The notes under the pieces: model-generated
Told to the model about the DNA's origin: nothing
The model's input: only the letters and a program-made list of their open reading frames with translations
Database searches by the model: none
In this document: positions 1 to 64,000 of the stretch, piece after piece
Numbering within the stretch: position 1 is the stretch's first letter
How the letters are laid out: each line of letters starts with the position of its first letter
Assembly (NCBI RefSeq): GCF_006345805.1
Contig: NC_043019.1
Coordinates: 310,001 to 374,000, forward strand
DNA from: Octopus sinensis
Taxonomy: Eukaryota
DNA: 64,000 nt
Direction of reading: 5' to 3'
Program-made: the position numbers and the translations under genes

Positions 1-10
1 CAGAACCATG

Positions 11-406
11 GGATCTTTTCGGTTTGAACGGCAGTTTTTAACATAATTTATAGGTAACTAAAAAAATTTAAACTTCGTATACTGGTAGAATGTGTTTATA
101 AAACATCTTTTTCTCTTGGCTTTTTTGAGAAAATTCTATGGTTTGTAAGATATTTGTTGTTTTTTTTTTCTTCAATTTCTGCAATTTCAACCAATCAGTG
201 ACGTCCATTGAGATAAAACACATTCTGTGCCGTATGAATATGTCCCTCGTTTAAGAAACAGATTGGGTTTATTTATATTTGTGAAGAAAAAAAGATCCCC
301 CCCACCGCTAACCCTTAAATAGATTGAAATGCAATAGATCGATACTAGGGTGACAATTTCATATGACACCGCTAGAAAAAAACTGCCGTTCAAACCGAAA
401 AAATCC
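11..406. mobile_element. Non-autonomous DNA transposon (MITE, Merlin-like), TIR GGATCTTTTCGGTTTGAACGGCAG
   Basis: Inverted termini; 8-bp TSD GAACCATG (3-10, 407-414). A duplicate lies near 9190-9590. Confidence 0.9.
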
Positions 407-459
407 GAACCATGTAGTATGGAAGGAAGCAAGCTTCTTACCACTCAGCCATGCTTGCT

Positions 460-689
460 GGCGAGCTGGCAGAACCGTTAGCACGCCGGGCGAAATGCGT
501 AGCCGTATTTCGTCTGCCGTTACGTTCTGGGTTCAAATTCCGCCGAGGTCCACTTTGCCTTTCATCCTTTCGGGGTCGATAAATTAAGTACCAGTTACGC
601 ACTGGGGTCGATGTAATCGACTTAATACCTATGTCTGTCCTTGTTTGTCCCTTCTGTGTTTAGCCCCTTGTAGGCAGTAAAGAAATAGC
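460..689 (+). mobile_element. tRNA-derived SINE family A, full length
   Basis: A-box-like GGCGAGCTGGCAGAA, B-box GGTTCAAATTCC, tail GTAAAGAAATA; many copies in the window. Confidence 0.85.
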
Positions 690-1191
690 TATACCAAGTA
701 TTATATGAATCCGTAGCTCCAAGTTAAAACGAATAAATAAATAAATAAATAGATAAAACTCGGTGACGGCGTACGTGAGCTCTCACACTTCACGCTCAAT
801 TACTTCTCAATGAGAAGTTTGACCAGCAAGCGAAATCAGTTAATAAAGTAGGTTAAACAGCACACTTCAAGAAGCACGTGGCCTAGCGCAGTAAGGCAGC
901 GCGTCAAGTGTCGAAGCAGCAGCGGCAGCGGGGAACAGAGTGCTTGGAAGCCATCAGCTGATAAATGATTTTTAGCTTACTTAAAACAGCCTACTCGCCT
1001 CGACTACGTCTACACCTTTTAAAACATTTTAAAGCGCTCCCACCGGGTGTTTACGTGTATTATTCAATTATTTCTTACTGGTCTGTCGAGTACGCGGAGA
1101 AGTCAGTAGCCTTGAGTGCGTGCATACACATCTGAGGAAAGGCAAGTCACGCTTCTATTACCTTTGTTTAGCAGTCTACTAGTACAACGTG

Positions 1192-1587
1192 TGGAGGCGC
1201 AATGGCCCAGTGGTTAGGGCAGCGGACTCGCGGTCGGAGGATCGCGGTTTCGATTCCCAGACCGGGCGTTGTGTGTGTTTATTGAGCGAAAACACCTAAA
1301 GCTCCACGATGCTCCGGCAGGGGGTGGGTGGGGTGGCGACCCCTGTTGTACTCTTTCGCCTCAACTTTCTCTCACTCCACTCTTACTTCCTGTTTCTGTT
1401 GTACCTGTATTTCAAGGGGCCGGCCTTGTCACTCTCTGTGTCACGCTGAATATCACTGAGAACTACGTTAAGGGTGCACGTGTCTGTGGAGTGCTCAGCC
1501 ACTTACACGTTAATTTCACGAGCAGGCTGTTCCGTTGATTCGGATCAACCGGAACCCTCATCGTCGTAACCGACGGAGTGCTTCCAT
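1192..1587 (+). mobile_element. tRNA-derived SINE family B
   Basis: Head GTGGAGGCGCAATGGCCCAGTGGTTAGGGCAG with B-box GTTTCGATTCC; TSD ACTAGTACAAC. A duplicate lies near 10376. Confidence 0.88.
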
Positions 1588-1619
1588 CACTAGTACAACA
1601 CCATTGGACTAAATAATTC

Positions 1620-2026
1620 GGATCTTTTCGGTTTGAACGGCATTTCTTTCTAGCGGTGTCATATGAAATTGTCACCCATAATTATGACCCTAGTATCGAT
1701 CTATTGCATTTCAATCTGTTTTAGGGTTACAGTTAGAGTTAGGGTTAGGGTTAGGGGTGTGGGGAAGGATATCTTTTTTCTTCAGAAATGTAAGTAAACA
1801 CAATCTGTTTCTTAAACGAGGGACATACTCATACGTCAGTGATTGGTTGAAATTGCAGAAATTGAAGACAGAAAAGCAACAAATATCTTACAAACTATAG
1901 AATTTTCTCAATAAGGCCAAGAGAAAAAGATGTGTTATAAACACATTCTATCAGAATACGAAGTTTAAAAGTGTTTGATTACGTGGAAATTATTTAAAAA
2001 AACTGCCGGTCAAACCGAAAATATCC
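1620..2026. mobile_element. Same MITE family, with internal TTAGGG repeats
   Basis: TIRs; TSD AATAATTC (1612-1619, 2027-2034). A duplicate lies near 10800-11210. Confidence 0.9.
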
Positions 2027-2219
2027 AATAATTCTTTCTACTATAGAGAGAAGACCCGAAATTTTGTTGCGCGGGTATAGCCGATTCGCTCGAGCACTCA
2101 ATTCGTGCTTATTTGATCGACCCTGAAAGCATAAAAGGCAAAGTTAACATCGGCGAAATTTCAGCTCAGAATATAAAAAAGCCGGGGACGAATACCGCAA
2201 GGTATTTTAACCAACGGAA

Positions 2220-2451
2220 GGCGGCGAGCGGGCAGAAACGTTAGCACACCGGGCGAAATGCGTGGCCGTATTTCGTCTGCCGTTACGTTCTGAGTTCAAA
2301 TTCCTCCGAGTTCGACTTTGCCTTTCATCCTTTCGGGGTCGATAAATTAAGTACCAGTTACGCACTGGGGTCGATATAATCGACTTAATCCGTTTGTCTG
2401 TCCTTGTTTGTCCCCTCTGTGTTTAGCCCCTTGTGGGTAGTAAAGAAATAG
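2220..2451 (+). mobile_element. SINE family A
   Basis: Full-length match to the other family A copies. Confidence 0.85.
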
Positions 2452-2925
2452 GTATTTTAACCAATGGGCTAACGATTCTGTCAGTTCCCCTACTTAGTGA
2501 AGCCAACTAGCTCCTCCCACTACTACTACGCATGTTTTGTATGCTTCTTACGAAGCACCGCACCTCCCTTGCTATCCTCCGCGGCAACGCCTTTTCCATT
2601 TTGTCTGCTGGTGCCATGAGTTATGTTAGAAGAAAGTGGCCCTTAACTCTGTCAGTCTAGAATTGTTCCCCACCACTTTATTTTCATGAACTAATGAAAA
2701 TATTCCCTGAATAATATTTGTCTACATATATACACAAACTAGCAACGGGCAGGTAGATGTTTCATACGAAGCAAGCAGGCTCTTAAGTGAGCTAAAAATC
2801 ATTGGCTGACTGTTTATCAGCTGACAGCTTCCTGCTGTCTATTCCCCGTTGCCCCATTCCCCAGTTGACAGCCTTTATATATATATTAGGCCACATGCTT
2901 ATTGAAACATTTATAGGAAGCCTGC

Positions 2926-3142
2926 AGAATCGTTAGCGCGCCGGGCGAAATGCGTAGACGTATTTCGTCTGCCGTTACATTCTGAGTTCAAATTCCGCCG
3001 AGGTCGACTTTGCCTTTCATCCTTTCGGGGTCGATAAATTAAGTACCAGTTACGCACTGAGGTCGATGTAATCGACTTAATCCGTTTGTCTGTCCTCGTT
3101 TGTCCCCCTCTATGTTTAGCCCCTTGTGGGTAGTAAAGAAAT
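2926..3142 (+). mobile_element. SINE family A with 17-bp TSD
   Basis: TSD ATTTATAGGAAGCCTGC at 2909-2925 and 3143-3159. Confidence 0.9.
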
Positions 3143-3304
3143 ATTTATAGGAAGCCTGCTTAATAGAAGCGCGTATTTTACAACTTTTAACGGGCTTACA
3201 ATTTCGCTTGCCGTCAAGCTTCTCATTTCAGCACATGTATAGCGCCACCTACCCTTTTCATTCTTTTCTTCCCCCCAATTAGCTCAATATTGAAGCTGCG
3301 GATT

Positions 3305-6300
3305 CACGCCGGGAGAAATGCTTAACAGTATTTCGTCTGCCGTTACGTTCTGAGTTCAAATTCCGCCGAGGTCGACTTTGCCTTTCATCCTTTCGGGGTC
3401 GATAGATAAAGTACCAGTTACGCACTGGAGTCGATATAATCGACTTAATCCGTTTGTCTGTCCTTGTTTGTCCCCTCTGTGTTTAGCCCGTTGTGGGTAG
3501 TAAAGAAATTGATATTTTGTCTGCCGTTACGTTCTGAGTTCAAATTCCGCCGAGGCCGACTTTGCCTTTCATCCTTTCGGGGTCGATAGATAAAGTACCA
3601 GTTACGCACTGGAGTCGATATAATCGACTTAATCCGTTTGTCTGTCCTTGTTTGTCCCCTCTGTGTTTAGCCCCTTGTGGGTAGTAAAGAAATTGATATT
3701 TTGTCTGCCGTTACGTTCTGAGTTCAAATTCCGCCGAGGTCGACTTTGCCTTTCATCCTTTCGGGGTCGATAAATTAGGTACCAGTTACGCACTGGAGTC
3801 GATATAATCGACTTAATCCGCTTGTCTGTCCTTGTTTGTCCCCCTCTGTGTTTAGCCCCTTGTGGGTAGTAAAGAAATTGATATTTTGTCTGCCGTTACG
3901 TTCTGAGTTCAAATTCCGCCGAGGCCGACTTTGCCTTTCATCCTTTCGGGGTCGATAGATAAAGTACCAGTTACGCACTGGAGTCGATATAATCGACTTA
4001 ATCCGTTTGTCTGTCCTTGTTTGTCCCCTCTGTGTTTAGCCCCTTGTGGGTAGTAAAGAAATTGATATTTTGTCTGCCGTTACGTTCTGAGTTCAAATTC
4101 CGCCGAGGCCGACTTTGCCTTTCATCCTTTCGGGGTCGATAGATAAAGTACCAGTTACGCACTGGAGTCGATATAATCGACTTAATCCGTTTGTCTGTCC
4201 TTGTTTGTCCCCTCTGTGTTAGCCCCTTGTGGGTAGTAAAGAAATTGATATTTTGTCTGCCGTTACGTTCTGAGTTCAAATTCCGCCGAGGCCGACTTTG
4301 GCCTTTCATCCTTTCGGGGTCGATAGATAAAGTACCAGTTACGCACTGGAGTCGATATAATCGACTTAATCCGTTTGTCTGTCCTTGTTTGTCCCCTCTG
4401 TGTTTAGCCCCTTGTGGGTAGTAAAGATTGGTATTTTGTCTGCCGTTACGTTCTGAGTTCAAATTCCGCCGAGGCCGACTTTGCCTTTCATCCTTTCGGG
4501 GCGATTATTAAGTACCAGTTAAGCACTGGGGTCGATATGATCGACTTAATCCGCTTGTCTGTCCCCTTTGTGTTTAGCCCCTTGTGGGTAGTAAAGAAAT
4601 TGATATTTTGTCTGCCGTTACGTTCTGAGTTCAAATTCCGCCGAGGCCGACTTTGCCTTTCATCCTTTCGGGGTCGATAGATAAAGTACCAGTTACGCAC
4701 TGGAGTCGATATAATCGACTTAATCCGTTTGTCTGTCCTTGTTTGTCCCCTCTGTGTTTAGCCCCTTGTGGGTAGTAAAGAAATTATATTTTGTCTGCCG
4801 TTACGTTCTGAGTTCAAATTCCGCCGAGGTCGACTTTGCCTTTCATCCTTTCGGGGTCGATAGATAAAGTACCAGTTACGCACTGGAGTCGATATAATCG
4901 ACTTAATCCGTTTGTCTGTCCTTGTTTGTCCCCTCTGTGTTTAGCCCGTTGTGGGTAGTAAAGAAATTGATATTTTGTCTGCCGTTACGTTCTGAGTTCA
5001 AATTCCGCCGAGGCCGACTTTGCCTTCATCCTTTCGGGGTCGATAGATAAAGTACCAGTTACGCACTGGAGTCGATATAATCGACTTAATCCGTTTGTCT
5101 GTCCTGTTTGTCCCCTCTGTGTTTAGCCCCTTGTGGGTAGTAAAGAAATTGATATTTTGTCTGCCGTTACGTTCTGAGTTCAAATTCCGCCGAGGTCGAC
5201 TTTGCCTTTCATCCTTTCGGGGTCGATAAATTAGGTACCAGTTACGCACTGGAGTCGATATAATCGATTTAATCCGCTTGTCTGTCCTTGTTTGTCCCCC
5301 TCTGTGTTTAGCCCTTGTGGGTAGTAAAGAAATTGATATTTTGTCTGCCGTTACGTTCTGAGTTCAATTCCGCCGAGGCCGACTTTGCCTTTCATCCTTT
5401 CGGGGTCGATAGATAAAGTACCAGTTACGCACTGGAGTCGATATAATCGACTTAATCCGTTTGTCTGTCCTTGTTTGTCCCCTCTGTGTTAGCCCCTTGT
5501 GGGTAGTAAAGAAATTGATATTTTGTCTGCCGTTACGTTCTGAGTTCAAATTCCGCCGAGGCCGACTTTGCCTTTCATCCTTTCGGGGTCGATAGATAAA
5601 GTACCAGTTACGCACTGGAGTCGATATAATCGACTTAATCCGTTTGTCTGTCCTTGTTTGTCCTCTCTGTGTTTAGCCCCTTGTGGGTAGTAAAGAAATT
5701 GGTATTTTGTCTGCCGTTACGTTCTGAGTTCAAATTCCGCCGAGGCCGACTTTGCCTTTCATCCTTTCGGGGTCGATTAATTAAGTACCAGTTAAGCACT
5801 GGGGTCGATATGATCGACTTAATCCGCTTGTCTGTCCCCTTTGTGTTTAGCCCCTTGTGGGTAGTAAAGAAATTGATATTTTGTCTGCCGTTACGTTCTG
5901 AGTTCAAATTCCGCCGAGGCCGACTTTGCCTTTCATCCTTTCGGGGTCGATAGATAAAGTACCAGTTACGCACTGGAGTCGATATAATCGACTTAATCCG
6001 TTTGTCTGTCCTTGTTTGTCCCCTCTGTGTTTAGCCCCTTGTGGGTAGTAAAGAAATTGATATTTTGTCTGCCGTTACGTTCTGAGTTCAAATTCCGCCG
6101 AGGCCGACTTTGCCTTTCATCCTTTCGGGGTCGATAGATAAAGTACCAGTTACGCACTGGAGTCGATATAATCGACTTAATCCGTTTGTCTGTCCTTGTT
6201 TGTCCCCTCTGTGTTTAGCCCCTTGTGGGTAGTAAAGAAATTGATATTTTGTCTGCCGTTACGTTCTGAGTTCAAATTCCGCCGAGGCCGACTTTGCCTT

Positions 6301-8243
6301 TCATCCTTTCGGGGTCGATAGATAAAGTACCAGTTACGCACTGGAGTCGATATAATCGACTTAATCCGTTTGTCTGTCCTTGTTTGTCCCCTCTGTTTTA
6401 GCCCCTTGTGGGTAGTAAAGAAATTGATATTTTGTCTGCCGTTACGTTCTGAGTTCAAATTCCGCCGAGGCCGACTTTGCCTTTCATCCTTTCGGGGTCG
6501 ATAGATAAAGTACCAGTTACGCACTGGAGTCGATATAATCGACTTAATCCGTTTGTCTGTCCTTGTTTGTCCCCTCTGTGTTTAGCCCCTTGTGGGTAGT
6601 AAAGAAATTGATATTTTGTCTGCCGTTACGTTCTGAGTTCAAATTCCGCCGAGGCCGACTTTGCCTTTCATCCTTTCGGGGTCGATAGATAAAGTACCAG
6701 TTACGCACTGGAGTCGATATAATCGACTTAATCCGTTTGTCTGTCCTTGTTTGTCCCCTCTGTGTTTAGCCCCTTGTGGGTAGTAAAGAAATTGATATTT
6801 TGTCTGCCGTTACGTTCTGAGTTCAAATTCCGCCGAGGCCGACTTTGCCTTTCATCCTTTCGGGGTCGATAGATAAAGTACCAGTTACGCACTGGAGTCG
6901 ATATAATCGACTTAATCCGTTTGTCTGTCCTTGTTTGTCCCTCTGTGTTTAGCCCCTTGTGGGTAGTAAAGAAATTGATATTTTGTCTGCCGTTACGTTC
7001 TGAGTTCAAATTCCGCCGAGGCCGACTTTGCCTTTCATCCTTTCGGGGTCGATAGATAAAGTACCAGTTACGCACTGGAGTCGATATAATCGACTTAATC
7101 CGTTTGTCTGTCCTTGTTTGTCCCCTCTGTGTTTAGCCCCTTGTGGGTAGTAAAGAAATTGATATTTTGTCTGCCGTTACGTTCTGAGTTCAAATTCCGC
7201 CGAGGCCGACTTTGCCTTTCATCCTTTCGGGGTCGATCGATAGATAAAGTACCAGTTACGCACTGGAGTCGATATAATCGACTTAATCCGTTGTCTGTCC
7301 TTGTTGGTCCCCTCTGTGTTTAGCCCCTTGTGGGTAGTAAAGAAATTGATATTTTGTCTGCCGTTACGTTCTGAGTTCAAATTCCGCGAGGCCGACTTTG
7401 CCTTTCATCCTTTCGGGGTCGATTAATTAAGTACCAGTTAAGCACTGGGGTCGATATGATCGACTTAATCCGCTTGTCTGTCCCCTTTGTGTTTAGCCCC
7501 TTGTGGGTAGTAAAGAAATTGATATTTTGTCTGCCGTTACGTTCTGAGTTCAAATTCCGCCGAGGCCGACTTTGCCTTTCATCCTTTCGGGGTCGATAGA
7601 TAAAGTACCAGTACGCACTGGAGTCGATATAATCGACTTAATCAGTTTGTCTGTCCTTGTTTGTCCCCCTCTGTGTTTAGCCCCTTGTGGGTAGTAAAGA
7701 AAGTGTATTTTTGTGTCTGCCGTTACGTTCTGAGTTCAAATTCCGCCGAGGCCGACTTTGCCTTTCATCCTTTCGGGGTCGATAGATAAAGTACCAGTTA
7801 CGCACTGGAGTCGATAATCGACTTAATCCGTTTGTCTGTCCTTGTTTGTCCCCTCTGTGTTTAGCCCCTGTGGGTAGTAAAGAAATTGGTATTTTGTCTG
7901 CCGTTACGTTCTGAGTTCAAATTCCGCCGAGGCCGACTTTGCCTTTCATCCTTTCGGGGTCGATTAATTAAGTACCAGTTAAGCACTGGGGTCGATATGA
8001 TCGACTTAATCCGCTTGTCTCCCCTTTGTGTTTAGCCCTTGTGGGTAGTAAAGAAATTGATATTTTGTCTGCCGTTACGTTCTGAGTTCAAATTCCGCCG
8101 AGGCCGACTTTGCCTTTCATCCTTTCGGGGTCGATTAATTAAGTACCAGTTACGCACTGGGGTCGATATAATCGACTTAATCCGCTTGTCTGTCCTTGTT
8201 TGTCCCCCTCTATGTTTAGCCCCTTGTGGGCAGTAAAGAAATA
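3305..8243 (+). repeat. SINE-derived tandem satellite, 27 units of ~184 bp (variant units ~173 bp)
   Basis: Counted 27 GTTCTGAGTTCAA anchors. The unit equals SINE family A from just before its B-box to its 3' tail. Confidence 0.97.
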
Positions 8244-8271
8244 GGATTCATATACACATTTGCCAGTGTGG

Positions 8272-8706
8272 GCGCAAGCGTGGCTGTGTGGTAAGACGCT
8301 TGCTTCCCAGCCACATGCGTGGCGCCTTGGGCAAGTCTTTTCTACTATTGCTTCAGATCAATCAAGCCTTGCAAGTGGAATTAGTAGAATGAAATTGAAA
8401 GAAGCCGCTGGCGGGGATGTGTGGTAAGTAGCTTGCTTACCAGCCACATGGTTCCGGGTTCAGTCCCACTGCGTGGCACCTTGGGCAAGTAAGTGTCTTC
8501 TGCTATAGCCTCGGCCGACCAAAGCCTTGTGAGTGGATTTTGGTAGACGGAAACTGAAAGAAGCCCGTCAAGATTATCAGCCGAAATTACTACGATGATC
8601 CGTTCTTGACTGAAGACTGAGGGGTTCGAATGTCCTGTCCATGTTTATTGTATCGTCTTCTATGAGTTATACGTTCTTGTCCATGTTGTATTTTCTACAT
8701 ACCTTA

Positions 8707-8749
<43 letters not shown>

Positions 8750-8980
8750 GTGTGTGTGTGTATATGTTTATGTGTCTGTGTTTGTACCTCCAACATCGCT
8801 TGACAACCGATGCTGATGTGTTTACGTCCCCCCGTAAATTAGCGGTTCGGCAAAAGAGACCGATAGAATAAGTACTAGGCTTACAAAGAATAAGTCCCTG
8901 GGTCGATATGCTCGACTAAAGGCGGTGCTCCAGCATGGCCGCAGTCAAATGACTGAAACAAGTAAAAGAGTAAAAGAGTA
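8272..8980 (+). mobile_element. SINE family C (CORE-like ACCTTGGGCAAGT), partly duplicated and interrupted
   Basis: Head GCGTGGCTGTGTGGTAAG; tail GAAACAAGTAAAAGAGTAAAAGAG. Confidence 0.8.
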
Positions 8981-11900
8981 TTCCCCATCTGAGATTCTTC
9001 GGATGAACAAATGCACACACCTGAGTGTATGCGTCGAGAGTTCAATCAACACAGAACCCATCACGACATATTTACAACCACCGGAAGTCTCCTAACTAAA
9101 AAAGGGTTTGTTGTTTTATTAGCGACCGCGGCTTGAACTCTTATAAGAATTTAAAGGTGCCGCGCAGAGTGACTGAAGCCAGAACCATGGGATCTTTTCG
9201 TTTGGTTTGAATGGCAGTTTTTAACATAATTTCTAGGTAACTAAAAAAATTTAAACTTCGTATACTGGTAGAATGTGTTTATAAAACATCTTTTTCTCTT
9301 GGCTTTTTTCAGAAAATTCTATAGTTTGTAAGATATTTGTTGTTTTTTTTTCTTCAATTTCTGCAATTTCAACCAATCAGTGACGTCCATTGAGATAAAA
9401 CACATTCTGTGCCGTATGAATATGTCCCTCGTTTAAGAAACAGATTGGGTTTATTTATATTTGTGAAGAAAAAAGATCCCCCCCCCCACCGCTAACCGTT
9501 AAACAGATTGAAATGCAATAGATCGATACTAGGGTGACAATTTCATATGATACCGCTAGAAAAAAACTGCCGTTCAAACCGAAAAAATTCGAACCATGTA
9601 GTATGGAAGGAAGCAAGCTTCTTACCACTCAGCCCTGCTTGCTGGCGAGCTGGCAGAACCGTTAGCACGCCGGGCGAAATGCGTAGCCGTATTTCGTCTG
9701 CCGTTACGTTCTGGGTTCAAATTCCGCCGAGGTCCACTTTGCCTTTCATCCTTTCGGGGTCGATAAATTAAGTACCAGTTACGCACTGGGGTCAATGTAA
9801 TCGACTTAATACCTATGTCTGTCCTTGTTTGTCCCTTCTGTGTTTAGCCCCTTGTAGGCAGTAAAGAAATAGCTATACCAAGTATTATATGAATCCGTAG
9901 CTCCAAGTTAAAACGAATAAATAAATAAATAAATAGATAAAACTCGGTGACGGCGTACGTGAGCTCTCACACTTCACGCTCAATTACTTCTCAATGAGAA
10001 GTTTGACCAGCAAGCGAAATCAGTTAATAAAGTAGGTTAAACAGCAACACTCAAGAAGGACGTGGCCTAGCGCAGTAAGGCAGCGCGTCAAGTGTCGAAG
10101 CAGCAGCGGCAGCGGGGAACAGAGTGCTTGGAAGCCATCAGCTGATAAATGATTTTTAGCTTACTTAAAACAGCCTACTCGCCTCGACTACGTCTACACC
10201 TTTTAAAACATTTTAAAGCGCCCCCACCGGGTGTTTACGTGTATTATTCAATTATTTCTAACTGGTCTGTCGAGTACGCGGAGAAGTCAGTAGCCTTGAG
10301 TGCGTGCATACACATCTGAGGAAAGGCAAGTCACGCTTCTATTACCTTTGTTTAGCAGTCTACTAGTACAACGTGTGGAGGCGCAATGGCCCAGTGGTTA
10401 GGGCAGCGGACTCGCGGTCGGAGGATCGCGGTTTCGATTCCCAGACCGGGCGTTGTGTGTGTTTATTGAGCGAAAACACCTAAAGCTCCACGATGCTCCG
10501 GCAGGGGGTGGGTGGGGTGGCGACCCCTGTTGTACTCTTTCGCCTCAACTTTCTCTCACTCCACTCTTACTTCCTGTTTCTGTTGTACCTGTATTTCAAG
10601 GGGCCGGCCTTGTCACTCTCTGTGTCACGCTGAATATCACTGAGAACTACGTTAAGGGTGCACGTGTCTGTGGCGTGCTCAGCCACTTACACGTTAATTT
10701 CACGAGCAGGCTGTTCCGTTGATTCGGATCAACCGGAACCCTCATCGTCGTAACCGACGGAGTGCTTCCATCACTAGTACAACACCATTGGACTAAATAA
10801 TTCGGATCTTTTCGGTTTGAACGGCATTTCTTTCTAGCGGTGTCATATGAAATTGTCACCCATAATTATGACCCTAGTATCGATCTATTGCATTTCAATC
10901 TGTTTTAGGGTTACAGTTAGAGTTAGGGTTAGGGTTAGGGGTGTGGGGAAGGATATCTTTTTTCTTCAGAAATGTAAGTAAACACAATCTGTTTCTTAAA
11001 CAGGGACATACTCATACGTCAGTGATGGGTGAAATTGCAGAAATTGAAGACAGAAAAGCAAACAAATATCTTACAAACTATAGAATTTTCTCAATAAGGC
11101 CAAGAAAAAAGATGTTATTAAACACATTCTATCAGAATACGAAGTTTAAAAAGTGTTTAATTACGTGGAAATTATTTAAAAAAACTGCCGGTCAAACCGA
11201 AAATATCCAATAATTCTTTCTACTATAGAGAGAAGACCCGAAATTTTGTTGCGCGGGTATAGCCGATTCGCTCGAGCACTCAATTCGTGCTTATTTGATC
11301 GACCCCTGAAGCATAAAAGGCAAAGTTAACATCGGCGAAATTTCAGCTCAGAATATAAAAAAGCCGGGGACGAATCCGCAAGGTATTTTAACCAACGGAA
11401 GGCGGCGAGCGGGCAGAAACGTTAGCACACCGGGCGAAATGCGTGGCCGTATTTCGTCTGCCGTTATGTTCTGAGTTCAAATTCCTCCGAGTTCGACTTT
11501 GCCTTTCATCCTTTCGGGGTCGATAAATTAAGTACCAGTTACGCACTGGGGTCGATATAATCGACTTAATCCGTTTGTCTGTCCTTGTTTGTCCTCTCTG
11601 TGTTTAGCCCCTTTGGGTAGTAAAGAAATAGTTTTTAACCAATGGGCTAACGATTCTGTCAGTTCCCCTACTTAGTGAAGCCAACTAGCTCCTCCCACTA
11701 CTACTACGCATGTTTTGTGTGCTTCTACGAAGCACCGCACCTCCTTGCTATCCTCCGCGGCAACGCCTTTTCCATTTTGTCTGCTGGTGCCATGAGTTAT
11801 GTTAGAAGAAAGTGGCCCTAACTCTGTCAGTCTAGAATTGTTCCCACCACTTTATTTTCATGAACTAATGAAAATATTTCCCTGAATAATATTTAAACTA

Positions 11901-14756
11901 GCAACGGGCAGGTAGATGTTCATACGAAGCAAGAGCAGGCTCTTAAGTGAGCTAAAAATCATTGGCTGACTGTTTATCAGCTGACAGCTTCCTGCTGTCT
12001 ATTCGCCGTTGCCCCATTCCCAGTTGACAGCCTTTACATATATATTAGGCCACATGCTTATTGAAACATTTATAGGAAGCCTGCAGAATCGTTAGCGCGC
12101 CGGGCGAAATGCGTAGACGTATTTCGTCTGCCGTTACATTCTGAGTTCAAATTCCGCCGAGGTCGACTTTGCCTTTCATCCTTTCGGGGTCGATAAATTA
12201 AGTACCAGTTACGCACTGAGGTCGATGTAATCGACTTAATCCGTTTGTCCCCCTCTATGTTTAGTCCCTTGTGGGTAGTAAAGAAATATTTATAGGAAGC
12301 CTGCTTAATAGAAGCGCGTATTTTACAACTTTTAACGGGCTTACAATTTCGCTTGCCGTCAAGCTCTCATTTCAGCACATGTATAAGCGCCCACCTACCC
12401 TTTTCATTCTTTTCTTCCCCCCAATTAGCTCAATATTGAAGCTGCGGATTCACGCCGGAGAAATGCTTAACAGTATTTCGTCTGCCGTTACGTTCTGAGT
12501 TCAAATTCCGCCGAGGTCGACTTTGCTTTCATCCTTTCGGGGTCGATAGATAAAGTACCAGTTACGCACTGGAGTCGATATAATCGACTTAATCCGTTTG
12601 TCTGTCCTTGTTTGTCCCCCTCTGTGTTTAGCCCGTTGTGGGTAGTAAAGAAATTGATATTTTGTCTGCCGTTACGTTCTGAGTTCAAATTCCGCCGAGG
12701 CCGACTTTGCCTTTCATCCTTTCGTGGTCGATAGATAAAGTACCAGTTACGCACTGGAGTCGATATAATCGACTTAATCCGTTTGTCTGTCCTTGTTTGT
12801 CCCCCTCTGTGTTTAGCCCCTTGTGGGTAGTAAAGAAATTGATATTTTGTCTGCCGTTACGTTCTGAGTTCAAATTCCGCCGAGGTCGACTTTGCCTTTC
12901 ATCCTTTCGGGGTCGATAATTAGGTACCAGTTACGCACTGGAGTCGATATAATCGATTTAATCCGCTTGTCTGTCCTTGTTTGTCCCCCTCTGTGTTTAG
13001 CCCCTTGTGGTAGTAAAGAAATTGATATTTTGTCTGCCGTTACGTTCTGAGTTCAAATTCCGCCGAGGCCGACTTTGCCTTTCATCATCCTTCGGGGTCG
13101 ATAGATAAAGTACCAGTTACGCACTGGAGTCGATATAACGACTTAATCCGTTGTCTGTCCTTGTTTGTCCCCCTCTGTGTTTAGCCCCTTGTGGGTAGTA
13201 AAAAGTGATATTTTGTCTGCCGTTACGTTCTGAGTTCAAATTCCGCCGAGGCCGACTTTGCCTTTCATCATCCTTCGGGGTCGATAGATAAAGTACCAGT
13301 TACGCACTGGAGTCGATATAATCGACTTAATCCGTTTGTCTGTCCTTGTTTGTCCCCTCTGTGTTTAGCCCCTTGTGGGTAGTAAAGAAATTGGTATTTT
13401 GTCTGCCGTTACGTTCTGAGTTCAAATTCCGCCGAGGCCGACTTTGCCTTTCATCCTTTCGGGGTCGATTAATTAAGTACCAGTTAAGCACTGGGGTCGA
13501 TATGATCGACTTAATCCGCTTGTCTGTCCCCTTTGTGTTTAGCCCCTTGTGGGTAGTAAAGAAATTGATATTTTGTCTGCCGTTACGTTCTGAGTTCAAA
13601 TTCCGCCGAGGCCGACTTTGCCTTTCATCCTTTCGGGGTCGATTAATTAAGTACCAGTTAAGCACTGGGGTCGATATGATCGACTTAATCCGCTTGTCTG
13701 TCCCCTTTGTGTTTAGCCCCTTGTGGGTAGTAAAGAAATTGATATTTTGTCTGCCGTTACGTTCTGAGTTCAAATTCCGCCGAGGCCGACTTTGCCTTTC
13801 ATCCTTTCGGGGTCGATTAATTAAGTACCAGTTAAGCACTGGGGTCGATATGATCGACTTAATCCGCTTGTCTGTCCCCTTTGTGTTTAGCCCCTTGTGG
13901 GTAGTAAAGAAATTGGTATTTTGTCTGCCGTTACGTTCTGAGTTCAAATTCCGCCGAGGTCGACTTTGCCTTTCATCCTTTCGGGGTCGATAGATAAAGT
14001 ACCAGTTAAGCACTGGGGTCGATATGATCGACTTAATCCGCTTGTCTGTCCTTGTTTGTCCCCCTCTGTGTTTAGCCCCTTGTGGGTAGTAAAGAAATTG
14101 ATATTTTGTCTGCCGTTACGTTCTGAGTTCAAATTCCGCCGAGGTCGACTTTGCCTTTCATCCTTTCGGGGTCGATAGATAAAGTACCAGTTAAGCACTG
14201 GGGTCGATATGATCGACTTAATCCGCTTGTCTGTCCTTGTTTGTCCCCCTCTATGTTTAGCCCCTTGTGGGCAGTAAAGAAATAGGATTCATATACACAT
14301 TTGCCAGTGTGGGCGCAAGCGTGGCTGTGTGGTAAGACGCTTGCTTCCCAGCCACATGCGTGGCGCCTTGGGCAAGTCTTTTCTACTATTGCTTCAGATC
14401 AATCAAAGCCTTGCAAGTGGAATTAGTAGAATGAAATTGAAAGAAGCCGCTGGCGGGGATGTGTGGTAAGTAGCTTGCTTACCAGCCACATGGTTCCGGG
14501 TTCAGTCCCACTGCGTGGCACCTTGGGCAAGTAAGTGTCTTCTGCTATAGCCTCGGGCCGACCAAAGCCTTGTGAGTGGATTTTGGTAGACGGAAACTGA
14601 AAGAAGCCCGTCAAGATTAATCAGCCGAAATTACTACGATGATCCGGTTCTTGACTGAAGACTGAGGGGTTCGAATGTCCTGTCCATGTTTATTGTATCG
14701 TCTTCTATGAGTTATACGTTCTTGTCCATGTTGTATTTTTCTACATACCTTAATAT

Positions 14757-14805
<49 letters not shown>

Positions 14806-15037
14806 GTGTGTGTGTGTATATGTTTATGTGTCTGTGTTTGTACCTCCAACATCGCTTGACAACCGATGCTGATGTGTTTACGTCCCCCCGTAAATTAGCG
14901 GTTCGGCAAAAGAGACCGATAGAATAAGTATTAGGCTTACAAAGAATAAGTCGTGGGGTGGATTTGCTCGACTAAAGGCGGTACTCCAGTATGGCCGCAC
15001 TCAAATGACTGAAACAAGTAAAAGAGAGTAAAAGAGT
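8981..15037 (+). repeat. Segmental duplication, copy 2
   Basis: Near-identical to copy 1 except for a shorter satellite, small indels and a divergent last ~110 bp. Confidence 0.93.
12451..14284 (+). repeat. SINE-derived tandem satellite, 10 units
   Basis: Same unit and same flanks as 3305-8243; 10 anchors counted. Confidence 0.97.
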
Positions 15038-15200
15038 AATATACTAGTCACTTAGCGGTTCGGCAAAAGAGACCGATAGAATAAGTACTGGGCTTACAAA
15101 GAATAAGTCCTGGGGTCGATTTGCTCGACTAAAGGCGGTGCTCCAGCATGGCCGCAGTCAAATGACTGAAACAAGTAAAAGAGTAAAAGAGAAAAGAGTA
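14332..15200 (+). mobile_element. SINE family C plus an extra tandem 3' half
   Basis: Counterpart of 8272-8980; second tail copy at 15050-15200. Confidence 0.8.
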
Positions 15201-15307
15201 TACCCTTCTCAGATTCACACATATATTGCAACAGTCCTCCAAGCAGGCCCTTTGCGAAGCGTTTAAAGTCGGAGACGTTACCCCTCAAATATGTATGTAT
15301 GTGTGTA

Positions 15308-15510
15308 TGATGGGGTGCTTAAAAAGTTCCTTGCTTTGTGTAAAAAAAATTCAAGAGGATCAGTGAATTATGATTTTATTCAACATAATTGCCCTCTCAG
15401 TTTCACATGTTTATTGCAGCGGTTTTTCACTTTCTCTAATCGGAATGTTCGGCCTTCAACCAGACCTTTTGCGATAACCTTAAAGCCAGAAACTTTTCAG
15501 CTCTCCCTCG
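15308..15510. mobile_element. Mariner-derived MITE
   Basis: Imperfect TIRs GATGGGGTGCTTAAAAAGTTCC / GAAACTTTTCAGCTCTCCCTCG. A related copy lies near 45700-45910. Confidence 0.6.
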
Positions 15511-15648
15511 CAGAAATGGCCAGTGGCATGTACTTTTATAGCATGGACAAATACCGGTCAAAAATTCTTGATTGATTAAAATTACTTCCGTCTCTACAGC
15601 GCAGATAATTTGCATAACATAATTAGCAAATGGTAATTATGATCAGTA

Positions 15649-15833
15649 TCACTTGAGAACAAGAGATAATGTCACAATATATGAATATCTTCCAAATTGA
15701 GATGCCACAATGGAATAGGAGAAATTTATTGTCTGGAAATAATTAGAGAATTGTAGACAAGTTTTCATTAGCACGACAACCGTCCGGCTTAATCTCCAGT
15801 TGACAAAAGACTTAGACTTATACAACACGTAAA
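15649..15833 (-). CDS. Weak candidate exon 8 or terminal exon (VYVLYKSKSFVNWRLSRT...SIVASQFGRY...LVLK*)
   Basis: Phase-1-compatible acceptor cattttag| and 60 open codons; faint NWxL and QFG echoes of ENWGL and HQWFG. No convincing donor and no HEXXH. Confidence 0.2.
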
Positions 15834-16327
15834 CTAAAATGAGCTAAGAAAAAAGGAAATTCGTAGCTATTTGAATAAAATAGACACATACAAGTATATT
15901 AAATAAGCTGCAAGAAAAAATTTTGATTCATTAAAATTATTTCCGTCTCCAGAATATTTATTATAAAATTACCAAACAGTAATTACGACCATTACAACTT
16001 GAGAAAGTGGCGCTGATATCTAGATTAAATAATTGCAACGAAGCGTGGCTGTGTGGTAAGTAGCTTGCTTACGAAACACAGGGTTCCGCGTTCAGTCCCA
16101 CTGCGTGGCACCTTATATATATATATATATATATATATACACCCCCACACACAGGATTCTTTAGGTTTCCGTCTAGTAAAATCCATAACAAAGCTTTGAT
16201 GAGGCTTGGGCTTATAGTCAAAAACACCTAAGGTACAACATGATTGGGTGAGAAGCAAACTCTTTAAAGAAACAGCCACGCCTGCATGTATCATGTAAAT
16301 ATGTAAAATATATGAATGAATTCAAAC

Positions 16328-16427
16328 CTTTGTAATAATCTGGTAAAGCCACCAAGTCAATTTTTTCTAGATTAGGAATTTTCTCAGAGAAATATTTCTG
16401 CATTTTGTTTCTGAAATCAACAGCCAG
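16328..16427 (-). CDS. Exon 7 of M1 aminopeptidase: LAVDFRNKMQKYFSEKIPNLEKIDLVALPDYYK(G)
   Basis: Acceptor ttttctttcttatag|, donor AAAG|GTTTGA; 100 bp, phase 0 to 1. Matches YF..PYPLPKIDLIAI.DF, just before the GAMEN motif. Confidence 0.9.
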
Positions 16428-16887
16428 CTATAAGAAAGAAAACATTTAAATAAAACTCATTAGTTTAAATATTAAAACAGTTTTCACTGAATCATTTAAA
16501 GGAAGGGCATAGTAAACTATTTCTTCTTAGCTGTCTACTGGTTCCATTCACTGGTTTGCAGCTATGCTGGGGAACCGCTTTGAAGGGCGCTTGAGCTTCG
16601 AAAAAATCGACACCATGGCATTTTTTAAAGTCTAGTACTTATTCTATTGGTCTCTTTTTTTGCCGACTCAAAAAGTTACGTGGACATAAATAAACCAATA
16701 GCGGTTGTCTAGCCGTGGATAGACAGACGTAAGAACATTTATACATATCTATATCTATTTTTATATACGCATGTAGTTTAATGCATCCACTCATCTGCTC
16801 ACCTATACATACCTATACTCTTCCATATCTATATACAGAAGATGTATAGAAGCTGTCTGTCTGGCTGTCTGCATACATGCATGTAGT

Positions 16888-17210
16888 GAGGGCGCGTGGC
16901 TTAGTGGTTAGGGGCATTCGGCTCATTATCTTAAGGTTGTGAGTTCGATTCCCGGCGATGCGTTGTGCCCTTGAGCAAGACACTTTATTTCATGTTGCTC
17001 CATCCACTCAGCTGGCAAAAATGAGTAATACCTGTATTTCAAAGGGTTAGCCTTGTCACACTTTGTATCACGCTGAATCTCCCTGAGAACTGCATTAAGG
17101 GTGTCTGTGTCTGTGAAATGCTCAGCCACTTGCACGTTAATTTCACGAGCAAACTGTTCCGTTGCTCGTATCAACTGGGACCCTCGTCGTCGTAACCGAC
17201 AGAGTGCTTT
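16888..17210 (+). mobile_element. SINE family B variant
   Basis: Head GGCGCGTGGCTTAGTGGTTAGG, CCTTGAGCAAGACACTT core, shared 3' tail. Confidence 0.82.
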
Positions 17211-17302
17211 TATATATTCATAAATATATATGACAGCCTTCCTCTCAAATTCACAATTCATTCACAAGGCATTGCTTTATGTGTCGTTGAGAAAATACTC
17301 AC

Positions 17303-17485
17303 CTTCAGTGCACAGTCACCCAAATGGATATTTTCTGAACACGAGTGGATTTTAATTAAAGGTTTAACATCATTGCATCCCTCTTCTTTTAGGGTTTTGA
17401 AAGGTCCAAGAACCATACGCAATTCTTCAGGCTTTGAAAATATGGCTGTTTTAAAACTGACATCTCCATCATCAGACACTCGAGG
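17303..17485 (-). CDS. Exon 6 of M1 aminopeptidase: PRVSDDGDVSFKTAIFSKPEELRMVLGPFKTLKEEGCNDVKPLIKIHSCSENIHLGDCALK
   Basis: Acceptor ttttatattacag|, donor AAG|GTGAGT; 183 bp, phase 0-0. The end aligns with NPEPPS GKFALE. Confidence 0.88.
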
Positions 17486-17717
17486 CTGTAATATAAAATA
17501 AACTATAAGAAATAGGGGCGGAAATCTGGTTTAAGCCTCCCATATATCTCTACCCCACCAGCTTCTTTGTTTTTTTCGAATTTTCAGAAAATTTTAGCAA
17601 ATTTTTTTTTCTACACGTGAATTCATACGATTATGAAAAAAGGACAAAACAGTTTTGATGGGACTTAAGGGCTGTTTAGCCATTATTTTTTAGAACATCT
17701 GCGACCACCTAATACCT

Positions 17718-18131
17718 ATTCCTTTACCACCCACAAGGGGCTAAACACAGAAGGGACAAACAAGGACAGACAAACAGATTAAGTCGATTATATCGACCCC
17801 AGTGCGTAACTGGTACTTATTTAATCGACCACGAAAGGATGAAAGGCAAAGTCGACCTCGGCGGAATTTGAACTCACAACGTAACGACAAACGAAATACC
17901 TATTTCTTTACTGCCCACAAGGGGCTAAGTACAGAAGGGACAAACAAGGACAGACAAACAGATTAAGTCGATTATATCGACCCCAGTGCGTAACTGGTAC
18001 TTATTTAATCGACCCCGAAAGGATGAAAGGCAAAGTCGACCTCGGCGGAATTTGAACTCAGAACGTAACGGCAGACGAAATACGGCTACGCATTTCGCCC
18101 GGCGTGCTAACGTTTCTGCCAGCTAGCCGCC
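17718..18131 (-). mobile_element. SINE family A plus one extra tandem 3' unit
   Basis: Full head near 18131 followed by two 3' segments. Confidence 0.88.
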
Positions 18132-18544
18132 TTACACCGTCATCGTTTATTTGTCATCGTTTGTTTGTTACTCTGATATTTTCCAATATTTTTCTTTCTA
18201 TAAACACACTTTGGTGCGATTTAAGGGCTGTGTAGTTGTTATTTTTAGCACATCTCACAACCATCTAATACCTTCATCGTTTGTTTGTCACTATGATATT
18301 TTCCAATATCCCTATAAACACATTAAATGGTCCATTTCTGGGATTTAAACCCAAAATTCTGATTATCTGTATTTTAAACTCTGATTTGTATAAATCTTGT
18401 GTATATCTTTAATGCTTCACTCGTTTCAGTTGTTTGACCGCGGCCATACTGGAGCATAGCCGTGAAGAGCTTGTAGTCGAACGAATCGACCCCAGTGCAT
18501 ACGTTTTATCACCGGTACTTATTCTATCGGTCGGCGAGTTTGTA

Positions 18545-18950
18545 AAAACATTAGCACGCCGGGCAAAATGCTTAGCAGTATTTTGTCTGCCGCTACGTTT
18601 TGAGTTCAAATTCCGCCGAGGTCGACATTGCCTTTCATCCTTTCGGGGTCGATTAAATAAGTACCAGTTACGCACTGGGGTCGATATAATTGACTTAATC
18701 CGTTTGTCTGTCCTTGTTTGTCCTCTCTGTATTTAGCCCCTTTTTGGGTAGTAAAGAAATAGTTATTTCGTCTGCCTTTACGTTCTGCGTTCAAATTCCT
18801 CTGATGTCGACTTTGCCTTTCATCCTTTCGGGGTCGATTAAATAAGTACCAGTTACGCACTGGGGTCGATATAATTGACTTAATCCGTTTGTCTGTCCTT
18901 GTTTGTCCTCTCTGTGTTTAGCCCCTTTTTGGGTAGTAAAGAAATAGGTA
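18545..18950 (+). mobile_element. SINE family A plus one extra tandem 3' unit
   Basis: Junction AAAGAAATAGTTATTTCGTCTGCC near 18760. Confidence 0.85.
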
Positions 18951-19324
18951 CTTACTAAATCGGTCATTATTGCTGAACTGCTATATTACGGTGATGTAAA
19001 CACACTAACACAGGTTGTCAAGCTGTGGTGAGCATATACAGACACGCACAAATACACACATGTATGCATAGTGTACCCACATGCAACAAGCGAGAACAAC
19101 ATGCCAAAGAGAACCCGGTATATATAGTAAGGTATCTTTTTTTAACACCAAGGACCTCAAGTGACACAGTTTGCACTGATTTATGCAACACAACTAGGTG
19201 CACAATATCCAACCCTTAAGGGACAGCTGCAGGATGGGTCGCAACGCTCGTCGTGCTGAATAAAGGTTCGTATTAAATCCATCTTCCATTTCGTTCATCA
19301 ATTATATACTCTCTCTATATAAGA

Positions 19325-19550
19325 GCTGCGAGCTGGCAGAAACGTTAGCACGCCGGGCGAAATGCGTAGCCCTATTTCGTCAGCCGTTACGTTCTGAGTT
19401 CAAATTCCTCCGAGGTCGACTTTGCCTTTCATCCTTTAGTGGTCGATAAATTAAGTACCAGTTACGCACTGGGGTCGATGTAATCGACTTAATATCTCTG
19501 TCCTTGTTTGTCCCCTCTGTGTTTAGCCCCTTGTGAGTAGTAAAGAAATA
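19325..19550 (+). mobile_element. SINE family A
   Basis: Full-length match. Confidence 0.85.
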
Positions 19551-20201
19551 TATATACTCTCTCTCTCTCCCTCACACACACATGGCTTCTTTCAGTTTCA
19601 GTCTATCATCCATTCACAAGTCTTTGGTCGGCTGGAGGCTATAGTTCAAGACATTTTCGCAAGCTGCCGTACAGAGGGCCTGAACCCTGGACCATGCGGC
19701 TGGGAAGCAAAGTTCATATCACCAACCACGCCTGCATACACACAAAACACACACACACACACACACACACAACTGTTCACTATTTTTGCCTGCCTCTTTC
19801 TGCTTACACGGTTTGAATTGATAGATGGTTTAAAATACAAGGTATACGTCCAAGATGGCATTCGGTGAAATCGGAAATCGAAACAGCGACCTCGTGGTGG
19901 CGAAGCGAACTTCTAAACCAATCGTCCATCAGTTTGAAGATCTTTTATTTTTTATGAAAGACACGCATGCAATTCAGACATACTGCACGTCTGAGGTAAC
20001 TTGATCGCCTGTGAGGTTTGATAAATTAAACGTCCAAAACGCACTCAAACCACATCCCGCCGCTCTCAAAGAAGCTGTACATTTTAGATAAAGTGGGTTG
20101 GTTAGAACAACGCTTTCAAAAAGAAAAAGACACGGAGAAAGTTCTGCTAGATAAGGAAAGAACTGGCAATAAAGTAGTCTAAAAACAAAAGCAATGAAAT
20201 A

Positions 20202-20650
20202 GGATCTTTTCGGTTTAAACGGCAGTTTTTAACATAATTTCTAGGTAACTAAAAAATTTTAAACTTCGTATACTGGTAGAATGTGTTTATAAAACATCTT
20301 TTTCTCTTGGCTTTATTGAGAAAATTCTATAGTTTGTAAGATATTTGTTGTTTTTTTTTCTTCAATTTCTGCAATTTCAACCAATCAATTACGTCCATTG
20401 AGGTAAAAAAAACATTTTGTGCCGTATGAATATGTCCCTCGTTTAAGAAACAGGTTGGGTTTATTTACATTTGTGAAGAAAAAAATATACCCTTCCCCCC
20501 ACCCCTAACCCTAACCCTAACCCTAACCCTAACTAACCCTAACCCTAAAACAGATTGAAATGCAATAGATCGATACTAGGGTCATAATTATGGGTGACAA
20601 TTTCATATGACACCGCTAGAAAAAAACTGCCGTTCAAACCGAAAGGATCC
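20202..20650. mobile_element. Same MITE family, with internal CCCTAA repeats
   Basis: TIRs; TSD ATGAAATA (20194-20201, 20651-20658). Confidence 0.92.
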
Positions 20651-20729
20651 ATGAAATATATATTACTAAAATATCTGAGTTTATTTTTATAAAAGAAATT
20701 CTAACGAAAGTCAATTTAAGAGAACATAC

Positions 20730-20834
20730 CATGTTTGACAGAGCGGTATAACCTCGTGGTGCATTCATAGTTACGTTGCAGTAGACTGGGCCGACCGATC
20801 TCAACGTTGGAAAAACTTGGTAGTAGCCTCCATT
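20730..20834 (-). CDS. Exon 5 of M1 aminopeptidase: NGGYYQVFPTLRSVGPVYCNVTMNAPRGYTALSNM
   Basis: Acceptor ctatcttcag|, donor ATG|GTATGT; 105 bp, phase 0-0. FP and the ALSNM motif of M1 peptidases are retained. Confidence 0.9.
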
Positions 20835-21214
20835 CTGAAGATAGATATTTGAAAAATGTAAATAAATATAAAATAAATATAGATTAAATATATATCATAA
20901 CGATCGCCATACTAGTGCCAAATCTATCTTCCGTTTCCTTCACCAATTATTCAACAGCAACAATAATAATAATGATTTCAAATTTTGGCACGAAGTCGGT
21001 AATTTCAAGGACCGGGGCAAGTTGATTGCATCGACCCCAGTACTCAACTGGTATCTATTTTATCGATCCTGAAAGGAGGAAAGGCAAGGTCTACCCCTCG
21101 GTGGAATTTGAACTCAGAACATAAAGATGCGAAAAATGACGTTAAACATTTTGCCCGACGTACTAACGATTTTACCAGCTTGCCGTTTTACTCCTCCTCC
21201 TCCTCCTCCTCCTC

Positions 21215-21271
<57 letters not shown>

Positions 21272-21552
21272 AAATGATCCTTTCTGCTATAGCAAAGCTT
21301 GTAAATTTTTGGAGAGGGATAAGTTGATTACAACTGGTACTTAATTTATCGACCCCGAAAAGATGAAAGGTAAAGTAAACCTTGGCGGAATTTGAACTCG
21401 GACTAGTTGCAGACAAAATAGTGCTAAGCATTTCGCCCGGCATGTTAACGGTTCTGTCAGCTCGCTGCGTTACTACTACTGAAATAATCCTTTTCTACGC
21501 TAGGCACAAGGCCTGAATACAAACCATTACTATATATATATATTATATATAT

Positions 21553-21587
<35 letters not shown>

Positions 21588-22599
21588 TGTTATATTTCGG
21601 AATGGTCATATTGCCAGTTTAGCCAATAAAACACACGCACTATATTTTGGTGTATTTTTGCTTCAGTGTTATTTATTTTTTACATTAAACTTAATCTTAT
21701 TTTGGCCAGAGTTCTTCGTCACACTCCTGTGACACGCATCAGTGGTCCTTTGTTTTCTTCTTAATTATTTGTGTCTCTCCTTACTAACCGTCAGCCATTT
21801 TGTATTTTATTGTATGTCTTCATTTGCGCATGCTTATATCTCTAAACTGGCAATATGACCATTCCGAAATATAACAATATCTGTTTCAACACACGACTTC
21901 ACATAAAAAATCTTGCACAACAAATATTTAAAACGTACTATACACACACACACACACCACACACACACACACACACACCACACACACACACATATATATA
22001 ATATATATATATATATAATAATATATATATATATATATATAATCTGCTTGGTGCTGATACTGCTATTACCCTGATGAGAGTCCAACCCATAAAGAAATTT
22101 TTTATAAATCATTATTGCGTATGAATCTATACAATTGTAGGACAGTTTATTACATTATAGCGTATTATATTAGTATAATTATATTATAATGTTAATAAAT
22201 TTAATTTATATGTCAATCGTATATCTCTATTTTCTTTTAAGCTTTATATATATATATACACACACTTACGTATACGCTTACAGTTATCCACAGATTGCTG
22301 TAAGAACACAGAGTTGCTTGATGTCTTTCTTTAACAAATAAATATTTATCGGGTGGTCACCCCTGCTGGCTTTAGGTAAATAGCGACATTAGTTTCAACA
22401 TGTTTAATACAAACACTAGTTGACTAGAAATAATTATGCCGTGAAGAATAGACGACATTATTCAACGAAAGTACGTGGAAGTGTTCTGCTAATGCTCTTA
22501 TTATGATCTCATCAGCGAAGCATAACCTTCACATTATATGCTAAAACAATGAAGAAAATATATATATACTTGTAAACTTACATTGTGATATGGATTCTT

Positions 22600-22975
22600 T
22601 TACTTTGACTTGTTTCCACTATTTGACTGCGGCCATGCCGGAGCACTGCCTTGATGGGGTTTTAGTCCAACAAATGAACTCCAGGTCTTATTTCTGAAGC
22701 CTGGTGCTTATTCTATCGATCTCTTTTTGCCGAAACGCTATGTTACGGGGAAGTAAACATACCGACCCCAATTGTGGCACGGTGATGGGGAGACAAACAC
22801 AGACAAAAGCACACACACACGCATAAATATACGCACAAGCATACACATACACATAGTTACACATACACACAGAGGCTATTATAGAAGACACTTGCTCAAG
22901 TTGCCACGCAGTTGGACTGAACCCAGAGTCATGTACTTGGGAAGCAAGCTTCTTATTACACAGCCACGCATGCGC
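22600..22975 (-). mobile_element. SINE family C, diverged
   Basis: Reverse match. Confidence 0.7.
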
Positions 22976-23075
22976 GGACAAAGAGAATGCTTTTAGAAAA
23001 TAAATTCTTCAGATATACCATGTGCATAAAATATAGAACTAACAAAGAAACATTAATTCAATCTTGACATATTTT

Positions 23076-23502
23076 GGATCTTTTCGGTTTGAACAGCAGT
23101 TTTTTCTAGCGGTGTCATATGAAATAATTATGACCCTAGTATCGATCTATTGCATTTCAATCTGTTTTAGGGTTAGGGTTAGTTAAGGTTAGTTAGGGTT
23201 AGGGTTAGGGGTGGGGGGGAAGGGTATCTTTTTTTCTACAAAAATGTAAATAAACCCAATCTGTTTCTTAAACGAGGGACATAATCATATGGCACAGAAT
23301 GTTTTCACCTCAATAGACGTCATTGTTGGGTTGAAATTGCAGAAATTGAAGAAAAAACAAAGACAATATCTTACAAACTATAGATTTTCTCGATAAGCCG
23401 AGAAAAAGATGTTTTATACACATTCTACCAGTATAACAAGTTTAAAAGTGTTTAGTTACCTAGAAATTATTTTTAAAACTGCCGTTCAAACCGAAAAGAT
23501 CC
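23076..23502. mobile_element. Same MITE family
   Basis: TIRs; TSD CATATTTT (23068-23075, 23503-23510). Confidence 0.92.
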
Positions 23503-23811
23503 CATATTTTTAGTGTGAACTTGAAAACATTATGCTGTGCTAACTTGTGAAGTCGTTGTTAATATATTTTAGCTCATAAGGCGGCAAATCTAGCAGAATC
23601 ATTAGAACACCGGGAAAATACTTAGCGTCTTTTCGTCCATCTTTACGTTCAGAATTAAAATTGCTGCGAGGTCGACTTTACTTTTCATCACCTTCGTGGT
23701 CGCTAGAATAAGTACAAGTTGAGCACTGGGGATCGATGTAATCGACTTACCTCCTATTCCGAAATTGTTGGCCTTGTGCTAAAATTTGAGTCCAATATAT
23801 TTCAGCTTGTG

Positions 23812-24275
23812 GAGGCGCGTGGCTTAGTGGTTAGGGTGTCGGCATCATGATCGTAAGACGCGTTGTGTTCTTGAGCAAAACACTTCATTTCACGTTGATC
23901 CAGTCCACTCGTCTGGCAAAAAGGAGTAACGCTGCGATGGACTGGCATCCCGTCCAGCTCGGGAACATATACGCCATTGAAAACGAGAAACCAGGCCCAT
24001 GAGCTAGGCTTTAAAAGGGCGCAGTGGAGGCGCGTGGCTTAGTGGTTAGGGTGTCAGTATCATGATCGTAAGATTGTGGTTTCGATTCCTGGACCGGGCG
24101 ACGCGTTGTGTTCTTGAGCAAAACACTTCATTTCACGTTGCTCCAGTCCACTCGGCTCGCAAAAATGAGTAATGCTGCGATGGACTGGGGTCCCGTCCAG
24201 CTGGGGAACACATACGCCATAGAAACTGGGAAACCGGGCCCATGAGCCTGGTTAGGCTTTAAAAGGGCGCATTTA
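23812..24275 (+). mobile_element. Two tandem SINE family B variants
   Basis: Two heads (near 23812 and 24025), both ending GGCTTTAAAAGGGCGCA. Confidence 0.8.
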
Positions 24276-24325
24276 TTTATTATTATATTTCAGCTTAGCT
24301 CATCACTGTGGAACTTAACAAAGAA

Positions 24326-24558
24326 TACCTATTTCTTTACTACCTACAAGGGGCTACACATAGAGGGTACAAACAAGGACAGACAGACGGATTAAGTTGA
24401 TTATATCGACCCCAGTGCGTAACTGGTACTTAATTTATCGACCCCGTAAGGATGAAACGCAAAGTCGACCTCGGCGGAATTTGAACTCAGAACGTAACGG
24501 CAGACGAAATACGGCTACGCATTTCGCCCGGCGTGCTAACGTTTCTGCTAGCTCACCT
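24326..24558 (-). mobile_element. SINE family A
   Basis: Reverse-complement full-length match. Confidence 0.85.
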
Positions 24559-24608
24559 TTTTTTTTACGGTGGTGGAGACGTCCTACGCTGCTGGTGTAT
24601 ATTAGCGT

Positions 24609-25098
24609 CGTCATGGCTGGATCAGGAACATGGTTGGCTGACTGGTCGTCTGTCGCTAGAACTGGAACATGGCTGAGTCGCTCGGTGGTCAGAGGTTAGT
24701 CCTGAAAAGGACTGGAACCTAAGACCGGTGTTGCTGGAACATGGTCTGTGGTCAGTGACTATACTTTAGAAAGTCTAGAGCCAAAGAATACCGTGTTAAG
24801 ATTCCGATGGTGTCCTTCGGAGCTAACATTTCAACTCAGCATTAGTTTACTCTAACAGTCATAACATTACTAAGATCTTAATTGAGATACGTTAATTGTC
24901 TCAAGTGATCTTATATGTTTCAGTGAACGAACGCAAGAATAGAACAAAACAGGACTTGAACCTCTGACTATCTAGATTATAGTTGAACACTCTTTCCCCT
25001 CGACTTTCTCATAATCAAAATGGCTGCTATTTTGACCGGTAGGCATTTTAAACGTGTGGCTGCTGCTTTGACTGGTAGGTTCTTCCATATACGTAACA
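24609..25098 (-). mobile_element. Possible solo-LTR remnant
   Basis: TGTTACG start on the minus strand and repeated GGAAC(A)TGG-like motifs; no clean TSD. Confidence 0.25.
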
Positions 25099-25960
25099 AA
25101 TGCCAAATCTCTCACAGAAGGATTTGAAATTAGAATTTTGTTCGAATTTTGTTCGATGCACTAACAATCTTGCTAAAACACTGTATTTTGTTTGTTAATA
25201 TTATCAGCGATAATAATAATACAACTCGGATAAAAACTCTAAATATAAAAAAAAAAACACAGCGAAAACGAAACAAGTAGACACATAGACCTTTCCACCT
25301 CTCTTCTTATCAGTCAGTACATACCTACATATGTGTATATACAAATATAATTGTGTGTATGTATGTATGTACATATATATTTATATATAATTGTATGTAA
25401 GTATATATATATATATATATACATACAATTGTATATGTACATATATACATATGTAAGTATATATATATATACATATATATATATACATATGAGTATATGT
25501 AAGTATATATATATATATATATATGTATGTAAATTGTGTATATACACATACATACATACAATTGTATATATACATATATACATATGTAGGTATATATATA
25601 TACATATATATACATATACATATATATATATATACATACATATGAGTATATGCAAGTATATATATATATATACGTGTAAATTGTGTGTGTGTATGTGCAT
25701 TTTCCAATTGATTCTACATTTAAATATATACGAAATAGATTCTATTTAGTGTCAAAATGAATTTTCCGCAATTAATTAGCTTTAAATAAATTGAGATTGA
25801 CAAATGAAATAGAAAGATAAAAATAATGACCGGACATACAAAATTATAAAATGAAAAAAAAAAAAAAAGAAAATAGAAAAGAACAGATGAAAATAAAATA
25901 GAATACAAACAATTACGGACAAAAAAAATAGTGGTGAGCGAGACAGAAAATAAAATTCAC

Positions 25961-26083
25961 CTTCAGATCAGCTGCAATTACTTTACTGTGACTGCTGTCG
26001 TTCTTAAATCTACCGAAGAATATTCCGCCATTGAAATAATTTACTCGTCCACCGTATGCCAACCTCAACTGACCATCGCCAAC
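25961..26083 (-). CDS. Exon 4 of M1 aminopeptidase: VGDGQLRLAYGGRVNYFNGGIFFGRFKNDSSHSKVIAADLK
   Basis: Acceptor ttttctattttag|, donor AAG|GTGAAT; 123 bp, phase 0-0, stop-free. Aligns with GTGTLKIDFVGELNDKMKGFYRSKY...AAVTQFE. Confidence 0.85.
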
Positions 26084-26959
26084 CTAAAATAGAAAAAAGT
26101 CGATGGGATTCATTGATTTCTTCATCATGGAATCGGTGTTTTTGGTAAAGGTGGGAAAGGTGAGCGAAAACGTAATAAATTGTTCAGCGATTTAACTAGA
26201 TTTAACTGAAATAAATTGCTATTGACTGCTGGTGGTAGGTACACAAATCACACACACACACACACATACGCATTTATATATACAGAAAAATCAATGGTAA
26301 TTATTTTGCCACAAAAGCTAGAATAAAATATTTACGTTTTAAGCAAATTTAAAATCGATGTAATCTTGACTTGTTTTCTCAAAATTCTTCAAATTAATTT
26401 TGTTCCCATCGATTGTATTAACAATAAATTTTTAATATCGAATATAAAAGCTGAAACTAATCCCTTTCTCCCTCTCTTTCTTTCACACACACACACTTTT
26501 AAAGTATACAAGTATATGTATGTGTGTTCATGTATGTGTGTTCATGTATGTGTGTTCATATATATATATATATTTTTTATTCAATGCTTATCTACATAAA
26601 TGTACGCACGCATATACATTAGTTTTTGTGAGTATGCGTGTCTCTAGGTCGGTAGCCAAAAGAAAGAAAAGTCTGCTCAACATTTATAGAAAGTAAATAT
26701 TTGTATCAAAAGTTTTGGAATTTAAGTTTGTATTACTTAGATTTACACTGACGTCTAAGCACTCTTGGTTAATCAAATTCTTTTGATAACATCTGAACAA
26801 TGAGGCATGTTTTTACACAATGGATATGCTTCCTATACAAAATAGAAAACAAGCTTCTGTCACCTTGCACTCACCAAACGAAATTCATTTTAAGAGATGA
26901 CCTGAACTTCAAACAAAGAGATGACCTGAACTTCGATAAGGAGCCAGGGAAGACAACAA

Positions 26960-27197
26960 TACCTATTTCTTTAGTACCCACAAGGGGCTAAACATAGAGA
27001 AGACAAAAAAGGACAGACAAAGATATTAAGTCAATTACATCGACCTCAGTGCGTAACTGGTACTTAATTTATCGACCCCGAAAGGATGAAAGGCAAAGTC
27101 GACCACGGCGGAATTTGAACTCAGAACGTAACGGCAGACGAAATACTGCTTAGCATTTCGCCCGGCGTGCTAACGTTTCTGCCAGCTCACCGCCTTC
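26960..27197 (-). mobile_element. SINE family A
   Basis: Reverse-complement full-length match, abutting a family B head. Confidence 0.85.
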
Positions 27198-28200
27198 CTT
27201 TTTTGGAGCAACGTGAAATGAAGTGTTTTGCTCAAGAACACAACGCGTGGCCCGGTCCAGGAATCGAAACCAGAATCTTACGATCATGGTGCTGGCACCC
27301 AAACCAGTAAGTCACGCGCCTCCACAGTGGGAAGATAACAATACACTAACAACAAACTACAAAAACCCAAACAAATACATGTAAATAGGATGAGAGCACA
27401 CAAGATTGAAAACGTCATAACAAAATGCAAACAACCAAAAGAGCATATCAAAATATTAATTACACCTATCACATCAAACATTAATAATTTAGTAAGAACT
27501 GTAGCCAGTTATACAAGTATACACACACATATACTAGAAAAAGTGGCTTAGGAAGGAAATATTTAAATATAGACATGCACGCATAAACATGTGTATATGC
27601 ATGTATACACCCATACAGGTCTTCATGTGAGAACGTTTACGCATATACGCATGTATAGTTAAGAAAGTTGTGTTCTATTTCAATATGCAATTCTAACTGG
27701 TTTCAGTTATCAATCTATCTGAATGTACGTACGTATATAAATGCGTAATAAACGCAACAGTACAGGACTTAGTAAATTAATTTGGTATCTAAAAAACAAT
27801 AATACACAATTTAATTTAGATTGGTTGATTCTCTCTATTTCATTCCCTTATGATAAAGGCAAAGAATTCTGCCAATTCTGTAATACTGAACTATTTTGTA
27901 TTCTTTTTTTCTAAGAATATCCTTGTAGACACGTTCATATAGCGTGCTTATCATTGGCAGAATTGATTTTCTTCTTACATTTCACTTCCACTCGATATAT
28001 CTATTTCCAAGCTTTTAAGCTTTTATTTAATTCACATATCGCTCCATATTTCTCATTTATTAGTTTTCTGCTTATTTCTTTCCTTTAACCCTCCTCTTTC
28101 TATACGCTAACTGTTTAAAAAAAACTTAATAGCATTCCGTTCATCATTATACACATCCATCCCATTCTGTTAAAATGTCTTATTAATGAGTTTGGTTTAT

Positions 28201-28299
28201 TTCTTTCTTTCCCTGATGAGAGGATTACATTGTTTTAGACCGCTTTATCCCTTTGGAAAACCAATGTTGTCTTCGAAACATATGTTGGAAATGAAAGAA
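28201..28299 (+). ncRNA. Type I hammerhead ribozyme (Penelope-type)
   Basis: Stem I TTCTTTCTTTCC / GGAAA(T)GAAAGAA; core CTGATGA (28213-19); long stem II GAGGAT..ACATTG / CAATGT..GTCTTC; GAAAC; palindromic stem III AC-ATAT-GT; NUH triplet GTT. Confidence 0.75.
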
Positions 28300-28384
28300 T
28301 TTGAATAATACCTGCGTTCAACTCCATTTATTTATTTATATATATGTGTATATATATGTATATATATATATGTGTATATATGTA

Positions 28385-28426
<42 letters not shown>

Positions 28427-28647
28427 TGTGTATATATATATATGTGTGTATATATATATATGTGTGTATATATATATATATGTATATATATATATGTGTG
28501 TGTGTAAGAGTTCGACTTTACATTTCATCCTTTCGGGGTCAATAAATTAAGTACCAGTTGCACACTGGCGTCGATCTAATCAACTGGCCCTCTGCGCCCA
28601 AAACTTTGGGCCTTGTGCCTAGAGTAGAAAAGATTTTATAATTTTAA

Positions 28648-29172
28648 GGCGGGGAGCTGGCAGAAACGTTAGCACGCCGGGCAAAATGCATAGCCGTATT
28701 TCGTCTGCCGTTACGTTCTGAGTTCAAATTCCGCCGAGGTCGACTTTCCCTTTCATTCTTTCAGGGTCGATAAATTAAGTACCAGTTACGCACTGGGGTC
28801 GATATAATCAACTTAATCCGTTTGTCTGTCCTTGTTTGTCCTCTCTGTGTTTAGCCCCTTGTAGGTAGTAAAGAAATAGGTATTTCTCCTGTCATTACGT
28901 TCTGAGTTAAATTCCGCCGAGGTCGACTTTCCCTTTCATCCTTTCGGGGTCAATAAATTAAGTACCAGTTACGCACTGGGGTCGATATAATCAACTTAAT
29001 CCGTTTGTCTGTCCTTGTTTGCTCTCTCTCTCTGTGTTTAGCCCCTTGTAGGTAGTAAAGAAATAGGTATTTCTTCTGTCATTACGTTCTGAGTTAAATT
29101 CCGCCGAGGTCGACTTTGCCTTTCATCCTTTCGGGGTCTATAAATTAAGTACCAGTTGCGTACAGAGGTCGA
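28648..29172 (+). mobile_element. SINE family A with about two extra tandem 3' units
   Basis: Junctions AAAGAAATAGGTATTTC near 28875 and 29065. Confidence 0.85.
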
Positions 29173-29356
29173 TCTAATCGAATGGCCCCTCTCCAAAAAT
29201 TTCGCATGTTGTACGTAGCGAACAAAAGAATATATTTTCTAAGTAGCTCTTTACTCAAAAATGAACTGTGAATTTAGGAAATTTTACTTGGCGCTTATTT
29301 TTTTATGTTATGATAATTTCCCTCCGCAGTTTTATTGCTCCTAAATTGATTAGAAT

Positions 29357-29677
29357 GAGGGCGCGTGGCTTAGTGGTTAGGGCATTCGGCTCATGATCGT
29401 AAGGTTGTGAGTTCGATTCCCGGCGATGCGTTGTGCCCTTGAGCAAGACACTTTATTTCACGTTGCTCCAGTCCACTCAGCTGGCAAAAATGAGTTGTAC
29501 TTGTATTTCAAAGGGTCAGCCTTGTCACTCTCTGTGTCACGCTGATTATCCCCGAGAACTACGTTAAGGGTACACGTGTCTGTGGAATGCTCAGCCATTT
29601 GCACGTTAATTTCACGAGCAAGCTGTTCCGTTGATCGTATCAGCTGGGACCCTCGTCGTCGTAACCGGCGGAGTCTT
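29357..29677 (+). mobile_element. SINE family B variant
   Basis: Near-identical to 16888-17210. Confidence 0.82.
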
Positions 29678-30763
29678 TTTTTAAAATTGATTAGATATTT
29701 TCGCTTTTAAGTACATCTTAACAGCACTGCTATAATTTCAGCTTAATTAAAACTAATTCTTTAATTATTATAATCCTTTAGAATTTGTCATAATTCAGCT
29801 TACACACGATCTGGGAAACGAAACAATGAAACAGAAAGAAAAAAAAAACAAGTGGTAATTAAAATAAATTGACAATGTATAGAAATATTTAATTGATATT
29901 TTTTTGTACCTGTCATAAACAAGATTCCAGCTTGCTAATTATTTATCTCTCAAATAATAATTAAGTCCGTTCCAAAAATATTTAACCTTAAAGTGGGTGT
30001 GTGTTCATCACGGAAAATTTCGTATTCCTGTTATGTCGTGGAGTTTGTTGTTTGATAGTGGTTAGGGTGTTGAACTCATGATCGTAAGGTTGTGGTTTCG
30101 ATTCCTGGACCGGGCAATGCGTTGTGTTCTTGAGCAAAACAACTTCATTTTCACGTTGCTCCAGTCCACTCAGCTAGCAAAAATGAGTAATCCTGCGACG
30201 GACCGGCGCCCCGTCCAGCTGGGGAATTTCTACGCCACTCAAACCTGGAAACCGGCCGTTATGAGCCTGGCATGGCTCAAGAAGGAACATGATCAAAGAC
30301 ATTCCTGCCGTAACAGTTCCATCCTTATAGTTCTGTACAGGACTACAATAGTCAATGCGTCTTTCGCTTATCTAAGCTGGTTGGGTGTTCATCTTGGAAA
30401 ATTTCACATTTCTGTTTGTGCCGTTGAGTTTGTTGTAGTCCAAATTCAGTATATCTATGATCAAAGACATTCCAGCCATGATAGTTCCATAGGACTACAA
30501 TAGCCAATGTGTCTTTCATTTAAATAAGCTTGTCGGGTGTAATTTGAAGGAGATTTGGCTACTATTTTCTGGCAGGTCAATCGACAACATAGAAGCTGTA
30601 TTTGATGAACAAGTGGTTATTTATGTCTGTTCTGTGTAAAGTGTCGGCCACTTATTCAAGCCGGTCAGGTTTGGTTTGAAGGAGATTTACCTACTATTTC
30701 TAGCTGGTCAAGCAAACACGTAGAAACGCTATTTGAGGAATAAGTTACTACTATTTTTGTTCT

Positions 30764-31082
30764 GGCCTGGTCTGGTTCTCCGTCTGTTTCGGCGACGAGT
30801 GTTCCAGCTGATACAATCAACGGAACTGCCTGCTCCTGAAACTAATGTGTAAATAATTGAACACTTCACAGACACGCGTACCCTTAACGCACTTCTCAGG
30901 GAGATTAGCGTGACAAGGCTGGCCACTTGAATTACAGGTACAACCGATTATTGCCAACTGAGTTAACTGGAGCAACGGGAAATAAAGTGTCTTGCTCAAG
31001 AACTCAACGCACCGCCGGGATTCAAACTCACAAGCTTATGATCTTGAGCCGAATACCATAACCACGAAGCAACGCGCCTTCG
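30764..31082 (-). mobile_element. SINE family B variant, diverged
   Basis: Reverse match, flanked by CTATTTTTGTTCT at 30751 and 31083. Confidence 0.78.
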
Positions 31083-31096
31083 CTATTTTTGTTCTA

Positions 31097-31478
31097 GTGG
31101 AGGCGCAATGGCCCAGTGGTTAGGGCAGCGAACTCGCGGTCATAGGATCGCGGTTTCGATTCCCAGACCGGGCGTTGTGAGTGTTTATTGAGCGAAAACA
31201 CCTAAAGCTCCACGATACTCCGGCAGGGATGATGGTGATCCCTGCTGTACTCTTTCGCCACAACTTTCTCTCACTCTTACTTCCTGTTTCTGTTGTACCT
31301 GTATTTCAAAGGGCCGGCCTTGTCACTCTCTGTGTCACGCTTTATCCCCAAGATACTACGTTAAGGGTACACGTGTCTGTGGAGTGCTCAGCCACTTACA
31401 CGTTAATTTCACGAGCAGGCTGTTCCGTTGATTCGGATCAACCGGAACCCTCGTCGTCGTAACCGACGGAGAGCTTCC
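31097..31478 (+). mobile_element. SINE family B
   Basis: TSD ATTTTTGTTCTA at 31085-31096 and 31479-31490. Confidence 0.88.
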
Positions 31479-31781
31479 ATTTTTGTTCTATGCAGGACTA
31501 CAATACCTGACGTGTCTCAGTTATCTAAGAGACTTTTCGGCATGCATAGAAAAACTCATGTCCAGGTCTGGTTATCGCAGATTATCTGTAGGCTAAAATT
31601 TAAGTTTTTTTATTGACAGTCGTTCGGTGATACACGGGTAAAGTGATTCATATCCTTCTACCAAATTGTGACTGTTAAGAATCAAGACACTGCAGGATAC
31701 GTCAGGATAAAATATCTTATGGACGTGTTGCGTTAATGACCAAATGGACTGCACAGTGAAGTGGAAAAGGATGTTACTTAC

Positions 31782-31861
31782 GTTGAGTTCGTACGGGAAT
31801 TTCAACGCGGCAGTTTCTGTTCCTTCGTTGATGATGACTTCAGCTTTTTGTTGTAACATAT
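31782..31861 (-). CDS. Exon 3 of M1 aminopeptidase: (D)[26 protein letters not shown]
   Basis: Acceptor ttttgtcgtag|, donor AAC|GTAAGT; 80 bp, phase 1 to 0. Resembles NPEPPS NEDEKVTLSFPSTLQ. Confidence 0.85.
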
Positions 31862-31914
31862 CTACGACAAAAGGTCAACATTGTGTGTTTATATGAAGTG
31901 CAAAAAAAAAAATA

Positions 31915-32237
<323 letters not shown>

Positions 32238-32450
32238 TATATATATATATATATATAGGGAGAGTTTACGAAAGAAACAACAAACGACGAAGACAGGTGG
32301 CGTACAAAACAAAAAGATGCATTAGTATAACGCTCAGGAATAGAAAAAGTCTTTTACGTTTCGAGCCTATGCTCTTCTACAGAAAGGGACACAGAAAAAC
32401 AAGGAGAGAAAAAAATATGTGTAGTGGCTAACGATCTATCATGGTGACTA
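32238..32450 (-). repeat. Penelope-terminus-like dispersed repeat with a minimal hammerhead-like motif
   Basis: Second copy at 33134-33330 and a diverged copy at 57550-57690. Confidence 0.6.
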
Positions 32451-32471
32451 TATAATATATATATATATATA

Positions 32472-32850
32472 TCTCTATATAAACGGCAGTTTGTCTGTGC
32501 GCTTTCTGTGTGTCTGTTTTCTCGTACCCTCACTCTGACCACGGCTTTCAACCGATTCTGATGAAACTTGACACACACATAGCCCAATGTCATAATTCAA
32601 AACTAACGCAGCGAAAATTTTGAAAAGTTCCCCCAGTTCTGAAAAAAATCGATAAATTCGACATGGGGTCGAGAATCAGAAACCCAAACCACAGACCGTC
32701 TAGGGGACGCAACTCCACCTTTTTTAACTCTCAAAAAATTTTACCATCATTTTTCCCCCATTTTTTTGCTATTTTTTGGCTATAACTCTCTAAAAATGCT
32801 TTATAGTTATTTCCCTTACAAACCTGAGCAACGCCGGGCGATACTGCTAG
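32472..32850 (+). mobile_element. Non-autonomous Helitron
   Basis: A|TC start, CTAG|T end, subterminal CGCCGGGCG hairpin, no TSD. Confidence 0.85.
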
Positions 32851-33100
32851 TATATATATTATATATATATTATATATATATTATAATTGATTTTGATATA
32901 ATCATAATTGTTAAGTTTTAAGTTTCTAGTTTGATAATAGAGTTTATTATAAGTAAAATCACTATATTATTTATATCTTAAAAATATTGTTTAAATATTT
33001 CTGATTATTTTTAAAATATTTCAATTAACCTGAAGATTGACTGTAACCATAACTCGAATTATTAATTGAATTTAAATTATATATATATATATTATTAAAT

Positions 33101-33137
<37 letters not shown>

Positions 33138-33521
33138 AGAGTTACGAAAAAAACAAAAGACGAAGGCAGGTGGTGTACAAACAAACAGATGTATTAGTAT
33201 AGCGCTCAGGAATAGAAAAAGTCTTTTACGGTTCGAGCCTACGCTCTTCTACAGAAAGGGACACAGAAAAAACAAGGAGACAAACGAGGAGAGAAAAAAA
33301 TTTGTGCATTGGCTAACGATCTATCATGGCATCTGACTCAGACTATATATATATCTTCGATTAGGTACGTGTTTTCGTGCCAATGAAATATTGAGTAATC
33401 GCAACTCCGGGTCAGTCCTACAATAGGCTGGTGTTATTTTTTCGTTGAAGAATGGTCCTTGTACTCTGAGTCGCTCAAAAAACGCATCAGAACTCGGATA
33501 AATTTCTGCTTCACGAACCTC

Positions 33522-33578
<57 letters not shown>

Positions 33579-33824
33579 GTTGTCTTACGCTGTTCATAAT
33601 TCCAGCTCTCCTTTAAAGCAATTTTGCTAGGACCATTTAAATATGAAGAAATAGAATTCTTTGTTGTTGGAATTTATTCCAATTTCCACCAGACCCGTAT
33701 CGGGTGCTGTGACAAAAAAGCTTTCTTTCTCACTAATTCACACTCTCACACACACTAAATCAAGCGGTATCTGCTTTGGATGATACTACGCTTTTGTTAG
33801 GGATTAATTCAAAGAATTACTTAC

Positions 33825-33900
33825 CAACGCCTGTGAAGTGAGCATCTTTGAAGAACAGATCTTTAGCCTTGAGTTCAATAAACTGCGTCGGTTGCTCAAC
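33825..33900 (-). CDS. Exon 2 of M1 aminopeptidase: VEQPTQFIELKAKDLFFKDAHFTGV(D)
   Basis: Acceptor ctcttactctcag|, donor G|GTAAGT; 76 bp, phase 0 to 1. Aligns with NPEPPS VRQATNQIVMNCADIDI. Confidence 0.85.
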
Positions 33901-34214
33901 CTGAGAGTAAGAGCAGAAGAGATATATCAAGTTTCTGTGGGCTAATCCTTTCATGGTTTATTAACCCCTTCTTAGACGACAACCTGGTTCCCTTCCCCGA
34001 TCAATACTTTCTATCTTTGATTCGTTTCTGTTATTTGATTGCAGCCACACTGGGGCGGCTGTGTGGTAAGTAGCTTGCTTACGAACCACATGGTTCCGGG
34101 CTCAGTCCCACTGCGTGGCACCTTGGGCAAGTGTCTTCAACTATAGCCTCGGGTCGACCAAAGCCTTGTGAGTGGATTTGGGAGACGGAAACTGAAAGAA
34201 GCCCGTCGTATATA

Positions 34215-34259
<45 letters not shown>

Positions 34260-34289
34260 ACAGCAGCAATTTTATTCAGGTGAATGCAC

Positions 34290-34480
34290 GTCATTGATTG
34301 GTTGAAATTACCGAAATACGACGAATTTAAGACGAAATAACTTTGAAAATACAAACTGTACTCGACAACACTAAGAATTAAAGATTTTTTATATGACACA
34401 TTCTACCAGTGTCCGAAGTTTGAAAGTGTTTAGTTACAAAAAATTAATTTCTCGATCTGCCGTTCAAACCGAAAAGATCC
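34290..34480. mobile_element. Partial related MITE (one TIR)
   Basis: Ends CTGCCGTTCAAACCGAAAAGATCC; interior is diverged. Confidence 0.6.
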
Positions 34481-35237
34481 GAAAAGATAAATTTTATTTT
34501 CCATTCAAAAGAATTAGCAAAAATTCTACCTGTGAACGCAACCCTAGTATGTAATTTCAAGGAACTTCAAAATATAAATTTATGATCCAAACCAAAAAGA
34601 AAAACAAAAGATGAATCAGATATTTATGATTTATATTCCAGTTTTTGATAAAAAAACCCCCAACTTATCTTAATATCTATCTATTACTCATGAAATGTAT
34701 TTTATTTTCTCCGAATTCTAACATCAAAGGACATTTTTGCAGTTATATTCGTCCGTACATTACTATATTATGCTTTGTTTAAGTAACACGCTCTGGTAAA
34801 AGTATATTGGTTTGAAATTTCGGCACAAAGCAAGTTCGAGGAAAGAGCCAGATCGATTACATCGACCCCAGTGTTCAACTGGTACCTATTTTATCGACTC
34901 CGAAAGGAAGGAAGGCAAAGTCGACTTCGGTGGTGTGGTAGAAATATTCTGAAATATTCTGAAATATTCTGACAATGTTCTTTATTCCTTACAAAACAAA
35001 GCTATAAAAAAGAAGAAAAAAACGGGAAGGGTTCGCCTTATCCTGCTAGAAATAATAGCCGAATCATCTCCAAATGACAATCAATCATCTATAATTAAAA
35101 ATTGCCAAATGACACGTAAGATAGTGTTATCGTAATAAGACTGCCCGAACAAATGACATGAAGATTACAACTGGGATTGCTTTAAATATAAATACATTTT
35201 CTAAGCGCTGATCCGGGGGTCTAAACAACAACAGCAA

Positions 35238-35445
35238 GTGGAGGCGCAATGGCCCGATGGTTAGGGCAGCGGACTCGCGGTCGGAGGATCGCGGTTTCAA
35301 TTCCCAGACCGGGCGTTGTGTGAGTTTATTGAGCAAAAACACCTAAAGCTCCACGAGACTCTGGCAGGGGTTTGTGGCGACCCCTGTTGTACTCTTTCGC
35401 TCCAACTTTCTCTCACTATTTCTTCCTGTTTTCTTGTCCCCGATT
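35238..35445 (+). mobile_element. SINE family B, 5' part
   Basis: Head matches 1192 and 31097. Confidence 0.75.
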
Positions 35446-35732
35446 TACTACGCAACCGCTGAGCCTGGATGCGCATTCATCCATCCATCCATCCATCGAT
35501 GCTCTCGGTGTCGGGGGTTGACCTGCTTTCTCTTCTGCGGGTCTTACGAATAGCAAAGGACAACGTTTCGGACTTCTCCCATCTTGCGAGCTCTGGGACG
35601 GAGACCGTTCGCTCAACAGCAACAGCAACAGCATCAACAACAACAACAAGAAGTATGACAATCTTAACCCTTTACCTGTCCTGTGTTTCACATATTATAC
35701 ACAGGGCATGTTTCCATGGCATCCATGTATCA

Positions 35733-36115
35733 TCTCTCTCTATATAAACGGCAGTTTGTCTGTGCGTGTTTCTGTGTGTCTGTTAGGTTGTACCCTCACC
35801 CTGACCACAGCTTTCAACCGATTCTGATGAAACTTGACACACACATAGCCCAATGTCATAATTCAAAACTAACGCAGCGAAAATTTTGAAAAGTTCCCCC
35901 AGTTCTGAAAAAAATCGATAAATTCGACATGGGGTCGAGAATCAGAAACACAAACCGCAAACTATCTAGGGGACGCAACTCCACCTTTTTTAACTAAAAA
36001 ATAAATTTACCATAATTTTTTTCCATTTTTTTGCTATTTTTTGGCTATAACTCTCTAAAAATGCTTTATAGTTATTTCCCTTACAAACCTGAGCAAGGCC
36101 GGGCGATACTGCTAG
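35733..36115 (+). mobile_element. Non-autonomous Helitron, second copy
   Basis: Closely similar to 32472-32850. A 3' end of the same type also occurs at 37501-37530. Confidence 0.85.
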
Positions 36116-36276
36116 TATACAATACATATGATTCCTGTTTTATTTCAACCACTAGAGTAATTTGGGATTTAGGAAAAGCAATGCTTTATTTTAATCAGAA
36201 CGTATGATTAAATGTAATACATTAAACATATTTCCCAGACGTTAAGACATCATAAATGTTAAACATTTTCAATTTT

Positions 36277-36845
36277 GGATCTTTTCGGTTTGAACGGCAG
36301 TTTTTTCTAGCGGTGTCATATAATTAAAAACATCTATAATTAAAAACTGCCAAATGACACGTAAGATATTGTTATCGTAATAAGACTCTGCCCGAACAAA
36401 TGACATGAAGATTACAACTGGGATTGCTTTAAATATAAATGCATTTTCTAAGCGCTGATCCGGGGTCACCCATAATTATGACCCTAGTATCGATCTATTG
36501 CATTTCAATCTCTTTTAGGGTTAGAGTTAGTTAGAGTTAGGGTTAGGGGTGGGGTGAAGGGTATCTTTTTTCTTCAGAAATGTAAATAAACCCAATCTGT
36601 TTCTTAAATGAGGGACATATTCATACGGCACAGAATGCTTTTTACCTCAATAGACGTCATTGATTGGTTGGAATTGCAGAAATTGAAGAAAAAAACAACA
36701 AATATCTTACAAACTATAGAATTTTCTCAATAAAGCCAAGAGAAAAAGATGTTTTATGAACACATTCTACCAGTATACGAAGTTTAAAAGTGTTTAGTTA
36801 CGTGGAAATTATTTTAAAAAACTGCCGGTCAAACAGAAAAGATCC
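36277..36845. mobile_element. Same MITE family, carrying a ~140 bp captured insert
   Basis: TIRs; TSD TCAATTTT (36269-36276, 36846-36853). The insert matches 35086-35220. Confidence 0.92.
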
Positions 36846-37766
36846 TCAATTTTTTCAACAACCAGATTAACTTTATGAAAGGAAAGCTTTAGATAACTAA
36901 GAACATATGATCCTATATGCTACACATGACGTATTTCTCTGGTGTCCATGCACCATAGAGTGGCTTCAAATTTTAACATAGAACCAGTAATTTCGGGGGA
37001 GAGGTTAAGTCGGTTACATCGGCCCCGGTGCTCAACTGGTACTTCTTTTATCGACCTTGGTGGTATTTGAACTCAGAACGCAAACTCAGAAGAAATGCTA
37101 TTAAACGTTTTCTCTCGGCGCGGTAACGATTCTGCCAGCTTGCCGTCTTATCCATGCATCATCTCTCTGTATTGAAGTCGTCTGTGTATGGCAGGTTTGG
37201 TAGCCTTTCACTAACACTATCTCCTCCAAGACCCTGCGGTGCAAGTTGACCAAAATTGAGAGTATGATAGAAGAAGGCTTGCTCTTCCTTCCGTAGAAGA
37301 AAAAAATCAAATCGGACCATGTTAACACCAAAAATTATTTATATCAAAAAGGTGCTTCTTTTCTATGAAAATCCCTATTTTTTTACTATTTTTTGACTGT
37401 GTATTTCAACCAGAAAAAAATGTTCACTTAAAGAGAATAACAAGCTACATAATGCAAAACTTTTACTTTTCAAAAATTCCAATGCTAAAGAGGCGAAACA
37501 AACCCGAGCAACGCCAGGCGATACTGCTAGTATATGATACGAATTCTCAATGAATTTTTTTTTCAGCTGCCAGAGTAATTCTGGACGTTCGAAAAGAAAA
37601 AAAGCTTTATATTAACCAGAACATGAAACAGTATCTAACTAAAATACTGAAAACAGACATGGACGTTTAGTAAAAAAAACTTGTGAAAATGCTTTGGACA
37701 AGCAAAGAGTTGAATACTTTTAGGAATAAAAAGAAAAATTCGCAACAAAACAGTATTTTTATTTAC

Positions 37767-37868
37767 CTTAATTTTTATATCTGCTTTCGCTTCAAAAGAA
37801 TTGGTGTTCAAATCCCAGTTGAAATTCAATTCGTATTTCTCAGGAACAACTATGATTGATTCAGCCAT
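37767..37868 (-). CDS. Exon 1 of divergent M1 aminopeptidase (NPEPPS-like): MAESIIVVPEKYELNFNWDLNTNSFEAKADIKIK
   Basis: ATG in AGCATGG context with an in-frame TAA 4 codons upstream; 102 bp; ends AAG|GTAAAT (phase 0). The P..Y.L....DL....F pattern matches the first strands of the M1 N-terminal domain. Confidence 0.85.
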
Positions 37869-38130
37869 GCTTTGTACTTAACAACGGTGAGATAAGATAA
37901 GTGACTGGTGAAGAATTCCACAAAGTGATTTGGTCTTTATAAAAGAGTGTTACTGGGTGGTGACGGGGCTTATTAGGGCAACATCAGTAATGTAGGAGTA
38001 AAACTATATTGTTAACGTGAAGGTAACACTGTTTTGTGAAAGTGGGTCTCATTCTCAAGGACTTTATTCTTTCAAACTGAAAGGAAAAAATATGGCGGAA
38101 TTGGGACGTAATCTCATGTTGACGTCATAA
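37869..38130 (-). promoter_or_regulatory. Putative promoter / 5'UTR of the aminopeptidase gene
   Basis: TATA-like TTTTATAAAG ~70 bp upstream of the ATG, tandem GATA sites (AGATAAGATAAG on +), CRE palindrome TGACGTCA at 38120-38127, YY1-like AATATGGCGG at 38089-38098. Motif matches only. Confidence 0.4.
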
Positions 38131-38374
38131 ATGTGTGTAACGTGTCACGAAATGAAAACAAAAACATATATACATTTGTAGCTTACTAACTTGACGTTTA
38201 TATACACATACATATAGACATACAAATAGACACACAAATATATGCATTTATCTATATTCCATAAAACTTTCCTCGAATTTAGAATTATATCAATATATGT
38301 CAGAGTTTTGAATACTATGAAAGACATAGATACATACATGTATTACATGTGTGTGTGTGTGTGTGTTTTTCAGC

Positions 38375-38438
<64 letters not shown>

Positions 38439-38654
38439 GTCTGTCTGTCTGTATGTATGTCTCTCTGTCTCTCTCTCTGTTTCTCTCTGTCTCTCTCTGT
38501 CTCTCTCTCTGTCTGTCTCTCTCTCTCTATATATATAATAATCTCTATACACACATATATAATTATATATATGTTACACAAGCACACACACACATATATA
38601 TACTTGTATGTATGTATACATGCATACACATATGCATAAATACACACACACACG

Positions 38655-38687
<33 letters not shown>

Positions 38688-39504
38688 TGTTTGTGTGTGT
38701 GTGAGGGAGAGAGAGAAAGAGAGTGAGAGATAGAGAGAAAGGGAGAGAATAACATAGCAAAGTCAAATAAAGTAGGCTTTAATTCTCTTCCATAATTTAC
38801 AAAATATATATGCTATTCTTTCATCTCCTGCTGTTTGAAATTTTTACTTTGCATTTATCGTTCGCGCTTGTTTCAAACAACTCATTAAAACAAATCATAA
38901 TACTTTATACAAACTATATATATAAAAAAAAATTATATTTCCATGGTATAAATTAAGAGATTTATGGGGAATATTAAAAGCAAACCTCGTAGATTTTTCT
39001 TATGCTTTTCATTAACAATATTGTTAGAAATGTTATTTCGCTTTCGAAAATGCTATTGTTTGATAGTTTCTGTTGTTAATTACCAACTCTATTAGTTGTA
39101 GTTGTTTCTCTCTAAAGCTAGAAGCAGTTTGTTATATTCTACAGTCAATATCCCTTATTGTGGTTGATTGAAATAACATTTTTAATAGCTACACTGCCTC
39201 AAGTAATATAGAAAGACTTTTCACAAGTTACATTTATGAATCATAATTAGGAGTACGTTTCGTTAAAGATCAAAAAATGTTCAACTGTTGTTTAAACACT
39301 ACAATTATTTTTCATGTTATATTAAAGGTGTTAAAAGTGAAATCGGTGGGAAACGTGGCGTGGATTAGAGTTGGGAACGATTAGTGTTGGAATTGATTAA
39401 TATTAAACAGAAGTATACTTTGCTGAATATCAGAAAGTTCAAATCTAACGTTTCAGGTACGTATCCTTTATGAAGGAGTAAAATAAAATGGCTTTGTTGG
39501 CTTG

Positions 39505-39541
<37 letters not shown>

Positions 39542-39577
39542 ATCTGTAGAAGAATATGTAAATGGATGAATGAATAA

Positions 39578-39675
39578 TCCTTTGTTTACCTGATGAGAAG
39601 ATTGCATTTTACACCGTTTATTCCTTTGGAATAAAACCAATGTTGTCTTCGAAACATATGTCGAAAGTAAAAGAA
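39578..39675 (+). ncRNA. Hammerhead homolog with degraded stem I
   Basis: CTGATGA-GAAGA...TCTTC-GAAAC-ATAT-GTC is intact; stem I pairing is poor. Confidence 0.5.
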
Positions 39676-39731
39676 TTTTAATAACATCTGCTTTCAACTC
39701 CATTTATTACTTATATTATATATATATATAT

Positions 39732-39775
<44 letters not shown>

Positions 39776-39848
39776 ATATATATATATATATACACACACA
39801 ATAATGTCTATACACACATATATAATTATATATTATATATATGTTACA

Positions 39849-39892
<44 letters not shown>

Positions 39893-40312
39893 CTTGTATG
39901 TATGTGTACATGCATACACATATGCATAAATACACACACGCGCGCACACACACATACACACATATATATATATATGTGCTTGTGTTTGAGGGAGAGAGAG
40001 AGAGAGAGAAAGGGAGAAAATAACATAGCAAAGTCTTATTGTTCCAGGAAATGTTCGGCCGTCGGTGCGATGAGGGCTGCCTTGTCACCCTTAAAGATGA
40101 ATGATTTGCGCGGTGACTTTGTTTAAAGTGAAGAAGAGTTATCTCTCCGTCATCTTCAGTCTCTCGCCCTTAACCATCTTCAACCCAGTGGCAAGATCAG
40201 ATCAAGACGACTGTGGATGGAGACGGATGCAGTTGAGGGCCAAGACGAAGATGTCACTTACGACTCTGCGTTAGGAATTGAAATCTCGTCGAGGTCAACT
40301 TCGTCCTTTATT

Positions 40313-40412
40313 NNNNNNNNNNNNNNNNNNNNNNNNNNNNNNNNNNNNNNNNNNNNNNNNNNNNNNNNNNNNNNNNNNNNNNNNNNNNNNNNNNNNNNNN
40401 NNNNNNNNNNNN
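40313..40412. other. Assembly gap (100 N)
   Basis: Run of N. Confidence 1.
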
Positions 40413-41769
40413 GACGAATTGTAATGGGCAACGCCTGGGAGAAATTTTGAAAGTATATAGAATAAATAGAAGAGAAGAAAATAGCAGAAGAGAAAAAAAA
40501 AGTGTCGAGTGGCGGTATATAATATATATATATATATATATATCAAAGTAAGCAACAGGATATCAAGTAGTTATGCAGTATGACCGTTTCAAGTGACTCC
40601 ATTTAATTGAACAATTTTATCATTACATCAATTTAAATGAAGTGCTATCTTCAGCTGCATAAAATACAGATTTTTTTAACAAGTAGAGTCCCAGATGAAC
40701 CTACCTCACGGCAAGACGTGCAAATGAGAGTAGCTATATCAAACTCCATTCTTCACCAAGTGCCACATATTAGACGAGGTTCTTCGTAATAACAGTGTAG
40801 CACAAAACGGCGGTGCATCAGCATGGCCGCAGCTCTGAGCTGAAACTAGAGAAAAAAAAAGTAGGTCACATTAATATAATTTTTCGTAAATATTTTAACA
40901 GAGTAAGAAGATGGAAGACATTCTTGTTGTCTCTATTGTAGCAGAATAGCTAAGAATAGACGACAATTGCTTAGAATCGCATGGAGCATAGTGAGGTTAT
41001 AGGGTTGTAAAGCATGTAATTCATTTCTAATTCATTTATCTATTTATCCTCTATTAAATCCGAGACTAGAAGACTATGTCTATTTTAAATAAAGAACAAG
41101 AGTGAGTTGTCAGCTCATAGCCAGGTATAGTCATAAATATTATCATAGTTATCCCTTTTCCCCAAGAGAAAGGAAATAAGTCAATTTGATAGAAGTAACT
41201 GTGTATAAAAACGAGGCAAGTTATGGGGTAGACTTTAAATCATGATGTTAATTACCAGTTAAAGGGGCAAGACAGTAAGAAAATTTACCAGTTAAAGGGG
41301 CAAGACACTATAAAACTTAAGGTGCTAATACAAGGAAAATTTTATGAGGGGCACGATGGGGGAACTTTTAAAAACAATATTGTTATGTTGTACAAAAATA
41401 AAATTTAAGACTTACAAAATGATATCATAAACAAAATAGCTAAAAGGTGTGTATGTATCATTCATAAACATTAAAACGGAAGATTATGTAGAATCAGAGT
41501 AATAGCCATTCTTATGCTAAATTAATTATTAGGTGTTTTCGATAAAGACTGCTCAAGGCACTTACATATGGAATATCTGGAAAGATATACTATATATTAA
41601 TTTTAAGCCATGAATCAGAAACAGGATATTAAGATAATGGAAGTACATAAAAATATTTAAACAAAAATTATAAAAATCTAAAGTTTAAATATATATAAAC
41701 ACTCGAAAACCATGTGCTGATATAAATATGTGTAAAGTGTAAAATGATGCAAATAGATACAATACAAAG

Positions 41770-41809
<40 letters not shown>

Positions 41810-42344
41810 ATATATTATATATATATATATATATATATAAATATAACCCACTTTTAATTTTAAGCCATGAATATTAAGATAATGGAAATACATAGAAAGT
41901 GTGCAGTATGTATGTTATGTATATATATATATATATATTATATATATATATACACATGCACACACACACACATATATGTGTATATATGCATATATACATA
42001 TACACAAATATTTATACGCTAAGATGAATACATTACAAGTATCTTGCATAGATCGAAGTAACTGAAAAATATCAATTTAAGAAGAAGAAAAATAACAATT
42101 TATAACGGATAAGAGGTTAGTAAGTAAGGATATCAAAATAAGGAATCAAAATAATAAGAATTTATAGACAATAATAAGAGACACATATAAACTACATATC
42201 TGGGACCATAAACATTTTCAGAACCTTCTTAAGATTTAAACGATGATGGTTAAAGCAAGATGCTTTCCTTCGCAACCTTGATATTAAGTTGGTGGCTGGG
42301 GCCAAAATGTATTCTAAATTAAAAAGAGAAAGAGAATATATATA

Positions 42345-42750
42345 TACTCTTTTACTTGTTTCAGTCATTTGACTGCGGCCATGCTGGAGCACCGCCTTTA
42401 ATCGAGCAACTCGACCCCGGGACTTATTCTTTTGTAAACCCAGTACTTATTCTATCATTCTCTTTTGCCGAACCGCTAAGTGACGGGGACATAAACACAC
42501 CAGCATCGGTTGTCAAGCAATGCTAGGGGGACAAACACAGACACACAAACATACACGCACACACACATATATATATATACATATATACGACGGGCTTCTT
42601 TCAGTTTCCGTCTACCAAATCCACTCACAAGGCTTTGGTTGACCCGAGGCTATAGTAGAAGACACTTGCACAAGCTGCCACGCAGTGGGACTGAACCCGG
42701 AACCATGTGGCTGGTAAGCAAGCTACTTACCACACAGCCACTCCTGCGCC
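42345..42750 (-). mobile_element. SINE family C, full length
   Basis: Reverse full-length match with an internal (CA)/(TA) tract. Confidence 0.85.
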
Positions 42751-43121
42751 TACATATATACATATATATAGATATATATACATACATAGTACAATATAAT
42801 AAACACATACATATTTACATACACACACACACACACATATATATCTATATATATGTATGTGTGTGTGTCTGTGTGTGTGTGTGTTTATGTATGTATATAT
42901 ATATATATATATGCAATAAGTGTGAAGAGGGGAAAGAGAGAAAGAGAAAGAGGGAGAGAGCAATAACAAGACAAAAATCTTATAGAGAGGAAAAGGAAAG
43001 TCTAAGGAACGTTGAGAATGAATAGTCTGTTTCTGTCTGTTTGTCTCTCTCTATACCTACCTACCTACATACATACCTCACCACACACAAACACACACAC
43101 ACCACACACACACATATACAT

Positions 43122-43184
<63 letters not shown>

Positions 43185-43442
43185 ATAGAGAGAGAGAACA
43201 ACAGACAGAAACAGACTATTCATATATATATATATATATATAATATATATATACATACATATATATATATATATGTATATATTACACATATATTATTTAC
43301 ATATAAATTATATATATATATACATACATATATATATATGTATATATATATATTATATATATATATATGTATATTATATATACATACATATATATATATA
43401 TTATATATATATATATATAATATATATATATAATATATAATA

Positions 43443-43476
<34 letters not shown>

Positions 43477-43982
43477 CATATATGCACAATCATACAAAAT
43501 AGCGAGCTGAAGTATCAACATGATAAAACAAAAATGTATCCACGACATTTAAGACTGACCTCATTCTTCATACATCGTTAAATTCTAATGCGTTACTATA
43601 ATTCAAGCAATGATGACAGCGCCATCTTATATGAGTACACGAAATCAGCTCAAATAAGAGATGAAAGCAGCATATTCAGAACTGTAATGAGCAGAAACGC
43701 GTAAACGTAACTTGTGTCTCGTAACTTATTGCTATTTAGCAGCTGCTTCAGTGGAATGAAAACGTAGCCATAAATAGCATACACTATTAATATGAATAAT
43801 TAATTTAATGGTAGAGGCTTATCCATTCCGCCTGATGACAAATGTGTTTGTGTACAATTCTAATTCGTAAATTAATAATGTCAAATTTACGCTCTTCCTT
43901 GAATAAATTTGTCGTTGTATCAGCGTGTATGTATGTATGTGTGCGCACCTCCGCATGCATATAAATATTTACACACACACAC

Positions 43983-44034
<52 letters not shown>

Positions 44035-44082
44035 ATATTTATATCTATATATATATATAATATATATATTGATATATATATA

Positions 44083-44128
<46 letters not shown>

Positions 44129-44254
44129 TATATATATATCCGTGATCACCGTGACCGACCAGGTTATCAGATGTTGCTACACATCGCTGGTCACCAATGC
44201 GCTCGCATTGTTTTAGTCTTCAAATGACTCCACCCCGCTGGCTAAGCGAGCAGG

Positions 44255-44296
<42 letters not shown>

Positions 44297-44300
44297 ATAT

Positions 44301-44915
44301 GGTAGTTGACTACTCCTTATGCAGAGTTTGACAACCTCCTGTACCTACACCTTAGCACCATCATGGCATCTGATCTGGCTTTTTTTGATAGATTTGAACC
44401 TCCGATTTGGACCACCAAGACCTGCAGATTACACATTTTACCACGAGCATCATAATCTTCCGTTTGAAGCTCTTGAACAACCTGAACTCGGTACGATTAG
44501 AGCTTTTTCACCCTTCGGAACATCAACTGAATCGAGCTTTTGCTCCTTGAGTTCAGTGTTTTCATCAGTGGTGGTAGTAGGAGGCCTTCCACGGCGTGGT
44601 TTGTCAACAACAGATCCTGTTTCGAGACACTTTCTACGGGTAGCATAAATTGTGCTACGTGTTGGAGCAGAGTGACGGCCACAAGCTTTCTCAAACTTGT
44701 GCTGAACTGCAGTAGGAAACTGTAAAACATTTAGCCAGGCGGCAATTTTGCACCGCTGCTCTAATGTCAATTGTTGAGCCATGGGCAAGGGAATAATACA
44801 TTTACAAAAACTGCAAAGTCTAAGGTGTCAAGTGCTGGTGGCCTCACGTCTCTCCGAACGACATATGAAGCGAAATAGGAAGAGAAATGTGTATAGTAAC
44901 TTTTGGGACCCCCTG
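44301..44915 (-). mobile_element. Internally deleted Tc1/mariner (maT-like) transposon with N-terminal HTH
   Basis: TA|CAGGGGGTCCCAAAAGT terminus; ORF 44450-44788 LTLEQRCKIAAW...APTRSTIY...ETGSVVDKPRRGRP is a typical transposase DNA-binding domain. No DDE core and only one TIR seen. Confidence 0.85.
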
Positions 44916-45695
44916 TATATGTATAAACAGAAATATTAATGCACTCAGATTCATTCGTAAGAATACATATCAACCTGTATAATCAGATATATTTCCAACT
45001 GTAGCTCACTCTATATTATTCTGCCTCACAATGTCTCCAATTTATGCAGCTCTGTATGCACGTAATACACCCCAAAACACACATATACATTAATTTGAAA
45101 TGCCTACACATACACATACACACACACACACAGAATTCTGACATATATATCCTTACGTGTGTATATAAAGTATTTCAAATTATTTCTTATCATTCACATA
45201 AATTATTATGGAAATCAAACTCTATTAGGTTAAAATCATATCTTTCTGTGATATAGGAATATGTAATTTATGTATATATTCGATAAAGTTCAACTAATTT
45301 GCTGTATTTTCGTAAATTTTTCCTTCATTCATATCTATAAACACATTCTTGTTTGAAGCTAAGAATATTAAAATCAATATTTTGTTCAATAGATTTTTCT
45401 GTTGGCATTTTATTAACCTCAGTGACTATAAATCATAAATATCATAAAACTTTTGGAACAAGAAATAATGCATGATTACGTCACTGGAATAGATATAAAT
45501 GGACGTTTTTTCTACAGATGTGAGTGATGTTCTCTACTTATCTGTTAGTTCAGAAGCTTCCGAAACTTCAGAGAAAGTTTCATGTACTTTTTATGACAAG
45601 CATTTGTAAACAGTACCTAGTTCGGCATTTAAGATCATGGATAGCGGTGCAAGAAACCATCGCGGGAACCTCTACGTATTCTATAAACCTGTACA

Positions 45696-45911
45696 AGAAG
45701 GTGGTGTGCTGAAAAGTCCCTAGTTGTAAGAGTATGTTGAAAGACCTGGTTGGAGGTCCAAATTTTCCTGAGTTCTTTTGCAGGGCTTAGAAAAACTGAG
45801 GGACCGCTACAGTGTGTGAATCCGAGAGGTATATGTTAAATGAAGTCATAATTAGCTGGTCTTCCTTTATTTTCTTTTACCTAAAGCCAGAAATTTTTCA
45901 GCAACCCTTCA
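45696..45911. mobile_element. Mariner-derived MITE retaining a transposase C-terminal remnant
   Basis: TIR-like GAAGGTGGTGTGCTGAAAAGT / ATTTTTCAGCAACCCTTC; interior reads GLEKLRDRY. Confidence 0.6.
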
Positions 45912-46043
45912 GAAGAATTAGCTTTTTCTATACTATCTGTCACACACACACACGCACACACACACCACACACACACACATATATATATATATAGGGTTAT
46001 ATATATAGATATATATATATATATATGTATATGTATATATATG

Positions 46044-46095
<52 letters not shown>

Positions 46096-46113
46096 ATATA
46101 TTAAATATATATG

Positions 46114-46148
<35 letters not shown>

Positions 46149-46890
46149 CTATATATAGTATATGTATATATAGGGTTTTATATATATATATATAAGTAAA
46201 TACATGGTTTTGAACGAAGATGTTATTAAAATTCTTTTAATTCCGACATATAAAACCAATGTTGTCTTCGAAACATATGTCGAAAGTAAAAGAATTTTAA
46301 TAACATCTTCGTTCAACTCCATTTATTTACTTATACTACACAAATTACAATAACAATTTACCCGGAGTTTATACCTTTGAATAGGTCGCTTCATCCTTGT
46401 TACTTGTGTGAATTTTGCTACCCTGGTAACTGTTTATTGAAGTGTCCATATTAACGGTAAACAAAGGAAAATTCATTCATCCATTTATATATATATATCT
46501 GTGTTATATATATTATATATATATATTATATATATGAAAAAATCGACCCTAGTATTTATTGTTATTATAGTCTCGTCTCTCAGCCTCTTTTGCCGAACTG
46601 CTAAGTTAAGGGGTCGTTAACAATCTACCACCGGTTGTGAAGTGGTGGTGGGGCGAATAGAAACACAAAAACACATGCGCACTTATATATAACGGGCTCT
46701 TACACAGTTTCCATTTACCAAATTCCTCCCAGAAGAAATTTGTTCGCCACACACCTGAACACGATGCCGAGCTGAGGGACTGATCCCGAACATAAACCCG
46801 TATAAAATAGAAAATAATATGAAGGTTATCAATAACTTTATTTTCTGATTTCGGTGATTTTGTATAATTATCATTTCATATATAAATTTT

Positions 46891-46976
<86 letters not shown>

Positions 46977-47338
46977 AATGTATGTACATGTATGTATATA
47001 TTATATTATGGATATGGAGTTGTATGTTTACATGTGACATATAATTATGTCAGTGCGTGTGTGTGTTTGTGTCTGTATAAATACATACATACATATGCAT
47101 GTATATATATATATATATATATAAATACACAATATATATATATACATGTATATATATATATGTTTGTATTTCCGCACGCGTGCATGTATGCACACACTTA
47201 TACATGCACAAGCTTGAATGGACGTTGCTTATTGTATTCATCTTTTCTTTAACAGACTCGCTGAGTGTTCAAATGTTACCCACCTTCGCAATCTTCGTGG
47301 TGAGTATATATGTAGGCATATTTGAATGCATCTATCTG

Positions 47339-47428
<90 letters not shown>

Positions 47429-47710
47429 GGGGGATGAAAAGAACAAAAAACAAAAAACAAAAGAAACAAAAAAAAGTTGGCGTAGGTTTTCGATCAAAAG
47501 GGATCGTAAAGGGAAAAAAAGGAACAAAAAATAAAGAAAAAAAGAAAAAAAAGAAAAGAAGGAAAAGGAACAAAAGAAAAGAGAAATGAAAAAAAGAAGA
47601 AAAAAGGGGGAAAAAGGGGAAGAGGAAAACAAAACGATCAATAGAAAAGAAAAGCTCTACTTTGTAACTTGTCCCATCTGTGTGCAGCCCTGTGTGGCCA
47701 TTAAAGAAAC

Positions 47711-47798
<88 letters not shown>

Positions 47799-48486
47799 GC
47801 ATGTATCTATCTTTCTATCTGTCTACATATATATGTGTTTGCTTGTGTTAGTGAGTGTGTAGTGTGTGTGTGTGTGTGTATTTGTATACACACAGGTACC
47901 ACACACAGAAACAAACACAAAGTAACATATGCACCCATCTCTGCATATATGTATGATATACATACATACAAACATACACACACATATATACTTACATACA
48001 AACATACACACACATATATACTTACATACATACACACATACATACATATAAATGTTTGTGAGTGTGTCTATATATCATACAACTATACACACTCCCACGT
48101 ACATATGCTACAACTTCGATTACCATCACAGCCACCACTAACGCTAACAAAAAAACCTACCATAGTTTAATGTTGCTATGTATGTAGAGATTATGCTAGG
48201 AGCTTAGACAGCGAACAGAGAACAGTCTGGGAGATTATTTCACAATGTTTTGTGTTTTAATAACAATAAACTCTTAAGCCGCACCAAAATATTCAGCCAT
48301 GGGAGAAAATTTGACGTATGATCATACACTGTATCTTCAGTAATAAATTCTGTAAAATGCGTTCACCTAACTTTGATTGACGCATAACCAAATTTGAAAT
48401 TACACCTCCATTTTGCTGAGTAAGCATTTTACTAAATTTCCATTTGCAGGGTATAAGCTATTTTTTCTCATATATTGTTATCATTA

Positions 48487-48534
<48 letters not shown>

Positions 48535-48578
48535 TATTATTGTTATTATTATTACTATTATTATTGTTATTATTATTA

Positions 48579-48624
<46 letters not shown>

Positions 48625-48659
48625 CATTATTATTATTATTATTATTATTATTGTTGTTG

Positions 48660-49300
48660 TTGTTGTTTTTCTTTTTCTTCCTTCTTCAAGTTTGCTTCCA
48701 TTTCTCGCCGAGTGTTTTCCGTACACCTAGGGCAGAGGAGCTCATTGCATGCATTTCCAGATTACACACACAAATTCACAGGTAAAATATGTATTTCAAA
48801 AATTAATAAATAAATGAATTCATGAATGGATGTTCTTTTCACAGCGATAATGCTCTTCTCAGTACATGCGTCGTTCCAGTTAACACGATTTTTTCCACTT
48901 CCTGTAGGGATGGTAAGCCTGGTATCATTTCCAAATAGGTTTCAGTACCTCTTTTAATCATTCCTAGAGATCCGACAATCACGGGTACTGTAGTCGCCTT
49001 GAGATGCCGCATTTTTTCAATTTCTATTAGCAAGTCTTTATATTTACTGATCTTGTCAAATTCTTTCGCCGCTATATTGTCATCACAAGGAATACTCATA
49101 TCAATTAATAAACACACCTTTTTTGTCTGATCTTTTATAATAATATCCGGTTTATTAGCTTTTATATTTTTGTCGATATGTACGAGGAAGTCCCAGAGAA
49201 TCGACACATTTTCTCCCTCTGTCACCGATAAGATACTGAAATCTGGTGTTACCAATTCTGTGTACATATCGAGCCAACGGAGGAATTCTGCCTTGTCGCT
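48660..49300 (-). mobile_element. 5'-truncated RLE-type non-LTR retrotransposon (R4/Dong-like)
   Basis: ORF 48839-49267 KPDIIIKD...IDMSIP.D.NI..KEFDKISKYKDL...VPVIVGSLG is a restriction-like endonuclease domain; the ~170 bp 3'UTR runs into (ACA)n(TAA)n. Confidence 0.88.
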
Positions 49301-49652
49301 GCGGTTTCCAAGAAATAGCAGAGAAATATCTCTGAATTGAGATCCACCTAGCTTTGAAAATAAGTACTTGAGACACAGTTTATTGTAGTATTAAAAATGT
49401 GTTGCTTGAATAAAAACAAAGCAAAAAATAGAAAACAGATGAGATGGTCGTTTTTGGATTGTGTTTCATTATTAGTATGCGAAATCGGAAGTAATATCTG
49501 GCTAAACAACATCAACATCCACACCACTCATTTTTTGCATTGACCATCCAATAAATGTGTAATTATATATTTACTGTATATCTGCCTTTTTCTAATTAAT
49601 TTTTATATATTGTATATTTTTATAGCTTGCTCATCATATAAATTTTTATATA

Positions 49653-49845
49653 TCTATCTATCCGCTCAGTCGAAGTCGACTCTCGGTTACTCGTTGGATC
49701 AGTGTCCTCCAGTCAGTTCTATCCTGGGCCGCTTCTTTCAGATTGGCTATGTCCATTCCGGTATCCCTCTTGATGGTGTCAAGCCAGCGGGTTCTTGGTC
49801 AGCCACTTCCTCTCTTGCCACTGACCATTCCGAGCATGATGTCCT
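49653..49845 (-). mobile_element. RTE-clade LINE 3' fragment with GATA tail
   Basis: Reads KDIMLGMVSGKRGSG*PRTRWLDTIKRD...AAQDRTDWR; TSD TAAATTTTTATATA (49639-49652, 49846-49859). Confidence 0.85.
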
Positions 49846-51951
49846 TAAATTTTTATATACTTCACATCATATATTTTATGTATATTTTGTATATCAAGAC
49901 CCCCCTCCTAGGGAAGGCTAAGGGAGTTATAGACCGACAGAAAATCCGGAGCTGGAGTCACTAAGGCGGCCTGACACAACACGTCATCACCGGCAACTCC
50001 TGCGACGCATCTGGTACCAAGCTGTATCGACCCGTCGTTCCCTTGGAGCCACCAGCTGCGGGGAGAGGGGGGATCAAGGCCATCCAATAAATGTGTAATT
50101 ATATATTTACTGTATATCTGCCTTTTTCTCATTAATTTTTATATATTGTATATTTTTATAGCTTGCTCATTATATAAAGTTTTATACACTTCACATCATA
50201 TATTTTATGTATATTTTGTATAACATACATACATACATGGTGGCTGCCCCCTCGTTATCGATTATGGCCATTGCACGAAGCTTAACTGTTATTGGTGCTC
50301 TGATCGAAAGTGACTTTTTAGCCCAGCTAAAGATCTACAATGCAGGATGAAAAACAAAACCCATCAAAGGGCGGAGGAACTCTTGAGAATCAACGGCCAT
50401 CCAATGAATGTGTAATTATATATCTACTGAATATCTGCCTTTTTCTCATTAATTTTTATATATTGCATATTTTTATAGCTTGCGCATTATATAAATTTTT
50501 ATATACTTCACATCATATATTTTATGTATATTTTGTATATCAAGACCCCCCTCCTGGGGAAGGCTAAGGGAGTTATAGACCGACAGAAAATCCGGAGCTG
50601 GAGTCACTAAGGCGGCCTGACACAACACGTCATCACCGGCAACACCTGCGACGCATCTGGTATCAAGCTGTATCGACCCGTCGTTCCCTTGGAGCCACCA
50701 GCTGCGTGGAGAGGAGGGGGATCAAACTGCATGGGCAACAGCTGATCCCTCATATAAATCTGCCCAGGCCTTGTAGCTCAACAGAAGAGGACTGGCGAAG
50801 GGAAGATATAAAATATTCTAAAGCTTTGTGTATACATGTTGGAAAGAAACTATTTGATGTGATGAAATATTCTTTAAACGTTTTCAAACATCTCAATATA
50901 TTCATATATGACAATGTATTAGATTTCCAATCATACGAAAAAAAAATTTTTCAAAGAAAAATTTATTGTGAAAGTCAGTTTATAAATTTATGTTAGTTTA
51001 ATATTTTTTCTTTGGTAATATCATAAATATAAAAATATAGGCATTTAAATTTATTATAAAGAATAAGAAATTTTAAGGAAAAAAAAAACAAACTCTGAAT
51101 CCGAAATATTTGCTGGTGAATATCGACAAAGAGAACAAATGATATATAAATAAAATGAAAAATACAATTTATTTATTTTATTTCATTTTATTTTATTTTA
51201 TTTTTCAAATTTATTTTTTCCTTTGTTCAACGTGTATCGGTGAGATTCCATGTGTAAAGTAAGATCTGATGCGGAAAGTAAGGAAATTCTTTTAATTCCG
51301 ATAACTTCAAAGTTATATTTTCAACCAGGAAAGATACAGTTGTAATAAGTATAAACAGAGAAACACTTAAGTATTTCTAGCAACTTTTCAGTACCTGATA
51401 CAGATACCAGCCAACTATATGCATTGACTATTCCATCTGTTTTGTGCCATGCGTAGTATTTTCTTAGCATTTCAAGTGATGGCAAAGGACTGGCGTCGTT
51501 CTTCTTTTAATTTTTATATCAACTTTATCGGTCAGATGGAAGGTAAATGCCCCTTGTCTTCTCAGGCGAAATTGATGCCGTTAATGTTCTCTTTGAAGGA
51601 AGCGAGATGGCTGAATCGTTAGCAAATCAGATAAAATGCTCCGCGGCATTTCTTCAGGCGTTATATTCTGAGTATAAACTCTGCTGAGGTCGATTTTGTC
51701 ATCTTTTAGGTGTTGATAAAATTTAATGTCATATATTGTGTTTGTAGACCGATTTCGCTTTCGCTATTCATGACATTAAAATTTATTTAAATACGTATTT
51801 TCTTAACAATTTTTTGGGAGTCCATGTTGTGTGTGAAATTTATGAGTGAATGATTCAACGAGTAGAAAACTAGGGGGAGGTAATTGGTTAACGCTATTAT
51901 TGTGGGCCGGGGAGATAACTGTTCAGATTTCTGTAGAGAGCGGGGAAATAT

Positions 51952-52013
<62 letters not shown>

Positions 52014-52089
52014 AAAATTCGAAAACTCGTTCAGTGGGGTTATATATGTACAGTAATGTAATCGTGAATGGAAATATGTAAATAGATCA

Positions 52090-52462
52090 AGCTGCTTAAG
52101 TGTGCATATTTAGACGCGTTCTGTATTTTTCAATAAAAAAGTTTGCACTGGTAGAAGGGAAAACTGTAAAATTTGGTTCGATTTTACCTGCACATTTCCC
52201 TGTGTGTTCACTTAAAGGAATTTGTATTGCAGGGACCGTATCTTCTCTTTATGTAAAGTGATTCTCCGTCTCAAAGACATACTCGTCTGTCCAATATAGT
52301 TTTATCCACAACCCGAGCAAGTTATTACATAAATCAAATTCTCAGAGACACAAGTGAAACTGGTTTTCATTGTGAACCTCGCTCCTAGTTTGGAAAGGAA
52401 ATACGAGCCTTCAAGTAGGTTGGGGCATGTTCCACAGTTTCGGCGTCCACATTTTTTAACCG
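52090..52462 (-). mobile_element. Penelope-like element GIY-YIG endonuclease fragment
   Basis: FTCVSENLIYVITCSGCG*NYIGQTSMSLRRRITLHK, with an in-frame stop. Confidence 0.85.
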
Positions 52463-52501
52463 TTGGTTTCGTGGTTGTAATGTAAAATTCCTCCCTTTCT
52501 G

Positions 52502-52618
<117 letters not shown>

Positions 52619-52850
52619 AAGGAGCATGGCTCAGTGATTAGAGCGCAGAGCTTACGATCGTGAGGTTGTGAGTTCGATTCTCGGACCTGGCCGCGTGTTG
52701 TGTTCTTAAGCAAGACACTTTATTTCACATTGCTCCAGTTAACTCAGCTGTAGAATTGAGTTGCGACATCACTGGTACCAAGCTGTATTGGCCTTTGCCT
52801 TTCCCTTGGATAACATCAGTGGTGTGGAGAGGGGAGGCTGCTATGACCGA
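52619..52850 (+). mobile_element. SINE family B variant
   Basis: tRNA-like head GGAGCATGGCTCAGTGATTAGAGC, B-box GAGTTCGATTC. Confidence 0.75.
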
Positions 52851-54489
52851 AGTGGTCTCCTCCTCCTCCATATATATATATATATATATATAATATATAT
52901 ATGTGTGTGTGTGTGTGTGTGGTTTGTGTGTGTGTGTGTGTGTCCTTATAGCCCCTAGATGCTGTCAACTTATGGATTTGTACCAAAAGAAATCATCTAA
53001 ATGCATTGAACAAGAGCTAATATATAGATGTTGATGTTTGTTGCTTGATCCCAATTTGGAGCTGATTGGAGTGAGAAGATATATCGTCAGCGTCCTTACA
53101 ACCGTAACCGTTGCTTCTTATTTTTAGATATAGCGTATAGGGGACTAATTCATCTAATGCTGTGGTTCTCAACCATTGTTTACCCTTCAACTCCTATTTT
53201 ACACAGGTGGACTGTCATAGGCATTTAATGTTTGAAAACAAATCTCATTATACTTTTATAATTAGATATTACTTGGGATTGTATTAAAAATGTCAAGATA
53301 TTTAATGTATTGTAGAACCAATTTATTGCACATAATTTTAACAGCAAGAGTAATGTAGATACCGGTTGTAAAACTGATCTAATCTGTCGTTTCTTAGTTT
53401 TAAGTCGGTAGGGTGAGATTTGAAAATGATTTAATGGTTGCTAAATCCAAAACTTCAAATGATGCAGTAGGCTCCAGAGAGGGGCTTAGCCGATAGATGA
53501 ATTAAATTTATTTGTGAGCTCTCATCTAATTAGAAGCATATTTACAAATCAATTAAGAATAATCAGTATTAAAACTTTATCGAAATGATCTAGATCAACA
53601 AGGTGGAGTTAAATAGCAAAGTTAGTGCTGCGATAATGAATCTAAGTGTCACTGATCGACAATCAAATATCATTGTCCTTCCGGGAGTATTTGAAATACC
53701 TATAAAAATTGTATAGGAATGCAACTTGGCCTTAAACCATCAAGTAGTATATAATTAGTTGAAACATCTCGTATGTCATTAATAATAAAGGTTTCAAGGA
53801 TAAAGTTAGAGTTTCAAACAGTTAATTAAAATAGTAATTTGTACTGGAGAAATAAGTTCAACGTAACCGAGGGTTAAGAATTTTGCTTCGCAAACAAAGA
53901 CTTGCGCGATCGAACTAGCTGCATGGCATTTTAGGAAAATATTTTCTATGTAACCTCGATTGGATCGATACCTTGTAAGTATACTTCTACACTGCAGTAT
54001 CTATCTATCTCCCTTTTCTTTTTTTTCCCTCTCCCCCTTTTTTTAAAAAATCCTCCCCTTTTTTGTCCCCTTTCTTTCCTTTTACGATCCCTTTTGATCG
54101 AAAACCACCCCCCTTTTTTTACCCCCAAAAGAAAAGCTCTACCTTGTAATTTGTTCTGTCTGTGTGCAGCCCTGTGTGGCTAATAAAGAAACATATCTAT
54201 CTATCTATCTATCTATTATATATATATTAGAGGCAAACCACGATGTGGACACCCATATGCTAGAAATAGATCCGCTACGGTCTCACCACCAAGAATGTTT
54301 AAATTATTCTTGAGAACAATTCTTTGTGGTGAGACCGTAGCGGATCTATTTCTAGCATATGGGTGTCCACATCGTGGTTTCCCTCTAATATATATATATA
54401 ATACAGTTTTACTGAACCTTCAGTTTTTTATGCTAGACCACTGGTGTGAAATCGATGTCAATTAAATTAATATCTAATTTCTCACCCTT

Positions 54490-54497
54490 ATTTTAAA

Positions 54498-54584
<87 letters not shown>

Positions 54585-54585
54585 A

Positions 54586-54624
<39 letters not shown>

Positions 54625-54631
54625 ATGTCTG

Positions 54632-54700
<69 letters not shown>
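54490..54700. repeat. (TATC)n microsatellite
   Basis: Seen directly; others at 38375-38440, 46890-46965, 47330-47427, 47710-47800. Confidence 0.95.
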
Positions 54701-54940
54701 AAGAGAAAATGAGGTGAACGACATTCTTTATTTCATGCCATTACAATTGTTTCCACACATCGTTACACATGCACTACACTGGTGTGATGATATAATTAGA
54801 ATACTGCGTAATCGCTATCATCCATCACAAGTTTAGTGCGTTACTTCTGGTGATTATTTTAAATAAGTCCTTCCTCAGACCCCAGATCATACTGCTATTT
54901 TACTCTGTATGAGAATGGATAAAAAAAAGTGAATGTGCAT

Positions 54941-55031
<91 letters not shown>

Positions 55032-55123
55032 TTCTACATTGCATATGATTTCGGCTTGAATTCAACATAATATTGATATGATACCAAAACTAGTAAGAAT
55101 GCATGCAAGAGGGGTATGTGTTC

Positions 55124-55159
<36 letters not shown>

Positions 55160-56529
55160 ATATATATATATTATATAGATATATATATATTGGGAGTATA
55201 TCCAAACTTACAGGGAAAAATTAGATATAGGATTAAATCATATTTCACAGTATAAATATAAATTAAATTAGAGATAAAACCACTATTAGGCAACTCAAAT
55301 AGTGAAAGACATAAACCAAAACATAAAAAACAAAATATTATAATTAATATAATATACAAAATATATATAAAATATAAAATTAAAATTTAAATTATTGAAA
55401 TTTGAAATCAAAAATTTTTAAATTAAAATTTTTAAAACTGTTTGAGTTGCCTAATAGTGGTCTTATTCTAATTTAATATATATATATATATTAAATATAT
55501 ATATATATATATATATATAGATATATATATATATTATATATTATATATGTATATGTGTGGTGTGTGTGTGTATACACTATCTTGTATGTGGGTATATGAA
55601 ACAAGATATATGCATGCGGTGGGCCTATTAACTTATTTTTCTAAATGTTTCAGAAAAGAATATGAAAACTACATAGTCATAAATTGGCATTGTATAGAGG
55701 CAGATTTTGGTATGTCCTGGAACCAAATATTTTGTTATAACGGGGAGAGGGTGCTTTAGCTCCCTTTCCAATAAGCAGTGGATAACAACGGAAATGGACA
55801 GTCTTTATCATGTTATAACATCGTTATCCCTAAATTCTTAATTACATTCTTTTCCTTCCGAATGATTTGACCATGAAGATAGAATTCTAATTTTGTAGTT
55901 AACTTGATATGGAAGAATTATATAACTCAATGCTTTGGGTACCCATTCCTCTACAGAGTGAAATGACAGTCTGATCTAATGAAGAACGTATTCAAAAGAA
56001 TTACCCGAAGAAACCCACGGTGCCACGCAATGGGTATGAAACCGGAACCATTTGTTTGGGAAACAAGCTTCTTACCACACTGCCCTGTATGTCTATATAT
56101 ATCTGCTTGTGAGCATCATTATGTATGTGGTTATGTTTAACAGAGTTCAAGAAATATTGTGCCAAATGCTTAACTTATTCACTAAATAAAATGTAGATTA
56201 ATAAGAACCAGTTTCATACTGTACAGAATAACGGAATCGATATCAGAAACTAAAAAGCCTTTGAAGGCGATACCGACCCTGAATAGTTGCAGTCCAGTGA
56301 CTAGAAATCATAGAAGAATAATTGATTTAAAAGAATTCGTTCAGAGAATTTGTAAAGTTTATCATATAAGTGTTTCAGACAATGCTACTGCAAACTTAGA
56401 TTAGAATTATTTTCCTTCCGGTGATTTGGTCAACTCAAAGCTAATATTTAATTAGAAGGTCGCCGAGGTTATCTGCCATTTATTATAATATAATTGTGCA
56501 ATGACATAATAGAATTTCCACATAGCGAC

Positions 56530-56563
56530 TTAGATAATAATGATAATAATAATAATAATAATG

Positions 56564-56599
<36 letters not shown>

Positions 56600-56628
56600 G
56601 TAATAATAATAACAATAATAATAAGGAC

Positions 56629-56685
<57 letters not shown>

Positions 56686-56755
56686 GATAATAATAAGGAC
56701 AATAGTAGTAGTAGTAGTAGTAATAATAGTAAAAATAATAATAACAACAACGATG

Positions 56756-56804
<49 letters not shown>

Positions 56805-56830
56805 CAATGATAATAATAATAATAATAACA
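56530..56830. repeat. (TAA)n compound microsatellite
   Basis: Seen directly; others at 48480-48660, 60410-60610, 60980-61155. Confidence 0.95.
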
Positions 56831-57081
56831 TTGATAGTTATAATATGACTAATATTAGTATGGCCTTTAGTATGTTCAATTGAAATCGTTTGAATATTGT
56901 ACAAATGCAAATGTTAGCACATTTAAACAATACAATTCAATATAAATTATGTATAAGTTGCTTTAAACTAAATAGACATCTTTAGCTTTAACTTGCTAAA
57001 GGAGTGCGCATGGTTATGCGATTTAGAAGTCCGTTTCGAAACCGTGTGTTTCTCGAATTGATACCATAGTATATCACTGTC

Positions 57082-57320
57082 GGTTAAAAAATGTGGACGC
57101 CGAAACTGTGGAACATTCACCAACCTACTTGAAGGCTCGTATTACCTTTCTAAACAAAGAGCGAGGTTCACAATTAAAACCAGTTTCACCTGTGTCTGTG
57201 AGAACTTAATTTATGTAATAACTTGCTCGGGTTGTAGACAACACTATATTGGACAGACAAGTATGTCTTTGAGACGGAGAATCCCTGTACATAAAGAGCA
57301 GATCCCGTTCCTGCAATACA
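57082..57320 (+). mobile_element. Penelope-like GIY-YIG fragment, second copy
   Basis: FTCVCENLIYVITCSGCRQHYIGQTSMSLRRRIPVHKEQI; flanked by a 26-bp direct repeat. Confidence 0.85.
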
Positions 57321-57420
57321 AATTGATATCATAGTATATCACTGTCTTTTATAATAATTTCGTAATGAACAATGTACCGAGCTAGATGAAAACCTGAAGA
57401 CGTTCATTTTATGTATATAT

Positions 57421-57473
<53 letters not shown>

Positions 57474-57725
57474 TGTGCCTGTATCAATGCGTTAAATCAT
57501 GAATCTCAATACATTTCTGTGTCTCTCAGTTCTTACATTATCTCTTCCATTTTTTCCCTTTCACTCTTTTTTGTCGAAGAAAGTAGGCTTGAAATGTCAA
57601 GGATTTTTCCATGCTCCCTGAGCGTCAAACTAATACACATACTTGTTGCTCCCTCGCCTGTCTTTGTCCTTTGTTTCTGTACATTTAAACTACACACACA
57701 CACACACACACACATACACACACAC

Positions 57726-57757
<32 letters not shown>

Positions 57758-58529
57758 AAGTATATTAAGTATATGATCTAAGTCATAGAACGAAGTTCGA
57801 CAAATTCGATCATATTTTCATAAATGGAGGAGATTAGATGTTAATATGATATAACGATCGTTTCGTACTGAAAGACAATAAACTCATCTTAAGAATCTTG
57901 AGTTGTCAAAGAGTACTCATCAGTAGCACAATAAAAAGAAAGCTTAAATAAAACGGAAGACTTTAGAATTACATGAGTATTGTGTTCTTACGAAATTTTT
58001 CTTTAAAATAATTGTTCTAGGAGTCATGTCTATTTAAAACGCGACTAACGGGTAACGGTTAAGTGATGATATATAATATAGAAACATAGTAGTTGAGGTT
58101 CTCTCGATAGATTAGTGTGAATAAGCTAGTTAAAATCTACATACAGGAGGAAATAAGCATTTGGTGTTGAAATACCAGATAAAGAAGTACGAAATTTTTA
58201 AATACAGGATAATGAAATATATATATATTTGATCGTTTATAATCAATACGGCTTTTTTATAAATTTAAAAAGTGTTTATGGTCCTCATCAATGGTTAGTG
58301 GTGTATAAACTTTGTAATAGTAATTTTGAGTAATAAAAAGGTCAGGAAATTAAGAGGTAATTTACGGACGGTTGATACGATCATATAAGACGGTTAATAC
58401 GACCTTATACGAAAAAAAAAAATTATAAGGATAATAAATAAATATATGAAGATTCGGAGGTATTTTTGTTTACAATATCCGCTGTTGAAATTTAAAAACA
58501 ACTATGGAATGGTACATAAAAAATATATA

Positions 58530-58925
58530 TAGGCGTAGGAGTGGCTGTGTGGTAAGTATTACGAACCACATGGTTCCGGGTTCAGTCCCACTGCGTGGCA
58601 CCTTGGGCAAGTGTCTTCTACTATAGCGTCGGGCCGACCAAAGCCTTGTGAGTGGATTTGGTAGACGCAAACTGAAAGAAGCCCGTCGTATATATGTATA
58701 TATTTATGTGTGTGTGTGTGTGTGTGTGAGTTTGTGTGTCTGTGTTTGTCCGCCCAACGTCACTTGACAACCGATGCTGGTGTGTTTACGTACCCGTAAC
58801 TTAGTGGTTTGGCAAAAGAGGCTTACAGAAAATAAGTTCCGGGGTGGATTTGCTCGACTAAAGGCGGTGCTCCAGCATGGCCACAGTCAAATGACTGAAA
58901 CAAGTAAATGAGTATAAAAGAGTAT
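58530..58925 (+). mobile_element. SINE family C, full length
   Basis: Head, core, internal (TG)n and tail all present. Confidence 0.85.
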
Positions 58926-59294
58926 GGAAACGACTAGAGAGTAATTTTGGAGAAAGTAAATATCAAATATTGCCTAGTGTAGGGGAAATAATAAGTAAAA
59001 AAAAATAGAAGATAAATATGGGGAAAATGGTCTAGTTTATATCTGCTAGGAGTTTGGAAAAAATTAAAAATATTGGCACATCGGTATATATGGATATGGT
59101 TATTCCAAAAGAATTTTACTTGTGTCATATATAGTGATACACATAAAGGTTTTTGCATGTAGATAATGGTACAACTAAATAATCAAATATAAAATAAAAA
59201 CCCAGTTTCTGTGTAAGTAAAACAACGATTATGTACATATGTTTGCGTATGTACAGATATACAATGTATACACTGACCTCGAAACATACGATAA

Positions 59295-59329
<35 letters not shown>

Positions 59330-59404
59330 TCTATAGACAACAGCAACAAAGAAACAGTCTTATGCACTGAACGCCTGTACCCATGTAACTCTTATGTACA
59401 TAAA

Positions 59405-59715
59405 TGGCTGTGTGGTAAGTAGCTTGCTTACCAACTACATGGTTCCGGGTTGAGTCCCACTGCGTGGCACCTTGGGCAAGTGTCTTCTACTATAGCCTCG
59501 GGCCGACCAAAAACTTGTGAGTGGATTTGGTAGACGGAAACTGAAAGAAGCTCGTCGTATATATGTATGCATGTGTGTGTATGTTTGTGTGTATGTGTTT
59601 GTCCCCCCAACATCGCTTGACAACCGATGCTGGTGGGTTTACGTCCCCGTAACTTAGCGGTTCGGTAAAAGAGACCGATAGAACAAGTACTAGGCTTACA
59701 AAGAATAAGTCCTGG
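59405..59715 (+). mobile_element. SINE family C, 3'-truncated
   Basis: Matches the 58530 copy up to GAATAAGTCCTGG. Confidence 0.82.
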
Positions 59716-60415
59716 CGTCTCACAATTATAATCACAATTATATAAATGTCTCAAAATTATACCAAAAATGTTTTATTATAGAAAGTAATTAACAAACGTA
59801 AAATGCATCCGATTTAGAGCGATATCATACACACTTATAAGTATAATTATTGCAAAATTATAGGTCGATAAGCAATAAGGCAAACATTGAAAAGGTGGAC
59901 TAAAGTTTTGTACAGACGAATTATATGTAACTTATAAGTATATTAACTTACTACACCTAAAACCAAAATAAAGTGTTATGTTATGATATAATATAAATTT
60001 TTAAAAAAGCCTAAATAAAACGGCGAAATCCTTTGTAAAATGTTTGAAATTTTAATAAGCATTCATTGAAAATTGGATAAAGAGAAGAAAACATGAAAAT
60101 ACTTTCATTTTAATAAACCATTATTTGTTATAATACGGACTATTCCTTGTGGATATATTTAATGATTTTGAAAGCCTGCTTCAATTAATCTCCTGATTCA
60201 CACGAAGAAACCTATGCAATAAAAATATAACCACACACACATCATAAGGTAAATTTTGTTTGATATTTATTACCTTCAGCGTAAATAGTACTTTGTATAT
60301 CAATCTCTTTATTCTGAAACTAAATTGACTTTCATCCATTTTTAAGATGGTGGCAGTGTGTGCGAAATTTCAAGGATATACTGTCGTTTATTTTAACACA
60401 TCACCTATTATTATC

Positions 60416-60456
<41 letters not shown>

Positions 60457-60481
60457 AATTATTATTATTATTATTATTGTC

Positions 60482-60529
<48 letters not shown>

Positions 60530-60608
60530 GTTGTTGTTGTTGTTGTTGTTGTCGTTGTCGTCGTCGTCATTATCATCATCATCATCATCATTGTTATTAT
60601 TATTATCA

Positions 60609-60973
60609 TTACCTCCGCCTTAGCGGAGGTATTGTTTTCAGTCGTGTTTGTTTGTTTCTTTGTTTGGCCGTGGTCAAGATATCTCAAGAACGGCTGGATG
60701 GATTCGGATGAAACTTTCAGGGATGTTTGGCCTCATGACCGGCGCGAACCGATTTGATTTGTGGAAAGATCCGTCGCCGGACAAGGATTCTGAATTATTT
60801 TTCCTGTTTATTTACTTAATTTTTGCGAGCGGTCAGGTTCATTTTTAGTATTCTCGTTTGTGAGAGCAGTCGAGTTTATTTCAGATATTCTTGTTTTAAA
60901 AACCATCTCTGGTTAATCGATGCGAGGACGTTGGTGTTGCCTTGGCGAAGGTTTGCGCTCTCTGAATGCTCTT
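60609..60973 (+). mobile_element. Helentron/DINE-1-like non-autonomous element
   Basis: TT|ACCTCCGCC..GCGGAGGT subterminal hairpin, (GTTT)n, and a 3' GGCGAAGGT inverted partner; inserted in a (TTA)n tract. Confidence 0.6.
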
Positions 60974-60975
60974 GA

Positions 60976-61027
<52 letters not shown>

Positions 61028-61097
61028 GTTGTTGTTGTTGTTGTTGTCTTTGTTGTTGTTGTTGTTATTATTATTATTATTATTATCATTATTGTTA

Positions 61098-61153
<56 letters not shown>

Positions 61154-61283
61154 GCAATGTCTATATCTAAATTTTCTGAAAACTTAAAAAATTTCAGCAG
61201 TAGATTTAGTCCGTCACTCCAAAACATAGAATCCAATTTGCTATGCTATAAAGAACCATCTAGACAGGGAAAAGAGGAACAAA

Positions 61284-61341
<58 letters not shown>

Positions 61342-61826
61342 ATACAGGAACATATATTTAGAGACATTGTTCGGAAACCTTTTATATATATGTGGGCAGC
61401 ATCCCTTATTCCGTAATAATTCGCCCACCAGGTGTACTTTTGAACTTTCACATGCTGAACCACGTGATCTCCCTTATCGATTACAAAATCGACTACTTAA
61501 ATACGCTGCATACACAGTTTCTTTCATTTGTAGTTTTCCGACCCAGTGAGTGTTAAATTTTCTCACTTTCTGAAGTAGGAATGTGTCAATAACAACAGAG
61601 AACACTTATTCGTGACTGTATGAAACACCTTGGACTATGTAAATTATTTGTAATATTAAATTGAAGGATTACCTCAGAGATTTTTAGTAGAGTACACATT
61701 AATTAACGTTTATGAAGTCGAAGGCGAGCAAATCGGAACTTCGTAGTTACTTTGAATGTTCACCTGGTAAATGTTAACACCCTCCACAAATACGCACACA
61801 GACACATATACACATGTGTGTGTATA

Positions 61827-61864
<38 letters not shown>

Positions 61865-62349
61865 ATAAAGGATATATATATATGTATGTATATATATATA
61901 TATAATATAAATTAGAGATAAAACCACTGTTATGTAATTCAAACAATGATAGACATAAACCAAAACATAAATAACAAATAAAAATATCTTTATAAAACAT
62001 ATAACTAAATCACAAAAAGTATAAAAATGAATAAGCAATATATAATTAAAAAAATCTATGTATGTTTCATGACTACAATTAAATTCGAATTACAACTCAA
62101 TTTAAATTTAATTGAAATGAATTCAATTTAAAATTATAGTCAATCTTCAGGTTAACAATAATGGTTAAATAAATAAGCAAATAGAGTTAAACAATATTTA
62201 TTTAAAAATTAAATGAAATAATTTTTCTTATAGAAAAAACTCCATTAACTGAATTTGAAACTTAAAACATTAGGATCAGTTTCTTACAACACATTTATTA
62301 TTTAATATTTAAGGTAAAAAATGTATTTATATTGTATAAAGAATATATA

Positions 62350-62935
62350 TATATGTTGTATAAAGGATCGTGGGTAAGATCAGAACAATGCGAAGTAAAT
62401 GCAATGCAAATCACAAGAAAACAAATATATGAATTAATGTAGACTTACTCTGCATTCAGAGAGGACGTATGTTGTATATGAGATCATCTGTCGCAAATGT
62501 GGCACATCCTGCAGAGGATACAAGACATGAAAACTGCATATACGCATAAAGGAATACATGAAGGCAGACAATTTCCATGAAGAAAGATCTACGGAAATGC
62601 CAGACCCGGGAACTCACACTGCATATCAGAGCAACACAGCAGAACAAGGGAAAGCTTAGAATCTCTGAGGCCATCCTCACACACACCAAAGAAAACCAAA
62701 TATCAACAACAGAAGAGAGTTACAGGAAGCTAGCTGGTTGCTATAGCAACACTTTTCCGCGCATGCCTGCTCCACACACGCTCTCACACACGCATATTGG
62801 CAACATTCGTTAATTTCTTGAAATTAACCCCAAATATTGAATGCAATAATTTATATGTTTGCTTTCTTCTGATTTGCCTTGCATTTACCTAGCATTGTTC
62901 TGCCCTTAACCACGATCCTTTAAACAATATATTCT
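62350..62935 (+). mobile_element. Degenerate Penelope-like fragment with inverted ~75-bp ends
   Basis: VVYEIICRKCG...LHIRIKEY (GIY-YIG-like); 62362-62435 is inverted at 62850-62925. Confidence 0.6.
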
Positions 62936-62953
62936 ACACAATGCTTTATACTA

Positions 62954-63056
<103 letters not shown>

Positions 63057-63529
63057 ATATAATATATATATATATACACACATACGAGTAAATTCAATCG
63101 CCACATCAAAGTGGCTGTTCCCTGTTACAACTAATTTAACCAAGGCAAATCTTCTGCCAGTTCGTTATCGGTGCGACGCTGCACCTTTTATATACAATAT
63201 ACGAGAACCAGCTGGCAAAAGATCTGCCTAGGGTTAAACTAGTAGTAAAAATGGAACAGCTACTTTGATGTGGCGATTGACTTTACTTGTTAGTGTAGTT
63301 ACTACTCTGATCTCTTGTTGAGATTTTACAACTAGCTATGTGTATGTGTGTGTGTGTGCACGTGTGTGTACGTGTGTGTATGCGCGTGTATATGTTTGTG
63401 TGTGCTTGCGTATGTGCGTGTGTGTATGTTATCCCAATAAAAATATCTATATTTTCCGCAAGTATTATATATATATGTATATATATATATATATATAATA
63501 CACACACACATACACGCACACACACGTAC

Positions 63530-63572
<43 letters not shown>

Positions 63573-63591
63573 TTATATATATATATATATA

Positions 63592-63641
<50 letters not shown>

Positions 63642-63679
63642 CACACACACACACACCACACACACACACACACACACAC

Positions 63680-63715
<36 letters not shown>

Positions 63716-64000
63716 CACACCGTCTGCAGACACGTCTACGCGGTATCGATACACTTTGTTGTGCAACTCGCCAACCGTTTCTTTTGCAAAGGAACCTTCA
63801 ACGTACTCCACCAAATAATATTACCACTTTACACAGACTAATACCGAATGGAATTTGAAGATAGTTGAATAAGTTTAAAAGAAAATCTTTTAAATTTATT
63901 CAGTAGAGGGAAATGCAAATTTGTTCGTCCAAGCAGTGGCCCATGAACAATGTCTTTGAACACATTGCGGTGTTATTTCCATGTGGAATAAAACTTGGTT

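Follow-up and report, generated by a model that had tools for sequence, protein, structure and literature searches.

The minus strand of an Octopus sinensis contig carries a gene, already annotated, that is very probably a catalytically dead copy of NPEPPS, kept by purifying selection; its product is most likely a pseudo-peptidase that binds or scaffolds without catalysis. We call it a lineage-specific "pseudo-enzyme" because all of its catalytic residues are lost, yet selection has kept the gene intact. The window, by which we mean the whole 64,000-nucleotide stretch analysed (positions 310,001 to 374,000 of NC_043019.1), holds the 5' third of this gene. An independent rebuild yielded exactly the seven minus-strand exons that the earlier note had joined between 37868 and 16328. 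Together they make 769 nt, that is, 256 stop-free codons plus one base before a GT donor, with 6/6 introns GT..AG and entry phases 0,0,1,0,0,0,0, a chain far beyond chance. RefSeq lists an 833-aa protein, XP_036368355.1 ("puromycin-sensitive aminopeptidase-like"), whose gene spans 67 kb and has 22 coding exons; the resulting peptide shows 100% identity to its residues 1-256, and the first seven coding exons of that gene lie at exactly the rebuilt coordinates. The seven-exon model is thus incomplete (coding exons 1-7 of 22), not wrong, and the gene is not "hidden", as had been thought: RefSeq and GenBank already carry models of it from three Octopus species. A chance ORF chain and an annotation artefact were weighed as alternatives and rejected.

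Exon 1 (37767..37868, all exons being on the minus strand) encodes residues 1-34, beginning MAESIIVVPEKYEL; its ATG is at 37868-37866, three codons downstream of an in-frame TAA (37880-37878), and its donor is GTAAAT. Exon 2 (33825..33900, 76 nt; residues 35-59 and one further nucleotide; acceptor CAG, donor GTAAGT) equals exon 2 of the limpet Patella vulgata NPEPPS gene in length and phase. Exon 3 (31782..31861, 80 nt) is entered in phase 1 and encodes residues 60-86, and exon 4 (25961..26083; residues 87-127) ends in AADLK (25975-25961), the counterpart of TQFE. Exon 5 (20730..20834; residues 128-162) carries YYQVFPTLRSV (20825-20793) where M1 enzymes have ARRAFPCWDEP, and keeps ALSNM (20744-20730). 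The N-domain ends and the catalytic domain starts in exon 6 (17303..17485, 183 nt; residues 163-223). Exon 7 (16328..16427, 100 nt; residues 224-256 plus one nucleotide) contains KIDLVALPD (16364-16338) and ends in phase 1, within the codon that specifies the Gly of GAMEN in active enzymes, here Glu257. All four strings stand where the earlier note had read them.

The rest of the window, 1..16327, is the 5' part of minus-strand intron 7 (17,572 nt in all) and contains no coding exon. A tblastn search with an approximate human NPEPPS query, which served only as a lead to exons, gave insignificant single-exon matches (E 1.7-57) and no GAMEN- or HEXXH-like exon in this region. Such exons are missing from the window because exon 8, with EYSSQ in place of GAMEN, begins 1245 nt past window position 1. 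This part of the intron is full of 184-nt repeat arrays and includes a duplicated segment of ~3.4 kb. Rfam gave no match in the window.

Membership of the M1 family, proposed earlier from the letters alone, was confirmed by profile search. The 256-aa peptide matched Pfam Peptidase_M1_N with 44.6 bits (E 2.2e-11; gathering score 25.8) and its alignment to solved M1 enzymes (E 1e-9) ran over the whole length, residues 6-254. With the exons taken singly, only exon 1 gave a Pfam match, a weak one to positions 1-32 of Peptidase_M1_N; since the signal is weak or absent exon by exon, the joined peptide is needed. The full protein scored 41.2 bits against Peptidase_M1_N, above the same cut-off, and 184.8 bits (cut-off 38.2) against ERAP1_C at residues 501-808, a domain encoded outside the window, while the catalytic Peptidase_M1 model gave 19.6 bits, under its gathering score of 27.7. 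AlphaFold2 confidently predicted a four-domain M1 fold (pLDDT 85, pTM 0.86). A Foldseek search with the predicted fold placed human puromycin-sensitive aminopeptidase (PSA) first (E 2.9e-52), the other top matches being ERAP1, ERAP2 and IRAP; the TM scores of the model were 0.76 to PSA and 0.87-0.88 to closed ERAP1.

Derivation from NPEPPS, which the earlier note had based on intron positions, is borne out by both protein and gene structure. Among solved proteins the full-length product matched human PSA best (E 1.3e-73, 251 bits, aligned over 7-831), ahead of all other solved M1 enzymes by more than 125 bits: ERAP1 reached 123 bits (E 1e-34), IRAP and ERAP2 ~100 and APN at most 72. The assignment of PSA as closest relative rests on the full protein, because the N-terminal 256 residues by themselves rank IRAP above ERAP1 and ERAP1 above PSA. 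When compared with the real canonical NPEPPS gene of P. vulgata, the introns agreed in phase in 10/10 cases and in exact alignment column in 9/10, the tenth lying within 3 columns, and all differences in exon length were multiples of 3. In the intron-poor NPEPPS gene of a wasp, 2 of the 3 introns are common to the octopus gene. The six N-domain introns seem not to be generic to M1 genes, because in a crinoid APN-like gene residues 53-285 fall in a single tblastn match (an approximate block mapping). A separate canonical NPEPPS with all motifs exists in O. vulgaris, where it is expressed (transcript Cluster-58773.88130; 30 peptides in ink, PMC10142993 supplement), in agreement with the proposal that the present gene is a paralogue. 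Together these data support the origin of the gene as a copy of NPEPPS by DNA-level duplication.

The loss of catalytic residues extends well beyond the two N-domain motifs from which altered or lost catalysis had been suggested. TQFE is replaced by A124-D-L-K127, with Gln changed to Asp125 (Q125D) and Glu to Lys127 (E127K, a charge reversal), and GAMEN by E257-Y-S-S-Q261. In the downstream exons HELAH reads SVMCQ (H292S, E293V, H296Q), so that both zinc-binding His and the general-base Glu are replaced; the third zinc ligand, the Glu of NEGFA, is Asp (E312D), and the transition-state Tyr (Tyr438 of PSA) is Gln365 (Y365Q) in two independent alignments. Where active enzymes have the HEXXH-18-E zinc site, the octopus protein has S292-V293-M-C-Q296 ... 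D312. We took the roles of these residues in PSA from PMC10343166, according to which Gln178 and Glu180 bind P1 and the substrate N-terminus, and a Phe mutant of the catalytic Tyr has a kcat 1000-fold lower. The substitutions are identical in O. sinensis, O. vulgaris and O. bimaculoides, and of the 127 alignment columns conserved to 90% or more among 54 homologues only 45 are kept. With the zinc ligands, the general base, the Tyr and both amino-group-anchoring Glu replaced, the protein, judged from its residues, should be unable to act as a zinc aminopeptidase. In principle a metal might still be bound differently, by the Asp at the third-ligand site along with the Ser and Gln.

To follow selection on the gene we compared the O. 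sinensis products (XP_036368355.1 and XP_036368356.1) with the orthologues CAI9739623.1 (O. vulgaris) and XP_014781587.1 (O. bimaculoides). The gene models, all computational, come from different annotation sources and have a common exon structure, and at a tandem (NAGNAG) acceptor the X2 isoform in RefSeq departs from the other by a single residue; these are no more than indirect hints of expression. Between O. sinensis and O. bimaculoides dN/dS was 0.168 (dS 0.15, Fisher p 1e-19), with values of 0.115 over the first 256 codons and of 0.12 over the catalytic domain, degenerate as it is, and between O. sinensis and O. vulgaris it was 0.077; the values across the three species pairs (0.168, 0.161 and 0.077) represent two informative lineages only, too few for dN/dS to tell old constraint from recent. 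Across the three species 19/19 shared exons were equal in length, with no exon indels, in contrast to introns full of indels, and splice sites were kept, with GT..AG throughout. The frame and splice sites are accordingly under selection, as had been supposed. The description "fast-evolving" holds for the past of the gene, a relative-rate test having counted 110 unique changes in the octopus copy vs 21 in the canonical gene (p 7e-15, ~5-fold faster evolution); at present the gene is constrained.

The same data bear on whether the gene is functional at all. A decaying duplicate, that is, a pseudogene turned into a protein model by gene predictors, its frame still open from recent inactivation, would account for the destruction of all catalytic motifs and for a catalytic-domain Pfam score below cut-off. 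It would also fit the absence of the gene's peptides and accessions from the supplements searched, one an octopus proteome and one a transcriptome, the lack of any mention of them in our literature searches, and the shortened O. bimaculoides model. That shortening, however, is the read-through of one donor in the model, and no lesion is present in the shared exons. Moreover, although the protein has diverged from any NPEPPS at ~75% of its residues, its 833 codons in 22 exons have no stop or frameshift in three species; the calculated probability that 256 random codons contain no stop is ~5e-6. The low dN/dS, the equal exon lengths beside indel-rich introns and the canonical splice sites likewise speak against decay, which we consider very unlikely. 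Constraint by itself could also reflect a still-active peptidase or other hydrolase with an unconventional residue set, for the fold is confidently predicted, Asp312 occupies the third-ligand position and constraint is as strong in the degenerate catalytic domain as elsewhere in the protein. Against this, the His ligands and the general base are now Ser, Gln and Val, the Tyr whose change to Phe alone cripples PSA is Gln, and both Glu that anchor the substrate N-terminus are lost, one of them reversed to Lys; C. elegans MNP-1, with fewer losses, is already presumed inactive (PMC10368266). We consider an active hydrolase very unlikely.

A further question is whether the protein belongs to an old, separate M1 subfamily in which degenerate motifs are normal, rather than being an NPEPPS copy. 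When a neighbour-joining tree was built from the N-terminal and catalytic region, the protein came out at the base on a long branch, outside all NPEPPS and APN sequences, and its identity to every NPEPPS is uniform at 22-25%. Such a basal position is what long-branch attraction would give, and since the long branch goes to the base of the tree it carries no information on the timing of the duplication. Among 1.84 billion representative proteins none outside its own cluster exceeded ~30% identity. The earlier note had allowed that the substitutions might prove normal in an active subfamily; among the closest matches none shares them. Together with the lead of PSA over other solved M1 enzymes and an intron pattern that is that of a molluscan NPEPPS gene, this makes a separate subfamily highly improbable. 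Protein database searches found no orthologue beyond the genus Octopus. A word-index search returned only eight distant matches (at most 26% identity) for the full protein; for a fragment of the canonical O. vulgaris NPEPPS the proteins listed, all shorter than 700 aa, belonged to other phyla and none to octopus. As this search gave nothing for a rough four-exon join though XP_036368355.1 is in the collection, its negatives are taken as uninformative. P0011 (metagenome) and P0092 (mite), long matches without both motifs, were rejected as unrelated degenerate M1 proteins, not relatives.

We favour the reading of the gene as a dead but selected NPEPPS copy, which suggests the following course. 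An NPEPPS gene would have been duplicated at the DNA level, giving a copy that encodes an 833-aa protein of four-domain M1 architecture; as this protein starts where NPEPPS starts, with nothing added at the N-terminus, it may well be cytosolic, as NPEPPS is. After duplication the copy would have evolved at about five times the rate of the canonical gene, with most of the change in its N-terminal and catalytic halves, and would then have come under purifying selection. The protein is presumably produced, would be inactive in vitro and would now most likely bind or scaffold a target without catalysis, probably through the comparatively well-conserved C-terminal domain and a remodelled substrate cavity. 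A bolder version, in which the loss of catalysis was followed by a burst of adaptive change and then by an octopod-specific non-enzymatic job, seems to us unlikely. The product might in that case be abundant, with a binding or structural role, or it might be a decoy that ties up the peptides or partners of active NPEPPS, and the change of Glu to Lys127 would create a new ligand specificity rather than reflect simple decay. The first of these roles would have a parallel in the cephalopod lens, where inactive GST and ALDH serve as crystallins.

The automatic names of the gene ("puromycin-sensitive aminopeptidase", with or without "-like") imply an active enzyme. Given the evidence against activity, it should be listed as a non-peptidase homologue when octopus genomes are annotated for function and their peptidases counted. 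Dead enzymes confined to one lineage are common, and the gene opens no long-standing question; it is a clean case from nature of one way in which a pseudo-enzyme can arise, in which the catalytic residues were all lost, evolution passed through a ~five-fold faster phase and constraint was renewed. If partners are found, they could reveal which regions of the NPEPPS scaffold are put to non-catalytic use.

Among known systems the closest is NPEPPS/PSA itself (MEROPS M1; human structures 8SW0 and 9O5K). The octopus protein resembles it in its four domains, length and start point, in lacking an N-terminal extension, in being matched best to it by sequence and fold, in the exon-intron structure of molluscan NPEPPS, and in a well-conserved ERAP1_C and the kept ALSNM and KIDL(I/V)A(I/L)PD. 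It differs in being only about 25-27% identical to NPEPPS in the N-terminal and catalytic half, whereas canonical octopus NPEPPS is 53-61% identical to the wasp, limpet and coral enzymes, and in lacking counterparts of PSA Gln178, Glu180, Glu319, His352, Glu353, His356, Glu375 and Tyr438. TAF2, an ancient, pan-eukaryotic and nuclear subunit of TFIID, has an M1 aminopeptidase-like fold without catalytic residues and acts as a scaffold; its C-terminal region is different, whereas the octopus protein keeps NPEPPS-specific segments and ERAP1_C. MNP-1 of C. elegans, a matrix non-peptidase homologue of the M1 family, is presumed inactive and has roles in cell migration and toxin response (PMC10368266). 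MNP-1 arose independently and is a 'matrix' protein of the APN type, whereas the octopus protein goes back to cytosolic NPEPPS and its motif losses go further (GAMEN, the N-domain Glu and the Tyr). A review of pseudopeptidases (PMC11266112) has a single M1 entry, yeast Tma108, likewise an M1-fold protein with a proposed role in binding instead of cleavage. Tma108, however, keeps HEXXH-18-E and needs its N-terminus-binding residue to hold nascent chains; as the octopus protein has neither, this mode of binding is impossible for it. Inactive M1 homologues are thus already known in MNP-1 and Tma108, and the octopus gene adds one more.

The DNA of the window is eukaryotic, AT-rich and rich in microsatellites and SINE-like repeats, and its sequence matches a section of chromosome CM016881.1 (O. 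sinensis assembly GCA_006345805.1) without differences. From the window sequence alone, we rebuilt the exon model of a divergent NPEPPS-like gene (here denoted the octopus copy). On the minus strand, exons 1 to 7 lie at 37868-37767, 33900-33825, 31861-31782, 26083-25961, 20834-20730, 17485-17303 and 16427-16328, and total 769 nt, that is, 256 stop-free codons and one base before a donor. The introns between them are all GT..AG with compatible phases, an in-frame TAA lies three codons 5' of the ATG, and no second copy of any of the seven exons was found within the window. This independent reconstruction returned the same coordinates as the earlier note, which had described a hidden seven-exon, 256-codon open frame with canonical splice sites, and AADLK, YYQVFPTLRSV, ALSNM and KIDLVALPD were each located where it had placed them. 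Single exons score almost nothing on Pfam; the joined 256-aa peptide matches Peptidase_M1_N with 44.6 bits (E 2.2e-11, gathering score 25.8), confirming by HMMER the proposed M1-family membership, and its residues 6-254 align to solved M1 aminopeptidases (IRAP, E 1e-9). The seven-exon model is more than chance.

Scanned exhaustively with HMMER, 1.84 billion representative proteins yielded one 833-aa match, RefSeq XP_036368355.1, with 100% identity across all 256 residues; the second-best match reached just 29% identity (E 4e-13). The 90% cluster of XP_036368355.1 includes isoform X2, O. vulgaris CAI9739623.1 (833 aa) and O. bimaculoides XP_014781587.1 (781 aa). Mapping the protein to the 87-kb O. 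sinensis locus (L001) gave 22 coding exons across 67 kb with GT..AG introns throughout, the first seven being exactly those of the window and exon 8 lying 1245 nt past window position 1. The gene is hidden in the ORF track, as had been claimed, but not in the public annotation, where it is already present. Its gene models are computational; candidate tryptic peptides unique to the predicted protein are IDLVALPDYYK and SVLQNDLFSLTFDSK. At L001 59983, outside the window, the acceptor of coding exon 14 (CAG/AAG) is a tandem NAGNAG site, which is why isoform X2 lacks Glu461.

Intron 7 differs in length between the three species: O. sinensis has 17.6 kb, O. vulgaris 12.2 kb and O. bimaculoides 5.7 kb. 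No downstream exon can be found in the window because the portion of intron 7 there is made up of repeat arrays together with a 3.4-kb segment that is duplicated. The arrays that fill this intron are built of a ~184-nt unit, in tandem at window 3329-8242 and 12474-14283 (27 and 10 copies, 94-95% matches); shorter arrays lie at 17711-18083, 18579-18947 and 28696-29179, dispersed copies of the unit occur elsewhere in the window, and an Rfam search of the arrays found no RNA family. Two copies of the 3.4-kb segment, in direct orientation (window 1-3400 and 9180-12544, 97.3% identity), are each followed by a 184-nt array, suggesting a recent tandem duplication of ~9 kb inside the intron. Upstream of the gene are two lone minus-strand ORFs that look like mobile-element relics. 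The one at window 44450-44788 (-) has a weak match, under the cut-off, to homeodomain-like HTH_32 (22 bits), a domain type found in transposases, and a Pfam search with the other, at 48839-49267 (-) and 142 aa long, gave no match.

An AlphaFold2 model of the full protein (55 sequences; mean pLDDT 85, pTM 0.86) has low confidence at 349-359 and 387-418 only. The predicted fold resembles puromycin-sensitive aminopeptidase (PSA), ERAP1, ERAP2 and IRAP along its entire length, with TM up to 0.88, demonstrating that the modelled product keeps the M1/NPEPPS fold. To read the catalytic residues, we used the HMMER alignment to human PSA, a seven-sequence MAFFT alignment and the 55-sequence alignment, with residue roles in human PSA taken from PMC10343166. 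In the N-domain, the S1 subsite and N-terminus anchor TQFE (Gln178, Glu180) is replaced by A124-D-L-K127, and the conserved motif ARRAFPCWDEP of active enzymes reads GGYYQVFPTLRSV. The losses extend beyond these motifs, on which the earlier note had based its suggestion of altered or lost catalysis. The GAMEN anchor (Glu319) reads E257-Y-S-S-Q261; HELAH, holding two zinc ligands and the general base (His352, Glu353, His356), reads S292-V-M-C-Q296; the third zinc ligand, Glu375 of NEGFA, is Asp312; and the transition-state Tyr438, whose change to Phe in PSA lowers kcat 1000-fold (PMC10343166), is Gln365. These substitutions are identical across three Octopus species. The full protein matches Pfam ERAP1_C strongly (184.8 bits) and scores 19.6 bits with the catalytic Peptidase_M1 model, below its cut-off of 27.7; of 127 alignment columns with conservation of 90% or more across 54 M1 homologues, it retains 45. 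As read from these alignments, the predicted product lacks the zinc site, the general base, the oxyanion Tyr and the acidic pocket for the free N-terminus.

To examine selection, we recovered the orthologous loci of O. bimaculoides (L002) and O. vulgaris (L003), extracted the coding sequences and calculated dN/dS by Nei-Gojobori for these three closely related species. O. sinensis and O. bimaculoides gave 0.168 over 776 codons (dS 0.1525, dN 0.0256; Fisher p 1e-19), with 0.115 in the 256 window codons (dS 0.1891, dN 0.0217), 0.12 in the degenerate catalytic domain, aa 201-440 (dS 0.2311, dN 0.0276), and 0.33, from few changes, in the C-terminal domain, aa 501-776 (dS 0.0748, dN 0.0247). The ratio was 0.161 for O. 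vulgaris and O. bimaculoides (dS 0.1524, dN 0.0245) and 0.077 for O. sinensis and O. vulgaris (dS 0.0197, dN 0.0015). All 19 exons in common with the O. bimaculoides model are equal in length (95.4% nucleotide identity), intron sizes vary two- to three-fold between species, and splice sites are GT..AG throughout in all three. The octopus copy is an intact, constrained gene whose frame and splice sites are kept by selection, as had been supposed; the overall ratio, the equal exon lengths and the splice sites in three species argue strongly against a decaying pseudogene. The O. bimaculoides entry XP_014781587.1 is cut short (L002 31206-31382): the donor of coding exon 20 (ATTGAG/GTAATT) is read through into the intron, reaching a stop after five additional codons. 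L002 includes a 3-kb flank, and the two final exons known from the other two species fall beyond it.

Among solved structures, the full protein matches human PSA best by far (E 1.3e-73, 251 bits, aligned 7-831), followed by ERAP1 (1e-34) and by IRAP and ERAP2 (about 1e-28). The N-terminal 256 aa alone rank the solved M1 enzymes differently, with IRAP first, and therefore closeness to NPEPPS depends on exons outside the window. Introns were compared by mapping canonical NPEPPS from Patella vulgata, a limpet (P0188, L004), and placing both genes in an alignment. All ten limpet introns agree in phase with the first ten of the octopus copy (0,1,0,0,0,0,1,0,0,0), nine of them in the identical column and the tenth at most 3 columns away, bearing out the NPEPPS intron positions assumed in the earlier note. 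Exon lengths are 129/76/86/126/108/201/97/149/165/105 for the limpet gene versus 102/76/80/123/105/183/100/146/147/84 for the octopus copy, and each pair differs by a multiple of three. In a crinoid APN-like control gene a single tblastn match spans approximately aa 53-285, so that the six introns of the N-domain seem not to be a general feature of M1 genes. Together, the PSA match and the shared intron pattern argue that the octopus copy is a DNA-level duplicate of NPEPPS. That it is a paralogue is supported by a separate canonical NPEPPS in O. vulgaris: the supplement of an ink proteome holds an 870-aa transcript-derived protein, identified by 30 peptides and annotated through an oyster match, whose first 398 residues carry TQFE, ARRAFPCWDEP, GAMEN, HELAHMWFGN, NEGFASW and YCKGAS (PMC10142993). 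Searched by word index against a 5.8-billion-sequence collection, these 398 residues found no octopus protein (best matches 61-63%, other phyla), a negative of little weight because this search overlooked sequences present in the collection; canonical NPEPPS is either absent from annotated octopus proteomes or was missed by the index.

In the N-terminal and catalytic half, the octopus copy is 25-27% identical to canonical octopus NPEPPS, itself 53-61% identical to the NPEPPS of wasp, limpet and coral. With a plant M1 protein as outgroup, a relative-rate test counted 110 changes unique to the copy versus 21 unique to the canonical protein (p 7e-15). To diverge this far at the present dN would take about 100 times as long as O. 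sinensis and O. bimaculoides have been separated, so today's constraint was probably preceded by a burst of rapid change; the gene described as fast-evolving was so in the past, but is not today. The long branch of the copy dominates a neighbour-joining tree, from which the duplication is not datable, and in the protein libraries searched no relative outside its own cluster was closer than ~30% identity.

We propose that the gene yields a protein that has no catalytic activity and would work through binding. Its C-terminal domain is 31% identical to wasp NPEPPS versus about 40% for canonical pairs, and its catalytic half 26% versus about 53%; NPEPPS identity is kept relatively more in the C-terminal domain, which points to a putative working surface formed by this domain and the remodelled cavity. 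Both the O. vulgaris and the O. bimaculoides entry are titled plainly 'puromycin-sensitive aminopeptidase', though the product lacks all catalytic residues, and this naming looks like a name-transfer error. A literature search found the octopus copy mentioned in no paper. Inactive M1 homologues are already known, TAF2 among them, and the octopus copy would add one, under names implying an active enzyme. C. elegans MNP-1 is another such homologue (PMC10368266), and yeast Tma108 is the sole M1 entry in a review of pseudopeptidases (PMC11266112). Tma108 needs its own N-terminus-binding residue (PMC11266112), whereas the octopus protein, judged by its substitutions, would be unable to grip free N-termini in the canonical way.
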